Shown: piece by piece, positions 1 through 64,000 of the stretch | Layout: each line of letters starts with the position of its first letter | How positions within the stretch are numbered: position 1 is the stretch's first letter | Assembly (NCBI GenBank): GCA_045586015.1 | Contig: JAZMZP010000013.1 | Coordinates: forward strand, 2,374-66,373 | DNA length: 64,000 nucleotides | Direction: 5' to 3' | DNA from: Candidatus Nanosyncoccus sp. | Lineage (GTDB): Bacteria > Patescibacteriota > Saccharimonadia > Saccharimonadales > Saccharimonadaceae | Made by a program: the position numbers and the translations under genes | The notes under the pieces: generated by a model | The model's input: the letters and a program-made list of their open reading frames with translations, nothing else | Databases searched by the model: none | What the model was told of the DNA's origin: nothing

Positions 1-116
1 ACAGCCAGCGATGACATTATGACAAAAACTAAGCCAATGCTATTGTCCACTGCGCCAAATATCTTCATTATTAGACAAACTGCGATAATCAATAAATGAT
101 AGAATAATAGAGTCAT
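1..116 (-). CDS. partial CDS (first 38 codons; continues past window start) of a hydrophobic membrane protein at the end of the glycosyltransferase operon
   Basis: ATG at 116-114, one nt after the stop of the upstream GT (TAA-T-ATG). Translation MTLLFYHLLIIAVCLIMKIFGAVDNSIGLVFVIMSSLA is TM-like and open to the window edge. Confidence 0.35.
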   Translation of the reverse strand, partial: MTLLFYHLLIIAVCLIMKIFGAVDNSIGLVFVIMSSLA

Positions 117-117
117 A

Positions 118-1242
118 TTAGTCATTGCCTCGCAAAATGCTTTTTATACAAAGATACCATCTTTTTTTAACTCTCTTCAAACTATTTTTTTCTCTGATCA
201 ATAATGCTTCCTTAGAAAATTTATCGCGCATGTTCTTATTGTCTATTAACTTACATATTGCATAAGCCAATTCATCCTGATTCTCATTTTTTACTAAAAT
301 TCCGCTTTCGCCATTTTCTATTATACTCCTTGGACCGCCGCACGGACAATCAGTAGATATGCATGGTAATCCCATCGCCATTGCCTCAATTAAAGCATTC
401 GGCATCCCCTCATAACGAGAGCTTAAAACAAAGATTTTTGCTTCATTAAGCTCTTCTGATACATTATTCACTTGGCCCATTAAGAAAGCCCTATCAGAAA
501 TTTTTAGCTCATCAATCAATTCTTGTAAATGTCTACGCAAAGACCCCTCGCCATATATTTTTAGCAAATAGCTATGTTCCTTTTTTTTCAAAGTGCTGGC
601 AAAAGCCCTTACCAGCATCTCCTGATTCTTTTGTTCTTCAAGCCTTCCAACGGAAATAATTATACTTTTTCTTTGTTCGTCTTTTTTCGGTTCCACAAGC
701 ATAGTAGGGTCTATCGGGTTTTGGATAATTACTTGATGTTTGGTTTTTATAATGTGCTCAAAAAACTTTTTAGCATCATCAGTCTGGTACACCATTCCAT
801 CGGCATCTTTATATAATGTTTCCATCACCCCCCTTATTATTGGGTTGCTAAACTCTTTCTCTGGATCATTCCGGATTGAAATAATTTTTGGAACATTTTT
901 AATTCTTCGGGATATTTTAGACAAGAACATTAATCTGAGCGATGGTTCTGGAAGAAAACTAATTATAATGTCTGGTTTTTCCGATATAATTAATTTCTTT
1001 AATTTTCTTAATCGCGCGATGGATAATTTCCTTGTTATCTTTCTGAATCTATTATCAGCTTTGTAATTAGTATCATCCACTCGTAATCTTTTAACTTTTG
1101 GTTCTAGCTTATATGCATCTTCACTTCTCGTTAGAGTCAAAATACTAACATCATTTTCCTTCGAAAACTCATTTGCAAGCAAAGCAATTACTCTCTCTGC
1201 ACCACCCCTTTCCATAGTTAAACAATTGAATAGTATCTTCAT
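118..1242 (-). CDS. glycosyltransferase, GT4 (group 1) family
   Basis: 374-aa ORF. N-terminal MKILFNCLTMERGGAERV and C-terminal EGMPNALIEAMAMGLPCISTD...GESGILV are the typical GT-B/GT4 signature. Confidence 0.85.
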   Translation of the reverse strand: MKILFNCLTMERGGAERVIALLANEFSKENDVSILTLTRSEDAYKLEPKVKRLRVDDTNYKADNRFRKITRKLSIARLRKLKKLIISEKPDIIISFLPEPSLRLMFLSKISRRIKNVPKIISIRNDPEKEFSNPIIRGVMETLYKDADGMVYQTDDAKKFFEHIIKTKHQVIIQNPIDPTMLVEPKKDEQRKSIIISVGRLEEQKNQEMLVRAFASTLKKKEHSYLLKIYGEGSLRRHLQELIDELKISDRAFLMGQVNNVSEELNEAKIFVLSSRYEGMPNALIEAMAMGLPCISTDCPCGGPRSIIENGESGILVKNENQDELAYAICKLIDNKNMRDKFSKEALLIREKNSLKRVKKRWYLCIKSILRGND

Positions 1243-1245
1243 ATA

Positions 1246-1749
1246 TTACTTATAGGTTATATTTTTTATATCTACTTTGTCCGATTGTTTTACTAGTTTA
1301 TTCGATCCGAATTCTGAATTAATAATTGTATTAGCGCCAAATACATTATTATCGCCAATCTTTGCTTTACTCAAAATTATCACATTACTTCCGAACCAAT
1401 TTTTGTTCCCAATGACAATAGGATTAGTCTTATAGCTCTTTTCCATATCAACATTCTTGTTATTAAAAACATGGTTATGGTCATACACTTTAACCCCTTC
1501 GCCAAACAAATTATTCTTACCAATTTTTATCGAGTTATGGCAATTTATCGAACAATAATTATTAAAGAATGTCCTATCTCCTATTTCTACTTTCCCGTTC
1601 TTAGAAACGTTAACGATAAATCCTTTTCTAAAATGAATTCCCTTCCCAAGTTTTAATCGCTTACCATATTTTAACTTATAATATGAAAGCTTGGAAATAA
1701 CCTTAACGCCCCGAAATAATTTTTCTGTCGCTGAAAAGACCGTATACAT
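1246..1749 (-). CDS. hexapeptide-repeat (LbH) acetyl/acyltransferase
   Basis: 167-aa ORF with repeated [IV]G.N hexapeptide pattern (IGDRTFFNNYCSINCHNSIKIGKNNLFGEGVKV...IGNKNWFGSNVIILSKAKIGDNNVFGANTII). Tightly packed between two GT genes. Confidence 0.8.
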   Translation of the reverse strand: MYTVFSATEKLFRGVKVISKLSYYKLKYGKRLKLGKGIHFRKGFIVNVSKNGKVEIGDRTFFNNYCSINCHNSIKIGKNNLFGEGVKVYDHNHVFNNKNVDMEKSYKTNPIVIGNKNWFGSNVIILSKAKIGDNNVFGANTIINSEFGSNKLVKQSDKVDIKNITYK

Positions 1750-1751
1750 TT

Positions 1752-2879
1752 TTACTCTACCTTCATTATTTTCATCATTCTGTTATTAATAATATCAATC
1801 GTAAACTTTTCTAAACACATTTTATATGATTCGTCACCCATTTTTTGTAATTTATCACGATGTTCAATCATCCAAATCATCTTCTCCGCCAAATCATTTG
1901 CTCTTTTAACTTTTACGAAGAAACCATTCTCGCCTTCTACTATCGTCTCACGACAACCCGGCGTGTTAGTCGTTAAAACCGGTCTTCCCATCGCTAATGC
2001 TTCTAAAATTGTTCTCGGAATCCCCTCCCGATAATAAGTCGGCAAAACAAATACGCTACACTTCGCTACATATTTTTCCACTTCTTTTGTTTCCGGAATA
2101 TACTCGACTACCTTAGCATCAATATACGGTTTTAAAACACTTAAATCTACTGCATTTTTATTTTTATCAATCGCTCCAATATAAGAGAATTTCGCTTCCG
2201 GATATTTTTCTTTCACTATCTTCGCTGCTTTAAAATACTCTATAACCCCTTTCTCTTTTAAAACTCTCGACACCATCAAGAACGCCACCGGGCCATCGGG
2301 TATCTTATTCCGCGAAAACTTCTTCAAATTCACACCCGACCCATTTACTAACTCACACTTCCTCTCGTCGACATAACCTCTTCCGACAAATTCATCAATA
2401 TCATCCTGATTTTGGAAAATAACTTTTGTATTATATTTAAGTGCGTGCTTGTATAATCTACCACCTACAATTCTTAAAACTTTTATTTTTAAAGAATCCG
2501 AACAGAACAACATCCCTAACCCACAAATTAATGAATATATTTCTTTTACTCCCGCCCGCTTTGCCGCCATTGAACCGAAGATGACCGGTTTTATAGTAAA
2601 TGAAAATACTTTATCGGGTTTCTCTTCGCGAATTATTCTCGTTAAATTTTTGTAATACGAAATCACATTGAATACTGATAAAGAATTCTTCTTTAAATTA
2701 ATCAGCCGTACCTTTACGCCATTCTTCTTAAAAAAGTCCTTATTATTATCTTCCGGAACAATAACAACGACATCATACCTTTTTTTTCTAATATCACAAA
2801 TTAAATCCCCACGAAAATTGACGACTGTATCCGTCTTCGGACCAATCATCAAAAACTTCTTCGCAGTTTTTTCATTCAT
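1752..2879 (-). CDS. glycosyltransferase, GT4 family
   Basis: C-terminal YREGIPRTILEALAMGRPVLTTNTPGCRETIVEGENGFFV is a GT4 E-x7-E-type motif. Start moved to the ATG at 2879 (MNEKTAKKF...) because the ORF-track ATG at 2891 lies inside the -10 box. Confidence 0.8.
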   Translation of the reverse strand: MNEKTAKKFLMIGPKTDTVVNFRGDLICDIRKKRYDVVVIVPEDNNKDFFKKNGVKVRLINLKKNSLSVFNVISYYKNLTRIIREEKPDKVFSFTIKPVIFGSMAAKRAGVKEIYSLICGLGMLFCSDSLKIKVLRIVGGRLYKHALKYNTKVIFQNQDDIDEFVGRGYVDERKCELVNGSGVNLKKFSRNKIPDGPVAFLMVSRVLKEKGVIEYFKAAKIVKEKYPEAKFSYIGAIDKNKNAVDLSVLKPYIDAKVVEYIPETKEVEKYVAKCSVFVLPTYYREGIPRTILEALAMGRPVLTTNTPGCRETIVEGENGFFVKVKRANDLAEKMIWMIEHRDKLQKMGDESYKMCLEKFTIDIINNRMMKIMKVE

Positions 2880-2889
2880 TCCACTTATC

Positions 2890-2898
2890 ATTATACCA
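2890..2898 (-). promoter_or_regulatory. extended -10 promoter (TGGTATAAT), 10 nt upstream of the GT start codon
   Basis: Minus strand reads tggtataat-gataagtgga-ATG, so the leader would be only 3-4 nt. Confidence 0.5.
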
Positions 2899-2987
2899 CA
2901 CTAAATAATAATAAAACGCATAAAATAGCCCTGAAATTGCATGCTTTCATATAATAAAAAGAACTGCGTTAAAACGAAAAGAACTCG

Positions 2988-3016
2988 TTGACAATCCTTA
3001 TCTTAATATATATAAT
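2988..3016 (+). promoter_or_regulatory. consensus sigma70-type promoter TTGACA-17-TATAAT
   Basis: ttgaca (2988-2993), 17-nt spacer, tataat (3011-3016). No ORF follows. Confidence 0.6.
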
Positions 3017-3022
3017 AAAGTC

Positions 3023-3096
3023 ATAAGGAATATAGCGTTAGGAACTATATTCCGTGGGTTTTGGTTCTAGTCGGTCTTACCGACTAGAATTTTTTC
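3023..3096 (+). ncRNA. candidate ~74-nt small RNA (promoter + two hairpins + intrinsic terminator)
   Basis: Perfect 9-bp hairpin ggaatatag/ctatattcc (3027-3035 and 3045-3053). A 10-bp terminator stem ttctagtcgg/ccgactagaa follows, then a T-run. No ATG-initiated ORF in the transcript. Confidence 0.4.
3065..3096 (+). terminator. intrinsic terminator
   Basis: 10-bp perfect stem, 5-nt loop, then TTTTTT (3090-3095). Confidence 0.65.
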
Positions 3097-3351
3097 TTCG
3101 GCTTCCTCGCCGTAATGAGAGCTTTACAGTAATCTGAATCCGCCATAACGAAAACTTCATACTCATCTTTCTCCTTTCCGAACTTCTGGCACGCCTAACA
3201 TAGCTGTTTAATGAAGCTCCACACCCGCACGAGTATTTATGGTATACTCCCGCCGTCTTTAATCAAACCCACTAAACACCGAAGCCAACCCGAACGCATC
3301 TAAACATATCATATTCAAAATTTCAACCCCCACTTTAAGCTAGTGGCTATT

Positions 3352-6300
3352 TTATTTCCTCTTCGCTCTTCTACTCGTAAATCCGAAACCTATCATCAAA
3401 ACCACCGCTGCTCCGCCGATCCACATACTCACTACTCCATTCTCAACCGAACCAACGCCAGTCCCCTTCGTAAACCGTCCCGTATCCGGTGTTTCCGGAG
3501 GAACTACGCCGCCACATCCGCCGAACGCACAAGAATCGGTACTTCGGTTCGTAATTACAAATCCATTTTCGGCATCGCCTTCGACTTTCGTACTATAGTC
3601 GTTGCTCAGCGCACCTTCTTCGACCGTATATTCAATCTCGGAACCTTCGCTATATTTATATAGTCCTTCGAACGTATAGACCCACTCACCATTTTCGTTC
3701 TCACTAATCGTCGCCGAATCCGCCTCCTCGCCATTAGCCAGCAAAACTACATAAATACTACTCGGTCTAATACCTAACTTATTATCTCCGTCTTCCCAAA
3801 TCTTCTTCACATTAATCTCGCCAGTTTTATTAATTAATTCCGGTTCGTGGAAATTCGTAAAGGTCGTTGAATATTCATCGCTTTCCGGGTCCACCGCTTC
3901 ATAATCATCAGAATCTAATACTTCTTCTGCCGAATATTCAATCACTTCCCCATCTTTATTTGCGATTGGTAACTCTTCCCAAGTAACGGTCCATACATTC
4001 TCTTCGTCAGTAGCATTCTCTTCCGTTAGCAACTCAGTTTCTACAACTTTATTATCCGCAGACAACTTAACCGTTAACTCGCCCGGTCGTTTGCCGTCTT
4101 GGTCGTGGTTATCTTCCCAAATCTTCGTTACGGTATAAGAAGTTTCATCTGCGACATACTTATTTGTAATCTTAAAGACGACATCTGCTCCGCTCTCAAC
4201 ATCCTTCGTAGTATTATCGCCGGTTGTCGTTCGTTCAAAGTACTCTACATCCGCATTGTTTTCTTTTACAGTATAACTACCAGTTGTGATTTTCCCTTTT
4301 ACCTCACAAGTCGCTTTACTACCCGAAATACTACAATCGCTAAACTTAACTGTCATCTCGCCATTCTTTCCGAAGTCATCCGGCCCAGTTACCGTAAAGG
4401 TCAAATTCTTCAAAGCTTTTTCAGAAACCCCGGAGAAAGTCTTCTCAATCTTTAACGAATTCGCCGTACTTCGTTCATTCGTTACGATATACTCGCCTTT
4501 ATTCCACACATAGCCATCGGCATCAGTAGGCGTGAATGTATAAGTCTTCGTGTAATAGTTCTTGAGTTCTTCTTCGCTTGCACTCGCCCAAGTGCTTTTA
4601 CTAGTAACTTTCAAAACTTCAGTACCTTCAACTAAATCATAACCATCCGCTTCAATTTCTTTAATTTCGTACTTCAAATTATCTTCTGCGGTCGCTTTAT
4701 TCTCCGGCACAGTAATTTTAATCTTACCGTTTTTATCTGTCGTATATGATTTACCATTAATCTCAAACTTCACACCACTTAGTATCTCATCATCCTCGTC
4801 AACCTTCTTTATACTAAACTCAGTACTCCCTTCATAAACCGGAGTTGCCGGTGTCCAAGTATTTTTAACTGCCAACTCTCCATTCTTTTCCGCCGTCCAC
4901 TTTCCTTCTAGGACATTGCCTTCATAAACATACAAAACATCTTTATCTTCGCCAGTCAAACTACTTCCATTAATTCCAGTTTCTTTTACTTCATACTCAA
5001 TTTCTTCGCCCTGATTTTTGTAAACCAATACTTCAATCTCTTCCGATTCCCATTCGCCGTAACCATTCCCTTCTAGACGAATCGTCTTAACTTCGTCATT
5101 ATCATCATTTGTCATCTCAACCATGACGAAGGTTGGCGCCGTAGTCGGTAAACCAGATTCTGGTACGACCCAAGCCTTCTTAATTTTAATCTTCTTAGTT
5201 TCCGGAGTGTGAGTATTAGTTATAACATTATTTTCAATCGTTCTACTATAAACTGTATCGCCAGTAAACTCCGTACAACTTATCTTCCCATTACTTTCCT
5301 TACAATTCTTCGCCTCGACGATAGTATATTCAATCTCATTCCCATTTCCGTCAGTCTTTTGAAGACCCGAAAATTCGAAATTCTGCTCTTTTTCATCAGC
5401 ATCAATCGTCTTAAACGCGACGAACTCATCATCTTGCTTTACCGCAACATAAAGATTATCATAGTCGCTTCGCTTCCCATCTCGGTCATTATCATCGTTC
5501 CAAACCTTCTTCGCCGTCAAATTCGTCGTTTCATAAATATTCGTGAAAGTATTATTATAGTCGGAAACCTTTAGATTTAATTTACCGTCTTCAGTATATT
5601 CTACTTCAACCGTAAAGCTAATCCCTTCCGCAACCTCTTCCGCCGGTACCACACTTTGGATCTTTGAGGTATCAAACGACTCGGAAACCGTATAATGATA
5701 AACCTTATTAACGTCTGCTTCGCTAAAACTAATTGTTCCAAAATCGACTTTATGGTCAGCCGTACTCTTTTTAACGGTCAATGTTTGATTTTTCGGCATC
5801 GGTGCGTCTTCATCGGTACTCGAAATCGTGAAAGTAAATTCATCAGTATTCTCCCAACCCCGGCCTTCTAATACTTTCTCGAATTCTAATTCTTTATTTT
5901 TTCCGTAAGTCGTAGTGCCTTTATATTGGTTATAAATAGTCTGATCTTCCTTTGAGTAAGATTTTTCCTTTAGCACCAAATTCCCCTCGCCATCATCTTC
6001 GACCACAATCTTCGCGACAACATCCTCATCATCTTCAACCCGCGACACGCCATCACGGAAGCCTTCCTCTAACTCAGTAATTGTATACTGATATTCGCCC
6101 TCATCAGTGATAGTAACATCAAAGGTTGCAGTTTCCGTTTTGTCGTTGCCTAACTTTACTGTCTTGCTTTCTTTTACTGTGTTATTGTATTTTAATTGGA
6201 AAGTAAAGTTATCCGAAGGCAACCAGAATACTCTATTGGTAAACGCTTTCTTCGCGAAAACTGCTTCAGTTATTGGCGTAACTTTATAAACATTTACAAA

Positions 6301-9057
6301 TTCCTCATCGTTGTCGCCTTGCTTGATTGTCCCGGTTCTTACAGTTTCTTTACCATTATTAAACCCGGCTTTAGCAGCTTCCGTAATTTCATAATACCAA
6401 CCTTTCGGAATGTTCTTAATCTCGCAGGTATCGCCGTGTTTTAAGCCTTTACAAGTTTCTGTATCGGTCTTTACCGGTTTTTCATCGCCCTGCTTTTCGT
6501 AGAAGTTAACCGTAAAATCAAATTCTTGACCTTCCGCTTTATCTTTGTTCCCGCTCTTAACATCTACAGTTTTCGAAATAGTCAAATCGCCAGACTCGAG
6601 GTAATTAGTTACAGTCGCTTGTGAGCTTGCGTTACCAAATACTTCCTGTACGCCTTCCTTGTCGTCTGTGCCATCATACATTACAACTGTATAATCGACC
6701 TTATTTCTAGTATAACCATTCGGCAATACTTCGGTTACCTCGTATGTAGTACCAGTAGGTACATCTTGTACTCTAATCTTTTGGTTAACTGTTATCTTTT
6801 CGTTAATCACGCCGCCAGTATAAGTTTTCTTCTCTGACCTCTCCTTCTCTGTGCCATCAGGATTATATGTATAAATACGGTAAACGCCAGTATCCTCACT
6901 TAACGTAATGGTGATGTCGTACTCGTCTTCAATTGTTTTATCTTCTTTATCGTTATTGATTACAGTCTTTCCGACCAAAATACCACCATTTAAAGTATTC
7001 TCGAGCGATAGTTTCGTTAATACTCCGTCTTCAATCGTTGCTGTCTTTCCGTCATCGCTAAATACAACGTCATGGATATTGCCGCCCTCGCCAATAATCA
7101 TTGGATGATATTTGCGTTTCGTAATATGATAGTGGTTCGAACCGTCCTCGGTTAGAGAAAGTTGTTCATTATCGAACTCGTAATCACGCCCAGCCTCAAG
7201 TACCACATATTCATCGTTACCTACCCTAACAACAGGACCTAGCCCTCTTAAGCCCTCAGTTTCTGGCGTACCATCAAGTTTTTTCATTACGCCAGGAGCT
7301 ACAGTATATTCACTCTTTCCATTTTCGTCTTCGCCAACCCATTCATTACCACTTCCATCTCCTTTAGTAAAGGTATAATGCCTTTCTCGGTCAGGATTAT
7401 CTTCTCTATCGACAAACAAATCTACTGTTACATCGCTAATATCATCTCGTTGGTCAGCATCCATTGAATCTAACCAAACCTTTACGACGTCTAATGTTGT
7501 TTCCGGTAAATTAGTCGGGTCGCGTTCTTCATCGAAATCAATTGGAATTGAGATATCGGAATAAGTTGTCTCGCCGGTATCCTCGTTCTTTGTTGCCGTC
7601 TTAAATCTAAAGGTTGCTGTATTGTTTGTAATTAGTCTAAAACTACCATCACTATTCACGCCTAAACCAAATTTGGTCAAATCAGATTCGTCGCAAGTAC
7701 CATCATTTCTAATCGATGCGATACAATCCATCGCTTCTTGGCTTGGCCAAACTGTAAAGGTTACCGAAGCTTTCTCGCCATTGGATAATGTTTTATGTTC
7801 ACCTGGGTTCCAATGTACGCTTCCGCCTTCGAAACTTGCTTTACCCCAATCATCACCCCAAGAATCTGGAACGCTGTAACGGAAGTTGCCCGCCGTCCCA
7901 TCAACTTCAGTAGAAGTTGCCGGAGTAATACCATCTTCGATTTGAAGATCTGCTACCGAAAGCCCCATTTTAATCTTATCAACAATTTCTGCAAATGCTT
8001 CTTCGAGAGCATCTTGGTTAGTTGCATTATAGTATGTTCCGCCAAGGTTTTGCATATTTGTAGCATCACCAAAAGTCCCAACAGTATAGAATTCTACATT
8101 TTCAGTACCAATTATTTCATCCGCTACGTCTTTAGCTGCGCCAAAGTTCCAACCATTGTTATCATTCCTACCATTTCCCCATACTTCATCGCATACCGTA
8201 GTCCATCCATCGGTGTAACAATTATCTGTTGCATTAGAATTATATTTGCTGTCACGGAAAGTTGGGTTGCCATCAGATACGAAGATAATATAAGTTTTAT
8301 CATCATCGCCAAACGAAATACTTTTTGCCGTAGTCAATGCAGCTTCCCAGTTAGTACCACCGCCATAGTTAGTGGCATTTACCCAGCCTTTAAAAGTATC
8401 AAGGTCGGTAGTTGGCGCAGTATGAGTTGTATTTGTTTTTACACTTGTAGCGAAATCAACAAAAGCCATCTCTACCACATCTTCGAGCCCAGGAGTACTA
8501 GGATCATTTTGCGAAAGAAGTTCATTAGCCAAAACATTAACAGCCGACTTTGCAACCGTCAATCTCGTTCCATTTATAGTTGTACGAGTATAGCGCGTAC
8601 CAGTAAACAAATTAGTACGATTTACGCAGTCATTATAGGTTGCATAAACCTGTGTCGATGAATTATCGCCATCCATTCTAGAGCAACTACCGTAACTCCT
8701 TCTGTATAATTGTACATAATCGCCATCGACTTTTCTGTAGCGACCACTTGCACTTTCTGAGTAAGAATAAGTCGTTGCTCCTCCATTCATACTTCCAGAC
8801 GAATCGAATACAACTACAACGTTCGCCTTAGTAGCGTCAGTTTTCTGCTTTGAAACACCTTCAATTTCAAGTGTGATATCATAAGTACCATCTTTATTAG
8901 ATTTTACTGACTTTAGACTTTTCGGGATATTTTCCTCCGCTGGGACAATCCCTTGTTCGTCATCCGCAGCATATGTATTCAAAAAGGCCGTCGGCATCGT
9001 GCCAAAGACCATTACGACCGCTGCGAAAATATTTAATATTTTTCGCTTTATTTTCAT
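3352..9057 (-). CDS. giant cell-surface adhesin: signal peptide, vWA domain, many CnaB / pilin-isopeptide-type Ig-like domains, LPXTG-like sorting tail
   Basis: Start set at MKIKRKILNIFAAVVMVFGTMPTAFLNTYAADD, preceded by AAGGAG. vWA MIDAS motifs VVVVFDSSGSMNG and IIFVSDGNPT. Repeated K[VI]W.D..D.DG.RP CnaB motifs and FTF.L...GEYQYTITE pilin-type motifs. C-terminus is PETPDTG...hydrophobic stretch...RRAKRK. Confidence 0.9.
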   Translation of the reverse strand: MKIKRKILNIFAAVVMVFGTMPTAFLNTYAADDEQGIVPAEENIPKSLKSVKSNKDGTYDITLEIEGVSKQKTDATKANVVVVFDSSGSMNGGATTYSYSESASGRYRKVDGDYVQLYRRSYGSCSRMDGDNSSTQVYATYNDCVNRTNLFTGTRYTRTTINGTRLTVAKSAVNVLANELLSQNDPSTPGLEDVVEMAFVDFATSVKTNTTHTAPTTDLDTFKGWVNATNYGGGTNWEAALTTAKSISFGDDDKTYIIFVSDGNPTFRDSKYNSNATDNCYTDGWTTVCDEVWGNGRNDNNGWNFGAAKDVADEIIGTENVEFYTVGTFGDATNMQNLGGTYYNATNQDALEEAFAEIVDKIKMGLSVADLQIEDGITPATSTEVDGTAGNFRYSVPDSWGDDWGKASFEGGSVHWNPGEHKTLSNGEKASVTFTVWPSQEAMDCIASIRNDGTCDESDLTKFGLGVNSDGSFRLITNNTATFRFKTATKNEDTGETTYSDISIPIDFDEERDPTNLPETTLDVVKVWLDSMDADQRDDISDVTVDLFVDREDNPDRERHYTFTKGDGSGNEWVGEDENGKSEYTVAPGVMKKLDGTPETEGLRGLGPVVRVGNDEYVVLEAGRDYEFDNEQLSLTEDGSNHYHITKRKYHPMIIGEGGNIHDVVFSDDGKTATIEDGVLTKLSLENTLNGGILVGKTVINNDKEDKTIEDEYDITITLSEDTGVYRIYTYNPDGTEKERSEKKTYTGGVINEKITVNQKIRVQDVPTGTTYEVTEVLPNGYTRNKVDYTVVMYDGTDDKEGVQEVFGNASSQATVTNYLESGDLTISKTVDVKSGNKDKAEGQEFDFTVNFYEKQGDEKPVKTDTETCKGLKHGDTCEIKNIPKGWYYEITEAAKAGFNNGKETVRTGTIKQGDNDEEFVNVYKVTPITEAVFAKKAFTNRVFWLPSDNFTFQLKYNNTVKESKTVKLGNDKTETATFDVTITDEGEYQYTITELEEGFRDGVSRVEDDEDVVAKIVVEDDGEGNLVLKEKSYSKEDQTIYNQYKGTTTYGKNKELEFEKVLEGRGWENTDEFTFTISSTDEDAPMPKNQTLTVKKSTADHKVDFGTISFSEADVNKVYHYTVSESFDTSKIQSVVPAEEVAEGISFTVEVEYTEDGKLNLKVSDYNNTFTNIYETTNLTAKKVWNDDNDRDGKRSDYDNLYVAVKQDDEFVAFKTIDADEKEQNFEFSGLQKTDGNGNEIEYTIVEAKNCKESNGKISCTEFTGDTVYSRTIENNVITNTHTPETKKIKIKKAWVVPESGLPTTAPTFVMVEMTNDDNDEVKTIRLEGNGYGEWESEEIEVLVYKNQGEEIEYEVKETGINGSSLTGEDKDVLYVYEGNVLEGKWTAEKNGELAVKNTWTPATPVYEGSTEFSIKKVDEDDEILSGVKFEINGKSYTTDKNGKIKITVPENKATAEDNLKYEIKEIEADGYDLVEGTEVLKVTSKSTWASASEEELKNYYTKTYTFTPTDADGYVWNKGEYIVTNERSTANSLKIEKTFSGVSEKALKNLTFTVTGPDDFGKNGEMTVKFSDCSISGSKATCEVKGKITTGSYTVKENNADVEYFERTTTGDNTTKDVESGADVVFKITNKYVADETSYTVTKIWEDNHDQDGKRPGELTVKLSADNKVVETELLTEENATDEENVWTVTWEELPIANKDGEVIEYSAEEVLDSDDYEAVDPESDEYSTTFTNFHEPELINKTGEINVKKIWEDGDNKLGIRPSSIYVVLLANGEEADSATISENENGEWVYTFEGLYKYSEGSEIEYTVEEGALSNDYSTKVEGDAENGFVITNRSTDSCAFGGCGGVVPPETPDTGRFTKGTGVGSVENGVVSMWIGGAAVVLMIGFGFTSRRAKRK

Positions 9058-9085
9058 TTTATACTCCTTCGCTAGTATTGCCGCC

Positions 9086-9114
9086 ATTATATCACTCGCG
9101 TCAAGTAGGAGCAA
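9086..9114 (-). promoter_or_regulatory. promoter of adhesin gene (TTGCTC-17-TGaTATAAT)
   Basis: Minus strand reads ttgctc-N17-tataat with the TG extension. A ~24-nt leader carries AAGGAG. Confidence 0.5.
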
Positions 9115-9165
9115 CGATAAGCATTATTCAGAAACGAATTTACCTACCCAAAGAAAAAGTCGTCG

Positions 9166-9174
9166 TGCTATAAT
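9166..9174 (+). promoter_or_regulatory. extended -10 promoter (TGCTATAAT) for the 9229 gene
   Basis: tgctataat-aaactt-ATG; the ATG (9181) opens only a 6-codon mini-ORF (MLRLYS*, 9181-9201) ahead of the real gene. Confidence 0.45.
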
Positions 9175-9228
9175 AAACTTATGCTAAGATTATATAGCTA
9201 AAATATATAAAGGGCGAGAATAGTAAAA

Positions 9229-10845
9229 ATGGGAAAATCAACGATAACATTATTTAGTTTAACAGGCTTAACTCTTCTTTCTGGTCTTATCTTATCTTCC
9301 TCTCGCGTTTCCGCTGACAACTCCGTTATTGACGAAGTCAACATCGTAGTCCCAGTTTCTTGTAGTCTTTCTGGTGTCGGTATGACCTCGCATAATACTA
9401 GTATTAATAACGGCACTTACGCTTCTGATATTGGTACTACTGCTCTGAAAGCTTCGTGTAACGACTTAAACGGTTTTGCTATCTATGCTGCCGGCTATAC
9501 CGGCGATGAGGTAGGCGGAACTGATAGTACTAAACTAGTCGGAGAAAATGATATAGGTAACATCTTAACCGGAACCGGAACTAGCGGTAACTCCCAATGG
9601 GCAATGAAACTGGCTACTGACTCTAACGCTACTTATCCAATTACCATAGAATCAGACGCTAACGGCTCCTTCGCCTCTTATCATATTGTTCCAGAAGACT
9701 TTGTTAAAGTCGCTTCAAGAAACTCTAGTACCGATATCGGCTCGGCTTCTATCGGCGCAGTTCTAACTACGACTTACCAAGTCTACATCTCCGCCACCCA
9801 ACCCGCCGGAACCTACTCAGGCAAGGTTATTTATGCTTTAGTCCACCCAGCTAACCACTCCGCCCCAGTCATTTGTAATGAAAATGCCACTACTATTTCA
9901 GAAGTCAAATGTATGCAGGATTTCGCAACTGTTTCTAGCACCAACCGAACTGCTATTGTCAACTCTATGACTTTAGGACAGCAATACACTCTAAAAGATA
10001 AACGCGATGGAAAAACTTATACTGTCGCTAAACTCGCTGATGGGAATGTCTGGATGACACAGAACTTAGACTTAAATCTAGATTCTGGAACTACTTATAC
10101 TAATTTAGATACTGATATTGGTTATAATACAAGTACCGGAACTTATGATACAGCGGCTTGGAGTCCGACTCGTTCTACTTATGCTACTACTCTTGATGAT
10201 CTTCATGCATGGTGTCAGGGTGGAATTTGGGATTCGGAGAATTATACTTGTACAGATAATACTATTCCTGAATCATACGATGCAGGGGACTTGTATTGGA
10301 ATGGCACTCCTTGGCCTTTAAACCAGGCAGATTGTATCTCAGCGAATGGGGTTTGGGATGATGATTGGTGTAGTGGCGTTGTTGTATCTGGTTCTACTGG
10401 TATTGCGCAGTATCACTTAGGTAATTATTATAACTGGGCGGCAGCGCTCGCGACTAATGATAGCTCGGTGTTTGGCGCCCAGAATCAGAATGAAATAGTC
10501 GAACAATCTATTTGCCCAGTCGGTTGGACTTTGCCAAGGAGTCATGGAAGCGTAGATACATTCCAGGGCCTTTGGGAGGCATATGGATATGATGATGAAG
10601 ATGGGATTGCTAATGTTTCGACTTTATGGTCTAATCCGCTTTATATGCCTCCGAGCGGGTATTATGTGGGTGGCATATATGGGGTTGGGTTTGATGGCAA
10701 TTTTTGGTCAGCGGTTGCTGCTGGGTCGACTGATGCGAGAGCTGCAGCTTTCTATGTTGTCAATTCTACTTATCCGACAAACATTTATGTAAGAGGTAAT
10801 GCTTTTTCTGTGCGTTGCATAGCCCGTCCAGTCGTAAGCGAGTAA
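9229..10845 (+). CDS. secreted surface protein: signal peptide + N-terminal beta-rich module + C-terminal FISUMP (TIGR02145-like) domain
   Basis: Signal peptide MGKSTITLFSLTGLTLLSGLILSSSRVSA. FISUMP motifs KDKRDGKTYTVAKLADGNVWMTQNL, YYNWAAA, CPVGWTLP, FWSA, AFSVRCIARP. Confidence 0.85.
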   Translation: MGKSTITLFSLTGLTLLSGLILSSSRVSADNSVIDEVNIVVPVSCSLSGVGMTSHNTSINNGTYASDIGTTALKASCNDLNGFAIYAAGYTGDEVGGTDSTKLVGENDIGNILTGTGTSGNSQWAMKLATDSNATYPITIESDANGSFASYHIVPEDFVKVASRNSSTDIGSASIGAVLTTTYQVYISATQPAGTYSGKVIYALVHPANHSAPVICNENATTISEVKCMQDFATVSSTNRTAIVNSMTLGQQYTLKDKRDGKTYTVAKLADGNVWMTQNLDLNLDSGTTYTNLDTDIGYNTSTGTYDTAAWSPTRSTYATTLDDLHAWCQGGIWDSENYTCTDNTIPESYDAGDLYWNGTPWPLNQADCISANGVWDDDWCSGVVVSGSTGIAQYHLGNYYNWAAALATNDSSVFGAQNQNEIVEQSICPVGWTLPRSHGSVDTFQGLWEAYGYDDEDGIANVSTLWSNPLYMPPSGYYVGGIYGVGFDGNFWSAVAAGSTDARAAAFYVVNSTYPTNIYVRGNAFSVRCIARPVVSE

Positions 10846-10873
10846 CAACAAAACTGATTTCCTTTTTATGGAA

Positions 10874-11032
10874 AAACAATAGTTTGCAATTTCGAAATAT
10901 GTGAAATCGCCCATATAAAAAATACAACTCTCCGGATTGTTGAGGAAACTGTAATTTCCGAAACAATCCGACGAGCGTTGTATTTTTTATCTTGGTGCGC
11001 ATTTCACCATTGAGAAATGCAAACTACTGTTT
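10874..11032. repeat. ~159-nt imperfect palindrome filling the convergent gap next to the rpsH stop
   Basis: Left arm aaacaatagtttgcaatttc...gtgaaatcgc...aaaaaatacaac...cggattgtt mirrors right arm aacaatccg...gttgtatttttt...gcgcatttcac...gaaatgcaaactactgttt. Confidence 0.7.
10917..10988. terminator. bidirectional intrinsic terminator (core of the long palindrome)
   Basis: aaaaaatacaac ... cggattgtt-loop-aacaatccg ... gttgtatttttt, with an A-run and T-run flanking nested stems. Confidence 0.6.
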
Positions 11033-11434
11033 TTACCAAACCTTGACTAAAATTTCGCCACCTAAACGATTTTTCTTCGCTTCGCGCCCAGTCATTAAGC
11101 CTTTCGATGTAGATATAATAATCATACCTCGTCCAGACTTAACCGTCGGAATATCATCCGCCGAAGAATAGACTCTTCGACCTGGTTTCGAAACTTTCGA
11201 AATCTCGTTAATCTTTGCGTTCGTTCCTTGTTCGTTAATTACGACTCTTAAGAGGCCGCGTGGCTCGCCAGCTTGAATTTCAAAGCTAGAAATGTAACCA
11301 TTTTTCGCTAAAACTTCAACCACTCCTCGTTTTAACTTAGAAGTAGGAACGAGAATTTCATTTTTACCAACCGCTACCGCATTACGAATGCGAGTGACGA
11401 GGTCTGCAATTTGATCTGTAGATTGTAATGACAT
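11033..11434 (-). CDS. rpsH: 30S ribosomal protein S8
   Basis: MSLQSTDQIADLVTRIRNA...; start at the ATG preceded by AGGAGAAAGGAG. Canonical position after S14. Confidence 0.93.
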   Translation of the reverse strand: MSLQSTDQIADLVTRIRNAVAVGKNEILVPTSKLKRGVVEVLAKNGYISSFEIQAGEPRGLLRVVINEQGTNAKINEISKVSKPGRRVYSSADDIPTVKSGRGMIIISTSKGLMTGREAKKNRLGGEILVKVW

Positions 11435-11448
11435 ATTTCTCCTTTCTC

Positions 11449-11718
11449 CTACCAACTACTCTTTGTTACACCAGGAATTTCGCCTTTCGATGCTTTTTCC
11501 CGGAAATTAATACGGCTAAGCCCGAATCGTCGCATATATCCACGCGGACGACCGTCGAGCATATCGCGGTTTTTTAATCTCGTTGGCGAGGCGTTGCGTG
11601 GCAACTTCTGTAACCCTTCGAGATCGCCGGCCGCTTTTAGCTCAGCGCGTTTAGCTTTATATTTTTCATACATTTTGCGTCGTTTTTCGTCGCGGAGAAC
11701 TGCAGATTTTTTCGCCAT
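11449..11718 (-). CDS. rpsN: 30S ribosomal protein S14 (long, non-zinc type)
   Basis: [20 protein letters not shown]...[18 protein letters not shown]...W. Confidence 0.92.
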
Positions 11719-11719
11719 C

Positions 11720-12331
11720 TTACTTTTCTCCTCTCTCAAACGGCATTCCGAAAAGTTCTAACAACTTTAGACTTCCTTCCTTTGAACCATTTTTAATTAT
11801 AAACGTTATCTCGAGGCCGTGAAGAACTGATGCATCCTCGAAAGTAATCTCCGGGAACACAGTTTGTTCTTTAAGCCCTAAATTGTAATTTCCTTGTGCG
11901 TCGAAAGCTTTTCTCGAGACGCCGTGGAAATCACGTACGCGCGGTAAAGCTACGTTGATTAATCTATCGACAAATTCATACATTTTATCGTTTCTTAAAG
12001 TCACGAGATAGCCAACCGGCGCACCCATTCCCTTACGAATTTTAAAGGTCGCAATCGACTTTTTCGCGAGTCTCGAAGTCGGTGCTTGACCGGTAATTTT
12101 CGCCAGTGTCAAAGCAACTGTTTCGGTGAACTTCTTATCTTCGCGTTTTTTACCGACACCAGACGAAACTACAACTTTCTTTAGTTCCGGAACTTGGTTG
12201 ATATTTCCTAATCCGAGTTCTTTTTCTAATTTCGCCTTCAACTCTTTGTTATAGAGCTCTTTAAGACGTGGTTGTGCTTTCGCTACAGACTTTTTCGCTG
12301 TAGTTTTGGCAGCCGTTTTCTTTTCCGCCAT
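11720..12331 (-). CDS. rplE: 50S ribosomal protein L5 (Lys/Ala-rich N-terminal extension)
   Basis: [10 protein letters not shown]...[35 protein letters not shown]; operon position. Confidence 0.93.
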
Positions 12332-12648
12332 TATTTAGCTCCTTTCTTATCTTTCTTATCTTTTTTGTCGGCTTTTTTATCGACCTTCTTGTCAATTTTT
12401 TTCACAGCAGGCTTCACAAATTTTGCCGCTTCGACTAACTTCAAATTCGATAAATCAATTCCAACGTGAATCGTTTTCTTGCCGCCAGCCGGATTTAGGT
12501 AAGACTTTCGCATATGTCGCTCAACCAAACCAATTCCATCTAGCATTGCTTTGTGATTTTCGCGATCGATTTTCACGATTTTAGCTTCTTTTCCTTTGTT
12601 ATCGCCGGAAATTACTAAAACTTTGTCACCAATTTTCAGACTTTTCAT
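12331..12648 (-). CDS. rplX: 50S ribosomal protein L24 (Lys-rich C-terminal tail)
   Basis: KIGDKVLVISGDNKGKEAKIVKI KOW motif; operon position. Confidence 0.92.
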   Translation of the reverse strand: MKSLKIGDKVLVISGDNKGKEAKIVKIDRENHKAMLDGIGLVERHMRKSYLNPAGGKKTIHVGIDLSNLKLVEAAKFVKPAVKKIDKKVDKKADKKDKKDKKGAK

Positions 12649-12649
12649 T

Positions 12650-13018
12650 TTAGAGTACCTCCGGAGCTAAGCTAATAATCTTCGTAAAGCCGGCGTCACG
12701 TAATTCTCTCGGGATTGGTCCGAAGACACGCGTTCCGCGCGGGGTTTTATCTTCGTTTACCAAAACTGCCGCGTTTTCGTCGAAACGAATGGTCGAACCA
12801 TCTGGGCGACGAATCGGTTGAACCGTGCGTACGATTACTGCCTTTACGACAGCTTTCTTCTTTACGCCACCAGTCGGAGAAGCATCCTTGACCGAACAAG
12901 TTACGATATCGCCGACCCGAGCATATCTCGCTCGCGTTCCGCCGAGCACACGGATTACTCCGAGTTCCTTCGCGCCGGAATTATCCGCGACTTTTAATCT
13001 AGTTTCCTGTTGTATCAT
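12650..13018 (-). CDS. rplN: 50S ribosomal protein L14
   Basis: [18 protein letters not shown]...[10 protein letters not shown]. Confidence 0.96.
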
Positions 13019-13377
13019 TATTCTTCCTCCCCTTCTGTGTATTTCCGGAATGCTCTTTTAGCTTTAGCTTCCGCATCAGCGCCGACCTTTTTCTCTTCCT
13101 TGACCGCGACTACATCGTCTTTAAGCTCAACGGTTCCACGCGACTTCTCAATAATCTTGACTAAGCTGTAAGCTTTCGTCTTCGAAATCGGGCGAACCAT
13201 CTTAATTTCTACACGATCTCCGACTTTTGCCTCATTCTTTTCATCGTGAGCAGTATATTTACGGGTCTTCGTGTATTGCTTTCGATAAAGCGGATGCGTT
13301 TCACGTGAAACGATGGAGACCGTAATGGTCTTATCACGCTTATCGGAGGTTACTGTACCTATGAGTGTGTGTGCCAT
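13018..13377 (-). CDS. rpsQ: 30S ribosomal protein S17 with ~35-aa acidic/Lys C-terminal extension
   Basis: [42 protein letters not shown]...VGDRVEI. Abuts the rplP stop, so there is no room for rpmC. Confidence 0.92.
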
Positions 13378-13378
13378 C

Positions 13379-13798
13379 CTAGAACTCCTCTTTCTTAATT
13401 ATTTTACATTTTACCGGTAACTTGTGAGAAGCTAGCCTTAAAGCTTCTTTAGCTTGTTCGTCAGTTACGTCCGCGATTTCAAACATGACTGTTCCGGCTT
13501 TTACTTTTGCCACAAAGAATTGCGGTTCGCCTTTACCGGAACCCATTTTCACATCAAGCGGTTTCTTCGTGACCGGCGTATGCGGGAAAATCCGAATCCA
13601 GATTTTACCACCACGCTTTATATAACGCGTAATCGCTTGACGAGCTGCCTCGATTTGACGCGAATTGATGCGTTCGTTATCGAGTGACATTAAACCATAG
13701 TCACCAAACGCGACTGTATTACAACGAGTTGCAACGCCTTCGTTTTTACCTTTGCGTACCTTGCGGTGTGCAGTTTTTCTTGGAAGTAAAATAGCCAT
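13379..13798 (-). CDS. rplP: 50S ribosomal protein L16
   Basis: MAILLPRKTAHRKVRKGK...AARQAITRYIKRGGKIWIRIFP. Confidence 0.96.
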   Translation of the reverse strand: MAILLPRKTAHRKVRKGKNEGVATRCNTVAFGDYGLMSLDNERINSRQIEAARQAITRYIKRGGKIWIRIFPHTPVTKKPLDVKMGSGKGEPQFFVAKVKAGTVMFEIADVTDEQAKEALRLASHKLPVKCKIIKKEEF

Positions 13799-13799
13799 C

Positions 13800-14426
13800 T
13801 TATTTCTCCCCCTTATAAATCCAGACCTTTACTCCTACGATACCAGCAATCGTCGGTGCGTGATGACAATAAAAGTCAATATCCGCACGAAGCGTATGTA
13901 GAGGAACTGAACCCTCAATAAACTTTTCACGGCGACTCATTTCTGCGCCATTAAGACGCCCAGCAACTTCGATGCGCACACCTTTAGCTCCGGCGTTCAT
14001 CGTCGATTGCAAAGCCATCTTAACCGCTCGGCGGAAATTCATACGCTTGCCGAGTTGGAAACCGACATTTTCTGCTACTAATTTAGCGTTTAATTCCGGT
14101 TTCTTGACTTCTTCGACATTAATTCGAATCGGTCCTTCGACAATCTTTTCTAATTCTTTCTTTAATTCATTAATACCGGCGCCCTGCTTACCAATTACAG
14201 CACCCGCCTTTGCGGTCAAAATTGTAATTGTCGTAAGATTAGCGGAGCGTTCGATATTAACGCGCGCAATCGTCGGGCGAGCCTTAAATCGCTCTTCGAT
14301 CGTCTTGCGAATCTTATCGTCCTCAACTAGCCAGCGACGAAAATCTGATTTTCTCGTAAACCATTTCGAGGACCAGTCCTTACTGACTTGGAGACGGTAA
14401 GAGATGGGATTAACTTTCTGACCCAT
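13800..14426 (-). CDS. rpsC: 30S ribosomal protein S3
   Basis: MGQKVNPISYRL...KH domain GAVIGKQGAGINELKKEL. Confidence 0.96.
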   Translation of the reverse strand: MGQKVNPISYRLQVSKDWSSKWFTRKSDFRRWLVEDDKIRKTIEERFKARPTIARVNIERSANLTTITILTAKAGAVIGKQGAGINELKKELEKIVEGPIRINVEEVKKPELNAKLVAENVGFQLGKRMNFRRAVKMALQSTMNAGAKGVRIEVAGRLNGAEMSRREKFIEGSVPLHTLRADIDFYCHHAPTIAGIVGVKVWIYKGEK

Positions 14427-14427
14427 A

Positions 14428-14799
14428 TTACTTTTTCTCCTTCTTTACTTTTTCTTCGCCGGCGACCTCGACGAAAATATTACTACTAATCTTCTCAAAC
14501 GGTAAAGCGCGACCACGGGACGCCGGTTTGTATCGGCGCATTCTCGTACCGCTAGTTACCGAGATTCTTGAGATTCTCACTGTTTTCGGGTCAATACTAA
14601 CTTTCGAATTATTAAGTAAGTTAGCATTCGCCGATTCGACCGCTTTCAATACTGCTCGAGCTGCGCGTCGAGGGGTATTCTCTAAAATCACTACTGCGTC
14701 TTGGACATAGCGATCGCGTACTAAACTCGCCACGATGCTAGTTTTGCGCGGCATCGAATCGATACCTTTTTCATATGCGTGGGCAAAATGAGTAGCCAT
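14428..14799 (-). CDS. rplV: 50S ribosomal protein L22
   Basis: Operon position; MPRKTSIVASLVRDRYVQDAVVILENTPRRAA. Confidence 0.92.
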   Translation of the reverse strand: MATHFAHAYEKGIDSMPRKTSIVASLVRDRYVQDAVVILENTPRRAARAVLKAVESANANLLNNSKVSIDPKTVRISRISVTSGTRMRRYKPASRGRALPFEKISSNIFVEVAGEEKVKKEKK

Positions 14800-15092
14800 T
14801 AGTTACCCCCTTTCGCCGCTGCGGCTTCCGCAGCTTTCTTACCACCGTGTCGTTTAAACTTACGAGTTGGTGCAAATTCCCCTAATTTATGACCAACCAT
14901 ATTTTCCGAAATATAAACTGGAACGTGGACTTTACCGTTATGAACGGCAATCGTTCGCCCGACCATTTCCGGAGAAATTGTCGATTGTCTCGCCCAGGTT
15001 TTAATCACCGTACGGTCCTCAGAAGAGAGCGCGGCAACTTTCTTAGCGAGTTTATAGTCTACAAACGGACCTTTTTTAAGACTCCTAGACAT
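14799..15092 (-). CDS. rpsS: 30S ribosomal protein S19
   Basis: [12 protein letters not shown]...[31 protein letters not shown]. Confidence 0.96.
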
Positions 15093-15928
15093 TATTTCCT
15101 CTTTCCTTCGTGACGACTACGCACGATCATTTTATTAGTTTTCTTATTATGACGAGTACGATAACCTAAGGTTAATTGACCCCAAGGCGTTCTCGGCGCC
15201 TTACCCGAACCGTGACGACCGCCATCACCACCACCGTGCGGGTGATCCGTCGCGTTCATTACAACACCTCTTACTGTCGGGCGAATGCCTTTACGACGAC
15301 GTCGTCCAGCCGCACCGACCTTAATGTTTTGGTGTTGCAAATTCGAAACTGTACCAATCGAAGCCTCACAGCTCGAAAGTACTTTGCGAACCTCGCCAGA
15401 TGGCATCTTCAAGGTTGCGTACCCATCTTCTTTTGCCATCAACTGTGCCGAAGCGCCAGCTGCACGTACCATTTGTGCACCTTTGCCCGGAGTTAATTCA
15501 ACTGCATATACAAATGTACCAACCGGGATATTTTCGAGCGGCATTCTCGAAGAATCTTCAACTTCAATTTCCTTACCAGTCTTAAAAGTCGAACCCTTAG
15601 TCATTTTAGTATCTGCGAGTACATAATAATATGTACCGTTTTGATCCTTTACGCGAGCAATTCTTGCGCTACGATTTGGATCGTATTCAATTTCTTCAAC
15701 CGTAAATACCGAATCCTTCGGCAAATTATAGGTCATAATTCGGTAGTGTCGTTTAACACCACCACCACGGTGTCTAACCGTGATTCGGCCTTGGTTATTC
15801 TTACCGGCCTGTTGTTTCTTCGCCTTCGTTAACGATTTGAGCGGCTTCTTCGTCGTAATCTGATCGTAATCTTCGGTCGTCTTTTGACGTTGCGCCGGCG
15901 TAATCGGGCGGTATGCTTTAATTGCCAT
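15092..15928 (-). CDS. rplB: 50S ribosomal protein L2
   Basis: [18 protein letters not shown]...; 278 aa. Confidence 0.97.
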
Positions 15929-16299
15929 TACTTGTCTCCCTTCTTAGCTGACTTTGCTGGCTTTTTAGTATTATCCTCTTTTTCTGGCTCATCGAATACC
16001 TTAATCGAATCACCCTTCTTTAATCTTACATATGCAAATTTCTTATCTTGGCGATGAGTAATGCCCGGATAAGCGTGTTTGCCTTTACTGAATTTCGTTT
16101 TCTTACCTTTTCTGGTCAAAGTTCTTACATCGGTTACCGTAACTTTAAATTCTTCTTCAATCATTTTCGCAATAGCTTGTTTCGAAGCCGATTTCTTTAC
16201 CGGGAAAACATAAATTCGGTTAGTTTGTTCTAAATAACTTTTCTCAGTCGCCCGCGGCTCTAAGAGATTTAATTTAATGTCGCTTTTAACTTCCGCCAT
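15928..16299 (-). CDS. rplW: 50S ribosomal protein L23 (extended Lys-rich C-terminus)
   Basis: Operon position; RATEKSYLEQTNRIYVFPVKKSASKQAIAKMIEEEFKVTV. Confidence 0.9.
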   Translation of the reverse strand: MAEVKSDIKLNLLEPRATEKSYLEQTNRIYVFPVKKSASKQAIAKMIEEEFKVTVTDVRTLTRKGKKTKFSKGKHAYPGITHRQDKKFAYVRLKKGDSIKVFDEPEKEDNTKKPAKSAKKGDK

Positions 16300-16300
16300 C

Positions 16301-16897
16301 TTACTTCTCCTCTCCTAATAACCATTTTTCGGCTGCTTTCAATGCTTCTTCTGAAAAGACGATTGCGTCTGCATTCATAATGTCGAAAACATTCAAATAA
16401 GTCGCACGGACTAATTTAACATTCGGTAAATTGTTTGTTGAGCGCAAAACTTCCGGAGTTTTTTCTGCTGCTACTGCAAGCACATTTTTACCCTCAAGTT
16501 TCATATCTTTCAAAACTTTTACTGCGTCTTTTGTTTTACCCTTTAGTTTAACTGTCGGGTCTAAGACGAAAATCGCTTTTTCTGCATTCTTCATCGAAAG
16601 AGCTTGTCTGACCGCAAGTTGTTTCGAACTCTTAGTCAATCTCTTTGTGAAATTCTCATTTCCAGTTCGTCCGAACGCAACACCACCGTGCCGCCAAATC
16701 GGGTTACGAGTCGAACCGAAACGCGCCCGACCGGTACCTTTTTGTCTCCACGGTTTCTTACCACCACCACGAACTTCGCCTCGCTTCAAAGTCTTTGCGT
16801 GTGAAGAGCGGGAATTAGCAAGATATGCATCATAAGCTAACTTGACGAGCTCGTGATTTTCTACTTTTAAGCCAAATATATCTTTATTAAGCGCCAT
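16301..16897 (-). CDS. rplD: 50S ribosomal protein L4
   Basis: RGEVRGGGKKPWRQKGTGRARFGSTRNPIWRHGGVAFG. Confidence 0.96.
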   Translation of the reverse strand: MALNKDIFGLKVENHELVKLAYDAYLANSRSSHAKTLKRGEVRGGGKKPWRQKGTGRARFGSTRNPIWRHGGVAFGRTGNENFTKRLTKSSKQLAVRQALSMKNAEKAIFVLDPTVKLKGKTKDAVKVLKDMKLEGKNVLAVAAEKTPEVLRSTNNLPNVKLVRATYLNVFDIMNADAIVFSEEALKAAEKWLLGEEK

Positions 16898-16898
16898 A

Positions 16899-17519
16899 TT
16901 ACTCCTTTCCCTCTACCGACACAATGCCTTTTTTCGGACCTGGAACCGCGCCTTTAAGTCCAATCAAATTGTTCGCGGCGTCAATATAAGCTACTACTAG
17001 ATTTTTAACTGTGACTTTGTCGTGTCCCATTCGTCCCGGCATTTTCTTACCTTTAAAGACTTTTTGTGGATACATCGAACCGATTGAACCAACTCGACGA
17101 ATGTTTCCTTTGAAACCGTGAGTATTTCTCGATTCATTGAAATTATGTCGTTTAACCGTACCGGCGAAGCCTTTACCCTTCGAAGTTCCAGTTACTGCGA
17201 CCTTGTCGCCGAGCTTAAACGCTTCGACTGTGATTGTGTCGCCGACTTTAAGTCCTTCCGGAATTTCCTCAACGCGGAATTCTTTGAGAACTTTAGGATT
17301 TATATTTTCACCAGCCTTTTTAACGTGGCCAGTAACCGACTTGCTCAGATTCTTACCCTGACCATAACCCACTTGCACAGCGTTATAACCGTCGGTTTCG
17401 ACAGTTTTAATCTGAGTCACTGTGGCGGGCCCAGCTTGAAGGATTGTAACCGGAGTTACGATACCATCTTCGCCGATAATCTGGGTCATACCAATTTTGG
17501 TGCCGAGAATGACTTGCAT
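16899..17519 (-). CDS. rplC: 50S ribosomal protein L3
   Basis: ILGTKIGMTQI...GKGFAGTVKRHNF...HG...RRVGSIG. Confidence 0.96.
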   Translation of the reverse strand: MQVILGTKIGMTQIIGEDGIVTPVTILQAGPATVTQIKTVETDGYNAVQVGYGQGKNLSKSVTGHVKKAGENINPKVLKEFRVEEIPEGLKVGDTITVEAFKLGDKVAVTGTSKGKGFAGTVKRHNFNESRNTHGFKGNIRRVGSIGSMYPQKVFKGKKMPGRMGHDKVTVKNLVVAYIDAANNLIGLKGAVPGPKKGIVSVEGKE

Positions 17520-17623
17520 TGCTTACCTTTCCTTTATTTTTTACACTACTAAAACTAGACTTTTAGGCCGGTTTCCTCTGATAAAAATCATCGGACCTCT
17601 CCTTATGTCTAGATAACAACTTT

Positions 17624-17652
17624 ATTTTACCACACTTTTCTAATCTTGTGAA
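17624..17652 (-). promoter_or_regulatory. promoter of the rplC operon (TTCACA-17-TGgTAAAAT)
   Basis: Minus strand reads ttcaca-N17-taaaat with the TG extension, ~100 nt upstream of the rplC ATG. Confidence 0.5.
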
Positions 17653-17663
17653 CCCCTATTTTT

Positions 17664-18734
17664 CTAGATTTCAAGAAAACTGTCAATAAAACCCTCGATC
17701 TCTCCGTCTAAAACCTTATCTGGATCCGTTTCTTCATAACCAGTTCGCGTATCTTTTACGAGCTTATAAGGCTGCAAAACATAATTCCGAATTTGTTGTC
17801 CCCAACCTGCTGACTCGCCCGCGCGAAGCTCCCCGATTGTCGCCGCGTGTTGCTCTAGCTGCATCTGGACCAATTTACCTCTTAAAATATCCATCGCTTT
17901 TTCTTTATTTTGTAACTGTGACCGTTCGTTCTGAATCGCGACAACCGTATTCGTCGGAAGATGTGTGATTCGAACCGCCGAATTCGTCGTGTTAACCGAC
18001 TGCCCGCCGTGCCCGCCTGAATGATAAACATCGATTCGTAAGTCTTTATCGTCAATCTGAACCTCTGTATCCGCCTTAATTACCGGTAAAATTTCAACTA
18101 GCGCGAACGAAGTCTGGCGTAAATTATTCGCATTAAACGGCGATAATCGGACAAGTCGATGGACCCCGTGCTCTGACTTCAAAAGCCCATAAACATTCGT
18201 TCCCGACACTTCATAAACCGCCGTTTTTATCCCCGCTTCTTCGCCGGTTACCCGTTCTAAACAAGTCGCCTTAAACCCTTTTCGTTCAAAAAACCTCAAA
18301 TACATCCGCTCGAGCATTCCCGCCCAGTCCATCGCTTCCGTTCCGCCCGCCCCAGAAGTAATTCGAATAATCGCATCTTTCCCATCGTACGGCCCCTGAA
18401 ATCTTAAAGCCTTTTTAAGCTCCGAAAATTCACTCTCCATTCCTTCGATTTGACCGCTAATTTCTTCTTTTAAATCTTCGTCCGAAAGTGTCATTAATTC
18501 ACTTAAATCATTAATCTGGGTCTTTAAAAGCGCCCAAGGCTGCACTTCGTCCTGTAATTTCGAGAGCTCCTGATTTTTTGCCGTCGCCACTTCAACATCT
18601 CGCCAAATTTCCGGCTCCGCCACCTCTTTTTCGAGTTCCTCAATTTTTAAAACCTTATCAGATATTAGAAGTTTCTCATAGACCTTTAAAAACTCTTCTT
18701 TTAATGCCTCTAGTCGTTTCTGTAATTCCTGCAT
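17664..18734 (-). CDS. prfB: peptide chain release factor 2, single uninterrupted ORF (no +1 frameshift site)
   Basis: SPF tripeptide (RLSPFNANN) and GGQ (SGGHGGQSVN). N-terminus is continuous from MQELQKRLEALKEEF. Confidence 0.93.
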   Translation of the reverse strand: MQELQKRLEALKEEFLKVYEKLLISDKVLKIEELEKEVAEPEIWRDVEVATAKNQELSKLQDEVQPWALLKTQINDLSELMTLSDEDLKEEISGQIEGMESEFSELKKALRFQGPYDGKDAIIRITSGAGGTEAMDWAGMLERMYLRFFERKGFKATCLERVTGEEAGIKTAVYEVSGTNVYGLLKSEHGVHRLVRLSPFNANNLRQTSFALVEILPVIKADTEVQIDDKDLRIDVYHSGGHGGQSVNTTNSAVRITHLPTNTVVAIQNERSQLQNKEKAMDILRGKLVQMQLEQHAATIGELRAGESAGWGQQIRNYVLQPYKLVKDTRTGYEETDPDKVLDGEIEGFIDSFLEI

Positions 18735-18740
18735 AGGAAA

Positions 18741-18749
18741 ATTATAACA
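18741..18749 (-). promoter_or_regulatory. extended -10 (TGTTATAAT) exactly 6 nt upstream of the prfB ATG (leaderless architecture)
   Basis: Minus strand reads tgttataat-tttcct-ATGcag; no Shine-Dalgarno is possible. Confidence 0.6.
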
Positions 18750-18776
18750 TAAAAAACCCGCCTTTAAAGGCGGGTT
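18749..18776 (-). terminator. intrinsic terminator of the 18781 gene
   Basis: aacccgcc-tttaaa-ggcgggtt followed by TTTTTT on the minus strand. Confidence 0.7.
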
Positions 18777-18780
18777 AGGG

Positions 18781-19143
18781 TTATTCCCGGATTAGTCTCG
18801 AAATATCATTCCGAATGAATTCTAACCCCTTAAAAATATCTTTAACTCCAGTTTCCTGATTGGTATACGAAACTTTCACTTCGATAATACCAGTTCTCAG
18901 GTCGAGATAACGATATGGGAATAGTCTCTGGTGAGACACCGTTTCAACCGCATTGAAGATGTCTTCCACCATTCTCTTTTCGATATCTTGCTTCACTTTG
19001 AAAAGAAACCTAAATTCGAAGCTAAGCAAAACACCATTACTTATTATCGCGGAGACTTTTACATCCGGGTTCTTATCGTTATTGATATTTACCCATTTTC
19101 TTACCTCTTTTAAGTCTTCCGGTTTCAAAATCATACCACGCAT
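18781..19143 (-). CDS. hypothetical protein (120 aa), orphan island gene A
   Basis: Start moved to the ATG at 19143 (MRGMILKPEDL), preceded by GGAAGGTGGTGA. The ORF-track TTG start at 19209 is the -35 hexamer of its own promoter. Confidence 0.6.
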   Translation of the reverse strand: MRGMILKPEDLKEVRKWVNINNDKNPDVKVSAIISNGVLLSFEFRFLFKVKQDIEKRMVEDIFNAVETVSHQRLFPYRYLDLRTGIIEVKVSYTNQETGVKDIFKGLEFIRNDISRLIRE

Positions 19144-19180
19144 CAACTCACCACCTTCCTTAAAGCGCGTATGTCCTCTA

Positions 19181-19209
19181 ATTATAGCATACTTTACTAA
19201 AAAAGTCAA
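19181..19209 (-). promoter_or_regulatory. sigma70-type promoter TTGACT-17-TATAAT (copy 1 of a repeated promoter sequence)
   Basis: Minus strand reads ttgacttttttagtaaagtatgctataat. Confidence 0.65.
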
Positions 19210-19218
19210 AATCCCATA

Positions 19219-19240
19219 GAAAAGCCCCTTTCGGGGCTTA
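19219..19240 (-). terminator. intrinsic terminator of gene B
   Basis: aagcccc-tttc-ggggctt; the minus strand continues TTTTCT. Confidence 0.6.
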
Positions 19241-19242
19241 AT

Positions 19243-19494
19243 CTATTGTGTGAGATGCCAGGAAAGATTCCCCGAGTCGAACTCGAGTCGTTTCGTTTCC
19301 CGACCAACAAGCACATCGAAGATATGTAACGCGACTCCTCCGACGAACCGGATTTGGGTTCGGAGCAGTTCCGTTACCTCGGTTTCGCTCTCCCCTTGCC
19401 GCCTAAAAGAAAGTGGCTGGCAGGGTGTCATCTCGTAACCGAAAAGTGCCATTACTTCGACACGCTCTTTTTGATTTTTATTAAAGTTTTTCAT
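19243..19494 (-). CDS. hypothetical protein (83 aa), orphan island gene B
   Basis: Start set at MKNFNKNQKERVEV, preceded by AGGAG-tctat-ATG. Confidence 0.5.
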   Translation of the reverse strand: MKNFNKNQKERVEVMALFGYEMTPCQPLSFRRQGESETEVTELLRTQIRFVGGVALHIFDVLVGRETKRLEFDSGNLSWHLTQ

Positions 19495-19727
19495 ATAGAC
19501 TCCTAAAATTATTTGATAGAAGTCATCTATGTGAGCCATTTTTCGGCTCATAGCAGAGGGCATAAATGACGATACCCAGAGCCTTAAACTTTTCTCGAAG
19601 CCAGTGACCGAAGTTTAGCTCGAGCAATTTTATTATAACATAGGAGTAGCAATAATTTCTAAAATGGTGTATCATAAAAGCATAAATATATTAGTATACT
19701 ATTAATTTAAAAAATAAGGATAAAAAA

Positions 19728-21716
19728 ATGAAAGAAGCATTACCGAAACGTCCTGCCGGCGGTCGCGAAGATGATTTCGATGATCTCAACGATTGGACAT
19801 TAATGGACATTGCCACGGCACCAAATACTTCCCCAGAAGACAGAGAGAACGCCGAGGCGGAAATCGCGAGACGCGAAAAAGCGGGAACTTTTGACCCAGA
19901 TAATGCTTCCCAAGACGTTTTTTCTGACCTCACTTCACACGGCTACGATCTAGGTGACGGAAAAATTCTTTATCCGAAGTCAGAATACAAATCTTGGCTA
20001 AAATCCGATCGTAGTACACCGATTCCTACAGGTATAGTTCGCGAATCCATCGAAGAAAGATTGGCAGACGAAGAGCGTTCAAGGGACCTTGACCGGGCTA
20101 CTGGTAAAATAGCCATGCAGGCTTCTGAGGACAAATACGAAGCCGAATACGGAGCCGAATACGGAGCCGAATACGGAGGAATAGAAAAAATTAACCATCC
20201 AACCAGGGTTGTTTCAGCAAATGACGAAAGAAAGAGAGAATATAGAGCCAATGAAAAAGCGCGGGATATTGAAATAAATGAGCAGCGCAATTTAAAAGAA
20301 TCGAATAAATACGAGAACCCCTTCTTCGGTCCCGCTAAAAAAGCTGCCGCCGAAAAGGAAGCAAATTTGCCTATTTATGAAGAGGTTGAAGAACAACTGC
20401 CAAAATCGCCTGAAGCCCGAGCCAGAAGACTATACAACTATTACGAAAGACCGTTCAAGGCTAACGCCTCTGAATGGGTTTCTTTTGGCGTTTCTAACTT
20501 ACTGGAAAAAGGCATCGTAGACCCATCAACTAGTTTATTGCTCCATTCCGGCTTTGGGTCGCGCGAGGAAGGAATGATTCATGAATACATTGACCCAGAT
20601 AATAGTCTAAGTACAGAAACTATCAATGCCGAAGCTGAATTAAAAACCCGCGTAACAAGAGACCTAATAGACAAAAGAAGCGAAGAAATTTCTGAAGAAA
20701 CATTGCGTGCCGCAAAATATGACGGCTCACTTCGTGCATTGGCTACTGGCGCTAGAGTCGAAAACTACGACGGCGAAGATGTCGTTTTCTATTCTATACC
20801 GGTCAAACAAGGTGAAGAAGTCCGCGAGTTCATGGAGGATGTCGGGATAAGTTTTGAATACGACGAAGAAAACAAAGCTCTTGCCGCATCATTCCAAGGT
20901 TTTGCTAACATCATCGAAGCTATTAAAAATAACGACAAAGAAACCGAAAAAGCCTTCCAGGTGCTCGATTGGTATTATGACAATTTTCACTATAAGAAAC
21001 ATTTAAGCAGTTTTCTTGGCACCATGGATTCATTCCAAGAGAAAGCCGATGTCGCTTGGATGGCTAAATTCGAAGAATATTGTAAACATCGCGAAGAAAT
21101 CGAAAAATACTACGAAGAGTTAGAAAAAAAAGAAAAAGTTCCAGAATTTGAAAGTATCAAAGAAATATCGGAAGAAGATTTAGAAAAGTTATATCAAGAT
21201 CTTCTCGGCAATATCGTTCCCATTGACTCTAATTCTAATCCTTTCTTGTTCCCAGACAAAGAACTATTCCCACCTGTGAACAGCACGGGTTCAGTACCTC
21301 CAGTCAATCGGCCTCCTATTGCTGCTGATAAATTATATGCAATAATTAAGGAATACGGCAACATCAAATTATCAGATCCTTATCTCAATGTTTACCGTGC
21401 CGTAACTAAAGACAGGAAACAATATATTGTTATTCGATTTGGTATTCGAAATAGTAATATTGCAATAGTTGCCCCAATCACCGAAAAAACCAATGATGCT
21501 TCTTATGTCTGGATAGAGCAAGACGGCAATAATCGTGATGCCTGGATGTATGACTTTCTTGAAAACAGCCAAAATCCAAATCCAATCAGTAAATATCGAG
21601 CACATCATAACGAAAAAATTAAAGCACACAATCACATAGCTGCACCTAAACAGGGGCTCAAGCCCGTGGACAATATGTGGCGCAATATTTACAAAGATAT
21701 TGATAAAAGAGCTTAA
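19728..21716 (+). CDS. hypothetical protein (662 aa), acidic, no recognisable domain; orphan island gene C
   Basis: Long ORF preceded by AAGGA. Contains a 12-nt x3 tandem repeat encoding AEYGAEYGAEYG (~20140-20180). Confidence 0.8.
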   Translation: MKEALPKRPAGGREDDFDDLNDWTLMDIATAPNTSPEDRENAEAEIARREKAGTFDPDNASQDVFSDLTSHGYDLGDGKILYPKSEYKSWLKSDRSTPIPTGIVRESIEERLADEERSRDLDRATGKIAMQASEDKYEAEYGAEYGAEYGGIEKINHPTRVVSANDERKREYRANEKARDIEINEQRNLKESNKYENPFFGPAKKAAAEKEANLPIYEEVEEQLPKSPEARARRLYNYYERPFKANASEWVSFGVSNLLEKGIVDPSTSLLLHSGFGSREEGMIHEYIDPDNSLSTETINAEAELKTRVTRDLIDKRSEEISEETLRAAKYDGSLRALATGARVENYDGEDVVFYSIPVKQGEEVREFMEDVGISFEYDEENKALAASFQGFANIIEAIKNNDKETEKAFQVLDWYYDNFHYKKHLSSFLGTMDSFQEKADVAWMAKFEEYCKHREEIEKYYEELEKKEKVPEFESIKEISEEDLEKLYQDLLGNIVPIDSNSNPFLFPDKELFPPVNSTGSVPPVNRPPIAADKLYAIIKEYGNIKLSDPYLNVYRAVTKDRKQYIVIRFGIRNSNIAIVAPITEKTNDASYVWIEQDGNNRDAWMYDFLENSQNPNPISKYRAHHNEKIKAHNHIAAPKQGLKPVDNMWRNIYKDIDKRA

Positions 21717-21720
21717 AAAG

Positions 21721-21742
21721 CGGCCCACCTTTAGGTGGGCCG
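21721..21742. terminator. hairpin terminator shared by convergent genes C and D
   Basis: cggcccacc-ttta-ggtgggccg, with an A-run on one side and the T-run on the minus strand. Confidence 0.65.
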
Positions 21743-21748
21743 AACTAG

Positions 21749-22012
21749 CTAATCAAGCCAGAAAGGTTTTAGTCCGGTAGTGGCCTCGTAGACTAATTCA
21801 TTCGTACTGTCCGGAAGACTACCGTTCCTGTTTAATAGTCCTAACCTTATTAATTTCTTTTTTATCTCTGGGTCAATCTTGTTTGTGAATAATTCGCAAA
21901 AATTGCAAAGTTGCACATACGCTACAGGATCTTCCCAGAACAAATTATCGAGAACGACACCAAGACGTTCTTTTTCTATTTCCTTCCTCTCTTTCTCGAA
22001 ATCAATTATCAT
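21749..22012 (-). CDS. hypothetical protein (87 aa), orphan island gene D
   Basis: ATG at 22012 preceded by GGGGGTGGA. The ORF track starts 9 nt upstream at a GTG inside that SD. Confidence 0.55.
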   Translation of the reverse strand: MIIDFEKERKEIEKERLGVVLDNLFWEDPVAYVQLCNFCELFTNKIDPEIKKKLIRLGLLNRNGSLPDSTNELVYEATTGLKPFWLD

Positions 22013-22069
22013 GTTTTCCACCCCCTTACTTCTTTAAAAAAGAACCAACCGCTTTTGCGACTCTTCATT

Positions 22070-22098
22070 ATTATAACACGTATGACTAAAAAAGTCAA
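22070..22098 (-). promoter_or_regulatory. sigma70-type promoter TTGACT-17-TATAAT (copy 2)
   Basis: Minus strand reads ttgacttttttagtcatacgtgttataat. Confidence 0.7.
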
Positions 22099-22116
22099 TA
22101 GAAAAATACAAAACTA

Positions 22117-22145
22117 TTGACAAATTAGTAAATCTATGCTAAAAT
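22117..22145 (+). promoter_or_regulatory. sigma70-type promoter TTGACA-17-TAAAAT, back-to-back with the 22070 promoter
   Basis: ttgaca (22117-22122), 17-nt spacer ending tatgc, taaaat (22140-22145). Confidence 0.7.
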
Positions 22146-22154
22146 ATACAAACA

Positions 22155-22170
22155 ATGCCCATTTGGGCAT
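22155..22170 (+). promoter_or_regulatory. 7-2-7 inverted repeat ATGCCCA-TT-TGGGCAT just downstream of the -10 (operator or 5' hairpin candidate)
   Basis: Perfect arms, extendable to acaat...attgt (22152-22177). Sits between the promoter and the SD of gene E. Confidence 0.45.
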
Positions 22171-22202
22171 ATATTGTTCTTTAAGAAGGAGGGGATATAT
22201 GT

Positions 22203-22793
22203 ATGGGTGAAATTATCAACTTCGCAGCTAGAAGGGAGAAGGCACTGCAGAGAGAGCCTTGTCTTAGCCCTATTACGGTGGAGCGAATCCATCCGAAGTA
22301 TGTTAAAATCGGGTTTCATCATGACTGTTTCACGATGCCGTTTCTGGAAAATGGGCTTCGTGGCCTCTCTCATGGCGAAAAACCCATTTGGGAACTTTAC
22401 AAAGCGACCGAGGATGACTCGCCGTACTATTCCTATTATATTAAGTTGAATAGAGACTTGGGAGAAGAAACGGAAGATATTCTGACTACGATTGTCGATA
22501 GAGCTATTAAGAAGTCTTATTTAAAAGAGGTTAGGACCTGGGATATCCGTGTTGATATTTCGGAACTCGCAAAACCGCTCAGCTATCAGCTCGAAGATGG
22601 ATTCAACATTGATAGTCGAACCAAGAGACTTCTTGAGAGCACCGGCATCAAAAACGCTCGAGAGTTATCCGAAATGACAAGAGAGGATCTCTGCGAAATT
22701 CCTGGCATGTCAACAGAAGATATCGCCAGAATAGAGAAGAGTCTTGCTGTCCGTGGAATTTTCTTAAGGACGGCTAAAGTTTCAACAATGTAA
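22203..22793 (+). CDS. hypothetical protein (196 aa) with C-terminal RNA polymerase alpha-subunit CTD-like helix-hairpin-helix domain; orphan island gene E
   Basis: IDSRTKRLLESTGIKNARELSEMTREDLCEIPGMSTEDIARIEKSLAVRGIFL aligns by eye to RpoA CTD [53 protein letters not shown]. GGAGG precedes the ATG. Confidence 0.75.
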   Translation: MGEIINFAARREKALQREPCLSPITVERIHPKYVKIGFHHDCFTMPFLENGLRGLSHGEKPIWELYKATEDDSPYYSYYIKLNRDLGEETEDILTTIVDRAIKKSYLKEVRTWDIRVDISELAKPLSYQLEDGFNIDSRTKRLLESTGIKNARELSEMTREDLCEIPGMSTEDIARIEKSLAVRGIFLRTAKVSTM

Positions 22794-22794
22794 C

Positions 22795-22822
22795 AAAAAG
22801 CCACCAGTATTGGTGGCTTTTT
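22795..22822. terminator. bidirectional intrinsic terminator between genes E and F
   Basis: aaaaa-gccacca-gtat-tggtggc-ttttt. Confidence 0.75.
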
Positions 22823-22832
22823 CTCTTATTAT

Positions 22833-23153
22833 TTATACTACATCTTCTTTGTCATCATCGTTCGCATTATCTATACTCTCTTTATCATTTTCGTTTTCAG
22901 AATCTGGATTCATCGAACTCATTGCGGTCTTCGCCAACTCTGCCTCAGCCTTTTTTAGGAATTCAGCCGTCGCATCCTCAAGTTCTGGGTCTTCCCCTTC
23001 CTTAACGCCTTCGGCTACTTTTGGACCCTCATATTGTTTTTTGGCTCTCGTGTCCTTCTTATCTGTCATGTTTTGGTAATCGACACCATCTAAATCATCC
23101 GGCCCGCGACCATCTCCAAAACCATCGTAATCCGGGGTACGTTCATTTTTCAT
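22833..23153 (-). CDS. hypothetical highly acidic, probably disordered protein (106 aa); orphan island gene F
   Basis: GGAGG 6 nt upstream of the ATG, with its own extended -10 promoter. Confidence 0.6.
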   Translation of the reverse strand: MKNERTPDYDGFGDGRGPDDLDGVDYQNMTDKKDTRAKKQYEGPKVAEGVKEGEDPELEDATAEFLKKAEAELAKTAMSSMNPDSENENDKESIDNANDDDKEDVV

Positions 23154-23184
23154 ATTTTACCTCCATTTAACTGTTATTATTAAG

Positions 23185-23193
23185 ATTATAACA
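23185..23193 (-). promoter_or_regulatory. extended -10 promoter (TGTTATAAT) of gene F
   Basis: Minus strand reads tgttataat followed by a ~31-nt leader with GGAGG. Confidence 0.5.
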
Positions 23194-23198
23194 CATAT

Positions 23199-24512
23199 TT
23201 AATAGGAACTGTGCTCAATTGCTTTAATTCTTTTGTTCTCGAAAACTACCGCTTTGTTTCTAGTTTGCATCTTTCTCAATTCATCACTAGCATCATCGTC
23301 TTCCGCGCATTCAATAAAACTATCTGCCGCAGACATAATCCCATCATAAGTCGGATCATAATGAAAATCATTATCCTTCCTTTTTGGGTCTCTAAACATA
23401 TTCTCCAAAATAATCACCTTTTCCTCTTCGTCTTTTCCATCCAACTCTTTTTTAATATCTTCGGGTAAAATGCCCTTTCTATTCATTGTTTCAATCGTTA
23501 ACTTCGCACTCTTTTTTAGGGCCTCATCAGTCAAATGTTTAATAACTTCAAGCTTCTTCATCGCCAAGACTAAATCTGATCTTTTTTCATAATCCTTCGG
23601 CATCATTTTTATCATCATCTCTGCTTGTTTATTAATCTCGGACAATATTTTAAACTGGGCAAGCACAGTTCTTGGGTCGTCATTCACTACACTTTCGCTT
23701 TTCGGGCTAAACTTTTTTCGTTTTTCGTCATAATCAAAATCATATTGCCTAATCGAATCGGCGATTTCTCCATTAATGCCAATCACGAACCTCGGGATCA
23801 TGCCTATTTTCTTTTTGTCATGTTTACCTGTTTCCTCATTCCTCCAGGGGTTAGTATAAAAATCTAACTGTGAAAAACCAAACGGCAGGGGCTTCTGGAA
23901 TGTGTCATTTTCGTTGTTTGACCTTGAAATTTTTTCCGCAAAATACCGTTTCGCCTGTACCTCCGCAGCCTCTTTTGGCAGCTGTTCATCTTTTTTCCAA
24001 GTAGTAGCATCAATTCCAATTTCAATTTTATTCCCAACGGGCGGGAAACGTTCTCGTACGGTTTTACCGAGAGATAATGTCGCTACAGAATCAATCCTGT
24101 GTCTTTTATCATCAAATTCTCTCGCAGAGCAACAAAAAGCCTTAAAATGAACCTTCCCGTCTTTCGGGAAATTCCCAAGCCACCTCAAATGCGAAATCCC
24201 ATAATTAGTTAATACTTCTAAAACTTCAGCATTTTTTGCATTTTTACTCTTTCCGAATTTCAACAAAGAATCATACTCACTATTTGCGACATGTATTAGC
24301 TTTCCTTCACTCCAGATTTCCCCCCATCCATCATCTTTTAATCTTTGTAGACGTTTCCCGACTTCTGTTTTTCTGTCTGTTAAAGCTGTGCCACCAACTT
24401 TCTTTGTTTTGCCTCTATCTCCGGCCTGTTGTTTATTGTTTACGAAATTATTTTTGTTTTGCCGCTCTTCACGCTCGATATTGCGAAGAGCTAAATCTTC
24501 AACGCTGCTCAT
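23199..24512 (-). CDS. hypothetical protein (437 aa), no recognisable domain; orphan island gene G
   Basis: Long ORF with leaderless-type promoter geometry. Confidence 0.8.
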   Translation of the reverse strand: MSSVEDLALRNIEREERQNKNNFVNNKQQAGDRGKTKKVGGTALTDRKTEVGKRLQRLKDDGWGEIWSEGKLIHVANSEYDSLLKFGKSKNAKNAEVLEVLTNYGISHLRWLGNFPKDGKVHFKAFCCSAREFDDKRHRIDSVATLSLGKTVRERFPPVGNKIEIGIDATTWKKDEQLPKEAAEVQAKRYFAEKISRSNNENDTFQKPLPFGFSQLDFYTNPWRNEETGKHDKKKIGMIPRFVIGINGEIADSIRQYDFDYDEKRKKFSPKSESVVNDDPRTVLAQFKILSEINKQAEMMIKMMPKDYEKRSDLVLAMKKLEVIKHLTDEALKKSAKLTIETMNRKGILPEDIKKELDGKDEEEKVIILENMFRDPKRKDNDFHYDPTYDGIMSAADSFIECAEDDDASDELRKMQTRNKAVVFENKRIKAIEHSSY

Positions 24513-24518
24513 AAGACC

Positions 24519-24527
24519 ATTCTAACA
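24519..24527 (-). promoter_or_regulatory. extended -10 (TGTTAGAAT) exactly 6 nt upstream of the gene G ATG (leaderless architecture)
   Basis: Minus strand reads tgttagaat-ggtctt-ATGagc, immediately after the gene H terminator. Confidence 0.55.
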
Positions 24528-24530
24528 TAA

Positions 24531-24556
24531 AAAGAGCGCCACCTACAAGGTGGCGC
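24531..24556 (-). terminator. intrinsic terminator of gene H
   Basis: gcgccacc-tacaa-ggtggcgc with TCTTTTT on the minus strand. The gene H stop codon lies inside the stem-loop. Confidence 0.75.
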
Positions 24557-24839
24557 GATATGATGGATGTGCATTTAAAAATGCAACCACTTTTTTTACA
24601 GATTCCTCGAGAGAATCTTCTTCGAATCTGTATGCTAAGTTGCACTCCACCCTAATTACCCCGAATAAAAAATCACTTTTGCTCGAGGATAAACGTACAC
24701 TCCAAGCAGTTTGCTCTGAAATATCGTTGAAAAGACTGTCAAGATCATCATAATCAACGTCGAACAAGAGCGGCTCGAAGAAAATATTGAATGTTGATTC
24801 GCTTATTTTTTCCGTTACAATTGGTTTGTCTTCTAACAT
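24543..24839 (-). CDS. hypothetical acidic protein (98 aa); orphan island gene H
   Basis: Start set at MLEDKPIVTEK, preceded by GGGGGGTGA. Confidence 0.6.
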   Translation of the reverse strand: MLEDKPIVTEKISESTFNIFFEPLLFDVDYDDLDSLFNDISEQTAWSVRLSSSKSDFLFGVIRVECNLAYRFEEDSLEESVKKVVAFLNAHPSYRATL

Positions 24840-24873
24840 ACTTTCACCCCCCAAAGTCTAACCAACTCTGTTA

Positions 24874-24902
24874 ATTATAGCACACTTTTATAAAAAAGTC
24901 AA
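24874..24902 (-). promoter_or_regulatory. sigma70-type promoter TTGACT-17-TATAAT (copy 3)
   Basis: Minus strand reads ttgacttttttataaaagtgtgctataat. Confidence 0.7.
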
Positions 24903-24919
24903 TTTTAATTATATAACTA

Positions 24920-24948
24920 TTGACATTTAAAATAAAGTATGCTATAAT
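24920..24948 (+). promoter_or_regulatory. sigma70-type promoter TTGACA-17-TATAAT, back-to-back with the 24874 promoter
   Basis: ttgaca (24920-24925), 17-nt spacer ending tatgc, tataat (24943-24948). Confidence 0.7.
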
Positions 24949-25154
24949 AAGGGCAGCCATTAAGAATAGTTTATCAAGGAGGTGTGTTTCTAATGGCGAA
25001 GATTTACATCGACATCGGTCTCCTTTCCGAGATTAACCCTGCTTAGATGAATGATGCCGGAGTGGGTATCTCCGACTTAAATAAAAACTACCCGAGGGAA
25101 GTTTTTTAAACCTCCCTTTGCCATATTTCAATACAGAAACATAGGAGGAGAACT

Positions 25155-25409
25155 ATGAGTTATGATATTGATGCATGCAAGAATTTAATAGTTGCGTTAG
25201 GCGCAGTTCGTAGCGAAGAATATCGAAAAGCATATCGGAGATACTTGGTCAACAAGACCAAAGCTAATGAAGCCACGCTCAAATACTGGGCGGACATGTT
25301 GAAAGACCCGTTCACGAATTGCACGGATGCAGATCTGAGGACGATTCAGCGACAAGTAGAGGCCGGAATTAATAAAAACTTCAGATACAATCCCAACGAA
25401 ATTTTTTAG
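25155..25409 (+). CDS. hypothetical protein (84 aa); orphan island gene I
   Basis: AGGAGGAG 5 nt upstream of the ATG. Followed by a strong terminator. Confidence 0.6.
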   Translation: MSYDIDACKNLIVALGAVRSEEYRKAYRRYLVNKTKANEATLKYWADMLKDPFTNCTDADLRTIQRQVEAGINKNFRYNPNEIF

Positions 25410-25428
25410 AATTTCAGACTTCGCACTT

Positions 25429-25454
25429 GGCCCAACCACGGTTGGGCCTTTTTT
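25429..25454 (+). terminator. intrinsic terminator of gene I
   Basis: ggcccaac-cacg-gttgggcc-tttttt. Confidence 0.8.
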
Positions 25455-25468
25455 CATGCGCAATATTA

Positions 25469-25477
25469 TGTTATAAT
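25469..25477 (+). promoter_or_regulatory. extended -10 (TGTTATAAT) exactly 6 nt upstream of the dus ATG (leaderless architecture)
   Basis: tgttataat-aaactt-ATGaat. Confidence 0.6.
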
Positions 25478-25483
25478 AAACTT

Positions 25484-26416
25484 ATGAATATCTGGGAAAA
25501 ACTGCCGAGGCCTTTTTTAGTGCTCGCGCCGATGGAAGGCGTGACCGATGTGATTTTTCGTCAAATCGTCGCGAAAGCTGGTCGTCCAGATTTATTTTTT
25601 ACGGAATTTACTAATGTTTCCTCCTATGCCTCCGAAAAAGGTCGCGCGAACGCTCTCGAGCGTCTTGAAATTGCCCCGACCGACTCTCCGATTATTGCTC
25701 AAATCTGGGGCAAAAACCCAGAACACTTTTCAGAATGCGCCAGAGCGCTTGAATCTCTCGGTTTTTCTGGTATTGATTTAAATTTCGGTTGTCCCGACAA
25801 ACATGTCAACAAAACTGGCGGTGGCGCCGCGATGATTAAAACTCCTGACCTCGCCGTTGAATGCTTTAGGAACGCGAAAAAATCCACCAATCTCCCAGTC
25901 TCGATTAAAACTCGACTCGGATGGTCTAGCCCAGATGAGTTTAAAACCTGGCTTCCGACTCTTCTAAATGAACATCCTGCCGCTCTTACAATCCATCTTC
26001 GAACGAAAAAAGAAATGTCAAAAGTCCCAGCCCACTACGAACTCATCCCTGAAATTATCGAACTATGCAACCAGATTAGCCCCGAAACAAAGCTAATTGT
26101 TAACGGAGACATTAAAACAAAAGCCCATGCGCTTGAATTATACGAAAAATACCCCGAAGTTGACGGTTTTATGATTGGTCGCGGCGTCTTCGAAAACCCT
26201 TATTGTTTTACTTCTCACACCCCTTCTCGCGAGGAATTGATGGAGCTTTTGAAATTACACTTAAAACTATTCGAAGAATATCAATTTCACTCTTATGAGC
26301 CTCTAAAGCATTTCTTTAAAATCTATATCAATAATTTCCCCGGCGCTAAAGAATTGCGAGCAAAACTAATGGAGACTCATTCTGTCTCCGAAGCCCGTAA
26401 GATATTGACTTTTTAA
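25484..26416 (+). CDS. dus: tRNA-dihydrouridine synthase
   Basis: LAPMEGVTDVIFRQI...IAQIWG...GIDLNFGCP TIM-barrel Dus motifs. Start at MNIWEKLPRPF. Confidence 0.88.
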   Translation: MNIWEKLPRPFLVLAPMEGVTDVIFRQIVAKAGRPDLFFTEFTNVSSYASEKGRANALERLEIAPTDSPIIAQIWGKNPEHFSECARALESLGFSGIDLNFGCPDKHVNKTGGGAAMIKTPDLAVECFRNAKKSTNLPVSIKTRLGWSSPDEFKTWLPTLLNEHPAALTIHLRTKKEMSKVPAHYELIPEIIELCNQISPETKLIVNGDIKTKAHALELYEKYPEVDGFMIGRGVFENPYCFTSHTPSREELMELLKLHLKLFEEYQFHSYEPLKHFFKIYINNFPGAKELRAKLMETHSVSEARKILTF

Positions 26417-26457
26417 AAGAGAACGAGGCGTCAATCTCGGACAAACGAAAGGACTAC

Positions 26458-27039
26458 ATGAATCGTCGGCTCGTTGAGGTTTTTCGTCTCAACCACAAGG
26501 AGATTCTAGATTGTCGGACAAAGGGTAGAGTTCTGTCCGATTATTTAGAGTGTGTGATGACTCAGGCTCTGAAGCGAATTAAAGAAAGAAAGGGTCTAGA
26601 ATGGGACAACTACACCCTCGCAACGGAAGAAGCAAGAATTCATTCTATGCTGAGGATAGGAGATTATATCCGAATAGACGAGGTCGACCAAGCCTTGATG
26701 GTTGCGAGAGTCTTTAAGGGTCCCATTCCACAGAAGAGCGAGGATGGGCGTACTGACTTTGGTTGGCTCGAGTTTAAGGAAGACAATCTTGGCTCGTTAT
26801 ACGAGAAGATTAAGCCGGTTACCGGATACGAGCTTAGCCTCATCCTTGATTCGTTAAAAGAGACGCTGCCGCCATCCCAATACGAAATAATTCGTCATTA
26901 TCTGTCGATGGCATGGAAGGCTCCGTATGCTTATACTGCCGCAGAATGCGAAAGTCTAATCGCGGCAATCACAAACATCCAGGAGATTCGGCTAATGCGT
27001 AATAAAATTTACGCAATAATGAGCGGAACTCTGTATTAA
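26458..27039 (+). CDS. hypothetical protein (193 aa)
   Basis: ORF with a weak SD (AAAGGA) and a terminator downstream. No recognisable motif. Confidence 0.65.
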   Translation: MNRRLVEVFRLNHKEILDCRTKGRVLSDYLECVMTQALKRIKERKGLEWDNYTLATEEARIHSMLRIGDYIRIDEVDQALMVARVFKGPIPQKSEDGRTDFGWLEFKEDNLGSLYEKIKPVTGYELSLILDSLKETLPPSQYEIIRHYLSMAWKAPYAYTAAECESLIAAITNIQEIRLMRNKIYAIMSGTLY

Positions 27040-27047
27040 CCTTTAGG

Positions 27048-27072
27048 CTCCCGACTAAGTCGGGGGCTTTTT
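27048..27072 (+). terminator. intrinsic terminator
   Basis: cccgac-taa-gtcggg (plus flanking pairs), then CTTTTT. Confidence 0.65.
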
Positions 27073-27073
27073 G

Positions 27074-27082
27074 TGTTATAAT
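27074..27082 (+). promoter_or_regulatory. extended -10 (TGTTATAAT) exactly 6 nt upstream of the murD ATG (leaderless architecture)
   Basis: tgttataat-attctt-ATGaaa. Confidence 0.6.
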
Positions 27083-27088
27083 ATTCTT

Positions 27089-28339
27089 ATGAAAATAGCA
27101 TTATTAGGTTATGGTAAAGAAGGTAAATCTGCCGAAGCATATCTAAAAAACCATTTCGAAAACACCGAGATTGACATTTTTGAAAATTTCAAACCCGAAG
27201 AGATAAAAGTTAAGGATTTTTCATTTTATGATATGATTTTTCGTTCCCCGTCTGTCCCGCCCCTTAATCTTGAGAACGAAACCGGTATCACGAAGTTCTT
27301 TTTCGACCACTGTCCCTGCCCGATTATCGGTGTCACCGCGACAAAAGGCAAGGGGACGACCTGTTCTTTCATTAAAGCTCTATTAGATGCCATGAACGAA
27401 AAAGCTTATCTCGTCGGAAACATCGGTGCCCCAGCTATTGATATCCTCGACGAACTCGACGATAATTCCGTCGTTGTCTATGAAATGTCCAGTTTCCAAC
27501 TCTGGGACCTCAAAAAATCCCCAAAAGTTGCCGTTCTCGGTCAGTTAGAGCCCGATCATCTTAACATTCATAAAGATTACGAAGATTATCTAAACGCAAA
27601 AGCGAATATTACAAGGTACCAAAACGAAACTGACTATCTAATCTATTTCAAAAATAACCCCGAAACAGTAAAAATCGCCGAAACCTCGAAAGCTCAAAAA
27701 ATACCCTATCCTTTCGAAATCCCAGAGGAAGTTAAATCTGCGATTAAAATCCCGGGTCAACATAATAGCGAGAACGCTATCGCCGCGATTGCCGCGGTCG
27801 CAAGTTATAAAAATATCTCACCAGATGAATATTTAAGAGAGTATAAAGCTGAAATTATAGAGGGCCTCGAAAGTTTCAAAGGCCTTCCGCATCGTCTAGA
27901 ATTTCTCCGCGAGCTAAATGGAGTCAAATACTATGATGATAATTTCTCGACTAACCCCTCCTCGACTCGCGTCGCCGTTAACGCTTTCCCGGACGACAAT
28001 CTTGTCGTTATTGTTGGCGGGCGCGATAAAACCGACTACGAAGATCTTCTCGAAATCTATGAAATTCTAAAAGCTCCCCAGGTCAAGAAGATTGTCCTTC
28101 TCGGCGAATCTGGCCACGAACTTAAAAACAGATACGAAGACGACCGCTTTATTCTCGCCGAATCCTTAAAAGAAGCCGTCGAAACCGCGAAAAAACTAGC
28201 TGAAGAGAGCGCCTACGATTCTTCCGAAAAAAACACCGTCGTCTTAATGTCCCCCGCTGCCGCTTCGTTTGATATGTTCGAAAATGTTTATGACCGCGGC
28301 GACCAATTTAAATCATTAATTGCTAATTTAGAAGTTTAA
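27089..28339 (+). CDS. murD: UDP-N-acetylmuramoylalanine--D-glutamate ligase
   Basis: Mur ligase P-loop GVTATKGKGTT, HNSENAIAAIA and GLPHRLE motifs. ~416 aa from MKIALLGYGKEG. Confidence 0.85.
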   Translation: MKIALLGYGKEGKSAEAYLKNHFENTEIDIFENFKPEEIKVKDFSFYDMIFRSPSVPPLNLENETGITKFFFDHCPCPIIGVTATKGKGTTCSFIKALLDAMNEKAYLVGNIGAPAIDILDELDDNSVVVYEMSSFQLWDLKKSPKVAVLGQLEPDHLNIHKDYEDYLNAKANITRYQNETDYLIYFKNNPETVKIAETSKAQKIPYPFEIPEEVKSAIKIPGQHNSENAIAAIAAVASYKNISPDEYLREYKAEIIEGLESFKGLPHRLEFLRELNGVKYYDDNFSTNPSSTRVAVNAFPDDNLVVIVGGRDKTDYEDLLEIYEILKAPQVKKIVLLGESGHELKNRYEDDRFILAESLKEAVETAKKLAEESAYDSSEKNTVVLMSPAAASFDMFENVYDRGDQFKSLIANLEV

Positions 28340-29599
28340 CCTAGTTTCCAAACCAGAAATAAACGCCTTCTCGGTCGAAGAAACAGCCGCGAAGCCCTTT
28401 ATACCAGAACCTGCGAACTCGCGCGCGAGCTCAATCATTTTTGCCTTGTCTATCCCCTTAATCAAATTCGGCATATTATCATATCGCTCAATAGTCCCAT
28501 TTGTAAAATAGCCGTCCGCATAATAATCCGCAATCTGCCCAACCGTTTGTGCCCCCATCTGAAATCGCCCTAAGGCATATGATTTTGCTGCCTCGAAATC
28601 TTTTTCCTCAATTTCGCCATTTAAAGCCTTCATCAGCTCAACCTGGATTAATTCAAACAACGCATCCGCATTCTCGACATTCACTTCGCCATCAAAATCC
28701 CAGTACGAATTCGTCGCGTTGCTTGCGACCGACGACCCCATACCATAAACAAGTCCGCGCTTCCTTGCCGTTCCGAATATTTTCGAATTTGTTGTTCCGT
28801 TTAAGATATGATTTAGACAATTCATCGCGAATACCTCATTCGGTTCTAAATGCCGAGGCGTTACAAGCGAAAAACCGAAGGTAATGTTCGAAGCATCTTT
28901 TCGCCGAATCGAAACTGCCTCTCCGGCGTGTAGGTCTGAAAACGGAATCTCGAATTTTTCGCCCTCTTTTAGCTCCCATTCCTCTAACATCCTAGCAATT
29001 TTATGCTTTCGCCCTCTAATTTTCCCCGCAACAATAAACAACATATTCTTCGCCGTATGCGTCCGGCGATAATGCTCGCGAATGTCTTTTAATTCGATAT
29101 TCGAAATCGTCTTCAATCTCTCCGGCAAATCTAAAATATCTTCCCCAACCGCTTGCTGAACTCTCGGCCACAACAACCGATAATAGTCATTCATATAACC
29201 AGTCAACTCGCTCCGTACATTCGCCTTCTCACTCTTTAACTCTTCCTCATTAAACCGCGGCTCGCAAATCGAAACTCGCTGTAAATTCATTATTCTTTCC
29301 CACTCAAAATCCGCGCATTCCGTCTCATAACAAACCGAAATATCACTCGTCCAAGCGTTATGATAAGCACCATTTTTCGTAAACTCCGCCTCGAACGCCT
29401 GCTCATCTTTAAATTTCGCATTTGCCCCGAAAGCTAAATGCTCTACAAGATGCGGAATTTCATAAACCTCTTTCTTTCTGGCATACATCATCCCCGCCCG
29501 AAACTGAATTCGCGTCGCCATCACGCTCGCGCCCGGAATATCAATCAAAATTCCCCTCGCCCCATTTTTTAGCTGAATCTCCTCAACTGAATGTTTCAT
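28328..29599 (-). CDS. M16 (pitrilysin/insulinase) family zinc peptidase
   Basis: HxxEH zinc motif in IPHLVEHLAFG; 423 aa. Confidence 0.85.
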   Translation of the reverse strand: MKHSVEEIQLKNGARGILIDIPGASVMATRIQFRAGMMYARKKEVYEIPHLVEHLAFGANAKFKDEQAFEAEFTKNGAYHNAWTSDISVCYETECADFEWERIMNLQRVSICEPRFNEEELKSEKANVRSELTGYMNDYYRLLWPRVQQAVGEDILDLPERLKTISNIELKDIREHYRRTHTAKNMLFIVAGKIRGRKHKIARMLEEWELKEGEKFEIPFSDLHAGEAVSIRRKDASNITFGFSLVTPRHLEPNEVFAMNCLNHILNGTTNSKIFGTARKRGLVYGMGSSVASNATNSYWDFDGEVNVENADALFELIQVELMKALNGEIEEKDFEAAKSYALGRFQMGAQTVGQIADYYADGYFTNGTIERYDNMPNLIKGIDKAKMIELAREFAGSGIKGFAAVSSTEKAFISGLETRLNF

Positions 29600-29610
29600 A
29601 CTAATACAAT

Positions 29611-32412
29611 TTATTTACGACTCTTTTTGCGTGACTTTTTTCGCTTTTTTGAACCCGATTTCTTCGAGGCAACCTTTTTTGTTGCCGAGCGCTTCGGCGT
29701 TGATTTTTTAAATTCATCATCTAGATTCTTATCTCCAGCCGAAATTTCATTTACCCCTCTCTCCGTCTGGCCTTCTGCCATCTTTGTCAACTCCGATTCG
29801 TATTCTTCGCCGTCTGTTACATTATCCATCGCTGCTTCAGTCGGTGTAATCGAAAGTAGAATCTTCAAAACTTCCTCGCGCAAATTCCTCTGTAAACCGT
29901 CAAATAATTTCTGTGACTCCGAGCGGTATTCAACTAACGGATCTCTCTGACCAACTGAACGCCAGTGAATTCCTTCGCGTAAATGTTGCATATTCTCGAG
30001 GTGTTGCATCCATAAAGTATCAAGCACCTTTAGATACACCTCGCGCTCAACTTTTCGCATCGTTTCCGCACCAAATTCATCCTCTTTTTTCTTATAAGCT
30101 TCCTCAACTGCCTCAAGCGCTAATTTATAACGCTCTTTCTCTTTCCGCTTTAGCCCAATTTCGTGAATTAAATCATTATCAAAATCAAATACCGACTTAA
30201 ATTCTTCATCGAAATTCTTATTCACGCGCGACGAAAATTCAGTCAACATCGCAACTTCTTCGCGCATCAATCTCTGAATTTCCGGATATATTTCCTCGCC
30301 ATCGAGAATCTTCCTCCGCATCATATAAACGACTTTACGATGACGATTAATTACGTTATCGTATTGAACGACATTTTTACGGGAATCGAAATTGAATCCT
30401 TCAATTCTCTTTTGCGCCGCCTCGAGAGTTCTCGAAATCGCTTTCGTTTGAATCGGCGTTTCTTCATCTACTCCGAGTCGAGTCATTAACATCTTTACTC
30501 GATCACCCTGGAAAATACGCATCAAATCATCTTCGCACGAAACAAAGAATTGCGTCGTTCCCGGATCGCCCTGACGACCACCGCGACCTCTTAGCTGGTT
30601 ATCAACTCGCCTTGAATCGTGTCGCTCCGAGCCAATCACTACTAAACCACCGAGCTCCTTTACACCTTCGCCGAGTTTAATATCGGTACCACGACCCGCC
30701 ATATTCGTCGCAAGCGTAATCGCACCTTTCTCGCCCGCCTTTGCGATAATCGCCGCCTCACGCTCGTTATTCTTTGCGTTTAAAATCTCATAAGGCAACT
30801 TATAACCATCGAGATAACGCGCAATTTCCTCGTTGTTCGCAATCGAACCCGAACCAACTAGTACCGGCTGACCTTTTTCGTGATACTTCTTGATTTCTTC
30901 CGCAATCGCTTTTAATTTTCCGGCTTTAGTCTTATAGATTAAATCATCTTTATCAACACGGATAATCGGCTTATTCGGTGGAATCTGAATTACATCTAGA
31001 GCATAAATCTGTTGGAATTCTTCTGCTTCCGTAAATGCCGTACCGGTCATCCCAGACAACTTCTTATACAAACGGAAGAAATTCTGGAACGAAATCGTCG
31101 CTAGAGTCATCGATTCTTGTTTTACTACGACGCCTTCTTTCGCTTCAATCGCCTGGTGTAAACCTTCATTATAGCGTCGCCCTTGCATTAACCGTCCAGT
31201 ATGCTCATCGACGATGATAACTTCGCCCGAATTCGTTACCACATAATCTTTATCGCGTTTAAAGATAATCTCTGCCCGAATTGCTTGTTCAAGATGATAA
31301 ACCAAGCGCGTATTCTTCGTCGAATATAGATTATCGACTCCTAGAATACCTTGTATTTTCTCGATACCTTTATCAGTCAAAGTTACCGAACGGCGCTTTT
31401 CGTCGAAAATATAATCTTCCGGCGTCAATCTTGCTGCAACTTTCGCAAATTGATAATAAGATTCCGGATTGTCTGCCGACGGAGCCGAAATAATAAGCGG
31501 TGTTCTCGCTTCATCGATTAAAATTGAGTCGACCTCATCCACAATCGCAAAATTAAGCTCTCTCTGACGGAGATATTGTACCTCACTCGTCATATTATCG
31601 CGTAGATAATCGAATCCGAACTCATTGTTCGTTCCGTAAGTAATATCCGCATTGTAAGCTTCTTTTCTTGTTGCCGGGCGTAGGTGCTTAAATCTATCGT
31701 CAGCGTGCTCATCATTTTCGTATTCCGGATCATAAACAAACGAAGCATTATTAATGATTACCCCGACTGAAAGCCCAAGAAAATCATAAATCGGGCCATT
31801 CCAACCCGCATCACGTTGTGCCAAATAATCATTTACAGTCACAACGTGAACTCCGCGACCCGTCAAACCGTTTAAATATGCCGGTAACATCGCGACCAAG
31901 GTCTTACCTTCGCCAGTTTTCATCTCGGCGACCGCACCTTCATTTAGAACCATACCACCGATTAACTGTACATCGTACGGACGAAGTCCTAAAATACGTT
32001 TCGCCGCCTCTCTTGCGACCGCAAACGCGTCTGGCAGTAATTCATTCAAAATCTTCGTGTCATCAACCGGCTGGCGCTTCTTGCCGGCCTTCTTTTTAGC
32101 TTTCTTGCTAGTTTTTTCAGTCTCTTTTTCGGTTTTTGCGGTTTTTAATGCTTTCTGAATCTTGGCTTTAAAGATTTCTGTCTGTTCCCGGAGCTCCTCG
32201 TCGCTCATTTTTTCATATTTTGGCTCTAATTTGTTGATTTCTTGTGCCCGTTTCCATAGTTTTCTTAAAATTTTCTTCTGGGCGTCGCCAAAAATCCCCT
32301 GTAAAAACTTCGTTAAAGCGGTTCGATCCGCTAACTTATCGGTCGGTTTTTTCTCTTTCCGGCCTTTTGATTTTTTGCTGGACAAAACAGCCTTATCAGT
32401 TTTTTTCGTCAT
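29611..32412 (-). CDS. secA: preprotein translocase ATPase SecA (Lys-rich N- and C-terminal extensions, no C-terminal zinc finger)
   Basis: MKTGEGKTLVA Walker A, DEVDSILIDEARTPLIIS, TNMAGRGTDIKLG; 933 aa. Confidence 0.96.
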   Translation of the reverse strand: MTKKTDKAVLSSKKSKGRKEKKPTDKLADRTALTKFLQGIFGDAQKKILRKLWKRAQEINKLEPKYEKMSDEELREQTEIFKAKIQKALKTAKTEKETEKTSKKAKKKAGKKRQPVDDTKILNELLPDAFAVAREAAKRILGLRPYDVQLIGGMVLNEGAVAEMKTGEGKTLVAMLPAYLNGLTGRGVHVVTVNDYLAQRDAGWNGPIYDFLGLSVGVIINNASFVYDPEYENDEHADDRFKHLRPATRKEAYNADITYGTNNEFGFDYLRDNMTSEVQYLRQRELNFAIVDEVDSILIDEARTPLIISAPSADNPESYYQFAKVAARLTPEDYIFDEKRRSVTLTDKGIEKIQGILGVDNLYSTKNTRLVYHLEQAIRAEIIFKRDKDYVVTNSGEVIIVDEHTGRLMQGRRYNEGLHQAIEAKEGVVVKQESMTLATISFQNFFRLYKKLSGMTGTAFTEAEEFQQIYALDVIQIPPNKPIIRVDKDDLIYKTKAGKLKAIAEEIKKYHEKGQPVLVGSGSIANNEEIARYLDGYKLPYEILNAKNNEREAAIIAKAGEKGAITLATNMAGRGTDIKLGEGVKELGGLVVIGSERHDSRRVDNQLRGRGGRQGDPGTTQFFVSCEDDLMRIFQGDRVKMLMTRLGVDEETPIQTKAISRTLEAAQKRIEGFNFDSRKNVVQYDNVINRHRKVVYMMRRKILDGEEIYPEIQRLMREEVAMLTEFSSRVNKNFDEEFKSVFDFDNDLIHEIGLKRKEKERYKLALEAVEEAYKKKEDEFGAETMRKVEREVYLKVLDTLWMQHLENMQHLREGIHWRSVGQRDPLVEYRSESQKLFDGLQRNLREEVLKILLSITPTEAAMDNVTDGEEYESELTKMAEGQTERGVNEISAGDKNLDDEFKKSTPKRSATKKVASKKSGSKKRKKSRKKSRK

Positions 32413-32452
32413 AAGCCTCCAAACAGAATTATATCCCCTTTATTCTACCATA

Positions 32453-32815
32453 TTATTTCTTTCTAATAAAGAGTTTTCGCCAATTTTTCTTCTGGCGATG
32501 AGGCTGTGACTCGAGTTTATAACGCCGGATTTGTCCAGTTAATTTTGCCTCAACTAAATCAACCCCCGCGAAGACGTTAGAACACTCATCTTTTGCCGCA
32601 ATAACTTTCCCGCCAGGAATGTCCATCGCGACTGATATTTCGTATTTTTCTCCTTTACTTTTACCGATTTCGGAAACAATCGTTTTTACTACTACGTCTT
32701 TTTTAGAACCGCGCGGTAGATATTTATCTAACTTCCCGATTCTTTTCTCAACGTATTTCTTAAACGGTTCTTCAACTTTGTAACCATTTCCGCTTATTTC
32801 TATTTTGTCAATCAT
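32453..32815 (-). CDS. hpf: ribosome hibernation promoting factor / RaiA family (short form)
   Basis: 120 aa; IEISGNGYKVEEPFKKYVEKRIGKLDKYL...VFAGVDLVEAKLTGQIRRYK. Confidence 0.8.
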   Translation of the reverse strand: MIDKIEISGNGYKVEEPFKKYVEKRIGKLDKYLPRGSKKDVVVKTIVSEIGKSKGEKYEISVAMDIPGGKVIAAKDECSNVFAGVDLVEAKLTGQIRRYKLESQPHRQKKNWRKLFIRKK

Positions 32816-32816
32816 T

Positions 32817-34061
32817 TTAGATCTCCTCTCTATTATTCATATATGGTCTCAAAACTTTCGGGACCTTCATCTTCCCACCCTCTTTTGCATAATTTTCCAA
32901 CAAAACCACCAGCGCCCTAGCTAGCGGAATCGCCGTCCCATTCAAAGTATGCACAAACTCAACCGTTCCGTCTTTTCTTCGTACACGGCAATTCACGGCT
33001 CTCGCTTGAAAGTCAGTACAGTTACTACAAGAAGTAATTTCTTGGTATTTTTGGTTCACTGGCGACCAGTATTCCATATCATATTTTTTCGCCGCTGGCG
33101 CACCTAAATCGCCCGCCGCGATATTAATAATATGATAAGGTATCTCAAGCCCTTGCCAAATCTCTTCCTCAATCTCTAGGATTTTCTCGTGCATTTCTTT
33201 ACTTTTTTCTGGTAGACAAAAAACATACATTTCGAGTTTATTAAACTGATGAACCCTGAAGAGACCGCGTGTGTATTTGCCGGCCGCCCCAGCTTCTTTT
33301 CTAAAACAAGCCGAATATCCAGCATAAAACAACGGCAATTTCTCTTCGTCGATTATCTCATCCATATGATAACCGGTAAGAGGCATTTCCGCAGTCGCAA
33401 TCATCGCCAAATCTTCGCCCTCGATATAATATTCATCACTCTGGTCAGAAGTTCGCGGGTTAAAGCCGCACCCTTCCAGTACCCTAGAAGAAACCATATC
33501 CGGCACTGTCATAAACGTAAAGCCGTGTTCGAGCACCTTCGAAAGTCCATATTGCAATAGTGCATTTTCAAGTAACGCTAAATCGCCTTTAAGATAATAA
33601 AACTTCGCTCCAGCCACTTTTGCGCCTCGTTCAAAATCAACCCAATCTCGGCTTACCGCATAATCTAAATGGTCAACACCGGACTTTTTATTCTCGCCCC
33701 ACTTCTTTATTTCAACACTACATTCCTCTCCTCCGAGCGGCACATCATCGAAAATAATATTCGGGATTACTTTTAACTTCGTCTTAAGTTCACTCTCGAC
33801 CTTCTCGAGCCCTTCCTCAAGTTTCACAAGCTCATTTTTGACCTTTTTACCTTGTTCTATTAAACTTGTTTCCGGTTTTCCGCCCTTCATCTTCGCCGCA
33901 ATCTCATTTTTCTGCCTTCGCAGTTCCTCTACCGTCGAAAGTTCTTCGCGTCTCTTTTCGTCTAGCTTCAAGATTTCTTTAATATTTATCTTATAACCCT
34001 TTTCTTTCGCCGATTTTTCTACAAGCTCAAGATTTTCTCGTATAAATTTTATGTCTAACAT
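32817..34061 (-). CDS. serS: seryl-tRNA synthetase
   Basis: MLDIKFIRENLELV..., class II motifs FRKEAGAAGKYTRGLFRVHQF and GTAIPLARALVVLLEN. Confidence 0.96.
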   Translation of the reverse strand: MLDIKFIRENLELVEKSAKEKGYKINIKEILKLDEKRREELSTVEELRRQKNEIAAKMKGGKPETSLIEQGKKVKNELVKLEEGLEKVESELKTKLKVIPNIIFDDVPLGGEECSVEIKKWGENKKSGVDHLDYAVSRDWVDFERGAKVAGAKFYYLKGDLALLENALLQYGLSKVLEHGFTFMTVPDMVSSRVLEGCGFNPRTSDQSDEYYIEGEDLAMIATAEMPLTGYHMDEIIDEEKLPLFYAGYSACFRKEAGAAGKYTRGLFRVHQFNKLEMYVFCLPEKSKEMHEKILEIEEEIWQGLEIPYHIINIAAGDLGAPAAKKYDMEYWSPVNQKYQEITSCSNCTDFQARAVNCRVRRKDGTVEFVHTLNGTAIPLARALVVLLENYAKEGGKMKVPKVLRPYMNNREEI

Positions 34062-34068
34062 ACCAAAT

Positions 34069-34077
34069 ATTATACCA
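34069..34077 (-). promoter_or_regulatory. extended -10 (TGGTATAAT) 7 nt upstream of the serS ATG (leaderless architecture)
   Basis: Minus strand reads tggtataat-atttggt-ATGtta. Confidence 0.55.
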
Positions 34078-34089
34078 TATATTTCCGAC

Positions 34090-34117
34090 TTGATTTTTTA
34101 AATTTCTGTGCTAAAAT
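34090..34117 (+). promoter_or_regulatory. promoter TTGATT-16-TGcTAAAAT for the small basic membrane protein gene
   Basis: ttgatt (34090-34095), 16-nt spacer, taaaat (34112-34117), with the TG extension. Confidence 0.55.
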
Positions 34118-34155
34118 AAGCGTAAGAATTATTTTTAAATAAAAAAGGAAGTTAT

Positions 34156-34362
34156 ATGGCACAAGCAAAAAAGAAACAAGCTACCAAAACCGCGAAGAAA
34201 CAAACTCGCAGTACTAAAACCGCGCAAAGAAAAACTGGTTCTAAGCAAGCTCGTCGTACTCAATGCGACAATACTGAGCGTAACCACATCTATTTTGTTA
34301 CTGTTCTGGGTTTGATTGCCGCAATCTTGCTCTGCGCAAATGCCGCGATGATGATGGTCTAA
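34156..34362 (+). CDS. small (68 aa) tail-anchored protein: Lys/Arg-rich N-terminus + C-terminal TM helix
   Basis: Own promoter and an AGGAAG SD. MAQAKKKQATKTAKKQTRSTK...IYFVTVLGLIAAILLCANAAMMMV. Confidence 0.55.
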   Translation: MAQAKKKQATKTAKKQTRSTKTAQRKTGSKQARRTQCDNTERNHIYFVTVLGLIAAILLCANAAMMMV

Positions 34363-35588
34363 ACGATTATTCCGCCGCCGAGACAAATCTCGCCGTCGTA
34401 GAATACAGCGCTCTGCCCCGAAGCAGGGCGCTTTATTTTATTCTCAAAATGTAACCTTTCCCCATCGAAACTTGCCGGAATTAAAGGTGCTCGATGTCGT
34501 AAACGAACTAAAAGATTTCTAACCGGCAACTGTGAACTGACTTTCCGGGGGCTTGCGGAGGTTACGACCGAGCATGAGGGCGCTTTCCCCGTGACGACGG
34601 GCGAAAGCGACCCGTCCCCCAGGAAGTCAAGTTCAAGTTGCCGTAATAAGACGTCTTTTAGTCTTAGCTCATTAGTCCATAAATTCTCATCATTCAAATT
34701 TTTCGAAACATAAACGATGTTCTTTTTCAAATCTTTCTTTACGACATAGTACGGCATTCCATCATTTACTACGCCTTTTTCGCCATTTAAATAAAGCCCG
34801 TGCCTTTGCCCAATTGTATAAAATACGGCTCCCTCGTGATATCCTAAGACTTTTTCACTTTCAACTTCGCGAATCTCGCCCGGTTTTATATCAATATATT
34901 CCTTCAAAAAATCCTTCATCCCGACCTCCCCGACAAAACACACCCCCATTGACTCTTTTTTATAAGCGTTATGCAGCCCATTTTCTTTCGCGAGCTTCTT
35001 TACTTCCGGTTTTTTCATCTCTCCGACCGGAAAAAGCGTATGGGCTAAAGCCTCATCGCTAATTCGATAGAGAAAATACGTCTGATCTTTATTTTCATCG
35101 ATAGCCCTAAGCAAGACGGGGGTATCTGAAAATGTTTGATTCGGGACCGTAAGCTTGGCCGAACGGCCTTGAGTGTGTCCCGAATCAAACATTTTAGATA
35201 CCCTAGTTCTTGCATAGTGTCCAGTCGCGATAAAATCCGCCCCTTCTTCCATCGCTTTCTCATAAAACAGCTTAAATTTAATCTCTTGATTACACATAAT
35301 ATCCGGATTCGGCGTATTCCCTTTTTTAAATTCCGAAAGCATATACTCGACGACTTTCTGTCGGTATGCTTCCTCAAAATCCCACACAAAAAAATCAATC
35401 CCAAGTTTCACAGCCACTCTCTTCGCATCTGCCAAATCCTCTGCCCACGGGCACTTCATCCCCGGAAGATCCCTAGACCAGTTTTTCATATAAACTCCAA
35501 CTACTTTATAACCCTGTTCTTTTAAAAGTAGTGCTGCTACACTCGAATCTACGCCCCCACTCATCCCGACATAAACCGTCTTAACCAT
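34359..35588 (-). CDS. mnmA: tRNA 2-thiouridine(34) synthase MnmA, carrying two in-frame insertions
   Basis: PP-loop GMSGGVDSSVAA, NPDIMCN, ATGHYAR, KDQTYFLY, SGQSAVFYDGEICLGGGII. Confidence 0.93.
   Translation of the reverse strand: MVKTVYVGMSGGVDSSVAALLLKEQGYKVVGVYMKNWSRDLPGMKCPWAEDLADAKRVAVKLGIDFFVWDFEEAYRQKVVEYMLSEFKKGNTPNPDIMCNQEIKFKLFYEKAMEEGADFIATGHYARTRVSKMFDSGHTQGRSAKLTVPNQTFSDTPVLLRAIDENKDQTYFLYRISDEALAHTLFPVGEMKKPEVKKLAKENGLHNAYKKESMGVCFVGEVGMKDFLKEYIDIKPGEIREVESEKVLGYHEGAVFYTIGQRHGLYLNGEKGVVNDGMPYYVVKKDLKKNIVYVSKNLNDENLWTNELRLKDVLLRQLELDFLGDGSLSPVVTGKAPSCSVVTSASPRKVSSQLPVRNLLVRLRHRAPLIPASFDGERLHFENKIKRPASGQSAVFYDGEICLGGGIIV
34545..34622. repeat. G+C-rich palindromic element inserted in-frame in the mnmA 3' part (family member 1)
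   Basis: ccgggggcttgcggag...gggcgctttccccgt-gacg-acgggcgaaagcgaccc...gtcccccagg. Shares termini with 36481-36588. Encodes DGSLSPVVTGKAPSCSVVTSASP, absent from MnmA homologues as I recall them. Confidence 0.6.
35120..35203. repeat. 84-nt hairpin element (27/26-nt inverted arms) inserted in-frame in mnmA
   Basis: gggtatctgaaaatgtttgattcggga - 31-nt loop containing ggcc-gaac-ggcc - tcccgaatcaaacattttagataccc. Its 28 codons fall between the conserved GHYAR and KDQTYFLY motifs. Confidence 0.7.
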
Positions 35589-36852
35589 TTATTCGCTCGC
35601 TTTCTTTAGCTACAATCTCATTGATAATCTTCGCCGCTTCACGAATTTGAGCCTCGTCATTAGTTTCCCCAAGCGAAATTCTAAGAGAGCCCGTAATTTG
35701 GACATCCGTTAAACCAATCGCCTTTAAAACATGTGATTTTTCGCCCTTCGAAGCCGCACAAGCCGCCCCTGTTGCAACATATACCTCCGACCCCTCAAGA
35801 AGAAAGATTAATCTCTCTGCATCTATACCATTATAGCACAAAACAACGAAATTGTCAAGAGAGTGCTTACGGCTAATCAATTCATACCCCTGTAATTCAG
35901 CCAATAAAATCTTTTTCAAATTAGCATATTTTTTTCGATTTCCATTCAAATGTTCCTTTGCAAGCTCAACTGCCTTCGCGAACCCAATCACACCTGGCAC
36001 ATTTTCCGTCCCCGACCTTAACCCATTCTCTTGCCCCCCGCCAACCGTCAAAGGTTTTAATCTCGCCTCGTGTGAAACATATAACGCTCCAACCCCCTTC
36101 GGCCCATACACCTTCGCAGCGTTTAAAGTCAAAAGATCAATTCCCATCCTCGCAACATTAATATCAAGTAAATTTAAAGCCTGTGACGCATCGGAATGCA
36201 ATAATAATTGTGTTTTAATTCCCCGTTTCATCCGGTCTAACTTCACTTCGCGAATAATCCTCGCGACCTCCGCCAACGGCTGAATCGTCCCGAGCTCATT
36301 GTTTACGAGCGAAACCGAAATTAACTCCGTCTCATCAGTAATCTTAGACTTTAAATCATCCAAATCAATCAACCCGTTCGGAAGCACCTTAATACTCTCC
36401 CCCCCATATCTCTCCGCAACTCTCCGCACCGAATCATGCTCAGTCACAAGATAGAGCACGGTCGGAATCTGCTTATCGAAGGGGGTGCGGAGCGCGGCAG
36501 CGCGAGCTAAAGCGCGCGAGCCCCGTGGCAGACCGCCCCTTGGGACGCGGACGACCCGAAGGGTCGACGGGAGCGAGCGACGCGCCCCAAGAGAAGCAGA
36601 TTCGACCGTCCCTAAAGCTGTAAACGCTAAATTATTCGCTTCGGTCGCCCCAGCGGTAATGATGAGGTCAGAGGCTTTCGCTCCGATTGCATGCGCAATC
36701 GTCGCTTTTGCGTTCTCATAATCAGCCGCCACCTTCTTTGCCGGCAAATACGCCGCCGACGGATTAAAGAAATCATCAGAAAAATACGGCTTCATCGCCT
36801 CGAAAACTTTTTTCGATACCGGCGTCGCCGCCGCATGATCAAGATAAATCAT
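35581..36852 (-). CDS. cysteine desulfurase (NifS/IscS class V aminotransferase) carrying one in-frame G+C-rich insertion
   Basis: MIYLDHAAATP, HSDASQA, PLP-Lys context LNAAKVYGPKGVGALYV, C-terminal GAACAS. Overlaps the mnmA start by 8 nt (operon). Confidence 0.9.
   Translation of the reverse strand: MIYLDHAAATPVSKKVFEAMKPYFSDDFFNPSAAYLPAKKVAADYENAKATIAHAIGAKASDLIITAGATEANNLAFTALGTVESASLGARRSLPSTLRVVRVPRGGLPRGSRALARAAALRTPFDKQIPTVLYLVTEHDSVRRVAERYGGESIKVLPNGLIDLDDLKSKITDETELISVSLVNNELGTIQPLAEVARIIREVKLDRMKRGIKTQLLLHSDASQALNLLDINVARMGIDLLTLNAAKVYGPKGVGALYVSHEARLKPLTVGGGQENGLRSGTENVPGVIGFAKAVELAKEHLNGNRKKYANLKKILLAELQGYELISRKHSLDNFVVLCYNGIDAERLIFLLEGSEVYVATGAACAASKGEKSHVLKAIGLTDVQITGSLRISLGETNDEAQIREAAKIINEIVAKESERING
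36481..36588. repeat. 108-nt G+C-rich element inserted in-frame in the cysteine desulfurase gene (family member 2)
   Basis: gggggtgcggag...cgaccc-gaa-gggtcg...gacgggagcgagcgacgcgcccc. Its 36 codons encode GARRSLPSTLRVVRVPRGGLPRGSRALARAAALRTP between EANNLAF and VTEHDSV. Confidence 0.65.
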
Positions 36853-36858
36853 AAATAT

Positions 36859-36867
36859 ATTATAACA
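36859..36867 (-). promoter_or_regulatory. extended -10 (TGTTATAAT) exactly 6 nt upstream of the cysteine desulfurase ATG (leaderless architecture)
   Basis: Minus strand reads tgttataat-atattt-ATGatt. Confidence 0.6.
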
Positions 36868-36919
36868 TAAAAATCTAAATTTTAAAAATGCTAAAAATCA
36901 ATAAACAGCGAATCTCCCA

Positions 36920-36928
36920 TGTTATAAT
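36920..36928 (+). promoter_or_regulatory. extended -10 (TGTTATAAT) for the DUF1846 gene (leadered, with SD)
   Basis: tgttataat followed by an 18-nt leader containing AAGGAGG, then the ATG at 36947. Confidence 0.55.
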
Positions 36929-36946
36929 TTTGTAAAAGGAGGTTTC

Positions 36947-38410
36947 ATGAAAAGATGCTTTGATGCCAGGAAGTTTTTAAAAATCCAGAAAAAGAAAATT
37001 AACGAGCGTATTAGGATGTTCGATAAGCTTTATATCGAATTCGGCGGAAAATTAATCGATGACCAACACGCCGCTCGCACCCTCCCCGGCTACCTCCCGG
37101 ACTTAAAAATCAGACTTTTCCAAGAATTCAAAGACCAAGCCGAGGTTATCCTCTGTATCAACGCCGATGCGATTGAAAAATCGAAAATTCGCGCCGACCA
37201 TATGATTACTTACGAAAGCGAAGTTCTAAGACTAATCGAATTCCTCCGCGCTAGAGAAATTACGGTCAACTCGGTTGTCATTACCCTCTTTAACGGCCAG
37301 AAAAAAGCCGAAGATTTCGCGAAAAAACTCAAAGATTATAAAATCAAAGCCTACTTCCACTCCTTTACCAAAGGCTACCCGACCGATGTTGACACAATCG
37401 TGTCCGACGAAGGTTATGGCGCGAACCCTTATATTAAAACCACGAAACCTCTTGTCATCGTTTCGGCTCCTGGCCCTGGCTCCGGAAAACTCGCCACCTG
37501 CCTTTCCCAGCTTTACCACGAATCAAAACAAGGCAAAAAAGTCGGATACGCCAAATTCGAAACTTTCCCGGTTTGGGATTTACCCTTAAAACACCCAGTT
37601 AATATCGCCTATGAAGCCGCGACGGCCGATTTGAATGATAAAAATATGATTGATAATTTCCACCTCGAGAAATATGGCGTATCGGCCGTGAATTATAATC
37701 GCGACCTCGAAACTTTCCCGGTTCTAAAAGAAATCCTAACTCGCATTTCCGGAAAAAGCATCTATAACTCTCCGACCGATATGGGTGTTAATGTTATCGG
37801 TCAATGTATTACCGACGATGTAGCTGTCCGCCGCGCCGCAAAAGACGAGATTATCCGTCGTTATCTCCGCGCCCTGACCGACTTAAAAAAAGGCCTGGTT
37901 GGCGAAGAAGTTCCAAACCGTATTAAGCTACTTATGAATGAGCTAAAAATTTCGGAAGCCGACCGCCCAGTTATTAAAAAAGCCGAAGAGAAGCGTCAAA
38001 AATCTGGCAACAAACCGAGTGCCTGTCTTGCGGTCGGGAAAAAGTTTATCGTCGGCAGAAAAACCGACTATCTCTCGCCGATTTCGAGCACCTTCTTAAA
38101 CGCAATTAAAACTTTAACTAAAATTCCGGATGAAGTCGACCTCATCGCCCCGACAATTCTAAAACCAATCCTCGAAATTAAAAACAGAACCTCGAATTTT
38201 ACTAGAAAACAACTCAATCTCGACGAGGTATTAATCGCCCTTTCGATTTGCTCGACGACAAATCCGACGGTTAAAAAAGCCTTAGAAAGCCTTGACAAAT
38301 TACAAGGAGCCGAACTTCACGCAACGCACTTAATCCCCGACGATGAGTTCGTCGTCCTCGCGAATCTCGGAATCAACGCTACTTGTGGGGTTGAACTTGA
38401 TCTCGGTTGA
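36947..38410 (+). CDS. UPF0371 / DUF1846 family protein
   Basis: KLYIEFGGKLIDDQHAARTLPGYLPDLKIRLFQEF and the overall ~490-aa length match my memory of the UPF0371 family. Confidence 0.75.
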   Translation: MKRCFDARKFLKIQKKKINERIRMFDKLYIEFGGKLIDDQHAARTLPGYLPDLKIRLFQEFKDQAEVILCINADAIEKSKIRADHMITYESEVLRLIEFLRAREITVNSVVITLFNGQKKAEDFAKKLKDYKIKAYFHSFTKGYPTDVDTIVSDEGYGANPYIKTTKPLVIVSAPGPGSGKLATCLSQLYHESKQGKKVGYAKFETFPVWDLPLKHPVNIAYEAATADLNDKNMIDNFHLEKYGVSAVNYNRDLETFPVLKEILTRISGKSIYNSPTDMGVNVIGQCITDDVAVRRAAKDEIIRRYLRALTDLKKGLVGEEVPNRIKLLMNELKISEADRPVIKKAEEKRQKSGNKPSACLAVGKKFIVGRKTDYLSPISSTFLNAIKTLTKIPDEVDLIAPTILKPILEIKNRTSNFTRKQLNLDEVLIALSICSTTNPTVKKALESLDKLQGAELHATHLIPDDEFVVLANLGINATCGVELDLG

Positions 38411-38761
38411 ATCATCCTGAATCAAAACTAAGTTCCCATCGTCAATCCGATATTCGTATTCATCATTTAGCGTATATAGCCAATCCGTCTCGATTTTCAA
38501 CTTCCCGTCCTCAATCGCCCAGATGAAGTCATAGCTATTTTCATTATTATTGGTCGTTAATTTCCCTTTCCCTATCTCAGAAAAAGTCCAAATCACGCTC
38601 GGCTCGTCTTCTTTTACCCAGCTATCCACCGAAATTAAATATTCCCCGTCCTGAAGCGAAGCGCCCTTATTTAGATTAAGAACTAAAAAAATCACGCCGA
38701 TAACAAGCGTAATTAATCCGATAATAAAAACAATAATTGAGATAATTTGCTTCTTCTTCAT
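38330..38761 (-). CDS. hypothetical membrane-anchored protein (143 aa)
   Basis: N-terminal TM helix IISIIVFIIGLITLVIGVIFLVL. The last 27 codons overlap the convergent DUF1846 3' end. Confidence 0.6.
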   Translation of the reverse strand: MKKKQIISIIVFIIGLITLVIGVIFLVLNLNKGASLQDGEYLISVDSWVKEDEPSVIWTFSEIGKGKLTTNNNENSYDFIWAIEDGKLKIETDWLYTLNDEYEYRIDDGNLVLIQDDSTEIKFNPTSSVDSEIREDDELIVGD

Positions 38762-38770
38762 ACCCCCATT

Positions 38771-39154
38771 TTAGCAATAGAGTTTTGATTTTACAAGTTC
38801 AAGATAGCTTTTTGCCGCTTGGCGGAAATTATCGAGCTCCTCTCCCTCGATTTTTACATAAGAACTACCAGCCACTTTTTTATAAACTCCATTTGGCCTA
38901 ACTTCATAACGAATAGTCATATCTTGAAGTTTTCCAAAAGTATCCGACCAATCTTCGTGCCAGAACCAGACATTTCCTTTATGCTTGAAAAATTCCCGGT
39001 TATGACCGTCAGGCACCGGTCCAAAAATCGTCTTCCCGAGCTCAGATTCGGCATTAATTAAGTCCTCATAACTTAATTTATTTGAATATGGGACTTTTGG
39101 AAGTAAATCGTTTCCGATATTAGTAATTGATTTTAACAGTTTCTTGAGCGACAT
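38771..39154 (-). CDS. hypothetical protein (127 aa)
   Basis: GAGGAG 8 nt upstream of the ATG. No recognisable motif. Confidence 0.65.
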   Translation of the reverse strand: MSLKKLLKSITNIGNDLLPKVPYSNKLSYEDLINAESELGKTIFGPVPDGHNREFFKHKGNVWFWHEDWSDTFGKLQDMTIRYEVRPNGVYKKVAGSSYVKIEGEELDNFRQAAKSYLELVKSKLYC

Positions 39155-39279
39155 TGTTCAATCTCCTCATTTATTGCATTTAATTCTTCGTAAATCTTCT
39201 TATCTTCGTCTTTAGCCTCAAAATTATAGGCCTCATCGCCCATTAGGGGTATTCTGAAAAGTTGATTCTCCCTTTCCAT
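39133..39279 (-). CDS. candidate leaderless small ORF (48 aa, acidic), below the ORF-track size cut-off
   Basis: MERENQLFRIPLMGDEAYNFEAKDEDKKIYEELNAINEEIEQCRSRNC. Its ATG is exactly 6 nt after TGATATAAT. Its 3' end overlaps the SD and start of the next gene. Confidence 0.4.
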   Translation of the reverse strand: MERENQLFRIPLMGDEAYNFEAKDEDKKIYEELNAINEEIEQCRSRNC

Positions 39280-39285
39280 ACCCTA

Positions 39286-39294
39286 ATTATATCA
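39286..39294 (-). promoter_or_regulatory. extended -10 (TGATATAAT) whose TGA is the tatD stop codon
   Basis: Minus strand reads tgatataat-tagggt-ATGgaa. Confidence 0.5.
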
Positions 39295-40041
39295 CGAAAC
39301 GCTTGAAAAGTCAACCCCAAACAGGTCAAAAACGTTATCTGTAGTGGTTTTTGCCACCTCTTTAACAGATATCTCTAATTTTTCCGCTAACCACTTCGCA
39401 ATATCGGCAATATATGCCGGCTCATTAGTTTCGCCTCGATGCGGAGTCGGCGCCAAAAATGGCGCATCAGTCTCGAGGAGAATTCTCTCAAGTGGCGGGG
39501 TTGGCAAAGTTGAATAAGTCGCAAGCCCGTTCACCCCGACATAAAAATCAGTTTCATTCAAAATCCGCTTTAGGACCTTTTTGCTGTCCGTAAAAGAATG
39601 CACCACACCACGTACCTTCGGAAAATTGCTCACCACCGCAAAAAAGTCCGAGAAAGCTTCTCTGACGTGGAACGAAACCGGCAAACCATTATCAATCGCC
39701 ATCTGCAACATTTCCTCGAATAACTTAATCTGCGCCTCTCGGTCATAACCCTCATAATGATAATCTAGTCCCACTTCCCCGATAGCTACAAGTTTATCTC
39801 GCTCGGGGGCACGCCCCGAGTAAGACAAACTTGTAGCTTGTTCGGGGTGAATGCCATAGGTCCAATAAACATTATCGTGGGAATTAGCGAAATCGCGCGC
39901 AGCTAACGAATCTTCGTGCGATGTCCCGATGCAGATAATCTTCTCGACGCCTCTTTTTTTAGCTCGTTTAATCATCTCTTCGGCTTGTTTCGCCGTAAAA
40001 AACTCTCGGTCGTGGAGATGACAATGCGAATCAATTAGCAC
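39292..40041 (-). CDS. tatD: TatD family metal-dependent DNase/hydrolase
   Basis: [26 protein letters not shown]..., LLETDAPFL motifs. Overlaps the typA 3' end by 11 nt. Confidence 0.92.
   Translation of the reverse strand: MLIDSHCHLHDREFFTAKQAEEMIKRAKKRGVEKIICIGTSHEDSLAARDFANSHDNVYWTYGIHPEQATSLSYSGRAPERDKLVAIGEVGLDYHYEGYDREAQIKLFEEMLQMAIDNGLPVSFHVREAFSDFFAVVSNFPKVRGVVHSFTDSKKVLKRILNETDFYVGVNGLATYSTLPTPPLERILLETDAPFLAPTPHRGETNEPAYIADIAKWLAEKLEISVKEVAKTTTDNVFDLFGVDFSSVS
39784..39838. repeat. 55-nt nested hairpin inside the tatD coding sequence
   Basis: agctacaagttt-atctcg-ctcgggg-gcacg-ccccgag-taagac-aaacttgtagct, with a perfect 12-bp outer stem and a perfect 7-bp inner stem. Confidence 0.6.
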
Positions 40042-41848
40042 GATTTTCTCGCTTCCTTTTAATCGGATCGAGCTGACGCTTGCGAAGTCTTAAAGATTTT
40101 GGCGTCACTTCAAGCAATTCATCATCTAATAGAAAATCTAAACACTGCTCTAGCGATAACTGCGTATAAGGCGTCAATTGTATCGCACCATCTGACGCGT
40201 GTGTCCGCATATTCGTTAATTGCTTCTCGCGACAAATATTAATATCGATATCATCTTTTTTATTCGAAAGCCCGATAATCATACCGTGATAAACCGGCAC
40301 TCCAGGCGGAATAAACAAAATCCCGCGTGCTTGCGCCGCGTCTAATGCATAAGCCGTCGAAACCCCGTCCTCGAACGCGACCAAAGCTCCATTTCTTTCC
40401 GGCTTATATCTTTCTTCAACCGGCCGATATCCGCTCGGAATCGATGACATAATTACCGTGCCTTTCGTTTCGGTCAATAAATTATTCCGAAGCCCGATTA
40501 ATGCTGCCGTTGAAATTTCATACACAAATCGCGTCGTTCCGGAGCTCGTAATTTCTTGTGATGTTAACTCAGCTTTTCTGATGCCGAGTTCTTGGCTAAC
40601 TGCTCCGACAAATTCCGGCGCGACTTCAATCGTCAAATCTTCAATCGGCTCGCACTTCTCCCCGTCAATTTCTCGGTAAACTACTTCCGGTCGCCCGACT
40701 TCGAGTTCATAACCCTCGCGTCGCATCGTTTCGATTAAAACCGACAAATGTAGTTCGCCTCGTCCCGAAACTTTATAGCCTAACCCATCCGGTTCGATTT
40801 TCAACGCGATATTCGTTTCGAGCTCTCGCTCTAGTCTTTCCGCAATTTGGCGTGAAGTCGTAAAATCGCCTTCACGTCCCTTTAATGGCGAGGTGTTTGG
40901 CCCGATATAAATTGAAAGCGTCGGCGCTTCGAGCTCAATCCCCGGCAAAGCCTCCGGATTATCGCCAGTTGCAATCGTGTCGCCAATATTTGCTTCCGAA
41001 ACTCCCGTAATCGCGACAATATCCCCCGCAATCGCCTCCGGCACCTCTTCCTTTCCTAGTCCTTTGTAAATAAATAAATTATCAATCTTACTGTTTTTTA
41101 TTTCATTATTATGTAAAATCTTTACACTTTGGTTTTTCTTTAATTTACCACTAAAAATTTTACCAATACAATACTTGCCAAGATAATTATCGCCCGCGAG
41201 CGCCGCAACGAGAAGTTGCGCCGACTCTGCGTCGGAATCAACCGAAGGCGCCGGAATATCGTTAATAATTGATTCAAAAATTACGTGTAAATCATCATCA
41301 AGCTCGGTCGTTTTTCCCGCTCGGCCTTCCCTAGCGATTGCATAATAAACCGGATAGAACAATTGTGACTCATCCGTTGCGAGTTCTAAAAACAAACTTT
41401 CAATTTCTGATAAAACTTCCGGGATGCGTGCCGCCGGTTTATCAATTTTATTAATCACTACCACCGGTTTTAATCCTAAACTGAGAGCCTTCGATAAAAC
41501 GAACTTCGTTTGTGGCATCGGCCCTTCCTGCGCATCGACGATAAGTAGAACTCCATCCGCCATATTCAAAGTCCGCTCGACCTCGCCCGAAAAATCCGCG
41601 TGTCCCGGCGTATCGATAATATTAATCTTATAACCATCATAATAAACACAAGTTTGCTTTGCCGTAATCGTAATACCTCGCTCGTGTTCCTGATCCATCG
41701 AATCCATAATTAAAGTCTGATTCATTTCAGCTTGATTATCGCGAAAAGTACGCGACTGCTTCAAAAGCCCATCGACTAAAGTCGTTTTTCCGTGATCAAC
41801 GTGTGCAATAATCGCCACGTTCCGAATTAAATCTTTGTTTGAAACCAT
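40031..41848 (-). CDS. typA: translational GTPase TypA/BipA
   Basis: [31 protein letters not shown]; 605 aa. Confidence 0.93.
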
Positions 41849-41854
41849 CCATAT

Positions 41855-41863
41855 ATTATAACA
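41855..41863 (-). promoter_or_regulatory. extended -10 (TGTTATAAT) exactly 6 nt upstream of the typA ATG (leaderless architecture)
   Basis: Minus strand reads tgttataat-atatgg-ATGgtt. Confidence 0.6.
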
Positions 41864-41867
41864 TATT

Positions 41868-43523
41868 TTATCGTTTTCCGGAATTAGGCGCTTTCGGAAT
41901 TGGCGAAATTAATTTCTGCTGAACACTAATGCTAATTCCCTCTCCTCTTAAATCGTCCGTAATCGGAACTAAAGTAATTTGATTCTTAACTCCGCTTTTT
42001 AACCCACCGATAGTAATTTCATCTAAATCTGTTACCCCTAAAATCACATCATTTAAAATCACAATCGCTTGATTGCTACTACTATTAAACTTAATCCGAA
42101 CTTCCGTCTCCGAAATTTCCGTCACTTCTTTAATTTCTAAAGCTGGCAAATCAGCCCCAAGACTTTCCTCAACACGTGGCAAACTATCATACCGCTCCAT
42201 AATATAATCCGTCAGTAAATCTAGCGTATTAAAATCAGTCACAACTTTCCCATCAGTTCTCTCAGCTAGTTCATCATAGCTTTTCGCCGATTCTTCGTTT
42301 GTAATAATATAGAAATTAACCGGATCAATTTCTTTACTTAAACGCACTACCTCATCCAAAGTCACACCATCACGGTCTGGCGTTAAAAACGGCGCATCAG
42401 TTAAAACTACTACCGACTTCGTCGCTCCAAATTTCCATTTTAAGCTTTTCATCGCCGAAAACGATGCCGAAAGTAGCGATTCGTTCGTATCGCCTCCACC
42501 ATCAACCTCAATTTCCTCCAATTTCTGTTGTATTACATCTATAGTACAAGTCTCAAAATTACAATGTTCAACCGGCGTATACGGATCGTTCAAATCTCGA
42601 TAATCATAAAGCGCCACTCTCCCGCCCGACTCAAAAGTCTTCGTCGCGAGTCTAATCGCTTCCGCTTTGTATTCGCCAATCATCCTACTCATCGATCCGG
42701 TTGAATCTAGCATAATGACCGTGTCGTGTGGCGACGAAACCATATTTTCAATCCCAAACGATTGCGCAATCTTATCAAAAATCACTTTTGATGCATCGGT
42801 ATAAAGTTCGTCTTCAATGTAAGTCAAATGATTATCCATACTATATTTCGAACTGCAAAAAATGTCACTTTTATTACACCAAGTCCCGACTTTGCCGAGT
42901 AAACTCTCCGGCTCATATGGCATATACGCCCCGAGCAGTCCTTTGTAAGCTTGACAATCCGGTACATAGGCTCGATAATCCGATAAATTTTCCCCTCGAC
43001 ATGCCGCCGGAAAAAGCCCTTTTCCTTCTGGCAGATAAATTTTCGGATCTCCAAAAGTCGCCGCAAAAATTAATCGCTCTGACTTTAAACTACCCAAAGA
43101 TTTCGAAACTACCATCGCACCCTGAGAATATCCGCCAATCACATATTTTGTATTTGGGCAGCTAGAATCATTTACCATTTTTACTAAATTATTCACACCC
43201 GCATTCACACTATCGCCGAACTCATAACTATCGCCCGAGCCGAAATAGGCCCCGAGTGTAACTCTTAAATTATCGACTCCGACTCCGACCGCTGGATAAT
43301 CTAAATCGACAAACTCATAATTTAAATTGGTTGACTCAAGTTTAGTTTGGATTGAGTTTTTAAAACTCAAATAATCATCCGTCGTCCATCTTTCTCCACC
43401 CGAACCGCGCGCGAATACGATTCTTAGCTCCGGGCAGTTTACTGCTTCCGCTTTAATTCTCGGCACCAAACTCGCGGTTAAAACAATTAAAGTTAATATT
43501 AAATATTTGATTTTACCTCGCAT
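41868..43523 (-). CDS. secreted cutinase-like serine esterase fused to a vWA domain and a C-terminal beta-rich tail
   Basis: Signal peptide MRGKIKYLILTLIVLTASLVPRIKAEA. Cutinase motifs IVFARGSGG, GGYSQGA, SDIFCSS...H. vWA MIDAS motifs VIMLDSTGSMS, GGGDTNES, VVVLTDAPF. Confidence 0.8.
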   Translation of the reverse strand: MRGKIKYLILTLIVLTASLVPRIKAEAVNCPELRIVFARGSGGERWTTDDYLSFKNSIQTKLESTNLNYEFVDLDYPAVGVGVDNLRVTLGAYFGSGDSYEFGDSVNAGVNNLVKMVNDSSCPNTKYVIGGYSQGAMVVSKSLGSLKSERLIFAATFGDPKIYLPEGKGLFPAACRGENLSDYRAYVPDCQAYKGLLGAYMPYEPESLLGKVGTWCNKSDIFCSSKYSMDNHLTYIEDELYTDASKVIFDKIAQSFGIENMVSSPHDTVIMLDSTGSMSRMIGEYKAEAIRLATKTFESGGRVALYDYRDLNDPYTPVEHCNFETCTIDVIQQKLEEIEVDGGGDTNESLLSASFSAMKSLKWKFGATKSVVVLTDAPFLTPDRDGVTLDEVVRLSKEIDPVNFYIITNEESAKSYDELAERTDGKVVTDFNTLDLLTDYIMERYDSLPRVEESLGADLPALEIKEVTEISETEVRIKFNSSSNQAIVILNDVILGVTDLDEITIGGLKSGVKNQITLVPITDDLRGEGISISVQQKLISPIPKAPNSGKR

Positions 43524-43596
43524 TTTTCTCCTTATTTTAATGTTGCGAGAGTATAGGCATAAACCAAAGAAAAATTCAACCCCGTCGCTCTGCTTA

Positions 43597-43605
43597 TGGT
43601 ATAAT
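43597..43605 (+). promoter_or_regulatory. extended -10 (TGGTATAAT) 10 nt upstream of the dCMP deaminase ATG
   Basis: tggtataat-aatagtcact-ATGagc, so the leader would be only 3-4 nt with no SD. Confidence 0.5.
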
Positions 43606-43615
43606 AATAGTCACT

Positions 43616-44161
43616 ATGAGCAAACAAACTGAATGGGACGAGTATTTTATGAACATCGCCGAAGCAGTCGCGGCGAAGTCAAAAGATCCCTCGAGTAAAA
43701 TGGGCTGCGTGATTGTCGACAAAAATAAACGCGTAGTTTCGTTAGGTTATAACGGCTTAATCCAAGGCGCCGACGAATCAAAAATGACTCTTAGTGAGCG
43801 CCCGATGAAATATTATTTCGCCATTCATTCCGAAATGAACGCCTTAATTTTCGCTCATCAAGATTTAACCGGTTGCACGATTTACAATCGTGTTGCAACT
43901 TGCGAAAACTGTTTGAAATATTGTCTCCAAGCCGGCATCAAACGCTTTGTCTACCGAGATTTACGCGTCCATTCCCATTCAACCGACCCAAAAAAATCGA
44001 TGACCAATATCGATACTGACGAAGCCGTCGTGCGTTTGCTTGTTTCGATGCCTGAAGTCGAAACCCTGAATCTTACAAACGGTAAAACCTATGTCGAAGA
44101 CATTTTAGATTCTTACGAAAAAGAATCAGAAGAATACAACCGCCTAAAAAGATGGATCTAA
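43616..44161 (+). CDS. dCMP/CMP deaminase family (ComEB-like) zinc enzyme
   Basis: WDEYFMNIA..., HSEMNAL (HxE) and CENCLKY (CxxC) zinc ligands. Confidence 0.85.
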   Translation: MSKQTEWDEYFMNIAEAVAAKSKDPSSKMGCVIVDKNKRVVSLGYNGLIQGADESKMTLSERPMKYYFAIHSEMNALIFAHQDLTGCTIYNRVATCENCLKYCLQAGIKRFVYRDLRVHSHSTDPKKSMTNIDTDEAVVRLLVSMPEVETLNLTNGKTYVEDILDSYEKESEEYNRLKRWI

Positions 44162-44164
44162 TAT

Positions 44165-44247
44165 GGACGGGTGGCGCAAATAGGGGGACCCCCAAAATAT
44201 TTGCGTAGGCAAAATTTTGGGGGAAAATTTTTTGGAAGGACCCGTCC
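44165..44247. other. 83-nt structured element between convergent genes, with mutually exclusive hairpins
   Basis: Outer pair ggacgggt/acccgtcc. Inner alternatives are cgcaaata/tatttgcg versus cccccaaaat/attttggggg. A T-run lies at 44228-44233. Confidence 0.5.
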
Positions 44248-44251
44248 AGAA

Positions 44252-44899
44252 TTACCATTCGATTGGTTTTAGGTTGTTTTTTTCCAAGAAAGCATTGGTT
44301 TTAGAAAATGGTTTACTCCCAAAAAACCCAGCGTAAGCCGAAAGTGGCGACGGATGCGCTGATTCTAGAATTAAATGCTTCGAACTATCAATGAGTGATT
44401 TTTTATTTCTCGCGTCACGCCCCCAAAGAATAAACACTAAATGCGGACGCGTTTCATTTAAATATTTAATTACTTCTGTCGTAAAAATCTCCCAACCTCT
44501 TCCGCTATGCGATTTTGGTTTGTGTGCTTCTACTGTCAAAACTGTATTTAATAATAAAACTCCTTGTTTTTGCCATTTTCTTAAACTTCCCCGCGGATTT
44601 TCGTGATGCCCGATATCCGAATCGATTTCCTTATATATATTAATTAAGGACGGTGGTATTGGTTCCGAATTTGGCACCGAAAATGCGAGCCCCATCGCCG
44701 CTCCCGGCGTATGATAAGGATCTTGCCCCAAAATTACTACCTTTACTTCGTTTAAATCAGTCGTAAAAGCCGAAAAAACTAACTCTTTTTTAGGAAAAAT
44801 CGTTTTTGTTTCATATTCAGTGTGCAGGAACTCGGACAATTCTTTAAAATATGGCTTCTTGAACTCGCTTTTTAAAAACGGCTTCCAACTCTCATGCAT
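44252..44899 (-). CDS. ung: uracil-DNA glycosylase, family 1
   Basis: GQDPYH and HPSPLS motifs. Start at MHESWKPFL. Confidence 0.93.
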   Translation of the reverse strand: MHESWKPFLKSEFKKPYFKELSEFLHTEYETKTIFPKKELVFSAFTTDLNEVKVVILGQDPYHTPGAAMGLAFSVPNSEPIPPSLINIYKEIDSDIGHHENPRGSLRKWQKQGVLLLNTVLTVEAHKPKSHSGRGWEIFTTEVIKYLNETRPHLVFILWGRDARNKKSLIDSSKHLILESAHPSPLSAYAGFFGSKPFSKTNAFLEKNNLKPIEW

Positions 44900-44916
44900 G
44901 CTATAATTATAGCATG
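44897..44916. promoter_or_regulatory. perfect 20-bp palindrome CATGCTATAATTATAGCATG holding both start codons and overlapping TGCTATAAT boxes of divergent ung and tdk
   Basis: Each strand reads TGCTATAAT-tatagc-ATG. The -10 boxes are 44902-44907 (+) and 44906-44911 (-). Confidence 0.7.
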
Positions 44917-45501
44917 GCAAAACTATATTTTAGATATGGCGCGATGGGATGTGGCAAAACGATGCAACTTCTCCAAGTCGCATTTAATTATGAAGAGCGC
45001 GGTCATAAAGTCTGCGTGATCAAACCAAAAACCGACACCAAAAATGGCACGAAACTCTTAACTCGTATCGGTCCCGAGCGTGAAACTAATTTTTGTTTCG
45101 ACAAAAATACTGACTTATTCAAAGAAATCTTGAAAAACTACGACGACGTTCATTGTGTTTTAATTGATGAAGCACAATTCTTGACCGCAAAACAAGTCGA
45201 CGAACTGATGCTGATTACTGTTAAATTAAATATTCCCGTGATGGCATATGGACTTCGCCTCAATTTTCGCCAAAAAGACGGTGGCTTCGAAGGCGCGACA
45301 AGACTACTTCAAATCGCCCACGACATCGAAGAAATAAAAACCATTTGCGAATGCGGCCATAAAGCGACCTTGAATTGCCGTTTTATGGGCGATAAGCTCG
45401 TCACTGACGGTCCTGACATTTTAATCGACAATGGGAAAAATAAAGTCGAATATCGTGCACTTTGCCCTGCTTGTTATCAAAAATATTTGGAGGCAAAATA
45501 A
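44914..45501 (+). CDS. tdk: thymidine kinase
   Basis: GAMGCGKT P-loop, IDEAQF, and zinc ribbon CECG...CPAC. Confidence 0.93.
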   Translation: MAKLYFRYGAMGCGKTMQLLQVAFNYEERGHKVCVIKPKTDTKNGTKLLTRIGPERETNFCFDKNTDLFKEILKNYDDVHCVLIDEAQFLTAKQVDELMLITVKLNIPVMAYGLRLNFRQKDGGFEGATRLLQIAHDIEEIKTICECGHKATLNCRFMGDKLVTDGPDILIDNGKNKVEYRALCPACYQKYLEAK

Positions 45502-46121
45502 TGTATATTGTAATTGAAGGCCAAGATGGCACCGGAAAAGATACTCAAGCTAAAAAACTCAAAGAATACTTTGAATCACAAGGTAAAACCGTGGTAACTT
45601 ATGCTGAATCCGGTACCGCTAGTAAAGATAAATTTATTTCCGAAATCGCCCGCTTAACTTATGGTTCAAAACAGGACATCGACCACCGCACTCGTGTGAT
45701 GTTATATTTAGTCAATCGTTATGAACAATGGCGTAAACTCGCCGAGCCAGCCTTAAAAAATGGCGACATCGTAATTACGACTCGAAACTGGTTTTCTACT
45801 TTGGTCTATGAGGGTTACGGCGGCGGCGTGAGTCGTTCGTTAATTATTAAGCTCCATAAACTAATTATGCCAGAACCATATTTCCATCCAGATAAGATTT
45901 TCCTATTTACTATAGACGAGCAAGAACAACAAAAGCGTCTCGGCACCCAAACTGATCAAAATTGGGACCGCAAACAAGAAGTCTGGAAATCTAAAGGCGA
46001 AACCTTCCAACAAAAGATTAACAAGGCTTACTTAAAAATCGCCAAAGAATTCGACGTCACTACCATCGACGCTTCCGGTACGATCGAAGAAATTTTCGAT
46101 TCAATTATCAGCAAATTGTGA
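45501..46121 (+). CDS. tmk: thymidylate kinase
   Basis: MYIVIEGQDGTGKDT P-loop. GGAGG upstream; its ATG overlaps the tdk stop (TAATG). Confidence 0.9.
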   Translation: MYIVIEGQDGTGKDTQAKKLKEYFESQGKTVVTYAESGTASKDKFISEIARLTYGSKQDIDHRTRVMLYLVNRYEQWRKLAEPALKNGDIVITTRNWFSTLVYEGYGGGVSRSLIIKLHKLIMPEPYFHPDKIFLFTIDEQEQQKRLGTQTDQNWDRKQEVWKSKGETFQQKINKAYLKIAKEFDVTTIDASGTIEEIFDSIISKL

Positions 46122-47876
46122 ATTATATAATTCAGCGTAAAACCCGCCCGCTTTTAAGAGAGAATCGTGATTTCCTTGTTCGACAATATTCCCATCGCGC
46201 ATCACAAGAATCAAATCCGAATTGCGAATTGTCGAAAGTCGATGCGCAATTACAAACGAAGTGCGTCCGTGCGTCAATTTTTCAAACGAATCCTGAATTA
46301 GTTGTTCAGTGCGCGTATCAACATTTGAAGTCGCTTCGTCTAAAATCATCATTGGCGGATTGGCGACCATCGCCCGTGCAATCGTAATTAACTGTTTTTC
46401 ACCCGCCGAAATATTGTCCGAGTCTTCGCTAATTTCTGAATGATAACCTTTCGGCAAAGCCTCGATAATATGATTAACATTGCTTGCCTTCGCCGCACGC
46501 TTCACGTCGTCTAAGCTAGCTTTCTGATTGCTATAACGTAAATTCTCTTCCACCGTCCCCGAAAACAACCAAGTATCTTGTAAAACCATACCAAATAATT
46601 TTCGCACATCAGAGCGTTTCATCTCTCGCGTCGGCACGCCATCGATCGTGATGTATCCAGAATCAGGATCATAAAACCGCATCAAAAGATTTATTAAAGT
46701 CGTTTTTCCCGCTCCGGTCGGGCCAACGATTGCCACCTTCATTCCTGGCGTTACCTTAACTGAGAAATCGTGAATAATCGGTTGATCTTTAAAATAACCA
46801 AAGTTAACATTATGAAACTCGACTTCGCCTCGTACTTGCTCAATCGTCTTCGCAGGTTCCGGGTCTGGCTTTTCTTCCGTCTCGTTCAAGAATTCAAAAA
46901 TTCTTTCGCTCGCTGCAAGTAAAGATTGTAAAGTCGAAGTCGTCGAAGCGATTTCCGTAATCGGTCGATTGAATCTCGATACGTATTGAATAAACGCCTG
47001 AATATCGCCAATATTGATTTTTCCTTCGACCACAAATATTCCACCAAGCACACAAACCGCGACATAACCTATATTTGTAAATATATGTGTTACCGGGAAC
47101 GACAATGATGAAAAAATTTGTGCTCGCCGAGTCACGGTCGCTAATTTGTCATTAGTTTTATTAAAATCTTCCAGAGCATCATCTTCATAAGAATTCGATT
47201 TAATTACAATCTGCCCCGAATAATCCTCTTCGATTTTACTATTTAAAACTCCCAAAGTATTCTGTTGTTCACGGAAATATTTTTGCGCATAACGCATAAT
47301 TTGCCCGACTACTAATACCGAAACCGGCACCACGACAAACGAAATGAGAGATAGCGGCACCGAGATTGTCAGCATGATAATCATTACGCCGATCAAAGTC
47401 GTAAGACTCATCGATATGTCAGCAATTTCTTGCGACATCGAAGTTGTCAAAACATCGACATCATTTGCCATTCTTGATAATGTATCGCCAAACTGGTGTT
47501 TATCAAAATACGAAATTGGCAATCTAGAAACTTTGTCTAAAATTTTCTCACGTAGTTCAGCTGTATATTTAGCGGAAACCACTGCTAAAATATATGCCTG
47601 AGCATAATTCAATACTGCCGAAGCCAAAAATAGAATAATTACTAAAATCGCCTTACCGCCTAAAGCCCCCCAATCCAAATCCGGATAACTATTCACCGCA
47701 ATCGTTGTCATATCGCCTAAAATCTTCGGGATAAATAAGCCTAGAATCGCTGAACTAATTGTCAGCAAAACAGAAATAACAATTGCAAAACGATACTTCT
47801 TAATTGATTTCAAGAAAATCCTAAATGACTCGCCCATCTTTTTCGGCTTGCCAGATTCCGGAATGTCATGATGCAT
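46101..47876 (-). CDS. ABC exporter, fused permease/ATPase (heterodimer partner 2)
   Basis: GPTGAGKTT Walker A, ISAGEKQL signature, MMILDEATS Walker B. Confidence 0.9.
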   Translation of the reverse strand: MHHDIPESGKPKKMGESFRIFLKSIKKYRFAIVISVLLTISSAILGLFIPKILGDMTTIAVNSYPDLDWGALGGKAILVIILFLASAVLNYAQAYILAVVSAKYTAELREKILDKVSRLPISYFDKHQFGDTLSRMANDVDVLTTSMSQEIADISMSLTTLIGVMIIMLTISVPLSLISFVVVPVSVLVVGQIMRYAQKYFREQQNTLGVLNSKIEEDYSGQIVIKSNSYEDDALEDFNKTNDKLATVTRRAQIFSSLSFPVTHIFTNIGYVAVCVLGGIFVVEGKINIGDIQAFIQYVSRFNRPITEIASTTSTLQSLLAASERIFEFLNETEEKPDPEPAKTIEQVRGEVEFHNVNFGYFKDQPIIHDFSVKVTPGMKVAIVGPTGAGKTTLINLLMRFYDPDSGYITIDGVPTREMKRSDVRKLFGMVLQDTWLFSGTVEENLRYSNQKASLDDVKRAAKASNVNHIIEALPKGYHSEISEDSDNISAGEKQLITIARAMVANPPMMILDEATSNVDTRTEQLIQDSFEKLTHGRTSFVIAHRLSTIRNSDLILVMRDGNIVEQGNHDSLLKAGGFYAELYNSQFADN

Positions 47877-49632
47877 ATTGGGACCTCCTCGCCAGCTTTA
47901 ACTCGTTTTCATATTCTCGCTCCGAAAGTTGTGACTTCACGATTTCTTGATAAATTTTACAATCTTTTAGTAGTTCCAGATGCTTCCCCTTCCCGACGAT
48001 TTTCCCATTATTTAAAACTACAATTTGGTCTGCATCTTTTATCGTGCTAATTCGTTGGGCAACTATTAAAACCACCGCATCTTCCGTAACTGGCTTCAAA
48101 GCTTCGCGTAGCTTTTTGTCCGTTTTCATATCAAGCGCAGAAAAAGCGTCATCGAAGATTAGAATATCTGGCTCTTTACAAATTGCACGTGCAATTGAAA
48201 GTCTTTGTTTTTGACCGCCCGAAACATTCGTCCCACCTTGCGAGATATGGGAATTATATTTCTCCGGTAACTTTTCGATAAAGTTTACCGCCTGTGCAAT
48301 TTCGGCCGCCTTATGAACTTGTTTATCGCTCGCATTTGGCGCCCCAAACTTAATATTTGATTTTATGGTTCCTGCGAAAAGCATTCCACGTTGCGGAACA
48401 AACCCAATCCTTCGAATTAAATCATTTTTCTCATAATTTTTTACCGAAAGACCATTAACTAAAATTTCACCTCCAGTACTTTCATAAAATCTTGGTACTA
48501 GATTTATCAGAGTTGACTTTCCTGAACCAGTTGAGCCGATAAAAGCTGTCGTCTCGCCCGCAACCGCTTTAAAAGAAATATTATCTAAAACTTTTTCTGC
48601 CGCTTCTGGATAACTAAAATCGACATTTTTAAACTCAACCGACGGCACTTTTTCTGGCATTCCTTCAGTTTTCTTTTTCCAATGAATTTTTGGTTCTTTT
48701 TTCAACACCTCATTAATACGATGCGCTGATACATTTGCTCTCGGTAACATTACAAATAGTAACGACATCATCAAAAATGACATCATTACATGCCCTACAT
48801 ATTGTGCGAAAGCCGTCATATTTCCGAGATAGGCAAAATCTTTCGAAAGTAAAGAAATCCCAATCCACGAACAAAGTAAAGTTGTGCCATTAAATATTAT
48901 ATTGATAAGTGGGTTTTGTAATTCTAAAATCTTATCGATAAAAATCAATAACTTTGTGAGTTCAGTATTAGCTTTGGTAAATTTCTTTTTTTCTAATTTT
49001 TCATTATTAAAAGCTCTAATTACGCGCAAACCAGTTAAATTTTCACGCGTAATTAAAGTAATCTTGTCAACTAAATTCTGGAAAACCTTAAACTTCGGCA
49101 TCACTATTGTCATAATTAGAATTACCGAGCCTAAAATCGCCGCCGCACCAACTAAAATAATCCAAGACATATCCGGCGCGGTCTGAATCGCCATTATAAT
49201 CGAAATAATACAAAACAGCGGCGCCCTAAGCATCATCGAAAGAATCATAATCGTAGCCATTTGGACTTGGTTCACATCATTAGTCGTTCTTGTGAGTAGC
49301 GACGCCGTACTAAAATCTTTCATATCTAAAATGTTGAAATTTATAATTTTAGTAAAGATTGCCGCTCTAATATCGCGTGCATAGCCAGCTCCGATTCGTG
49401 CCGAAAAATAACTCGAAACTAGAGACGCTATCGCAGACACAATTGCTAGCCCAATCATCCGAAGCCCAATCATCCAAATATAATCCGTGTCGCCCGGCAC
49501 AATTCCGTTATTAATAATATCCGCCATCAAAGCCGGCAACCGTAAAGTCGTCCAAACCTGCAACGCCGTCGATAGGACTAAAACTATTACTTGCCACCAA
49601 TACGGCTTTAAAAACTTAAACAATCTAAACAT
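47866..49632 (-). CDS. ABC exporter, fused permease/ATPase (heterodimer partner 1)
   Basis: GSTGSGKST Walker A, VSGGQKQRLSIAR signature, ILIFDDAFS Walker B. Confidence 0.9.
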   Translation of the reverse strand: MFRLFKFLKPYWWQVIVLVLSTALQVWTTLRLPALMADIINNGIVPGDTDYIWMIGLRMIGLAIVSAIASLVSSYFSARIGAGYARDIRAAIFTKIINFNILDMKDFSTASLLTRTTNDVNQVQMATIMILSMMLRAPLFCIISIIMAIQTAPDMSWIILVGAAAILGSVILIMTIVMPKFKVFQNLVDKITLITRENLTGLRVIRAFNNEKLEKKKFTKANTELTKLLIFIDKILELQNPLINIIFNGTTLLCSWIGISLLSKDFAYLGNMTAFAQYVGHVMMSFLMMSLLFVMLPRANVSAHRINEVLKKEPKIHWKKKTEGMPEKVPSVEFKNVDFSYPEAAEKVLDNISFKAVAGETTAFIGSTGSGKSTLINLVPRFYESTGGEILVNGLSVKNYEKNDLIRRIGFVPQRGMLFAGTIKSNIKFGAPNASDKQVHKAAEIAQAVNFIEKLPEKYNSHISQGGTNVSGGQKQRLSIARAICKEPDILIFDDAFSALDMKTDKKLREALKPVTEDAVVLIVAQRISTIKDADQIVVLNNGKIVGKGKHLELLKDCKIYQEIVKSQLSEREYENELKLARRSQYAS

Positions 49633-49649
49633 ACAGTCTTCCTATCATA

Positions 49650-50702
49650 TCACGTCTTCTTTCGTTTCTCCAGATGCATAAAGAAATAGATAATCGGTCC
49701 GAGAATTATATATATGTAATATGAGAAGAATCGCCAAACCAACATTGCCCAGAAGATATAACCCGACGACAACGCCGAAAAGACCACGAAGAAAGTCCCT
49801 TCTGCCGCGCCGGAATTACCTGGAGTAGGAATAAAGTAAATCGCCGACATTACCGCAATCGTTATCACGAAACACGACATAAAATCTACATTCCCGCCAA
49901 ACGCCGTTAATACGAAGAACGGAATCGACGCGATTAAAAAGTTATACACTAGTGACCATAAAATTACTGCTAAAAATAGACCTTTCGTTTTTAAAATCAT
50001 TTTTACTGCATCAACATATTCGTCCGCTTCATCTTCAACTTTCTGTAAAAGTTTTTCACGGTTTTTCACGATTTTTATCTTCGCAAGAATTTTAACTATG
50101 AATTTTAAAAACTTCGTCGTTTGTTTCGGAAAGAAACTCACTCCCGCGACCATCACCGGCCAAAATGCGTAAAACAAAAGCCCAATTAAAGCCGTAAAAA
50201 GTAACGCTGGATTAGAATGAATCAGCCCGCCAAAGATAAAACAAAATAGTGCGATAATAATAAACGCTATTTGAATTGAAATCATTCCGAAGACCGGTAT
50301 CGAAGTCGATGCCCCGCGCTTCAGCCCGCTATTTTTTCGCATATAATAAATTTGAAACGGCTGCCCACCAACTGCCGCTGGCGTAATATTGTCATAATAC
50401 TTTCCGAGCAGAACTGTTCGTCTCGCAACTTTTCGGATATTCTTCCTGTCGCTATTTTTGTCCAACATCTTTCTAATCATTAATGCGTACTTATGAATAT
50501 CGATCGTTAGAGCAACTAGAAAACATATCACCGCTGGAATTAAACTCCACCATTTGAGTGAAACTTCTGATAGCTCCGTCGCGTCTTTTGAATTCCCGAA
50601 TTCCGCAATCGCCGTTGCAGCAATCACTACTACATTGAGAAGAATAAACAAAAAGATGAGCAAAGGCTTCTTGAAAAATTTCGGTTTGGTTTTTTCTGAC
50701 AT
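49650..50702 (-). CDS. UPF0104 / flippase-like (LPG-synthase TM-region type) membrane protein
   Basis: Polytopic, with the characteristic IPTPGNSGAAEG motif near the C-terminus. Confidence 0.7.
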   Translation of the reverse strand: MSEKTKPKFFKKPLLIFLFILLNVVVIAATAIAEFGNSKDATELSEVSLKWWSLIPAVICFLVALTIDIHKYALMIRKMLDKNSDRKNIRKVARRTVLLGKYYDNITPAAVGGQPFQIYYMRKNSGLKRGASTSIPVFGMISIQIAFIIIALFCFIFGGLIHSNPALLFTALIGLLFYAFWPVMVAGVSFFPKQTTKFLKFIVKILAKIKIVKNREKLLQKVEDEADEYVDAVKMILKTKGLFLAVILWSLVYNFLIASIPFFVLTAFGGNVDFMSCFVITIAVMSAIYFIPTPGNSGAAEGTFFVVFSALSSGYIFWAMLVWRFFSYYIYIILGPIIYFFMHLEKRKKT

Positions 50703-51808
50703 TATTGTTCTCGTGCTTTTTCTATATTTGGATATTCATCAATTAAAACTCTAATACAGCCCGCAATCGGAATCGCAACAATCGCGCCAAGCAGACCAAA
50801 CATATACATACCGATTGTAATGGCGCATAAAATTGTTACCGGTTTTAGGTTTAACGCATCACCTTGTATCTTTGGCGAAATCACATTGTTCTCAATTTGT
50901 GCATATATTATATATATGATTGCAAAAACTAACGCTGCGACTGGATTCGAGAAGAATAACAGAATTGTCACTAAAGTTCCGCCGATAAATTGTCCAAACA
51001 TCGGAATTAAATAGAATAACATTGTGGTCATACCCATTGGAATCGCAAGACTCGGTGAAAAACCGAGAATCAACGACAAAATGAAAACGATAGTCATTGA
51101 AGCACACCCATCAATAATTGCTACTACGACTTGTCTAGAAACGTAGGTCGAAATCACATTTGCCATTTTCATTACAACTTCTTTCGCAACTTTGACTGGT
51201 TTCTTGTCTTCACCGACACCTAATGTTCTCCATAAAGTCTCCATCATTTCCGGACCATCCAACAAGAAGAGTAAAGTCAAAATCAAAACTAAAATTATTT
51301 TCATTATCACATCCGCAACTCCCCCTACACTAGAAACGATATTATTACCAAGTAGTCCCAGCATGCTATTCGATAAGTTCATCAAGGTGTTATTGATCTC
51401 TGAGTGTAAATCATCAATCCCTATATTCTTCCCGAAGTTGTTAACTCCATCCCATCCCCCAAAGGATTTTTCAAATGTTTCAGGGAAATTTTGGACAAAT
51501 TTTGCTGTTTCATTCACGACGACCGGACCAACAATCGCGATAATCGCGCCAATCACTAATACTACAATCAAATAAGCAAAGATTGCCGAAAGAGTACGGT
51601 GTTTTTTGTCGTTGCCAAAATGTTTCGAAAAGAAATTGTTCACTTTTCGGACCAGTGGTTTTAGGGCCAAAGCTAGGAAGATCGAGATACCGATAATAAC
51701 TAGCCCAGTTATCGCTTTATATAAAAACAATAAAACTACCGCAATAATTAACGGTACCAACCAAAACTTAATGAAAGTCTTCCAATCGGTTTCGATTTTT
51801 TTAGACAT
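50702..51808 (-). CDS. AI-2E family transporter (PerM/UPF0118)
   Basis: Polytopic; ...YAQIENNVISPKIQGDALNLKPV...IPIAG... matches the family consensus. Confidence 0.8.
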   Translation of the reverse strand: MSKKIETDWKTFIKFWLVPLIIAVVLLFLYKAITGLVIIGISIFLALALKPLVRKVNNFFSKHFGNDKKHRTLSAIFAYLIVVLVIGAIIAIVGPVVVNETAKFVQNFPETFEKSFGGWDGVNNFGKNIGIDDLHSEINNTLMNLSNSMLGLLGNNIVSSVGGVADVIMKIILVLILTLLFLLDGPEMMETLWRTLGVGEDKKPVKVAKEVVMKMANVISTYVSRQVVVAIIDGCASMTIVFILSLILGFSPSLAIPMGMTTMLFYLIPMFGQFIGGTLVTILLFFSNPVAALVFAIIYIIYAQIENNVISPKIQGDALNLKPVTILCAITIGMYMFGLLGAIVAIPIAGCIRVLIDEYPNIEKAREQ

Positions 51809-51827
51809 ACACCTCCTTTATAGACTT

Positions 51828-51836
51828 ATTTTATCA
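51828..51836 (-). promoter_or_regulatory. extended -10 (TGATAAAAT) for the AI-2E / UPF0104 / ABC operon
   Basis: Minus strand reads tgataaaat followed by a leader with AAGGAGGTG. Confidence 0.5.
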
Positions 51837-51840
51837 CAAA

Positions 51841-51849
51841 TGTTATAAT
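51841..51849 (+). promoter_or_regulatory. extended -10 (TGTTATAAT) 8 nt upstream of the queH ATG
   Basis: tgttataat-tctgacaa-ATGaaa; no SD. Confidence 0.5.
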
Positions 51850-51857
51850 TCTGACAA

Positions 51858-52409
51858 ATGAAAGTTTTAATGCATACGTGTTGTGCGCCTTGCAGCGTTT
51901 ACTGTATTGATGCCTTACGTTCGGAAGATATCGAACCGACGCTTTTTTGGTATAATCCAAACATTCATCCTTACATTGAATATAAAACTCGTCGCGATTG
52001 TCTAAAAGATTATGCAAAACAGGTCGGAGTCGAATTAATTCTAAAAGAAGAATATGGACTTGATGAATTTTGTAAAAATGTCGTGAATGACATTAGTAAT
52101 CGATGCGTGAACTATTGTTATCCTAAGCGCTTAGGTGAAACCGTGCGCTACGCTTTAGAAAACGGCTACGATGCTTTTACGACAACATTACTCGTCTCGC
52201 CTTATCAGAAACATGAAGAACTAAAGAAAGTTTGCGAAAAACTAGCGAAAGATTCAGGCATTGAATTTCTCTATCGCGATTTCCGAGTTGGTTTCCGCGA
52301 TGGCCAAGCGAAGGCTCGCGAACTCGGGCTCTATCTTCAGAAATATTGTGGTTGTATTTTTTCCGAAGAAGAACGCTACGAGAAACAGATTAAACGCGAT
52401 TTAGAATAG
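51858..52409 (+). CDS. queH: epoxyqueuosine reductase QueH (DUF208)
   Basis: LMHTCCAPCS N-terminal cysteine cluster and C-terminal YCGCIFSE. Confidence 0.85.
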   Translation: MKVLMHTCCAPCSVYCIDALRSEDIEPTLFWYNPNIHPYIEYKTRRDCLKDYAKQVGVELILKEEYGLDEFCKNVVNDISNRCVNYCYPKRLGETVRYALENGYDAFTTTLLVSPYQKHEELKKVCEKLAKDSGIEFLYRDFRVGFRDGQAKARELGLYLQKYCGCIFSEEERYEKQIKRDLE

Positions 52410-52414
52410 TTTTT

Positions 52415-55400
52415 TTACGGCGCCATTATAACCCATGGGTCGGTAGCTGTACCAGTCCCATCGGAAGGAGTCGTTCCGTCTTGTAGTGAAACAACAGGGC
52501 GAATACCATAAGCGGCGTCAACACGACCGTTTTGCATGTAACCATTAGTATTCATATAGAAATTGTAAGCGTATGAGCCATAGCGATAATATGGTGACAT
52601 AGTCCAGAAGGTAGAACCGGTTCGAAGGAAGGAATTGGCATTGTATCCTGAACCTTGGTTAGCGGTTTGGCTACCAGAACCAGCAAAGCTTGCTTCGTCG
52701 GCCGTAATTAAGGCTACTGGCGCGGCCAATTGTCCATTACCACCGGCCGAAGTGCTAGTACTATACACATCTACAGTACTTTTACTGCAGCCTAAGCCTG
52801 GGACCTTTGATGTACCAATATTTCTAGTGTATGCACCAAAGTAGGCTCTATAAGTCGCGCCAGTCTGGTTCGTATTAGTCGTGTACGAACGTAGAGTCGA
52901 TGTGGCGGTAGAACCCGAAGTATTCTGGAAAGCTGAGCGATCGTTGCAATAACCAGCATTTGGTTCTAGTATGCTCGTATAACTTGTCAAATTAGAGTTA
53001 TACCAACTTTCGACATTTCCTTTAATTGTAGAATTAGTATTATTAACAGAATAATTAGAATTACTACCGAACAATGTGTCTGGAGTTTGAGTAGAGTTTG
53101 ATGTTGTAGCATAAGTACTATTATGCGTATAGCCTACGCGTACGGCTTGACGAGCTACCGAAGTAGTGTTTGCAGTCCCGTTGAAGGTGCTTGTGGCGAC
53201 CGGCGAGCTAATCTGTGCACTAGTTGTCGCATTCGCGCAGGTCGAGCCAGTCCAATTCCCGTTATAAATCATCTTCGTTCCACCAGAACCAGTTGTTCTA
53301 ATAATTCTCCAACAAGTATCTGCCGTCGTCTTGGTCCCGTCGGCGTCTAAAATAACATAGTTAGGATAAGCCGCCCCATCGCCATTAGATCCGTAAGTTC
53401 CGGTAGTATTATCAAGAATCCCACGATAGTAATAAATAGTAGCCTTAGTATTGTCGCCTTTAGCCCCATCAGTATCCGCACCAAACGCTGTACTGTTGTA
53501 TTCATAAACACCCGAATTGGAGGCATTAAGACTTGCCTGAAGATTAGCTGCAGTTTGCGTTCCTCTGCTTTGATCTTCGACTTCTTCATATAGAGTTTTA
53601 CGCGTTGTTCCGGAAGTGTAATGTGCAAATAGCGTATCAGTTGTTACGGCTGATGAATTGAAGGTGGTTCTAATCCATCGACCGTTTGCATCGGTCCAGT
53701 CGGCGACTGAGTTTTGAATATTGCCGCTCCCATCGATTACTTGGTTCCCTCCGCTGGATGCAGTCCACCAACCATCAAACACCTGACCGGTTGGTGGTGT
53801 AGCTGAAGGAATCGTCCCGACGGTTGTCGCTGTGCGTGAAGAATAAGTTGTCGAATTTTCATAGGCTACATATACCGGGCTAGTCCCACTCAAAGTTCCA
53901 CCATTCGCATCGAAATTAATTCGAGAATTAAATCTCGCTACTGTAGTTCTATTCGCAACTGTACTTCCAGTCCCCGTTCCAGTTCCCGAAGTACAAGTAG
54001 ACGTAATAGAGCTGTCTGTCTTATCGGTAACCGTTACTCTTACACCATAGTATCTTGTATCGTAAAAACCATTGCTACCATTGTCAGTATTATTTTTAGT
54101 TATCTCATAGGTATTCCCGGCTTGAGTGGCACTAAAGTTACCCAAGGTATTAGTAGCAGAAGACCCATAGCCAAATGAATAGACGATATCCGCGCTACTA
54201 GTATCATAACTAGATGAATTATCTGTCGCTGTAAGTATAGTCGAAGCATAATTAAACACTTTCGTATCGCCACCTTGAATTGTACAAGTTGGCGTGATAA
54301 GGCCAGTAGCGCCTATCGTAATCGTTCCAGCCCCAGAACCAACCGTAAAAGTAGAACCACTGATACTACCACTACCAGCACTAGAGTAGCTCGTTCCGGT
54401 ATATCCAGTTTTCCGAGTTGGTGCAATTGTTGAAAGGTCAATCGTATCTCCGGCACTAAAGGCTTTTGTTAAAGTCCCAGTCCCACTTCCAGTCCAACCC
54501 GAAGCGGTAAGCGTAGAAATACCAGGACCGGCATTAATAGTCACAGTATAGCTAGAACTATTTCCATTTACGCATCTAACTGAGAGACCTTCTGCCTTGG
54601 GCCCATCCCAAGTTCCGCCAGCCACACCATTATCACCAAAGTTATAATGGAAGCCATTAGTTCCACTTTTCGTTGTAGATGTCCAATAATAACCATAGAC
54701 TCCCCTATATTCATTTGAGCTATTGTTCAAAATTCCTGAATAAATAAAATTATTAGGATAAGTTCGAATCGCTTTTGAAGCGTCGGTCCCCTCGGTATTA
54801 TTATCATCAATCCAAATCGGTGTGGTGGAGGTTGTATATTGCGCAGGCGGCGCACCAATTAAAGTCAACCATAAATTATAAATATCGTTAGTGTTAGCAT
54901 TTTGGATTATGTCTCTGTCTCCACCTCGCGGAAGTCTCCAGCCAGTCGGGCAAATAGATGTACTAGCTGTTTCAGAGGAAGTTGTTGTTGTAAAATCAGT
55001 CGTATTCGCAAGCGCTGCTGCGAAAGAATAATAATTACCATAGCCATAAACGTTAGCATTGGTTGTAGACATATTGCTGACAGCAGCATTGGTATTTCTA
55101 TTGTGATAGCGCGGGAATCTGTATCCTTGGTTACTCCCCGTAATATTACTAGTGCTATATTTGCTATTAGAAGTTGTAGAAGCAATAAAGTTACTTGTTT
55201 CGGCTGTAGCTAACCCCGAGAACGCTCCTCCGAAACCTTGTGCTTTAGTACCATCACTCGAATTCGTCGCCTCTAATCTCATATTCTCAATCATCCAACA
55301 ATTATTATCAGCTAGTTTAGCTACCGCATAGGCTTGGCTATCCCTCTGATCGGTCAAAGCAATCACATCGCCAGTATTCATAGAGTCGCAACCCTGCCAA

Positions 55401-56398
55401 TTTTGCAAATAAGCATTCTGGGCTGGTTTTACCCATATCGCATACATAGTGACGTAATATATGCCATTCTGTTCAACGGCTTGTGCCAAAAAATTCGTAT
55501 CGACAGTAACTACCTCGTTTGGACCAAATACTTTTCCAGCAGCCTTAGCTGTAGCCAAATCAGTTTGGAATGAAGCGGAGTCCGGATTGAGTTGTATAGT
55601 AGACCAACCCGCAAATCCATAACCTTGGCGTTGGTAATTGGAAGCAGCTAGCGTCACTTCATCGTTTTCTACAATGTTATGAGTAATACTCATTGTGGTC
55701 GCGGAGTTAGCCCCATTATCGTCATATTTAATTGCATAGCTGGCACAATTAGCTCCAGTGGTCAAATAATAAACTATTGTATCGTCGCCAGCACCTTGTG
55801 ACGATTCGGCTAACGTATATGTCCCTGAAGCAGTAGTACCGGATACCGAAACGCCATAATAAACCGAAAAACTATCTCCTCCGGAGGAAGAAGCACTCGC
55901 TTTAGTTTTGATTTGTGTTTGGGTACTAGTTAATCCGATAAAATTAGAAGACACCGTAGTATTATTTGCTGTACTATATCCCCAAGTCCCTAAATTATTC
56001 CCCAGAATAGATACTGGGTTAGAAACAGTTCCAGAAGATGCTGGGATAGTATCGCTGCTAGTATTATCTCCGCCTTTATATAGTGTATTATCAGTAGGAC
56101 CAACAATAGATACTGCGTAACCAGAGGGACAATCAGAACTAACTACTATATTATCGGTGCCTAGACTGGCCTTATCTCCAAACGACGCAACATCAACCGT
56201 GACATTACCAGAGGTAGAGATGGATGCGGTGTAAGCGGAAACGCTCGAAGAGATAAAACATATATTGTAAACACCAGATATTACGAATCCAAAAAACAAC
56301 ATAGTTACAATATTAAGGAGACTAATAAAGCTTACCTCCCTAACACCGGAACGATACCTCCGTACCAGAGCACAATTATAGCTATTTTTTCCTCGCAC
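52415..56398 (-). CDS. giant surface protein (about 1300 aa): N-terminal anchor + beta module, InlB-B/Listeria-Bacteroides-type repeat, FISUMP domain, one ~305-aa repeat unit, conserved ~400-aa C-terminal domain
   Basis: FISUMP motifs TDQRDSQAYAVAKLADNNCWMIENM, YGNYYSFAAALA, CPTGWRLP, YWTST, LSVRCVNG. B-repeat motifs GYGFAGWST...MYAIWV and INFDANGGTLSG...FDGWWT. The C-terminal domain is shared with the next gene. Start codon uncertain (the GTG at 56398 abuts its SD). Confidence 0.85.
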   Translation of the reverse strand: MRGKNSYNCALVRRYRSGVREVSFISLLNIVTMLFFGFVISGVYNICFISSSVSAYTASISTSGNVTVDVASFGDKASLGTDNIVVSSDCPSGYAVSIVGPTDNTLYKGGDNTSSDTIPASSGTVSNPVSILGNNLGTWGYSTANNTTVSSNFIGLTSTQTQIKTKASASSSGGDSFSVYYGVSVSGTTASGTYTLAESSQGAGDDTIVYYLTTGANCASYAIKYDDNGANSATTMSITHNIVENDEVTLAASNYQRQGYGFAGWSTIQLNPDSASFQTDLATAKAAGKVFGPNEVVTVDTNFLAQAVEQNGIYYVTMYAIWVKPAQNAYLQNWQGCDSMNTGDVIALTDQRDSQAYAVAKLADNNCWMIENMRLEATNSSDGTKAQGFGGAFSGLATAETSNFIASTTSNSKYSTSNITGSNQGYRFPRYHNRNTNAAVSNMSTTNANVYGYGNYYSFAAALANTTDFTTTTSSETASTSICPTGWRLPRGGDRDIIQNANTNDIYNLWLTLIGAPPAQYTTSTTPIWIDDNNTEGTDASKAIRTYPNNFIYSGILNNSSNEYRGVYGYYWTSTTKSGTNGFHYNFGDNGVAGGTWDGPKAEGLSVRCVNGNSSSYTVTINAGPGISTLTASGWTGSGTGTLTKAFSAGDTIDLSTIAPTRKTGYTGTSYSSAGSGSISGSTFTVGSGAGTITIGATGLITPTCTIQGGDTKVFNYASTILTATDNSSSYDTSSADIVYSFGYGSSATNTLGNFSATQAGNTYEITKNNTDNGSNGFYDTRYYGVRVTVTDKTDSSITSTCTSGTGTGTGSTVANRTTVARFNSRINFDANGGTLSGTSPVYVAYENSTTYSSRTATTVGTIPSATPPTGQVFDGWWTASSGGNQVIDGSGNIQNSVADWTDANGRWIRTTFNSSAVTTDTLFAHYTSGTTRKTLYEEVEDQSRGTQTAANLQASLNASNSGVYEYNSTAFGADTDGAKGDNTKATIYYYRGILDNTTGTYGSNGDGAAYPNYVILDADGTKTTADTCWRIIRTTGSGGTKMIYNGNWTGSTCANATTSAQISSPVATSTFNGTANTTSVARQAVRVGYTHNSTYATTSNSTQTPDTLFGSNSNYSVNNTNSTIKGNVESWYNSNLTSYTSILEPNAGYCNDRSAFQNTSGSTATSTLRSYTTNTNQTGATYRAYFGAYTRNIGTSKVPGLGCSKSTVDVYSTSTSAGGNGQLAAPVALITADEASFAGSGSQTANQGSGYNANSFLRTGSTFWTMSPYYRYGSYAYNFYMNTNGYMQNGRVDAAYGIRPVVSLQDGTTPSDGTGTATDPWVIMAP

Positions 56399-56461
56399 CT
56401 CTCCCTCTACATTTTTTAAATCTAAAAATGATAAACTCTAACGGTAAAAACCATTATCTCA

Positions 56462-56470
56462 ATTATAACA
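56462..56470 (-). promoter_or_regulatory. extended -10 (TGTTATAAT) upstream of the 52415-56398 gene
   Basis: Minus strand reads tgttataat-tgagata-ATG. The ATG (56454) opens only a 10-codon mini-ORF (56422-56454). Confidence 0.45.
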
Positions 56471-56528
56471 TGCTTATGGAAAATGTGCGGAAAAAACTTA
56501 AAATTAAATCATGCGTTTTTTATGTTTT

Positions 56529-59500
56529 TTAAGGAGCTTTAATTATCCACGGATCGGTCGCCGTACCAGAGCCAATTGCTGTAGCAGTTCCAGGTTTGAG
56601 CGAGATTACCGGGCGAACGCCTGTCGTAGTTGTACCAGTACTGATGTATGTCATTGCGCCATCCGTATTAATCTCAAATACGTTCGCGATACCAGTAGTC
56701 GCGCGGTAATATGGCGAGAGGAGGATAAATTCACTACCAGAGTTAAGGAATGAATTCGGATCATAGTCAGAACCATTTTCAGCCGCAATACGGTTACCCG
56801 AACCTGCGAATGATGCCTCATCTGCCGTAAGTAGCGCCGCCGCTCTAGTTAATTGTTTGTTGCCATTTGACGCGGCGCTCGTAGTATATAGATCTGCTGT
56901 ACTGCGTGGACAACCTAAGCTTGGGACTTGAGCAGTATTAACGTTACGGACTAGTGCTCCAAAGTTATAGCGGGTAGCACTGGTAGCATATTGAGCAACC
57001 GACACAGAATCGCCCTGAAGAGTATATGGGGTTGTATTACTATAAACTGTTCTATCGTTACAATACCCAGCACTAGGCTCTAAGATGCTCTGGTATGCAC
57101 TTACTCCATTAGCGCCAGTAAACCAAGTGCCTTCAATATAAGATTTAATGGTAGAGTTAGCAGAGTTATTAGCGAAGCTAGTATTAGTACCGAATGTGTT
57201 CCCGAGTGTTCTAGAAGTCGTTGATGTACTCGCATAGCCACTTCTATAGGTATAACCAACCCGTACCCATTGTCTTGAAGTCGTGTCGTCGGAACCATTG
57301 AATGCGCTTGTGCTGACTTGGGCGCTTGTAGTAGCGTTCGCGCAAGTAGAACCCGTCCAGTTCCCGTTATAAATCATCTTCGTTCCGCCTGAGCCAGTAG
57401 TTCTTACAATCCTCCAGCAAGTATTACCGAGTCTTACGTAATTCGGATAAGCTGCGCCATCACCGTTCGAACCATAAGTCCCAGTAGTATTATCAAGGAT
57501 GCCACGATAGTAGTAAATCTTGTAATTATTAGCTGCGTCGGTTGCCGCACCGAATACCGAAGAATTATATTCATATACCCCAGAGTTAGATTTAGTAATG
57601 TTCGCTTGAAGGTTTGCAGAGGTTTGTGTGCCCTTACTCTGCTTTGCGACATTATTGTAAAGGACCTGGCCGGCCATACAACGTACCGAATCGCCACGAT
57701 AAGTATAATTTTCAGTTGTAGCAGGAAAGACATATGTATCTCTGAATGCGAACCTATGACCACTGCCGGATAGGTGTTTAGTCGATGACCAATAATTATT
57801 AACTAAGCCTCTATCGTGAGCACTAGATCCGTCGAAGCGCCCAGAATACACAAAGTTATATGGGTATGCTCTTAGAGCTTTTGAAAGATTGGAACCCTCT
57901 CCAGCCAAATTATCGTCGGTGTATAGCCATTCATTGTCCGAATTAAATCCAGTCGGTGCTGCTCCTGCTAGAATGTAACTGAGATTATAGTAATCACTAC
58001 CGCTACTCTCTATTTTTTCTTTTTCGCCGCCAGTAGGTAGTCTCCAACCCGCTGGGCAGATAGATGTACCAGTAGATTCGGAATCATAAGGATAGAGTGT
58101 ATTTGTAGTATTAGCGGTCGCCGCCGGCCAGTTGTAATAGTTACCATAGCTATAAACATTTTGATCTGGGTCGGTCATTTCGGAAACTGTAGATTGCGTA
58201 TTGACATTATTGTAGCGCGGAATTCTATAGGCTTGATTATCTCCAGTAACATTACTCGTGCTATATTTACTATTTGCGGTCGTAACTTCGGCGAAGTTTG
58301 CATTCTCGGCATTAGCAAGTCCAGTAAATACTCCGCCATATCCTTGTGAAAGCGCTTGGTTTGTTGAGCCGGTTGTTCCCGCTGCCTCTAGTCTTAGGTT
58401 CTCAATCATCCAATAGTTCCCATCCGCATATTTAGCGACCGCATAGACCTGGTTATCGCGTGCGTCTTTAAGCGCGGTTACGTAACCAACTGGCTTAGAG
58501 TCAAGTGTACTATTATCGTTAAGTGTAACGGTTAGGAGGTTATTAGTTTGGAAGGTCAAGACATTATTAGAACTATCTTTAGCCGGCTCAACCCACATCG
58601 CATAAAGCTTCAAACTATCATTGTTTATTATATCAAGCGTTGTCTCGTCATCGATTGTCGCATTTGGACCATACATCGTTCCGCTTCCATCAGGCTCAGT
58701 ATTCCAGCCCGCAAACCCATACCCGCTTCTCTGGAAGTTTGATGCCCAAAGATTTACCGAAGTAGCACTAGAAGCAACGCTCTGGTTCCCCATCGTCGTT
58801 GAGCTATTTGCGCCATTATCATCGTAACAAATTACACCAGTAGCTCCACAAGGAAGATCTCTGTATTGCGCGTAAAGAGTATTGGCGTTTGAATTGTCGA
58901 GCGTACTAGTCAGAATCCATTGTCCACTTTCGTTTACCCAACCACTAACCGTAACCATACTTCCATCGTCATCAATAACTTTTGGTTGACCTTGCTCCGG
59001 TGCCAAATACCAACCTGCAAATACTTTTCCTGTTGGCGGAGTTACAGTTGGGATATTTCTTGTCGAGAATCCAGTGCGACTAGAATAAGTATTACTATCT
59101 TCATAAGACACATAAACTGGATTAGAATGACTCAAAGTCCCGCCATTAGGATTAAAATTAATTCTAGCGTTATACAACCTCATAATAGTTCTGGCCGCAT
59201 AAGAGTCACCACTATTCACCAATCCGCCCGTAGAAGTGCAAGTCGAAGTAATCGAACTATCAGTATTATCGGTTACGGTTACACGAACACCATAAATTCT
59301 TTCACCACGAAAGGCATTTTTAGCAACATAGAATTCATTTTTAGGCGTAGATGAACTCTGTGTAAAGTTAGCCAAAGCACCACTTAATGAAGTAGCATAT
59401 CCAAATTCGTAGACAATACTTACGCTACTCGTATCATAACTAGATGATACATCCATTGCCGTAAGCTTCGTGTCTGTATAATTATAAACTTTCGTATCTC

Positions 59501-62500
59501 CACCTTTAATTTCACAAGTTGGTGTATTAATCCCAGTAGCACTAATTTCAATCGCTGCAAGACCATTACCAACTGTAAATATTGAACCATTCAATTCCCC
59601 TCTTCCGGTAGCTTTTAAATACGCAACTCCAGAATAACCAGTCTTATAGGTAGGAATAATCGTAGATAAATCTATCGTCTCGCCTTCCACAAATTCTTTT
59701 ACCAAAGATCCGGTTCCAGTCACAGTCCAACCTGAAGCACTAATTGAGGCAATACCAACTCTGGGTATAATCTCAATTTGATGAGTAGGCACATAATGTG
59801 CATACAATACATTAACGGAATTATTGTCGGTTGTATTTGTAAGAATCCATTGACCACTCGCATTCGTCCACCCAGAAACCGAGCTCTGGATATTTCCATC
59901 TTTGTCAATTACTTGGGTCCCATTAGTTGGATCCGTCCACCACCCATTAAAGGCATTCCCGGATGGCGGCGTCACAGTAGGCAAAGAACTTACTACACCA
60001 GAAGTACGAGAGACATAAACATTCGCACTAGTATAAGAAACATAAGAATAACCGCCACCACTCCCACCATTTGCATTGAAATTAACTCTAGCATTCACTT
60101 TTGTAACTGTAGTCCTATTTGCGACAGTAGACCCAGTCGCGGTTCCAGTTCCCGAAGTACAAGTAGTTGTAATAGAACTATCAGTTTTGTCAGTAACCGT
60201 GACAGTTACACCATAATACCTCGTTCCTCTAAATGCTCCTCTCGTCACATTATAGGTATTCTCATCTTGAGTAGAGCTAAAGTCTACTAATGTGCCTGAC
60301 GCAGAAGAAGCATAACCAAACGAATATGTGATATCTACACTGCTAGAATCGTAATTAGACGAATTATCGGTAGCAGTTATAGTTGTTGGAACATAAGCAT
60401 AAACTTGCGTATCTCCGCCAGTCATCTTGCAGGTTGGTGTATTAAGCCCAGTAGCCTTAAATGTAATAGTCCCAGCGCCAGAGCCAACTGTAAATGTAGA
60501 ACCGCTCAAAGTACCACTACCACTAGTCTTTGAATAAGAGCTGCCAGTATAACCAGTCTTATCAGCCACAGTAATTGTAGAAAGATCAATTGTTTCGCCA
60601 GCCGCAAACTCTTTTGTCAATGTTCCAGTCCCAGATCCAGTCCAACCCGAGGCGGTAAGGGTAGAAATTCCAGCCCCAGCATTGATTGTTATAGTATATA
60701 CATTTATAAATTGTGCATATAACGTATCCCCAGCCACAGCATTAGCATTAGTCGTAGTTCTAGCCCAATTCCCGTTTTCAACCCAATCAGGAATAGAAGA
60801 AGCTGCAAAATCCCAAAATGGATCAATAACTTGTGCTCCGCCAGAGGCCGCAGTCCACCAGCCGTTAAACTTCTTTCCAGCAGGAGCGGTTACGTCAGGG
60901 ATCCCTCTAAGCGTAGTAGCGGTACGTGAAGAATAAGCCTGATTTTTTCCATAAGCCACATATACCGGATTGCTATGGCTTAAAGTCCCGCCGTTAGCGT
61001 TAAAGTTGACTCTAGAGTTATAACGATATACTGCAGTTCTATTAGTAGCTCCAGTCCCCGAAGTACAAGTAGACGTAATAGAACTATCAGTCTTGTCAGT
61101 CACAGTCACCTTTACGCCGTAATACCTAGTGTCGTAGAATGCATCCTTTGCGACGTCATAAGTATTGCCAGCTTGTGCAGTACTAAAGTTACCAAGAGTT
61201 CCGGTCGCGGAAGTATTGTAGCCAAACGAATATGTAATGTCTGCACTGTTCGTATCATAGCTAGATGAAACATTTGTTGCAGTAAGGTTTGTCGCAGCAT
61301 AATTATAGACTTTCGTATCACCGCCACTAATTGTACAGGTAGGTGTATTAAGCCCAGTCGCCTTAAATGTAATAGTCCCAGCGCCAGAACCAACTGTAAA
61401 AGTAGGAGCGCTGAAAGTACCACTACCACTAGTCTTTGAATAAGAGCTGCCAGTATAACCAGTCTTATCAGCCGCAGTAATCGTAGAAAGATCAATTGTT
61501 TCGCCAGCCGCAAATTCTTTAGTAAGTGTTCCAGTCCCAGTACCAGTCCAACCAGAAGCAGTAAGCGTAGAGATTCCAGCCCCAGCATTGATTGTTATTG
61601 TATAGGTGTTTACATATCGCGCGTATAAAGTATTGACCGTAGTATTATCAGTAGTGCTTGTCAGAATCCATTGGCCATTTCCATTGGTCCATCCATCAAC
61701 CGGACCAACGATACTTCCAGAAGCATTAATTACTTGGTATCCGCCAGTTGATTGTGTTGTATACCATCCATCGAATTTTTTACCAGCAGGAGCAGTTACG
61801 GTCGGAATCGCCCTAGTCGTAGTCGCGGTTCGCGAAGAATAAGTCGCTGAGTTCTCAAATGCTACATAGACCGGGCTAGTTCCGCTCAAAGTCCCGCCAT
61901 TAGCATTAAAGTTAATCCTAGAATTATACCTAGAAACAGTAGTCCTATTCGCAACCGTAGTACCAGTATTAGAACCAGTTCCAGAAGTACAAGCACTCGT
62001 AAGTGAGCTATCGGTTTTGTCGGTTACGGTAACTTTTACGCCGTAATACCTTACATTATAGAAGGCATCTTTAGCTACATCATAAGTATTACTAGCTTGT
62101 GCAGTACTAAAGTTACCAAGCGTTGCAGTCGTAGACGTAGCATAACCGAATGAATATGTAATGTCCGCGCTGCTCGTATCAAAGTTAGACGCGTTAGATG
62201 TTGCGGTTAAAGTCGTCGCGGCATAGTTATAAACCTTCGTATCGCCACCCTGAATTGTACATACAGGAGTATTAAGCCCAGTCGCCTTAAATGTGATAGT
62301 TGCGGCTCCTTCGCCTACCGTAAACGTAGAACCGCTCAAAGTACCGCTACCACTAGTCTTTGAATAGGAACTCCCAGTATACCCAGTCTTATCAGTCACA
62401 GTGATCGTAGAAAGATCAATTGTCTGTCCAGCTTCAAATTCCCTAGTAAGTGTTCCAGTTCCACTTCCAGTCCAGTCCGAAGCAGTAAGTGACGAAATCC

Positions 62501-64000
62501 CAGGACCAGCACTAATAGTAACTACATAAAGATCTGTAAAATGAGCATATAGTGTATCGCCAGCAACCGCATCAGTATTAGTTGTAGTTCTAATCCATTT
62601 TCCACCATCAACCCAGTTAGTAGCAGACGTTACGAGGTTCCCGCTTTCATTAATAACTTGGGTTCCGTTAGTAGCCGCAGTCCACCAACCCGCAAAGGTT
62701 TTACCAGCAGGCGGAGTCACCGAAGGGATTGCCTTAGCGGTTGTTCCCGTACGTGAAGAATAAGTCGCACTATTATCATAAGCTACATAGACCGGGCTAG
62801 TTCCGCTCAAAGTCCCACCATTAGCGTTAAAGTTGACCCTAGAATTATAGCGATACACGGTAGTCCTACCGCCAGTCCCAGTTCCAGTCCCCGAAGTACA
62901 AGTAGATGTAATAGAGCTATCAGTTTTATCAGTTACAGTCACCCTTACACCATAATATCTTGTGTTGTAAAATGCATTCTTAGCTACATCATAAGTATTA
63001 CCAGCTTGTGCAGTACTAAAACCACTTAATGTCCCAGTAGTTGAAGTAGCATAACCGAACGAATATGTAACATTTGCACTACTCGTATCATAGCTAGACG
63101 AAACATTTGTTGCAGTAAGGGTTGTCGCTGCATAATTATAAACTTTAGTATCACCGCCCGAAATACCACAAGTAGGAGTATTAAGCCCAGTTGCCTTAAA
63201 TGTAATAGTACCAACACCAGAACCTACTGTAAATGTAGAACCACTCAAAGTACCACTACCACTAGTCTTTGAATATGTACTACCGGTATAACCAATCTTA
63301 TTAGCCGCAGTAATCGTAGAAAGATCAATTGTCTCGCCAGCCGCAAATTCTTTAGTAAGTGTTCCAGTTCCAGTTCCAGTCCAACCTGAGGCGGTAAGTG
63401 ATGAAATACCAGACGTCGCATTGATGGTTATCGTGTATAAATCAATAAATTGTGCGTATAGATTATCAGTAGTTGCAGCATCAGAATTTGTAGAAGTTCT
63501 TACCCATTTCCCGTCTTCAAGCCAATTAGTAGCAGAGTTTACTAGATTTCCACTCTCATCAATAACTTGTACTCCACCGCTTGCCGCAGTCCACCAACCG
63601 TTAAATCTCTTACCAGAAGCAGGCGTTACGGTAGGGATAGAACCAGCAGTAGCAGCCGTACGAGAATTATATACAGCACTATTATCGTAAGCTACATATA
63701 TCGGGTTCGTGCCACTGATAGTACCACTACTCGTGACGAAATTAATTCTAGAATTAACTCTTACTACAGTAGCCCTATTCGAGGTTCCAGTCCCAGAAGT
63801 ACAAGTAGATGTAATAGAGCTATCAGTTTTATCAGTTACGGTCACCCTTACTCCATAATATCTTGTATTATAGAATGCATCCTTAACTACATCATAAGTA
63901 TTACCAGCTTGTGCAGTACTAAAGTTACCAAGAGTATTAGAAGCGGAAGAAGCATATCCGAACGAATAAGTAATATTTGCACTACTCGTATCATAACTAG
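56529..64000 (-). CDS. giant surface protein, 5'-truncated by the window (>2490 aa): at least 6 tandem ~305-aa units, InlB-B-type repeat, FISUMP domain, conserved C-terminal domain
   Basis: The frame stays open from 63845 to the window edge; the track's M is the V of the repeated RVTVTDKTDSS motif. FISUMP motifs KDARDNQVYAVAKYADGNYWMIENL, YGNYYNWPAA, CPAGWRLP, YWSST, DSVRCMAG. Confidence 0.9.
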   Translation of the reverse strand, partial: SYDTSSANITYSFGYASSASNTLGNFSTAQAGNTYDVVKDAFYNTRYYGVRVTVTDKTDSSITSTCTSGTGTSNRATVVRVNSRINFVTSSGTISGTNPIYVAYDNSAVYNSRTAATAGSIPTVTPASGKRFNGWWTAASGGVQVIDESGNLVNSATNWLEDGKWVRTSTNSDAATTDNLYAQFIDLYTITINATSGISSLTASGWTGTGTGTLTKEFAAGETIDLSTITAANKIGYTGSTYSKTSGSGTLSGSTFTVGSGVGTITFKATGLNTPTCGISGGDTKVYNYAATTLTATNVSSSYDTSSANVTYSFGYATSTTGTLSGFSTAQAGNTYDVAKNAFYNTRYYGVRVTVTDKTDSSITSTCTSGTGTGTGGRTTVYRYNSRVNFNANGGTLSGTSPVYVAYDNSATYSSRTGTTAKAIPSVTPPAGKTFAGWWTAATNGTQVINESGNLVTSATNWVDGGKWIRTTTNTDAVAGDTLYAHFTDLYVVTISAGPGISSLTASDWTGSGTGTLTREFEAGQTIDLSTITVTDKTGYTGSSYSKTSGSGTLSGSTFTVGEGAATITFKATGLNTPVCTIQGGDTKVYNYAATTLTATSNASNFDTSSADITYSFGYATSTTATLGNFSTAQASNTYDVAKDAFYNVRYYGVKVTVTDKTDSSLTSACTSGTGSNTGTTVANRTTVSRYNSRINFNANGGTLSGTSPVYVAFENSATYSSRTATTTRAIPTVTAPAGKKFDGWYTTQSTGGYQVINASGSIVGPVDGWTNGNGQWILTSTTDNTTVNTLYARYVNTYTITINAGAGISTLTASGWTGTGTGTLTKEFAAGETIDLSTITAADKTGYTGSSYSKTSGSGTFSAPTFTVGSGAGTITFKATGLNTPTCTISGGDTKVYNYAATNLTATNVSSSYDTNSADITYSFGYNTSATGTLGNFSTAQAGNTYDVAKDAFYDTRYYGVKVTVTDKTDSSITSTCTSGTGATNRTAVYRYNSRVNFNANGGTLSHSNPVYVAYGKNQAYSSRTATTLRGIPDVTAPAGKKFNGWWTAASGGAQVIDPFWDFAASSIPDWVENGNWARTTTNANAVAGDTLYAQFINVYTITINAGAGISTLTASGWTGSGTGTLTKEFAAGETIDLSTITVADKTGYTGSSYSKTSGSGTLSGSTFTVGSGAGTITFKATGLNTPTCKMTGGDTQVYAYVPTTITATDNSSNYDSSSVDITYSFGYASSASGTLVDFSSTQDENTYNVTRGAFRGTRYYGVTVTVTDKTDSSITTTCTSGTGTATGSTVANRTTVTKVNARVNFNANGGSGGGYSYVSYTSANVYVSRTSGVVSSLPTVTPPSGNAFNGWWTDPTNGTQVIDKDGNIQSSVSGWTNASGQWILTNTTDNNSVNVLYAHYVPTHQIEIIPRVGIASISASGWTVTGTGSLVKEFVEGETIDLSTIIPTYKTGYSGVAYLKATGRGELNGSIFTVGNGLAAIEISATGINTPTCEIKGGDTKVYNYTDTKLTAMDVSSSYDTSSVSIVYEFGYATSLSGALANFTQSSSTPKNEFYVAKNAFRGERIYGVRVTVTDNTDSSITSTCTSTGGLVNSGDSYAARTIMRLYNARINFNPNGGTLSHSNPVYVSYEDSNTYSSRTGFSTRNIPTVTPPTGKVFAGWYLAPEQGQPKVIDDDGSMVTVSGWVNESGQWILTSTLDNSNANTLYAQYRDLPCGATGVICYDDNGANSSTTMGNQSVASSATSVNLWASNFQRSGYGFAGWNTEPDGSGTMYGPNATIDDETTLDIINNDSLKLYAMWVEPAKDSSNNVLTFQTNNLLTVTLNDNSTLDSKPVGYVTALKDARDNQVYAVAKYADGNYWMIENLRLEAAGTTGSTNQALSQGYGGVFTGLANAENANFAEVTTANSKYSTSNVTGDNQAYRIPRYNNVNTQSTVSEMTDPDQNVYSYGNYYNWPAATANTTNTLYPYDSESTGTSICPAGWRLPTGGEKEKIESSGSDYYNLSYILAGAAPTGFNSDNEWLYTDDNLAGEGSNLSKALRAYPYNFVYSGRFDGSSAHDRGLVNNYWSSTKHLSGSGHRFAFRDTYVFPATTENYTYRGDSVRCMAGQVLYNNVAKQSKGTQTSANLQANITKSNSGVYEYNSSVFGAATDAANNYKIYYYRGILDNTTGTYGSNGDGAAYPNYVRLGNTCWRIVRTTGSGGTKMIYNGNWTGSTCANATTSAQVSTSAFNGSDDTTSRQWVRVGYTYRSGYASTSTTSRTLGNTFGTNTSFANNSANSTIKSYIEGTWFTGANGVSAYQSILEPSAGYCNDRTVYSNTTPYTLQGDSVSVAQYATSATRYNFGALVRNVNTAQVPSLGCPRSTADLYTTSAASNGNKQLTRAAALLTADEASFAGSGNRIAAENGSDYDPNSFLNSGSEFILLSPYYRATTGIANVFEINTDGAMTYISTGTTTTGVRPVISLKPGTATAIGSGTATDPWIIKAP
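58870..64000 (-). repeat. tandem coding repeats, period 906-924 bp, at least 5 full units plus a partial one
   Basis: The marker ccagtcca(a/g)(c/t)cc recurs at 59722, 60637, 61543, 62467 and 63376. A 60-nt identical run occurs at 60508-60567 and 61414-61473. One further diverged unit lies in the neighbouring gene (marker at 54490). Confidence 0.9.

Follow-up and report, generated by a model that had tools for sequence, protein, structure and literature searches.

Gene starts and promoter elements in the window

The window, a stretch of 64,000 nucleotides from Candidatus Nanosyncoccus sp. (contig JAZMZP010000013.1), carries a box of the consensus ttaTGnTATAAT at a short distance upstream of many start codons. 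The DNA belongs to an ultrasmall parasitic bacterium of the Saccharibacteria (TM7), and its nearest matches are Nanosyncoccus-like gut MAGs. Spacing is given as Nx, for x nucleotides between box and ATG. An earlier note on this DNA had listed nine genes with the box at N6; all nine were recovered at their positions and are genuine, but two further N6 sites, those of the DUF5640 gene and of a 6-codon ORF, had been overlooked. The sites that it placed at N7 (serS), N8 (queH) and N10 (glycosyltransferase operon and dCMP deaminase) were likewise correct in position and spacing. Gene names were confirmed by Pfam, and release factor RF2 was identified by its SPF motif. TGn is present at all sites in the window.

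Sites at N6:
9166-9183, plus strand: TGCTATAAT (9166-9174), N6, ATG at 9181 of a 6-codon ORF (MLRLYS-stop)
18732-18776, minus strand: prfB (RF2; PCRF and RF-1 domains, SPF motif); terminator hairpin 18776-18755, T-run, TGTTATAAT (18749-18741), N6, ATG at 18734
24510-24556, minus strand: island gene G (437 aa); terminator hairpin 24556-24536, T-run, TGTTAGAAT (24527-24519), N6, ATG at 24512
25429-25486, plus strand: dus (Pfam Dus from residue 14); terminator hairpin 25429-25448, TGTTATAAT (25469-25477), N6, ATG at 25484
27045-27091, plus strand: murD-like Mur ligase gene; terminator hairpin 27045-27069, TTTG, TGTTATAAT (27074-27082), N6, ATG at 27089
36850-36867, minus strand: cysteine desulfurase (class-V aminotransferase) gene; TGTTATAAT (36859-36867), N6, ATG at 36852
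38759-38776, minus strand: DUF5640 protein gene; TGCTAAAAT (38768-38776), N6, ATG at 38761
39133-39314, minus strand: 48-codon sORF; TGATATAAT (39294-39286), N6, ATG at 39279
41846-41863, minus strand: typA/bipA; TGTTATAAT (41855-41863), N6, ATG at 41848
44897-44916, both strands: ung (minus) and tdk (plus); perfect 20-bp palindrome CATGCTATAATTATAGCATG

Sites at N7 to N10:
2877-2898, minus strand: glycosyltransferase (GT) operon (Pfam Glycos_transf_1); TGGTATAAT (2898-2890), N10, ATG at 2879-2877
34059-34077, minus strand: serS (Pfam Seryl_tRNA_N from residue 1); TGGTATAAT, N7, ATG
43597-43618, plus strand: dCMP deaminase gene (Pfam); TGGTATAAT, N10, ATG
51841-51860, plus strand: queH (Pfam); TGTTATAAT, N8, ATG

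Contrasting Shine-Dalgarno (SD) starts:
11720-17519, minus strand: ribosomal-protein operon, internal genes all led by GGAGG
36920-36949, plus strand: DUF1846 gene; TGTTATAAT at N18, AGGAGG in the leader

At four sites (prfB, G, murD and dus) the box begins 4-20 nt after the end of an intrinsic terminator, and the 46-nt intergenic gap at prfB is wholly occupied by terminator, box and spacer. The cysteine desulfurase gene is the first of an operon with an mnmA-like gene, the DUF5640 box overlaps the 3' end of the gene upstream, and the queH box lies back to back with the promoter (51836-51828, minus strand) of an SD-led AI-2E transporter gene. The 48-codon sORF has a full promoter, with TTGACT (39314-39309) 17 bp from the box; it overlaps the start of the gene at 38771-39154, and the TG of its box belongs to the tatD stop codon. 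The 6-codon ORF stands at the 5' end of a 54-nt leader of the gene at 9229-10845. For gene G, neither a Pfam hit nor an orthologue in the loci fetched was found.

The earlier note had set these genes against ribosomal-protein genes and most island genes, with GGAGG-type SDs, and the contrast is genuine: every internal gene of the ribosomal-protein operon has such a sequence 5-12 nt upstream and none has the box.

Frequency of the motif at gene starts

In the window, TGNTANAAT-N6-ATG was matched 11 times against 0.28 expected from dinucleotide-preserving shuffles, none of 100 of which reached 11; the geometry is indeed, as had been claimed, too regular for chance. The box by itself was found 41 times (14.2 +/- 3.9 expected), and although non-coding DNA makes up 4.7% of the window it holds 27 of the 41. 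Comparison of gene starts with shuffled and intragenic controls, which the earlier note had proposed, found the geometry at the starts of genes but not at ATGs within them. Of the 50 long ORFs in the window, 10 have a box at N6-9 before their first ATG, and of the 295 in-frame ATGs further inside none has one (Fisher p = 2e-9); the corresponding counts for the box are 89/312 and 1/1764 in close relatives, and 56/812 and 2/4763 in distant Saccharibacteria. The box thus stands before 20-29% of long-ORF first ATGs in the window and its close relatives and 7% in distant Saccharibacteria, as against less than 0.1% of internal ATGs. The geometry occurs at 22-35% of genes in every Saccharibacteria subgroup, and about one quarter of the genes in the window have it, essential housekeeping genes included.

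Spacing was examined in 2.25 Mb of Saccharibacteria DNA, in which 1291 boxes were searched for an ORF-opening ATG downstream. Counts were 219 at N6, 105 at N7, 50 at N8, 43 at N9 and 26 at N10; every spacing from N0 to N5 had 1-7 sites, and every spacing from N11 to N17 had 3-9. The peak at N6 is sharp, with a hard edge between N5 and N6. A 50-kb control from E. coli was flat, without an N6 peak. Box-to-start distances are bimodal, with a peak at N6-11 (422 sites), a trough at N12-17 (20 sites) and a shoulder at N18-35; an SD-like 4-mer at -16 to -4 is present in 6 of the 422 sites of the peak versus about 60% at N18-26, and the shoulder as a whole has an SD at about 60% of its sites. The short-spacing (leaderless) type accounts for 58% of ORF-followed boxes. 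In this genome about one quarter of genes and about half of recognisable promoters have a -10 box 6-10 bases before the start codon.

Position in the operon and promoter anatomy

SD and leaderless-type starts coexist, in line with the two initiation modes that the earlier note had suspected, and they divide by operon position. Where co-directional genes are 16-40 bp apart, 53% of starts are of the leaderless type; for divergent gaps of <=60 bp its share is 51% (SD 7%), but at gaps of <=15 bp it falls to 11% versus 50% for SD. The box is depleted at operon-internal, tightly coupled genes, where GGAGG is used. Predicted folding energy of +1 to +40 did not differ between the start classes.

A logo of the N6 class, for which only TANNNT was required, returned T-15 in 66%, G-14 in 60%, TATAAT, and a pyrimidine at -1 in 74%; the -35 region retained only TT at -35/-34 (48% and 46%). 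These features are those of a promoter and lie in the correct register; a TG at -15/-14, together with a -35 element that is weak or missing, is what defines an extended -10 promoter. The same box also occurs 18-104 nt upstream of SD-led genes.

Conservation of the geometry and of the start codons

The geometry is kept at orthologous starts while spacer and flanks diverge, the outcome of a second check that the earlier note had put forward. At typA, the box stands at N6-9 in 22 of 22 close-clade orthologues, whose spacers have diverged. The box was also found at N6-8 in 24/24 prfB orthologues, at N6-9 in 8/8 serS orthologues, at N6-10 in 63/77 for dus, and at N6-9 in 14/21 for cysteine desulfurase; murD orthologues have the geometry in 20 of 25 cases (19 at N6, one at N11). 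For the DUF5640 gene it is kept in three relatives (L005, L007 and L008). The sORF motif ...EEIE.CR.RN(C/S)-stop is conserved in eight relatives, five of which have the box at N6 or N7. From one orthologue to another the spacing varies between N6 and N9, and dCMP deaminase orthologues range from N6-N9 to a GGAGG-bearing leader of about 20 nt.

Pfam models begin at residue 1 (SerRS), 3 (TK and QueH), 8 (TypA) and 14 (Dus), and orthologue conservation begins at residue 1-3 (MIYLDHAAAT, MHESWKPFL, MAKLYFRYGA, MKIALLGYGK and MLDVKFIREN), the first of these being conserved from residue 1 in the cysteine desulfurases. Nine of 14 genes have no in-frame start codon upstream of the proposed ATG, and public NCBI gene calls place the starts at these ATGs. 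Start codons at N6-9 were ATG in 203 cases and GTG in 3; this ratio does not discriminate between start classes, since GTG and TTG are rare at the SD-led genes as well.

The ung/tdk palindrome

The divergent start codons of ung and tdk lie 14 bp apart inside the palindrome. A separate TGCTATAAT-N6 precedes each gene, one on either strand, with 2 bp shared between the two hexamers, and the CATG of each start codon provides the TG of the opposite extended -10. The arrangement is kept in five relatives (L001, L003, L004, L006 and L009), in which the spacing on the two sides changes together (N6, N8 or N9). Bidirectional promoters that arise from symmetry of the -10 element have reportedly been described by Warman et al. 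(2021, Nat Microbiol). The ung/tdk element resembles these in that a single palindrome contains two overlapping -10 hexamers, one per strand and facing opposite ways, and it has the sequence required of such a promoter, from which divergent transcription is predicted; it differs in that each transcript would be the leaderless mRNA of a real gene.

Interpretation

The reading preferred here, to which we assign a probability of about 85%, is that the boxes act as extended -10 promoters giving leaderless mRNAs, alongside genes with SDs. They would be sigma-70-type promoters (TRTGnTATAAT) with a weak or absent -35 element, at which RNA polymerase would start about 7 nt after the hexamer; at N6, with a pyrimidine at -1 and A at +1, this would be the A of the ATG. 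From promoter geometry we infer that the transcription start site (TSS) lies there, in which case the transcript would begin with AUG and have neither a 5' UTR nor an SD. Judging by other bacteria, such an mRNA may then be bound directly by way of its 5'-terminal AUG and the initiator tRNA, in 70S/IF2-dependent initiation. The leaderless mode would serve the first genes of many, mostly housekeeping, transcription units, and GGAGG the operon-internal, ribosomal-protein and island genes. Terminator, promoter and start codon could thereby fit within 15-45 bp, which would suit a streamlined genome. Where a terminator is absent, transcripts that run on from the gene upstream could supply leadered isoforms as well.

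The published TSS position centres 7 bp downstream of the -10 element, and the box geometry agrees with it (PMC12641261). The only published TSS set for a Saccharibacterium, that of TM7x, comprises 188 sites from plain RNA-seq and is imprecise; its -10-to-TSS distance is unusually variable, for which its authors blame either the species itself or mapping inaccuracy (PMC12641261).

The motif is A/T-rich and sits where a ribosome-binding site would be, and CPR bS1 proteins are unusual in having 3-4 domains (PMC9297842); the box could on these grounds be a non-SD translation signal, group B-like or an S1 landing site, on leadered mRNAs with promoters further upstream. This is improbable, since such a signal should not be so much rarer than SD before operon-internal genes (11% versus 50%) and peak at first genes, and it would explain neither the TG and TT in promoter register nor the identical box far upstream of SD-led genes. 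Terminators directly upstream also leave no space for a second promoter, and just 14 bp separate the ung and tdk start codons. We consider it still less probable that the box is a promoter but that translation begins further downstream, at an in-frame codon led by a separate SD on a leadered mRNA, the annotated N-termini being too long. Gene G and the DUF5640 protein do lack an N-terminus-anchoring domain, but elsewhere Pfam models and orthologue conservation reach the first residues, and N6 spacing would not stay conserved if the ATG were unused. A chance by-product of A/T-rich intergenic composition is already refuted: the genome has about 42% G+C and its intergenic DNA is richer in A/T, yet the shuffles, the N5 to N6 step, the conservation in orthologues and the flat E. 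coli control all speak against it.

The alternative with most weight concerns the N7-N10 subset alone (serS, queH, dCMP deaminase and the GT operon), which may have leaders of 1-4 nt, or variable starts, instead of no leader. A canonical TSS 7 nt after the hexamer leaves about 3 nt at N10 (PMC12641261), and the GT operon is predicted to be near-leaderless, with a leader of <=3-4 nt. The drift in orthologue spacing and the range seen for dCMP deaminase point the same way. Against this, published transcriptome studies treat leaders of <=5 nt as functionally leaderless, and the number of sites declines steadily from N6 to N10 before dropping abruptly, which fits a flexible discriminator with the TSS held at the A. 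We consider short leaders in this subset somewhat less likely than not.

Relation to known systems

The earlier note knew of no description of leaderless genes for this kind of genome, and the literature searched bears this out: it contains no account for Saccharibacteria or CPR, and no description of Saccharibacteria promoters or translation-initiation modes. Leaderless initiation itself is a well-known class (GeneMarkS-2 group C; Actinobacteria and Deinococcus). The group C -10 element is a loose TANNNT; the Saccharibacteria box matches the extended -10 (TGnTATAAT) almost perfectly and in many cases is joined directly to the T-run of an upstream terminator. E. coli and its elements have single leaderless genes (lambda cI and Tn1721 tetR), rare exceptions in an SD-dominated genome. 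The predicted mRNAs resemble these in their 5'-terminal AUG, lack of an SD and a transcription start set by a sigma-70 promoter; the difference lies in the share of window genes involved. Gram-positive extended -10 (TGn) promoters, which include the TRTG '-16' motif, likewise have TG one base upstream of TATAAT and a weak -35, but here about half of the occurrences stand at one set distance, 6 nt, from a start codon.

In group C genomes the Pribnow box lies 6-8 nt from the start of first operon genes, and 25-50% of transcripts are leaderless while SD-led internal genes coexist (PMC6028130). As in M. tuberculosis, M. smegmatis, C. glutamicum, S. coelicolor and D. deserti, a fixed short -10-to-start distance without SD was found here at first genes, with orthologue conservation and SD-led internal genes; the group B pattern, with the same motif before operon-internal and first genes, was not. 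Unlike those high-G+C Actinobacteria and Deinococcus, these are Saccharibacteria (CPR/Patescibacteria) with genomes of <1 Mb and 42-47% G+C, in which GTG starts are essentially absent and leaderless status is predicted from sequence. In archaeal group D (Haloferax, Sulfolobus), mRNAs that start at or next to the AUG are a major initiation mode (PMC6028130); there a TATA box lies about 26 nt upstream, unlike the bacterial -10 box at 6-10 nt here.

Significance

A far broader reading, which we regard as speculative and rather unlikely, is that leaderless initiation is a principal phylum-wide, possibly CPR-wide ancestral mode of gene expression in these episymbionts, tied to genome compaction (terminator-promoter-AUG modules of <=45 bp, palindromic bidirectional leaderless promoters) and reduced ribosomes, and that the split between leaderless housekeeping and SD ribosomal and island genes forms a global translational control class, for example host-attached versus host-free. 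On the preferred reading itself, abundant leaderless translation would extend beyond Actinobacteria, Deinococcus and archaea into the CPR, where its occurrence would bear on whether the leaderless mode is ancestral, and there would be a concrete reason for intergenic regions as short as 14-46 bp. A simple rule would be available to check gene-start calls in thousands of MAGs. No CPR/Patescibacteria other than Saccharibacteria have, to our knowledge, been both grown in culture and manipulated genetically; if one quarter to one third of Saccharibacteria genes are leaderless, expression cassettes and reporters could be designed as box-N6-ATG without a ribosome-binding site.

Motif counts and spacing

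The window is ~42% G+C and ~95% coding, contains no tRNA genes, and was searched for the extended -10 promoter element (TGnTATAAT type; hereafter the box, with Nx denoting x nt between box and start codon). The pattern TGNTANAAT-N6-ATG gave 11 matches versus a mean of 0.28 in dinucleotide-preserving shuffles, 0 of 100 of which reached 11, in keeping with the view in the earlier note that the arrangement is too regular for chance. All nine N6 sites of that note were recovered where it had placed them, and its coordinates for serS (N7), queH (N8), the glycosyltransferase operon (N10) and dCMP deaminase (N10) were right; its N6 list was, however, incomplete by two sites:

ATG 38761, start of a DUF5640 gene, preceded by TGCTAAAAT
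9166-9201 (+), box-N6-ATG (ATG 9181) opening a 6-codon ORF (MLRLYS*) that is 5'-terminal in the leader (54 nt) of gene 9229-10845

The ORF at 9181 may be a leaderless mini-ORF, a leader peptide or a coincidence. The box alone occurred 41 times (14.2 +/- 3.9 expected). Non-coding DNA, 4.7% of the window, held 27 of the 41, and 14 of these 27 lay N6-N10 from an ATG, the 6-codon ORF being one of them.

The comparison set consisted of the window and 160 loci from relatives (80 GTDB-genome typA loci and 80 metagenome dus loci; 2.25 Mb, with a Saccharibacteria-only typA set). The top matches of TypA, encoded at 40031-41848 (-), were to gut MAGs, ruminant and human, of Candidatus Nanosyncoccus and Saccharibacteria (91% identity), and the 80 retained typA loci were all on Saccharibacteria-type contigs (TypA identity 61-91%). 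Genes in the related loci were called as the longest ORF from its first ATG, a simple heuristic that makes the percentages given here approximate. The set contained 1291 boxes.

Spacing between box and ATG in 2.25 Mb (counting ATGs that open ORFs of >=60 codons)
Spacing; sites
N0-5; 1-7 per spacing
N6; 219
N7; 105
N8; 50
N9; 43
N10; 26
N11-17; 3-9 per spacing

Followed to larger spacings, the counts were bimodal, with a sharp peak at N6-11 (422 sites, of which just 6 had a Shine-Dalgarno (SD)-like 4-mer), a trough at N12-17 (20 sites) and a broad shoulder from N18 on, where ~60% of sites had an SD. The N6 peak was absent from a 50-kb E. coli control. When gene starts were compared with controls, as the earlier note had proposed, the peak was found at gene starts and nearly vanished at internal ATGs. 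When the hexamer was relaxed and N6-10 allowed, each Saccharibacteria subgroup had 22-35% of its genes in this class, versus 1-2% of internal ATGs.

Box at N6-9 before the first ATG of long ORFs and before internal in-frame ATGs
Set; first; internal; Fisher p
Window; 10/50; 0/295; 2e-9
Close relatives; 89/312; 1/1764; 3e-77
Distant Saccharibacteria; 56/812; 2/4763; 3e-45

Promoter anatomy and operon position

The register was checked by demanding only TANNNT at N6 and then tallying the flanking positions. In the N6 class, position -15 was T in 66% of sites and position -14 was G in 60%, the hexamer read TATAAT, -1 was a pyrimidine in 74%, +1 was A, and -35/-34 were TT in 48% and 46%; these positions show the anatomy of a promoter in the correct register. 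An identical box lies 18-104 nt 5' of SD-led genes in the window:

36920-36928, followed by AGGAGG and ATG 36947
23185-23193
32442-32450, before secA
51828-51836

The alternative to a promoter signal, a non-SD ribosome-binding motif, is separated from it by dependence on operon position (PMC6028130). Genes with the leaderless-type geometry and genes of the SD type differed in this respect.

Upstream gaps by initiation type
Gap; leaderless type; SD type
Co-directional, 16-40 bp; 53%; 25%
Divergent, <=60 bp; 51%; 7%
<=15 bp (operon-internal); 11%; 50%

At four genes, namely prfB, murD, dus and gene G of the 19-25 kb island, a strong intrinsic terminator ends 4-20 nt 5' of the box. At prfB the 46-nt intergenic gap is fully used by terminator, T-run, box and 6 nt. 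The divergent start codons of ung and tdk are 14 bp apart at 44897-44916, a perfect 20-bp palindrome (CATGCTATAATTATAGCATG) with two overlapping extended -10 boxes, the TG of each promoter being provided by the CATG of the opposite start codon. This layout is kept in five relatives, and the spacings of the two genes shift together (N6, N8 or N9). The prfB gap and the ung/tdk layout leave no space for a leader, unless the promoter is inside a neighbouring gene. Predicted folding energy over +1 to +40 (-3.6 kcal/mol for the leaderless type versus -3.7 for the SD type) did not differ and supports neither side.

GGAGG is used in the window by ribosomal-protein, secA, transporter and island genes, and the leaderless-type set is mostly housekeeping (RF2, TypA, SerRS, Dus, QueH, Mur ligase, IscS-like enzyme, nucleotide salvage/repair genes). 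The coexistence of two apparent initiation modes suggested earlier, with ribosomal-protein and island genes GGAGG-led, was supported, and the split follows operon position. Pfam confirmed the names Dus, Mur ligase, class-V aminotransferase, TypA, UDG, thymidine kinase, SerRS, QueH and dCMP deaminase. Rfam gave 0 matches over the whole window at gathering thresholds, and known cis-regulatory RNAs account for none of the leadered or leaderless starts.

Position of the start codon

In 9 of 14 genes no in-frame ATG, GTG or TTG precedes the box-proximal ATG before a stop codon is reached; in the remaining genes any such candidate falls within the box or within the T-run of the terminator. Pfam models start at residue 1 (SerRS), 3 (TK and QueH), 8 (TypA) and 14 (Dus), and orthologous proteins are conserved from residues 1-3 on. 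Mis-annotation of dus, murD and ung, for which longer TTG ORFs exist, was considered and rejected, since public NCBI gene calls place the starts of these genes at the box-proximal ATG. Start codons at N6-9 were near-exclusively ATG; this is no test of leaderless AUG dependence, as GTG and TTG are avoided by the SD-led genes here as well. The dus orthologues in two related loci (L082 and L092) have GTG in place of ATG, exactly N6 after TGTTATAAT (VNIWDNLPKP), and occasional leaderless GTG starts may therefore occur.

The release factor gene, prfB (17664-18734 (-); RF2, SPF motif), is one unbroken ORF without the programmed +1 frameshift present in many bacteria.

Conservation in related loci

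The earlier note had also proposed comparing orthologous starts, and these keep the geometry while spacer and flanks diverge.

Box retention at orthologous starts
Gene; box kept; spacing
typA (clade of >=77% identity); 22/22; N6-9
prfB; 24/24; N6-8
dus; 63/77; N6-10 (N6 in 35)
murD; 19/25; N6 (plus one at N11)
serS; 8/8; N6-9
cysteine desulfurase; 14/21; N6-9
ung; 8/11
tdk; 4/4

Leaders can be both gained and lost. The dCMP deaminase gene has N10 in the window, N6-N9 in three relatives, and a ~20-nt leader with GGAGG in most others. In distant Saccharibacteria (L029-L080) typA is not leaderless and has a conserved structured leader of 30-35 nt, within the ~45 nt upstream of the gene (e.g. L032:9940-9985, L054:9940-9985), in the order TGnTAtAAT, ~7 nt, AAGGAAG, GC hairpin, (A/T)TATTTTT, ATG. 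The hairpin stems vary by lineage (GGTCTG/CAGACC, CCCG/CGGG, GTCCG/CGGAC), and base pairing is possible between purine tract and U-run, which makes the element, directly before the start codon, resemble an attenuator/terminator or a hairpin that sequesters or positions the SD. RNAalifold returned no consensus for these leaders because the variable hairpins cannot be aligned by MAFFT; hairpins were present in single-sequence folds.

Small genes and additional promoters

The following features were noted in the window:

39133-39279 (-), 48-codon sORF
34109-34363 (+), unlisted small gene for a 68-aa protein (N-terminus rich in Lys, C-terminus hydrophobic) with its own TGCTAAAAT promoter and AAGGAAG SD, divergent from the serS promoter
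35830-35858 (-), 12/12 consensus promoter plus TG within the cysteine desulfurase ORF, 241 nt 5' of the overlapping mnmA-like gene
19181-19209, 22070-22098, 22117-22145, 24874-24902 and 24920-24948, full-consensus island promoters

The 48-codon sORF is a genuine small protein gene under conservation: frame and C-terminal motif, EEIE.CR.RN(C/S)*, are kept in eight relatives, five of which have the box at N6/N7. The TG of its promoter belongs to the tatD stop codon. The SD lies in its last codons, which also overlap the start codon of the following gene (38771-39154); translational coupling of the two is therefore probable. The site at 35830-35858 may be an internal promoter or a small-RNA start. 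The five island promoters are near-identical (TTGAC(T/A)-N17-TGnTA(T/A)AAT), lie clustered in the 19-25 kb island and are each followed by a leader with GGAGG, a pattern that points to a mobile or phage-like element having a strong promoter type of its own.

Proposed mechanism and relation to known systems

The best-supported reading is that the boxes are extended -10 promoters with a predicted transcription start at the A of the ATG, yielding leaderless mRNAs. As a general rule the transcription start is centred 7 bp 3' of the -10 element (PMC12641261). RNA polymerase at an extended -10 box would start the transcript on the A of the ATG, the resulting mRNA would be leaderless, and its 5'-terminal AUG would be directly recognised by the ribosome and initiator tRNA. 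Such recognition is established in E. coli, mycobacteria and Deinococcus. The N7-N10 cases may carry leaders of 1-4 nt.

The literature searched on Saccharibacteria, Patescibacteria, CPR, TM7 and Nanosynbacter yielded no description of leaderless genes, and the earlier note likewise had known of none. Promoters, UTRs and leaderless mRNAs are unmentioned in the TM7x transcriptome preprint, and leaderless genes are not discussed in a 2024 PNAS perspective or a 2023 Cell genetics paper; a CPR ribosome study treats shortened bS1 and anti-SD loss in some Parcubacteria, not leaderless genes (PMC9297842). In group C genomes, an organisation known in Actinobacteria and Deinococcus-Thermus, a Pribnow box is found 6-8 nt away from the start, and leaderless mRNAs make up 25-50% of transcripts (PMC6028130). 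The geometry in the window, a box a short distance before the start, is the same. The finding is solid and useful and its mechanism unsurprising.

Follow-up and report, generated by a model that had tools for sequence, protein, structure and literature searches.

A strain-variable island of nine orphan genes between prfB and dus in a Saccharibacterium, including gene pairs also carried by prophages

The window, meaning the whole 64-kb (64,000-nucleotide) stretch of DNA analysed here, comes from a gut/rumen-type, Nanosyncoccus-like Saccharibacterium. Between prfB and dus, ORF calls place nine tightly packed ORFs of alternating orientation (here g1 to g9; Table 1), as an earlier sequence-only reading of this DNA had described. 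The most likely starts of g1 (called as 120 aa in relatives) and g2 are ATG 19146 and ATG 19494, giving 121 and 83 aa. The same reading was right to call the proteins orphans, since none of the nine has a significant match in Pfam, NCBIfam, PHROGs, PADLOC or PDB, the alpha-CTD-like C-terminus of g5 (below threshold in Pfam) being the sole exception. Foldseek searches with AlphaFold models of g3 and g7 returned nothing. No island protein has a signal peptide, a transmembrane segment or, as had been noted, an integrase-like domain. Likewise, neither an att-like repeat nor a tRNA was found at the island; the entire window lacks tRNAs, other phage debris, att sites and a compositional signal, and no Rfam family reaches its gathering score there. 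A proposed comparison with the flanks did not set the island apart: the two do not differ in GC or GC3, and the shift in codon usage is only slight (a distance equalled by 5.6% of random gene sets).

Table 1. Genes and expression signals of the prfB-dus interval, in window coordinates
Feature	Position	Strand	Details
prfB	17664-18734	-	left border of island
Terminator hairpin 3' of g1	18755..18776	-	T-run overlaps leaderless prfB promoter
g1	18781..19146	-	121-aa basic orphan, singleton; SD (AAGGAAGGTGG) before ATG 19146
g1 promoter	19209-19181	-	TTGACT-17-TATAAT with TGC extended -10
g2 terminator	19222-19239
g2	19243..19494	-	83-aa orphan, resident
g2 extended -10 promoter	19632-19661	-
g3	19728..21716	+	662-aa acidic multidomain protein
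Terminator hairpin between convergent g3 and g4	21721..21742	called on -	9-bp stem, 8 GC pairs
g4	21749..22021	-	90-aa acidic partner of g3, always convergent to it
Back-to-back divergent promoters of g4 and g5	22070..22145	-/+	22098-22070 (-, g4), 22117-22145 (+, g5)
g5	22203..22793	+	196 aa, alpha-CTD-like helix-hairpin-helix C-terminus, resident
Terminator hairpin between convergent g5 and g6	22795..22822	called on +
g6	22833..23153	-	106 aa, very acidic (pI 4.2, 30% D+E)
g6 extended -10	23185-23193	-	TGTTATAAT
g7	23199..24512	-	437-aa basic protein, candidate enzyme
g7 promoter	24519-24527	-	leaderless type, TGTTAGAAT-N6-ATG
g8 terminator hairpin	24536-24556
g8	24543..24854	-	103 aa, small and acidic; partner gene lying upstream of g7
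Back-to-back divergent promoters of g8 and g9 leader	24874..24948	-/+	24902-24874 (-, g8), 24920-24948 (+, g9 leader)
g9 leader	24949..25154	+	206 nt; SD, 17-codon mini-ORF (24993-25046)
g9	25155..25409	+	84-aa basic helical orphan, singleton
g9 terminator	25429-25448
dus	start probably at 25485	+	right border of island

The island is mostly a set of separate, strongly promoted units, although this description does not fit every gene. Five promoter-like sites that had been read from the sequence are near-perfect sigma-70 promoters, scoring 11 to 12 of 12. Each has a TGn extended -10, and together they account for five of the nine such sites in the 64 kb; a stricter promoter pattern gave 11 matches at two or fewer mismatches against 0.8 expected. 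The broader suggestion that almost every gene has a near-consensus promoter holds for these five sites and fails for g2, g6 and g7, which have an extended -10 alone (TGTTATAAT or TGTTAGAAT), and for g3, which has no near-consensus promoter. Similarly, a terminator for each gene can be granted in part. The six hairpin terminators are a hairpin and T-run after each of g1, g2, g8 and g9, one shared by g3 and g4, and one shared by g5 and g6; g7 has none of its own. A leaderless TGTTATAAT-N6-ATG arrangement is common among the housekeeping genes of the window, for example in front of prfB, dus and the gene at 27089. The majority of island genes instead combine a promoter that has both a full -35 and an extended -10 with an SD-led mRNA, so that strong, constitutive expression by the host RNA polymerase is possible. 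The g9 leader also contains a hairpin and T-run near 25095-25125, and it gave no Rfam match and a fold z-score of -0.49.

The two back-to-back promoter arrangements are real, with 17 to 18 nt separating the -35 hexamers, but they do not appear to be paralogous cassettes as first proposed. When 48 same-pattern promoters from 13 Saccharibacteria loci were compared at 47 unconstrained positions, the promoters of cassettes 1 and 2 shared 20 of 47, against a background mean of 17.0 (sd 3.9). The best pair in the window (19209- and 24902-) shares 25 of 47 and ranks 33rd of 1128 pairs, and truly orthologous or duplicated promoters score 32 to 37. Thus, the window promoters are no more alike than unrelated promoters of the clade. 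The listed strings CTATTGACA, TATGCTAWAAT and TTGACTTTTTT recur at unrelated genes of other species; what the two cassettes have in common is a promoter pattern found across the clade. Similar back-to-back pairs occur at loci L013, L018 and L019.

A related species with about 74% nucleotide identity to the window in prfB and dus (locus L023) is informative about which genes belong to this interval. Its order is prfB, a 135-aa gene, a g2 ortholog, a back-to-back promoter pair equivalent to that of g4/g5, a g5 ortholog (64%), an acidic 79-aa gene and dus, with no g3, g4, g7 or g8. The g2 ortholog is 74% identical in amino acids, occupies the same site in L023 and L024, and has a pN/pS of 0.12 against L023. 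The 79-aa gene stands at the position of g6, a homology judged by eye; g6 itself is probably disordered. In this species g2, g5 and a g6-like gene are syntenic residents of the interval. The alpha-CTD-like domain reported for g5 is present at residues 138-181, below threshold (18.0 bits against a Pfam cut-off of 23.8). A homolog in L019 passes at 28.5 bits, and the family profile matches about 40 RpoA alpha-CTD chains (E 0.009-0.9). Among known systems, g5 comes closest to the RNA polymerase alpha-CTD (PF03118) and to stand-alone HhH proteins, its residues ~131-190 aligning to alpha-CTD chains from many species. It lacks the alpha N-terminal domain, however, and its first 130 residues are novel and show a conserved pattern of Cys and His.

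These observations bear on the original proposal of one coherent nine-gene system that arose as a bidirectional promoter cassette was duplicated. All nine proteins are orphans, the two promoter pairs have equal geometry, and the block is 96-100% conserved among strain-level relatives, except for a diverged g4 and a deletion in g7/g8. However, beyond strain level no more than four of the nine are found together; these four co-localise across distant genomes, so the scattering in relatives that was to have refuted the proposal is not seen for this subset. The resident-only related species and the promoter-similarity background largely refute a single system, the dispensability of g7/g8 in close relatives also speaks against it, and this proposal is now highly improbable. 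Instead, the island is a patchwork of three residents, two mobile pairs and two singletons. The singletons g1 (100% identical in L010) and g9 are confined to strain variants of about 98%, apart from a weak hhalign match between g1 and F12, a prophage protein (E 0.0026, probability 11%).

The first mobile pair is g3/g4. The g3 protein has a conserved N-domain (residues 1-~115, its most conserved part), a charged helical linker encoded with a 12-nt tandem repeat at 20134-20178, a helical middle and a beta-rich C-domain; these domains are also found separately in other genomes. Its AF2 model (pLDDT 74) has no Foldseek or PDB match, and its 34 full-length homologs are Saccharibacteria without exception. 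A g4 homolog directly follows that of g3 in L011, L012, L013, L015, L017, L018 and L027-L029, and the convergent pair is found in at least nine independent loci whose flanks differ (tRNA-Gln, tRNA-Gly with transposase fragments, housekeeping genes). As to selection, pN/pS is 0.12 for g4, 0.26 for g5, 0.16 for g6 against strain relatives and 0.20 for g9. The g4 coding sequence has diverged by 13% from strain relatives between flanks that are 99.7-100% identical, with 11.5 non-synonymous changes, whereas g3 is 99.7% identical; this argues against a tight cognate toxin-immunity pairing.

The second pair is g8/g7. The g7 superfamily comprises 79 clusters at 50% identity. In g7, residues E99, D134, D135, D141, D168, K194 and G212 are invariant. 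Searches of Pfam, PHROGs and PDB gave no match for g7, its AF2 model (pTM 0.78) found nothing in PDB or BFVD with Foldseek, and no fold or motif assignment backing enzymatic activity was obtained. The pI of g8 is 4.3, compared with 8.7 for g7. In L004, a g8 homolog (38%) and the homolog of g7 share a 4-nt overlap, and small genes that are not homologous to g8 hold its position in other genomes. The pair is dispensable, for five close relatives have lost or disrupted it. An 868-bp deletion in L005, L006, L007 and L010 runs up to 24899, within the -35 on the minus side, and leaves the promoter on the plus side intact; L008 has an internal stop.

A suspected phage connection is borne out by two other species (L013 and L015), in which a block F12-g7'-g3-g4, with the g7-like gene directly upstream of g3, lies inside collinear prophages. 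An integrase flanks it on one side and a holin/GH25 lysin, ParB-methylase, terminase, SPP1 portal and MuF on the other; genes matching PHROGs lie to its right. Since INPHARED, IMG/VR and PLSDB gave no homolog of any island gene, the phage link comes from these two related prophages. Like L013 and L015, L017 and L018 have a g7-core gene no more than 3 kb from g3/g4 (4 of ~11 g3-seeded loci), and in L004 one is found within 3 kb of a g4-like gene. The pairs are adjacent in three genomes besides the two prophage-bearing species. Single ORFs in L017 (6405-7817) and L018 (11860-13257) join the N-domain of g3, matched over profile positions 1-146 (E 1e-20 to 2.5e-22) with the residues invariant in the g3 family kept, to the core of g7, matched over profile positions ~120-347 (E 2e-11 and 3e-6). 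These fusions in two genomes functionally link g3 and g7.

One interpretation is that the two pairs are early or replication genes left behind by a temperate Saccharibacteria phage, which integrated and later lost its integrase, structural and lysis genes; having no present cellular function, the pairs would now be disappearing. The module is collinear between the two prophages at 78% nucleotide identity, close to the 79.6% of the structural genes, so it belongs to the conserved phage backbone and does not look like inserted cargo; it may be a normal early or replication function and no moron. In L011, the phage-family gene F6 still adjoins g3 beside tRNA-Gln, one g7-family member weakly matches a replication-initiator PHROG (E 0.0095), and the lesions in g7/g8 arose twice independently. 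Decay is nonetheless unlikely. Most of the full-length g3 homologs lie outside prophage contexts, g4 is under purifying selection, the window is free of other phage debris, and most g3/g4 copies and some intact g7-family genes persist alone among housekeeping genes, without nearby phage genes. Furthermore, near-perfect promoters and terminators are kept around module genes in every locus. Across 11 loci, 23 full-consensus promoters fall in 43.7 kb of module regions versus 18 in 222 kb outside, a 6.5-fold higher density (binomial p 8.5e-9).

This enrichment also speaks against a second interpretation, that nine unrelated, Saccharibacteria-specific cellular proteins, serving for example an epibiotic lifestyle, accumulated in a recombination-prone hot spot beside translation genes, with phage carriage incidental. 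Native composition would fit, and relatives have further orphan islands in their fusA-tuf and rplC-prfB intervals. Recombination is patchy throughout this population and also affects prfB. Promoters of comparable strength drive mnmA and other non-island genes as well, and among ten distant g7-superfamily clusters checked, both with a source name are Saccharibacteria, one lying alone between leuS and spoU. This too is improbable: the adjacency of g7 core, g3 and g4, their residence between integrase and terminase, and a domain fusion that makes independent function unlikely all oppose it, and the proteins lack signal peptides or transmembrane segments to suggest surface or host-contact roles.

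The best explanation, to which we give a probability of about one half, is that the island consists of accessory cassettes that derive from phages and are expressed autonomously, and that may form a conflict module. Several findings weigh against it: the phage link comes from just two related prophages, in which the module is backbone; the majority of g3/g4 copies and some g7-family genes have no phage genes near them; composition matches the flanks; and the island has no integrase, att repeat or tRNA. The protein families are new, but the feature is of a known kind. Prophage morons, or lysogenic-conversion cassettes, are a concept from lambdoid and HK97-type phages, and the pairs resemble these single genes in having a sigma-70 promoter and an intrinsic terminator of their own at either end, in being carried by temperate phages, in occupying varying chromosomal sites and in being dispensable at strain level. 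They differ in forming conserved backbone in both prophages, and the island has host-like composition, no lysogenic-conversion phenotype and no homology to known morons. As in anti-phage defence or type II TA systems borne on prophages or islands, a large candidate enzyme (g7) follows a small, variable gene that reads in the same direction; in the window and in L004 this gene is acidic, and in L004 the two overlap. Further likenesses are carriage by prophages, location at variable hot spots, presence or absence from strain to strain and constitutive promoters. However, the 437-aa g7 has an unrecognised fold, other genomes do not always have an acidic gene as its small partner, g3 and g4 converge and are not co-transcribed, and the defence reading first suggested finds no match among PADLOC models, nor in Pfam or PDB. 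Polymorphic toxins likewise combine a conserved N-domain with different C-terminal modules and have small partner genes adjacent, but only two architectures are seen here, a metagenome scan gave full-length g3 alone, and secretion-system genes, signal peptides and recognised toxin or immunity domains are lacking.

Under the favoured reading of phage-derived cassettes, the prfB-dus interval would be a strain-variable hot spot for accessory genes with three layers. Resident g2, the DNA-binding alpha-CTD-like g5 with its divergent promoter pair, and acidic g6 would form the first. The convergent g3/g4 and co-directional g8/g7 would be mobile pairs spread among Saccharibacteria, in part at least on temperate phages, and g1 and g9 would be singletons, each gene acting as an autonomous, moron-like cassette. 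As the likeliest mechanism, the two pairs would act jointly as a phage-derived conflict or accessory module. Because of its invariant acidic cluster and lysine, g7 may be a metal-dependent enzyme, with g8 as its small acidic modulator. Because they are fused in some genomes, the g3 N-domain and the g7 core would serve one pathway, with g3 as a large scaffold and g4 as its small, independently and strongly expressed partner. The beneficiary may be the lysogen or the phage, for example through superinfection exclusion or host takeover.

The nine open reading frames (ORFs) called between prfB and dus are all present, and together they form a composite island made up of a resident trio of genes, two gene pairs that are mobile and tied to each other in function (g3 with g4, and g8 with g7), and two singletons. 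These pairs travel on temperate Saccharibacteria phages and also as free-standing cassettes. The protein families are new, whereas the kind of feature is a familiar one, namely a hot spot for mobile accessory genes. In the table, the starts given for g1, g2, and dus are the probable ones according to SD positions and the gene calls of close relatives.

Coordinates of the island genes and of other features discussed in the text
Feature	Position (strand)	Remarks
Candidate small RNA	2988-3095	promoter 2988-3016 (+); hairpins ~3023-3095
prfB	17664-18734 (-)	one flank; gene order rplC-rplD-rplW then prfB
g1	18781-19146 (-)	121 aa; probable ATG 19146
g2	19243-19494 (-)	83 aa; probable ATG 19494
g3	19728-21716 (+)	662 aa
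g3 linker repeat	20134-20178	12-nt unit AATACGGAGCCG, three copies
g4	21749-22021 (-)	90 aa; diverged part 21750-22000
Cassette 1	22070-22145	back-to-back promoters, g4/g5
g5	22203-22793 (+)	196 aa
g6	22833-23153 (-)
g7	23199-24512 (-)	437 aa
Deletion in relatives	24032-24899	868 bp
g8	24543-24854 (-)	103 aa
Cassette 2	24874-24948	back-to-back promoters, g8/g9 leader
g9 leader	24949-25154	mini-ORF 24993-25046
g9	25155-25409 (+)
dus	start 25485 (+)	other flank; probable ATG
g10	26458-27039	193 aa; directly past dus
Second orphan unit	38330-39314	promoter 39314-39286 (-)
TGTTATAAT-N6-ATG starts	18734(-), 24512(-), 25485(+), 27089(+), 34061(-), 36852(-), 41848(-), 44899(-)/44914(+), 51858(+)	-10 spacing 6 nt, 7 or 8 in two; 24512 is g7

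Searches of four family libraries (Pfam, PHROGs, PADLOC, and NCBIfam) with the nine island proteins and the g10 product yielded nothing significant, in agreement with the initial impression that no known family is represented apart from one alpha-CTD-like domain. This exception is a sub-threshold match of g5 residues 138-181 to HhH/alpha-CTD domains. Profile searches of PDB sequences with alignments of g3, the g3 N-domain, g4, g5, g7, and the g7 superfamily recovered only the same g5 signal, and 48 members of the g7 superfamily gave only isolated, chance-level matches in Pfam and PHROGs. With AF2 models, Foldseek found no match at E <= 0.001 in PDB for either g3 (pLDDT 74, mainly helical with a beta-rich C-domain) or g7 (pTM 0.78), or in BFVD for g7; recurring hits to gyrase, 14-3-3, and ACE structures were dismissed for TM-scores of at most 0.25 and very large rmsd values. 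Neither a tblastn search of INPHARED with g3, g5, and g7 nor a blastn search of PLSDB with the island gave a match, and three scans of IMG/VR were likewise negative. A JGI metagenome scan with the g3 N-domain profile added just five g3 genes, and a g4 homolog adjoins three of these. Those homologs of the island proteins that bear names all belong to 'Candidatus Saccharibacteria' or 'Ca. Nanosyncoccus' and come from metagenome assemblies (yak, buffalo, sheep, and others). Among the titles and abstracts found by literature searches on Saccharibacteria prophages, leaderless transcription, and Nanosyncoccus, none treats these gene families. All nine proteins are soluble, with no TM segment or hydrophobic N-terminus, and g6 is extremely acidic. 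The neighboring g10 is likewise an orphan; since gene calls in relatives give it 232-233 aa, the window copy may begin upstream of the ATG used.

The resident genes can be recognized by comparison with a related species (L023/L024) that shares ~74% nucleotide identity in prfB and dus. Its prfB-dus interval carries a 135-aa gene, a g2 ortholog (74% amino acid identity), a GC-rich stretch that contains an ORF of 41 codons, two promoters placed back to back, a g5 ortholog (64%), and an acidic 79-aa gene where g6 would be, followed by dus. Within this interval there is no g1, g3, g4, g7, g8, or g9. This gene content marks g2, g5, the g6-like gene, and the divergent promoter as old residents and the other genes as later additions. 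The GC-rich stretch (L023 3226-3640; ORF MAQKKINLVKYTANKPLPKGWAKEVVCDKKGEPIRVTVRRK) occupies the place of g3-g4, where the g5 cassette drives it from its minus-side promoter, and has no match in Rfam.

Among the residents, g5 scores 18.0 bits against PF03118 (RNA_pol_A_CTD), below the Pfam gathering cut-off of 23.8, while its homolog in locus L019 exceeds the cut-off at 28.5 bits. The g5 family profile matches ~40 alpha-CTD chains in PDB at E values of 0.009-0.9, and the match to TIGR02027 (RpoA) is limited to model positions 229-296. The N-terminal dimerization/assembly domain of RpoA is not seen in g5, whose N-terminal 130 residues match nothing. Genes of the g5 family also adjoin g3 paralogs in L019 and, in L021, a protein of 730 aa that ends in a g7 core.

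The composition of the island is essentially native. GC content is 0.397 compared to 0.415 in neighboring genes, GC3 is 0.407 compared to 0.401, and 5.6% of random gene sets show a larger codon-usage distance. On this comparison with the flanks, which had been proposed as a check, compositional foreignness was rejected. Other orphan islands of relatives also lie between core translation genes (fusA-tuf in L021/L022 and rplC-prfB in L024). One such island encodes a TrmB-like regulator, the 730-aa protein that has a g7 core, a homolog of g5, and a Csx3-like protein. The clade appears to favor gaps between core translation genes as hot spots.

A promoter scan located five island sites that score 11-12 of 12, each with a TGn extended -10, exactly where they had been placed by the sequence-only reading; the whole 64 kb holds nine sites in this score range. 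A stricter pattern, TTGACW-N14-TGCTAWAAT, has 11 matches at <=2 mismatches where 0.8 are expected. The expectation that nearly every gene has its own near-consensus promoter is only partly borne out: the full -35 grammar is present for g1, g4, g5, g8, and g9, whereas g2, g6, and g7 have an extended -10 alone (TGTTATAAT or TGTTAGAAT) and the scan found no near-consensus promoter for g3. Six terminator hairpins follow g1, g2, g3/g4 (common), g5/g6 (common), g8, and g9. With promoter sites and terminators found at the island genes, the picture of mostly independent units under strong promoters stands. A count over 11 loci gives 23 full-consensus promoters in the 43.7 kb of module regions versus 18 in the 222 kb outside, a 6.5-fold enrichment (binomial p 8.5e-9).

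There is a clear split in promoter style. Accessory genes use a -35 element, an extended -10, and an SD sequence, whereas many housekeeping genes, including prfB, dus, and those at the other tabulated starts except g7, have TG(T/C)TATAAT followed ~6 nt later by ATG, an arrangement that implies leaderless mRNAs. In the island, g2 and g6 are SD-led as well and g7 is the exception. One divergent pair (44899/44914) shares a palindromic TGCTATAAT-TATAGC-ATG in both directions. Outside the island, a perfect 12/12 promoter precedes two hairpins, the second with a T-run, and no ORF, making this region a candidate small RNA. Also outside the island, an 11/12 promoter drives a second small, strongly promoted orphan unit of two small genes, one for an orphan of 127 aa and the other for a DUF5640 protein of 143 aa. 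The g9 leader contains a strong SD, a 17-codon mini-ORF (MAKIYIDIGLLSEINPA), and a hairpin with a T-run before the g9 SD that could be an attenuator; it has no Rfam match by gathering score or E-value threshold, and its folding energy is unremarkable.

The two back-to-back cassettes had been regarded as paralogous duplicates. Their similarity was evaluated against 48 promoters matching TTGACW-N14-TGNTAWAAT from 13 clade loci, scored at 47 unconstrained positions, for which pairwise identity averages 17.0 (sd 3.9). Cassette 1 and cassette 2 agree at 20 of 47 positions on the plus side and 20 on the minus side, and the best pair in the window (19209- and 24902-) reaches 25, which ranks 33 of 1128. 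Agreement at 32-37 positions is seen for promoters that are orthologous or genuinely duplicated (L013 versus L015, and two within L013). The shared strings that had been taken as a sign of duplication are contained in a clade-wide extended consensus derived from position counts, tATTGAC(A/T)(A/T)(A/T)T...T(A/G)TGCTATAAT. Back-to-back pairs with ~18 nt between -35 hexamers also occur in L013, in L018, and in L023 ahead of the g5 ortholog, and L019 has a pair separated by ~10 nt. Overall, the cassette similarity lies inside the clade background, paralogy of the cassettes was rejected as not demonstrable, and a single nine-gene system built by cassette duplication is not supported.

Two loci, L013 (GCA_017432435.1) and L015 (JAUMXO010000003.1), are prophages that carry an integrase, several genes, a small gene of family F12, a g7-like gene, g3, g4, and several more genes, followed by holin, GH25-LysM lysin, ParB-methylase, terminase, SPP1-type portal, and MuF genes; PHROG-matching genes flank the module on its right. 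They are collinear from the integrase past the terminase at 78-82% nucleotide identity (module block 78%, structural block 79.6%), with the g7-like gene, g3, and g4 present in the same order in both. In L011, a gene of phage family F6 adjoins g3. The suspected phage connection is therefore upheld, as is co-localization in relatives for four of the genes, although not for the set of nine as one system. The window itself has no prophage.

One of the two main rivals to a phage-derived module holds that these are unrelated lineage-specific genes that have gathered in a common hot spot. One g7-family member does stand alone between leuS and spoU. However, single ORFs in L017 and L018 join the g3 N-domain to the g7 core, each preceded by a small F20 gene and each <2 kb from a g3/g4 pair. 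Profile-profile comparison shows no homology between g3 and g7, so the tie between them is one of fusion and adjacency rather than common descent. Apart from these fusions, all occurrences of the g3 N-domain are of g3 type (5 of 5 in metagenomes, plus 34 database matches).

The g3 family has 34 full-length homologs, with a very strongly conserved N-terminal region of ~115 residues and a central motif, GF..LDWYFD. A g4 homolog lies convergently and directly after g3 in L011, L012, L013, L015, L017, L018, and L027-L029, and the flanks of the pair vary by locus (tRNA-Gln, tRNA-Gly with transposase fragments, or housekeeping genes). The tandem repeat in the disordered linker of g3 encodes EYGAEYGAEYG and differs in copy number in L010. 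Compared to L010/L005, the g4 coding sequence has 41 mismatches (13% diverged, pS 0.46, pN/pS 0.12), whereas its surroundings (g3, terminator, promoter cassette, and g5) are all 99.7-100% identical, which indicates allelic replacement confined to g4. Similar divergent patches in prfB show that recombination in this population is a general phenomenon.

The close g7 family has eight members, and a profile search extends it to 79 clusters at 50% identity; a source is named for just two of the 10 distant clusters checked, and both are Saccharibacteria. Residues E99, D134, D135, D141, D168, K194, and G212 are invariant in 48 diverse members. In the window, g8 and g7 are co-directional and parted by a terminator hairpin and an extended -10. 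In L004, a g8 homolog (38% identical) overlaps g7 by 4 nt in the same direction, followed by a 323-aa gene and a g4-like gene, and at other loci a different small gene (69 aa, F12, or F20) lies upstream of g7. Homology among the small partners (g1, g8, F12, F20, and the 69-aa protein of L001) was not established, with best hhalign E values of 0.0026 and 0.023 and probabilities of <=11%.

Strain-level relatives (~98% nucleotide identity) provide natural mutants. L005, L006, L007, and L010, which are syntenic from prfB to dus, share a deletion at TCAATTTTA microhomology that takes out g8 with its promoter as well as the first 480 nt of g7 but leaves the g9 promoter intact, and L008 retains the region with an internal stop in g7. 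Thus, at least two independent lesions, spread over five close relatives, have inactivated g7/g8. Such losses would suit the remaining main rival, that the island is a decaying prophage remnant. The integrase, direct repeats, and tRNA expected of an integrative island or prophage are missing: there is no integrase domain among the island proteins, no flanking direct repeat among the listed families of the repeat scan, and no tRNA in the 64-kb window (nor any Rfam family at gathering score), as the sequence-only reading had noted.

A phage-derived accessory or conflict module is taken, by inference, as the most likely function. Genes set between their own promoter and terminator (five 11-12/12 promoters, three extended -10 elements, and six hairpins) match prophage morons and many prophage-borne conflict genes, although the distinct composition expected of a moron is not seen. 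No island protein significantly matches a component of the known anti-phage defense systems in PADLOC-DB v2; the sole and weak match is g5 to Cas8b (E 0.0049, 14 bits). In type II toxin-antitoxin systems, the two genes are adjoining, co-directional, and often overlapping. The g8 and g7 genes are co-directional, with the overlap in L004 and the hairpin and extended -10 between them in the window described above, and g7 is far larger than typical toxins. No toxin or antitoxin fold was recognized, with no match for g7 in Pfam, NCBIfam, PADLOC, PDB, or by Foldseek and none for g8 in the family libraries. Polymorphic toxins place a conserved N-terminal trafficking domain on many C-terminal toxins; the g3 N-domain is fused to the g7 core in L017 and L018 and is otherwise of g3 type. 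No secretion genes occur in the loci examined, and none of the island proteins has a secretion-type hydrophobic N-terminus or a TM segment.

In the proposed scheme, g7 would be an enzyme and g8 and g4 would be small partners. More specifically, there is perhaps one chance in five that g8-g7 and g3-g4 constitute an undescribed, Saccharibacteria-specific, phage-borne conflict system for defense, superinfection exclusion, or toxin-immunity. Under such a scheme, g7 might represent a new enzyme fold with invariant E/DD/D/D/K residues, g3 might serve as a modular scaffold with an N-domain that can be exchanged onto the core of the enzyme, and control might be exerted by small partner proteins made from dedicated strong promoters. 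In this reading, g5 could be an alpha-CTD mimic acting on the AT-rich divergent promoters.

The genomes of Saccharibacteria and other CPR bacteria are tiny, and CRISPR-Cas is often missing from them. To our knowledge, little is known about CPR phages, mobile elements, and transcription regulation. Natural transformation has been established for Southlakia, a genetically tractable Saccharibacterium. The locus offers a testable handle, with two linked and undescribed families, g3 and g7, that occur on temperate phages and as free-standing cassettes, that are tied together by a Rosetta-stone fusion, and for which natural g7/g8 knock-out alleles exist in close relatives. If this proves to be a defense or exclusion system, it would be among the first CPR-specific ones. 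Otherwise, the island would be a typical hot spot of hypothetical genes, and its main value would be the promoter consensus, which could help the development of expression tools for Saccharibacteria.

Follow-up and report, generated by a model that had tools for sequence, protein, structure and literature searches.

The genomes of Saccharibacteria and other CPR are tiny and are taken to be streamlined. In the window (the whole stretch of 64,000 nucleotides analysed here), which belongs to a Saccharibacteria (TM7) genome, two housekeeping genes, mnmA and a cysteine desulfurase gene, each contain a strongly G+C-rich block that leaves the reading frame open. The question is what these blocks are and how they could persist inside such genes. 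The initial annotation compared them with the palindromic elements of Rickettsia (RPEs), that is, with selfish DNA translated within genes. In our opinion both blocks are probably the cores of non-autonomous, hairpin-forming repeats that colonise a clade of gut Saccharibacteria, as analogues of RPEs or of in-frame MITEs. The Rickettsia phenomenon would then have a second case, independent of the first, in a symbiont that is unrelated and has a reduced genome, and this suggests a general link of genome reduction, or of the loss of hairpin-processing repair, with tolerance of translated selfish DNA.

Hairpin elements of the window

The two strongest G+C islands of the window are 34545-34622 (70.5% G+C) and 36481-36588 (77.8% G+C), against a window mean of 41.5% (60-nt windows, sd 7.8%). 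Each of them lies within an uninterrupted ORF, as the initial annotation had it; the blocks are not, as it assumed, whole elements, but the cores of longer hairpins whose outer arms of 20-25 nt have an ordinary composition. In general, an element consists of a conserved core and two arms of approximately 20-25 nt that pair with each other, with a total length of about 85-150 nt. The cores measure 72 nt in the family of E1 (fam1), about 75 nt in that of E2 (fam1b) and 38 nt in that of E3 (fam3), and those of fam1 and fam1b fold as three-way junctions. The earlier list of in-frame hairpins contained E1 and E2, but it missed a third hairpin in mnmA (E3) and a remnant in tatD (E4). All features are collected in Table 1. 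The folding check gave very stable hairpins, with z from -3.6 to -11.5 across the elements.

Table 1. Hairpin elements and the two main host genes, in positions of the window
Feature	Positions	Strand	Description
mnmA (tRNA 2-thiouridine synthase)	34359..35588	-	409 aa; host of E1 and E3
Cysteine desulfurase gene (IscS/NifS family, iscS/nifS-like)	35581..36852	-	423 aa; host of E2
E1, complete fam1 hairpin element	34524..34643	-	120 nt: left arm 24, core 72, right arm 24
E1 core	34548..34619	-	72 nt, 69% G+C, three-way junction
E3, fam3 hairpin element	35120..35204	-	85 nt; mnmA hot spot 'site A', after HYAR
E2, fam1b hairpin element	36460..36608	-	about 149 nt: arms about 20 nt, G+C-rich core, nested insert
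Mini-hairpin 'S', nested in P2 apical loop of E2	36529..36564	-	36 nt, G+C-rich, contains cgaccc-gaa-gggtcg
E4, core-less hairpin remnant in tatD	39784..39838	-	arms, then CGGGG-CGTGC-CCCCG

E1 occupies a C-terminal hot spot of mnmA, here called site B, where the in-frame reading is ..RQLELDFL GDGSLSPVVTGKAPSCSVVTSASP RKVSSQLP.. It corresponds to inverted repeat I1, folds with -69 to -72 kcal/mol (z -7.4/-8.4) and is a typical member of fam1 (nhmmer against the family profile, E=1.4e-20). Its core is made up of the GGGG/CCCC closing pairs of P1, the hairpin P2 (apex CCCGT-CGTC-ACGGG) and the hairpin P3; three of its six frames are free of stops and the other three contain them. Both internal hairpins named in the initial annotation are real, since cccgt-gacg-acggg is the P2 apex of E1 and the other one lies within the nested insert of E2.

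E2 (inverted repeat I22, fold z -3.6/-5.2) is read as ..TVESASL GARRSLPS TLRVVRVPRGGL PRGSRALARAAALRTP FDKQIPT.. and matches the fam1b profile with E=1.9e-4 (nhmmer); orthologous fam1b copies occupy the same IscS site in loci L033 and L050. The kinship of E1 and E2 had been proposed from their shared termini. Their pairwise similarity is weak (local alignment z = 2.7; 45 of 2000 shuffles equal or better), and they are considered related because of the family evidence, fam1b being a sister family of fam1 with the same three-helix architecture.

The mini-hairpin 'S' was recognised by comparing E2 with the un-nested copies of L033 and L050. Taken in another frame or from the opposite strand, 'S' accounts for DPSGRPRPKGRS in the fam1 copy P0003, for RVVRVPRGG in the fam3 copy P0011 and for PPLGTRTTRRVDG in P0022; BLAST found no further DNA copy of the 36 nt among the loci compared, and this recurrence is seen at the peptide level only. 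Nesting was observed in E2, L007/L059/L072, L052, P0003 and P0011; elements can therefore sit in one another's apical loops.

E3 has arms of 23 and 24 nt with a perfect segment of 19 bp (I2, 19/19 bp), and its stem can be extended to about 26-28 bp with one bulge (fold z -11.5/-9.6). The core of 38 nt, GGACACACTCAAGGCCGTTCGGCCAAGCTTACGGTCC, is not G+C rich, and it recurs with different arms in 35 further fam3 copies. E4 (I3, 25 nt at 88%; fold z -11.1) lies in a gene with the Pfam domain TatD_DNase. The window and L001 have this hairpin in common, and in other relatives the same tatD loop carries fam1b (L003) or fam1 (L050 and L053).

Dispersed copies, reading frames and empty sites

A 21-base pattern taken from the E1 core was scanned over 185,579 species genomes (one genome per species), and gave 72 fam1 matches in 70 stretches. 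About 69 of the 72 were in MAGs of Saccharibacteria or Nanosyncoccus recovered from the guts of sheep, goats and other animals, with up to 8 copies in one genome (RGIG5615), and those outside this group were 3 stray contigs. The proposed repeat family is therefore real, with many further copies in the same and in related genomes. Viral contigs contained no match to the fam1 pattern, and therefore there is no sign of a phage vector. In this context, we can practically dismiss the idea that the blocks are ordinary lineage-specific loops, or high-GC fragments from an actinobacterial host. Their composition differs from the rest of the genome, as this idea would predict, but the sequences are repeated at numerous loci in a large number of genes, empty orthologous sites exist, and the pattern is absent both from viral contigs and from high-GC genomes, save for two chance matches that do not have the rest of the element (L017, L074). 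The high-GC donor that the initial annotation had offered as an alternative is refuted by copy number and empty sites.

Approximately three quarters of the fam1 matches are within long ORFs that belong to unrelated housekeeping genes; they are found in either orientation and always in a frame without stops, which agrees with the in-frame insertion first claimed for two genes. By frame, 32 matches were read in 'top frame 0', 34 in the only bottom-strand frame that is open, and 8 in the remaining open frame. The host genes include those of GatB, LeuRS, TruB, Obg, LepA, Der, UvrB, RarA, DnaX, TsaE/B, RecG, PheT, a GT4 glycosyltransferase, a Wzy-like protein, MnmA, IscS and TatD. About 17 copies outside long ORFs are located between different complete genes, mostly abutting a stop codon, and not a single gene is split. 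Surviving intragenic copies keep the frame, and in some cores compensated frameshifts (GDG-VAGARRHGAS-..SVVT) leave the ORF open. Large repeat families in many essential genes of this Saccharibacteria lineage are apparently undescribed; we found no earlier description of them.

Judging from this use of frames, the inserts would be retained in mRNA and protein. The opposite case would be removal at the RNA level, by an excision at the foot of the stem, as in an intron, with subsequent ligation, or a bypass by the ribosome, either of which would leave the proteins unaltered; ribosome bypass is known from T4 gene 60 and from the mitochondrial 'byp' elements. It is true that the long stem juxtaposes the host-gene sequences on either side of it, and that some essential enzymes carry rather large inserts. 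However, a sequence that is removed or skipped is not expected to be constrained, and here all intragenic copies are in frame and stop-free, no gene is split, frameshifts within cores are compensated and no ribozyme or intron family was matched. For these reasons excision or bypass seems very improbable.

The related sequences compared all come from metagenome assemblies. The look-up gave no exact record of the MnmA protein of the window, and a protein 99% identical to it was present on a 3.6-kb contig only.

The check for empty sites was positive. L001, which is syntenic with about 80% nucleotide identity, is devoid of E2 and E3, and L003 is devoid of E1 and E3; the net insertions amount to 105 nt (35 aa) in E1, 141 nt (47 aa) in E2 and 78 nt in E3. 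The alignments to solved MnmA and IscS structures confirmed extra residues at precisely the positions first indicated, but the sizes given then, about 26 and 36 residues, were too small for E1 and E2. E3 represents 21 extra residues with respect to the MnmA of the PDB. Among 120 MnmA orthologues, site A was empty in 31 and site B in 29 (about 25% each), and the occupied sites held at least 8 different types of insert, which add 25-60 repeat-derived residues at each of the two loops in about three quarters of the MnmA orthologues of this clade. A single family was found at different sites and in different genes. The elements are multi-copy, dispersed and present or absent among orthologues, and in essential proteins a small number of permissive loops is occupied repeatedly. 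In the PDB alignments the inserts of E1, E2 and E3 fall in gaps between conserved blocks. In an AlphaFold model of MnmA of mediocre quality (mean pLDDT 64.6), residues 132-154 and 319-352 have pLDDT<50 and no secondary structure, and both inserts appear as low-confidence coils between beta strands.

It should be noted that these insertions affect annotation, orthologue alignment, phylogenomics and structure prediction of CPR proteins. In addition, the elements could be used as strain-level insertion/deletion markers for gut Saccharibacteria.

Conserved cores, locus-specific arms and the strand that folds better

In an alignment of 42 fam1 copies, 82.8% of the cells were paired vs 70.4% in shuffles, and the doubly changed cells were 291 vs 110 +/- 11 (none of 500 shuffles reached 291). 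Co-variation was observed in 24 of 28 arm pairs, and also in P2 and P3. In 66 further fam1 copies, the arms were 86% complementary within a copy and 57% between copies. The cores of fam1, outside the search pattern, were 87% identical between copies, and the arms of different loci 59%, with a shuffle baseline of 50%; the information in the arms is limited to the 3-4 bases adjoining the core. Arms of fam3 have nothing in common between copies. Copies resemble each other far more in the core than in the arms, whose pairing is kept by compensatory changes. Core, co-varying locus-specific arms and strand-biased folding make these elements a tractable system for the creation, maintenance and movement of palindromes in bacteria. 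With respect to known RNAs, Rfam 15 at gathering score gave no structured RNA family (ribozymes, introns, riboswitches) in the whole window; at E<=10 the sole match was a spurious one to mir-190 on the E3 hairpin, and ARAGORN detected no tRNA or tmRNA. A hammerhead-like or tRNA-like nature of the 72-nt core was also rejected, as no supporting motifs were present and both searches were negative.

The mismatches in the arms follow the strand of the core. On its top strand A.C outnumbers G.T (56 vs 21, p=8e-5), while relative to the mRNA there is no bias (33:33). When only the arms are considered, the bottom strand is the better folder 49 times and the worse one 8 times (p=3e-7), whichever way the gene runs. 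In the flanks, GC skew is positive on the top strand of the core in 51 of 69 cases and 13:15 in the 'opposite' gene-strand class; this skew is confounded by gene strand and therefore permits no conclusion on orientation with respect to replication.

Core identity between orthologues is 94% (inflated by ascertainment), or 85% in an unbiased trio, compared with 75-80% in the flanking genes. This is not expected of pure junk and leaves room for a function at the host level or for gene conversion. In this sense, the hairpins could be functional nucleic-acid modules that were spread or kept by the host as useful, with translation as a side effect. Candidate functions are sites for DNA- or RNA-binding proteins, terminators or attenuators, RNase III or mRNA-stability signals, and chromosome-organisation motifs. 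We regard such modules as unlikely. The conservation of the cores above their flanks would suit them, as would the co-variation in all three helices, a folding asymmetry that follows the core and not the mRNA, the intergenic copies placed directly at stop codons as expected of a terminator, and the core-less arms of E4, kept as a hairpin in two genomes. On the other hand, presence is patchy among close relatives (L001, and the quarter of MnmA empty at each site), different families and both orientations interchange at one loop, the mRNA strand lacks a wobble-pair bias and no Rfam family was matched. Furthermore, most copies are within essential coding regions, where a terminator or an RNase III site would be harmful.

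The arms themselves bear on whether the palindromes arrive or arise in place. Under the second option they would originate and grow by replication template switching or quasipalindrome correction in a lineage with reduced hairpin repair, and at most the short G+C cores would be exchanged, through gene conversion or by entering the loops of hairpins already present. Several observations are in line with this: the arms are locus-specific in sequence and length and in L095 follow the local base composition, no target duplication is found, frequent net insertions of 90-99 nt correspond to about the core plus one arm, and cores are nested in apical loops. In L022 a conserved, native coding sequence serves as one of the arms, and pairing runs for about 36 bp into the VRLRHR codons. 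The LepA site has the core in either orientation, flanked by arms about 83% identical. An origin in place nevertheless appears quite unlikely to us. At site A of MnmA the native loop is constant at 7 residues and whole hairpins are extra (117 nt of fam1, 78 nt of fam3), the identical cores at dozens of loci would need a transfer mechanism anyway, and arms of non-orthologous loci are alike: those at sites A and B of a single mnmA gene agree in 17 of 24 bases, and the arms of several other loci chain together (for example, L015 resembles L033). This likeness indicates that arms travel. Neither simple rule for the arms is valid, as L022 contradicts that both are always element-borne, and the whole extra hairpins of site A and the similar non-orthologous arms contradict that one is always an inverted copy of the adjacent target. 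A simple in-place flip at LepA was also discarded, given that the frames are 1 nt apart and the arm lengths differ; in exact register, the antisense frame carries a TGA.

According to the explanation that we favour, that of colonising hairpin repeats, a trans-acting activity, postulated here as no transposase or mobilising enzyme is tied to the elements, would copy the hairpin to new sites. The copied unit would be the core plus at least part of the arms, and the substrate a single-stranded hairpin of one particular strand. Selection would purge frame-breaking insertions, leaving in-frame, stop-free copies in tolerant surface loops, and those that persist would be transcribed and translated as extra disordered loop residues, as their frame use suggests. 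The high G+C of the core would keep several frames open in an A+T-rich genome. The arms may stay or grow palindromic through hairpin-templated correction (template switching) or through selection on the fold, and deletion across the hairpin would leave clean empty sites or core-less remnants such as E4. The range of net insertion sizes, from core-only to whole hairpin, counts against this explanation, as do arms that are in some cases partly native gene sequence (L022), the absence of target-site duplications and of a linked mobilising enzyme, and the conservation of the cores above their flanks.

A further reading, possible but rather doubtful, is that these are not RPE- or MITE-like junk but a new class of hairpin element, in which a conserved strand-specific core is mobilised as a folded single-stranded nucleic acid. 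The core, in fam1 and fam1b a T-shaped three-way junction, would preferentially insert at locus-specific palindromes or build them around itself, and a pairing-maintaining process would keep these perfect and extend them into conserved coding sequence. If true, Saccharibacteria/CPR would characteristically possess a hairpin-directed enzyme not yet recognised, or be deficient in repair, and their essential proteins would have a continuing source of new surface loops.

Relation to known palindromic elements

The comparison with RPE-1 to RPE-10 (Ogata et al. 2000, summarised in PMC10969869) proved largely right as an analogy, as the elements are multi-copy, in-frame hairpins with empty sites. Both groups are palindromic repeats of about 100-150 bp (E1 120, E2 about 149, E3 85 nt) in several families with stable hairpins, occur in dozens of copies in the reduced genome of an obligate symbiont or parasite, are in frame in unrelated housekeeping ORFs at presumed surface loops, and have no transposase tied to them. 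The likeness does not mean membership, as our elements are restricted to Saccharibacteria and have no sequence kinship with RPEs, judging by the pattern scan: the fam1 pattern had no match in Rickettsia among the 185,579 species genomes. In contrast to RPEs, the present elements belong to the Saccharibacteria/CPR phylum, conserve a G+C-rich core between locus-specific, co-varying arms, nest in each other's loops, fold strand-specifically and, in about 75% of the lineages, occupy two loops of one protein with different families. They are read in both orientations and up to three frames, and therefore encode no single conserved peptide. What is new is the three-way-junction core with co-varying locus-specific arms, the loop nesting, and one strand folding better regardless of gene direction.

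Bacterial MITEs with in-frame fusions include intragenic ERIC, BOX, Correia/NEMIS, Nezha and other cyanobacterial MITEs (PMC10969869, PMC2229807). They share with our elements a small size, a non-autonomous, multi-copy and hairpin-forming nature, and locations between and within genes, some at gene ends as possible terminators. Unlike in MITEs, it is the centre that is conserved; the ends are not and form no terminal inverted repeat common to the copies, nor is any related insertion sequence known. Target-site duplications were not visible at the junctions of E1, E2 and E3, and in fam3 the mean direct repeat abutting the hairpin was 0.71 nt vs 0.48 nt by chance. Lacking conserved terminal repeats in their arms, the elements are not explained by the classical MITE mechanism.

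The G+C clusters, double-hairpin and 'byp' elements of fungal mitochondria are short mobile palindromes of 30-55 nt in an A+T-rich genome, and they can sit within coding genes, for example in frame in yeast var1. The likeness lies in the short G+C-rich palindromes, the A+T-rich genome and the occasional location inside genes; the fungal clusters differ in being organellar and much shorter. Moreover, byps are skipped by the ribosome, whereas the frame use of the Saccharibacteria elements argues for read-through translation.

REP/BIME are extragenic G+C-rich palindromes of 20-40 nt with a GTAG or CGTC tag and an associated RAYT, attC sites of integrons lie between cassettes and have conserved outer R boxes and a variable centre, and the terminal repeats of AAV are three-way-junction hairpins with two orientations ('flip' and 'flop'). 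Our elements are longer than REPs (85-150 nt) and about 75% of the copies are intragenic, and they are the reverse of attC in having a conserved centre and variable outer arms. In addition, no HUH nuclease or integrase is tied to them. REP/BIME with RAYT, integron attC and the T-shaped hairpins of parvoviruses are structural analogies only (in part from PMC3733652), in that what acts or is recognised is a single strand of one polarity in its folded form.

Finally, mitochondrial genes of Nematomorpha contain long near-perfect coding palindromes, with both arms translated, that are maintained against divergence (PMC6649704). These have no shared mobile core, do not form dispersed families and lie in conserved regions rather than in inserted loops. 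They resemble L022 in that the palindrome is part of a functional coding gene, the stem of L022 extending into conserved MnmA codons.

Hairpin elements within mnmA and iscS

The window has a G+C content of 41.5%, and its genes include serS, an HPF-like gene, secA, mnmA, iscS, tatD and DUF1846; the best MnmA relatives carry Saccharibacteria names. Gene content and nearest relatives assign the window to Candidatus Saccharibacteria (TM7). The initial annotation had pointed to two G+C-rich palindromic blocks inserted in frame in mnmA and in the cysteine desulfurase gene (iscS), two genes that overlap here by 8 nt (35581-35588). The observation was confirmed. The two blocks are the top G+C islands of the window (70.5% and 77.8%, against a mean of 41.5% and a standard deviation of 7.8% for 60-nt windows), both lie within uninterrupted ORFs, and the alignment to solved MnmA and IscS structures placed extra residues precisely at both blocks. 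In MnmA, HYAR is followed by about 21 additional residues, and the C-terminal beta strands are preceded by about 28; in IscS, about 36-40 additional residues separate the ATEANNLA helix from the VLYLVTEHDS strand. In the AlphaFold model of MnmA, which is of moderate quality, the inserts (residues 132-154 and 319-352) appear as low-confidence coils between beta strands, which agrees with their being surface loops.

Each G+C block is merely the core of a longer hairpin, whose flanks of ordinary composition pair with each other. The two complete elements, E1 in mnmA and E2 in iscS, have RNA folding energies of -69 to -81 kcal/mol. A third in-frame hairpin of mnmA, E3, had escaped the initial annotation; its stem, if one bulge is allowed, can be extended to about 26-28 bp. 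The 64-kb window contains one member each of three families, fam1 (E1), fam1b (E2) and fam3 (E3), together with a remnant in tatD (E4) and two further long intergenic hairpins of other types.

Hairpin elements, their host genes and other features of the window
Feature	Position	Strand	Description
mnmA	34359..35588	-	uninterrupted ORF; host of E1 and E3
iscS	35581..36852	-	cysteine desulfurase gene, uninterrupted ORF; host of E2
E1	34524-34643		inverted repeat I1; RNA fold z = -7.4/-8.4
E2	36460-36608		inverted repeat I22; RNA fold z = -3.6/-5.2
Hairpin nested in E2	36529-36564		36 nt, G+C; apical loop of helix P2
E3	35120-35204		mid-mnmA; arms 23/24 nt, 19-bp perfect segment; core not G+C-rich; z = -11.5
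E4	39784-39838	-	within tatD (39292..40041); 25-bp hairpin, just CGTGC between GGGG and CCCC
Intergenic hairpin	10869-11037		A+T-rich, nested, about 170 nt, nearly perfect, -77.6 kcal/mol; downstream of ORF 9229..10845
Intergenic hairpin	44164-44249		between dCMP deaminase gene and UDG-family gene; ends GGACGGGTGG.../...GGACCCGTCC
Small ORF	34159-34363	+	67 aa, serS/mnmA gap; Lys-rich N-terminus, hydrophobic tail
Large ORF	3352-9114	-	1920 aa
Large ORF	52415-56398	-	1327 aa
Large ORF	56529-63845	-	2438 aa

The comparison of the best 120 MnmA homologues (347 to 486 aa) revealed two hot spots, site A after HYAR, where E3 lies, and site B before VRLRHRAPL, where E1 lies. Each is either short and constant or occupied by recurrent sequence types. 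Site A is empty in 31 homologues, with a native loop of 7 aa, and filled in 89; site B is empty in 29, with a native loop of 11-18 aa, and filled in 91. The loop lengths are multimodal, and at least eight insert types could be distinguished at the filled sites. Empty sites were also found at the DNA level: E1 is absent from locus L003 (net 105 nt), and E2 (141 nt) and E3 (78 nt) are absent from L001, the closest relative, whose synteny with the window spans 20 kb (about 80% identity). Since further copies were found as well, the observation made in the initial annotation holds and its interpretation as elements that behave like the Rickettsia palindromic elements is supported.

Families, host genes and reading frames

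E1 is a typical member of fam1 (nhmmer E = 1.4e-20), whose core consists of four G-C pairs that close a long stem (P1), followed by the internal hairpins P2 and P3. E2 is assigned to fam1b, a sister family with the core GGGGYCGCGTC..CCCGTCGCCACGGG..GCGCTAATTCTCGCGCTGCCGCGCTCCGAAATGCCCC, the peptide ..RPAGPSPRAAGANSRAAALRNAPSQ... and the same three-helix layout. The likeness between E1 and E2 that had been noticed at the outset is just marginal in the pairwise comparison alone (z = 2.7), but it is real in the context of the families. Orthologous fam1b copies occupy the IscS loop of E2 in L033 and L050, and further copies include those of L003 in TatD and of L022 at MnmA site B.

The elements also nest in hairpin loops. 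With respect to other fam1b copies, E2 carries an additional hairpin of 36 nt; read in another frame or strand, this segment explains DPSGRPRPKGRS within a fam1 copy (protein P0003), RVVRVPRGG within a fam3 copy (P0011) and PPLGTRTTRRVDG (P0022). Nested extensions are present in P3 of fam1 too (L007, L059, L072 and L052).

The fam1 pattern GGGGACGGGTCGCTNNNNNCCGTCGT was searched for in 185,579 species, each represented by one genome, and matched 72 times, in 70 stretches. Nearly all of these belong to MAGs of Ca. Saccharibacteria or Nanosyncoccus of gut origin (sheep, goat and others), and the strict pattern detects 5-8 copies in single genomes. The matches in two high-GC genomes (L017 and L074), which are without the remainder of the element, are regarded as chance. 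A 2.4-kb contig binned as Acutalibacteraceae (L011) is probably mis-binned Saccharibacteria, because it contains the full element. For fam3, a scan of metagenomes with 24 core bases as query gave 34 further stretches; in the 36 copies analyzed the core is unchanged, the 38-nt core of E3 recurring at 35 further loci between arms that are entirely different.

These dispersed repeats, present in some orthologues and absent from others, occupy only a few loops and are free of stop codons in the frames that are used. About three quarters of the fam1 copies lie within long ORFs, in both orientations. According to Pfam, the hosts include GatB, LeuRS, TruB, Obg, LepA, Der, UvrB, RarA, DnaX, TsaE/TsaB, RecG, PheT, a GT4 glycosyltransferase, a DNA methylase and a Wzy-like protein, in addition to MnmA, IscS and TatD. 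The count of frames was made on 77 fam1 matches, a set that takes in the window, L001, L002, L005 and both chance hits in high-GC genomes; of these, 32 are read in the frame that yields GDGSLAPVVTGLAPSSSVVTSGSP, 34 in the sole open frame of the opposite strand, which yields GLPEVTTEDEGASPVTTGASDPS, and 8 in a third, Arg-rich open frame, the one used by E2. The remaining three of the six frames of the fam1 core contain stop codons. The copies outside long ORFs, about 17, are truly intergenic, between different complete genes (FtsA|MetAP, PilM|EF-P, ParA|L21 and Adk|S21, for example), and mostly adjoin the stop codon of the upstream gene; none of the fam1 copies examined splits a gene. Such a pattern of frames and locations would be expected if selection acted on translated inserts. 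Both the in-frame, stop-free use and the lack of split genes argue against the elements being removed at the RNA level or bypassed by the ribosome. As a separate observation, in four MnmA homologues (P0015, P0019, P0023 and P0039), inserts like GDGVAGARRHGASAPHPSVVTCGSP at sites A and B switch, along the fam1 core, from frame 0 to the Arg-rich frame and back to frame 0.

Conserved cores, co-varying arms and strand-specific folding

Outside the search pattern the cores share 87% identity, and the arms share 59% across loci, against a shuffle baseline of 50%. The 22 nt flanking the core are 86% complementary within a copy vs 57% between copies. The structure is maintained by compensation, as could be observed in a gapless alignment of 42 fam1 copies. 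There, 82.8% of the cells are paired in the three-helix structure, compared to 70.4% after shuffling and to 35-58% when the partners are slid by 1-3 columns; doubly changed cells amount to 291, vs 110 +/- 11 in the shuffled alignments, none of 500 reaching that number. Co-variation was present in 24 of the 28 P1 pairs, and also in P2 (GC/CG 28:11) and P3 (CG 20, UA 20). Furthermore, the arms of the 36 fam3 copies, of 10-30 bp, are near perfect and unrelated across loci, and no target duplication was found at these copies.

In orthologous pairs the identity is 75% in the flanks, 81% in the arms and 94% in the core, and in paralogous pairs 59% in the arms and 93.5% in the core; it should be noted that both core values are inflated, the copies having been chosen by the core pattern. 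The window, L001 and L005 form an unselected trio; there the identity is 85% in the core vs 75-80% in the gene, and the differences are mostly compensated changes in P2. MnmA variants like GDG-VAGARRHGAS-..SVVTCGSP correspond to compensated frameshifts inside the core; conservation thus concerns the DNA and not the peptide.

Folding is strand-specific. On the top strand of the core, arm mismatches are A.C in 56 cases vs G.T in 21 (p = 8e-5); sorted by mRNA strand, both types are equal (33:33). When the arms alone were folded, the bottom strand gave the better fold for 49 copies and the poorer one for 8 (p = 3e-7), a tendency that holds whether the host gene runs in the same orientation (16:4) or the opposite one (22:2), and also in intergenic copies (11:2); the core folds better as bottom strand in 63 of 64 copies. 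Because folding is tied to the strand in all gene orientations, what is maintained is the fold of a given strand of the element, not that of the host transcript. A single-stranded DNA form, or an RNA specific to the element, is compatible with this; a signal in the mRNA is not.

Gain, loss and relation to known systems

The arms could have travelled with the core or have been formed in place. The first is favored by MnmA site A, where the native loop invariably counts 7 residues and the insertion amounts to an entire hairpin (fam1, 117 nt; fam3, 78 nt). Moreover, the copies at sites A and B of a single gene agree in 17 of 24 arm bases, and the arms of several non-orthologous loci chain together. 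Formation in place is favored by L022: its left arm consists of native MnmA sequence that is conserved (WVDELELKELLFR), and the fam1b stem at site B, of about 36 bp, reaches the VRLRHR codons with native codons on both sides; there the palindrome has spread into functional coding sequence. In addition, net insertions at other sites are of 90-99 nt, approximately the core plus one arm, and arm composition tracks the local genome (L095). At one LepA loop, which is empty in some orthologues, the core is found in either orientation and the arms around it are about 83% identical; a single clean flip is ruled out, the frames being one base apart.

E4 is an arm pair minus the core, shared with the tatD of L001 (77% identity) and still pairing; in other genomes this TatD loop holds full elements, and E4 looks like a fam1 or fam1b element stripped of its core. 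L035 bears what resembles a deletion footprint. The elements must undergo clean loss or recurrent gain, because L001, the closest relative, has neither E2 nor E3 and more distant genomes have them.

A mechanism may be proposed in which some activity would copy the hairpin as a folded single strand, and selection would spare just those copies that are in frame, free of stops and placed in tolerant loops. Several frames would stay open within an A+T-rich genome thanks to the high G+C of the cores. Hairpin-templated correction would maintain and extend the arms, and deletion across the stem would remove copies.

The nearest parallel for mobile G+C-rich palindromes in an A+T-rich genome is that of the fungal mitochondrial G+C clusters. 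For palindromes that reach conserved codons, the closest one is that of the coding palindromes of Nematomorpha mitochondria (PMC6649704). Rickettsia palindromic elements, of about 150 bp and in ten families, account for 44 in-frame insertions in R. conorii (PMC10969869), and the behavior summarized there matches that of the elements described here, as had been proposed initially; however, in sequence and taxon the latter are not members of that group, judging from the fam1 core pattern scan of 185,579 species genomes. They also differ from classical MITEs, since conserved terminal repeats and target duplications are both absent. Rfam gave no match. We found no description for Saccharibacteria or CPR in the literature, mainly open full texts, so an earlier account is possible. 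The in-frame hairpin repeat families of Saccharibacteria are real, widespread and apparently undescribed.

As for the two intergenic hairpins, the one at 44164-44249 is a member of a further family, with 83% identity over 69 nt to a hairpin of L101 that is itself host to a fam3 core. The one at 10869-11037 may represent another family of hairpin elements; it had no match among the loci of relatives compared.

Other differences among relatives were observed around the host genes. In L001 (8373-9911), mnmA and iscS are split apart by two additional genes, for a 344-aa Flg_new-domain protein and a 129-aa ORF. A gene pair for a HaeIII-type restriction enzyme and a cytosine methyltransferase, absent from the window, adjoins tatD in L005 (2704-4664). 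The small ORF between serS and mnmA had no Pfam match, and L001 and L003 have ORFs of 66-69 aa at the matching position. The three very large ORFs of the window presumably encode surface proteins.
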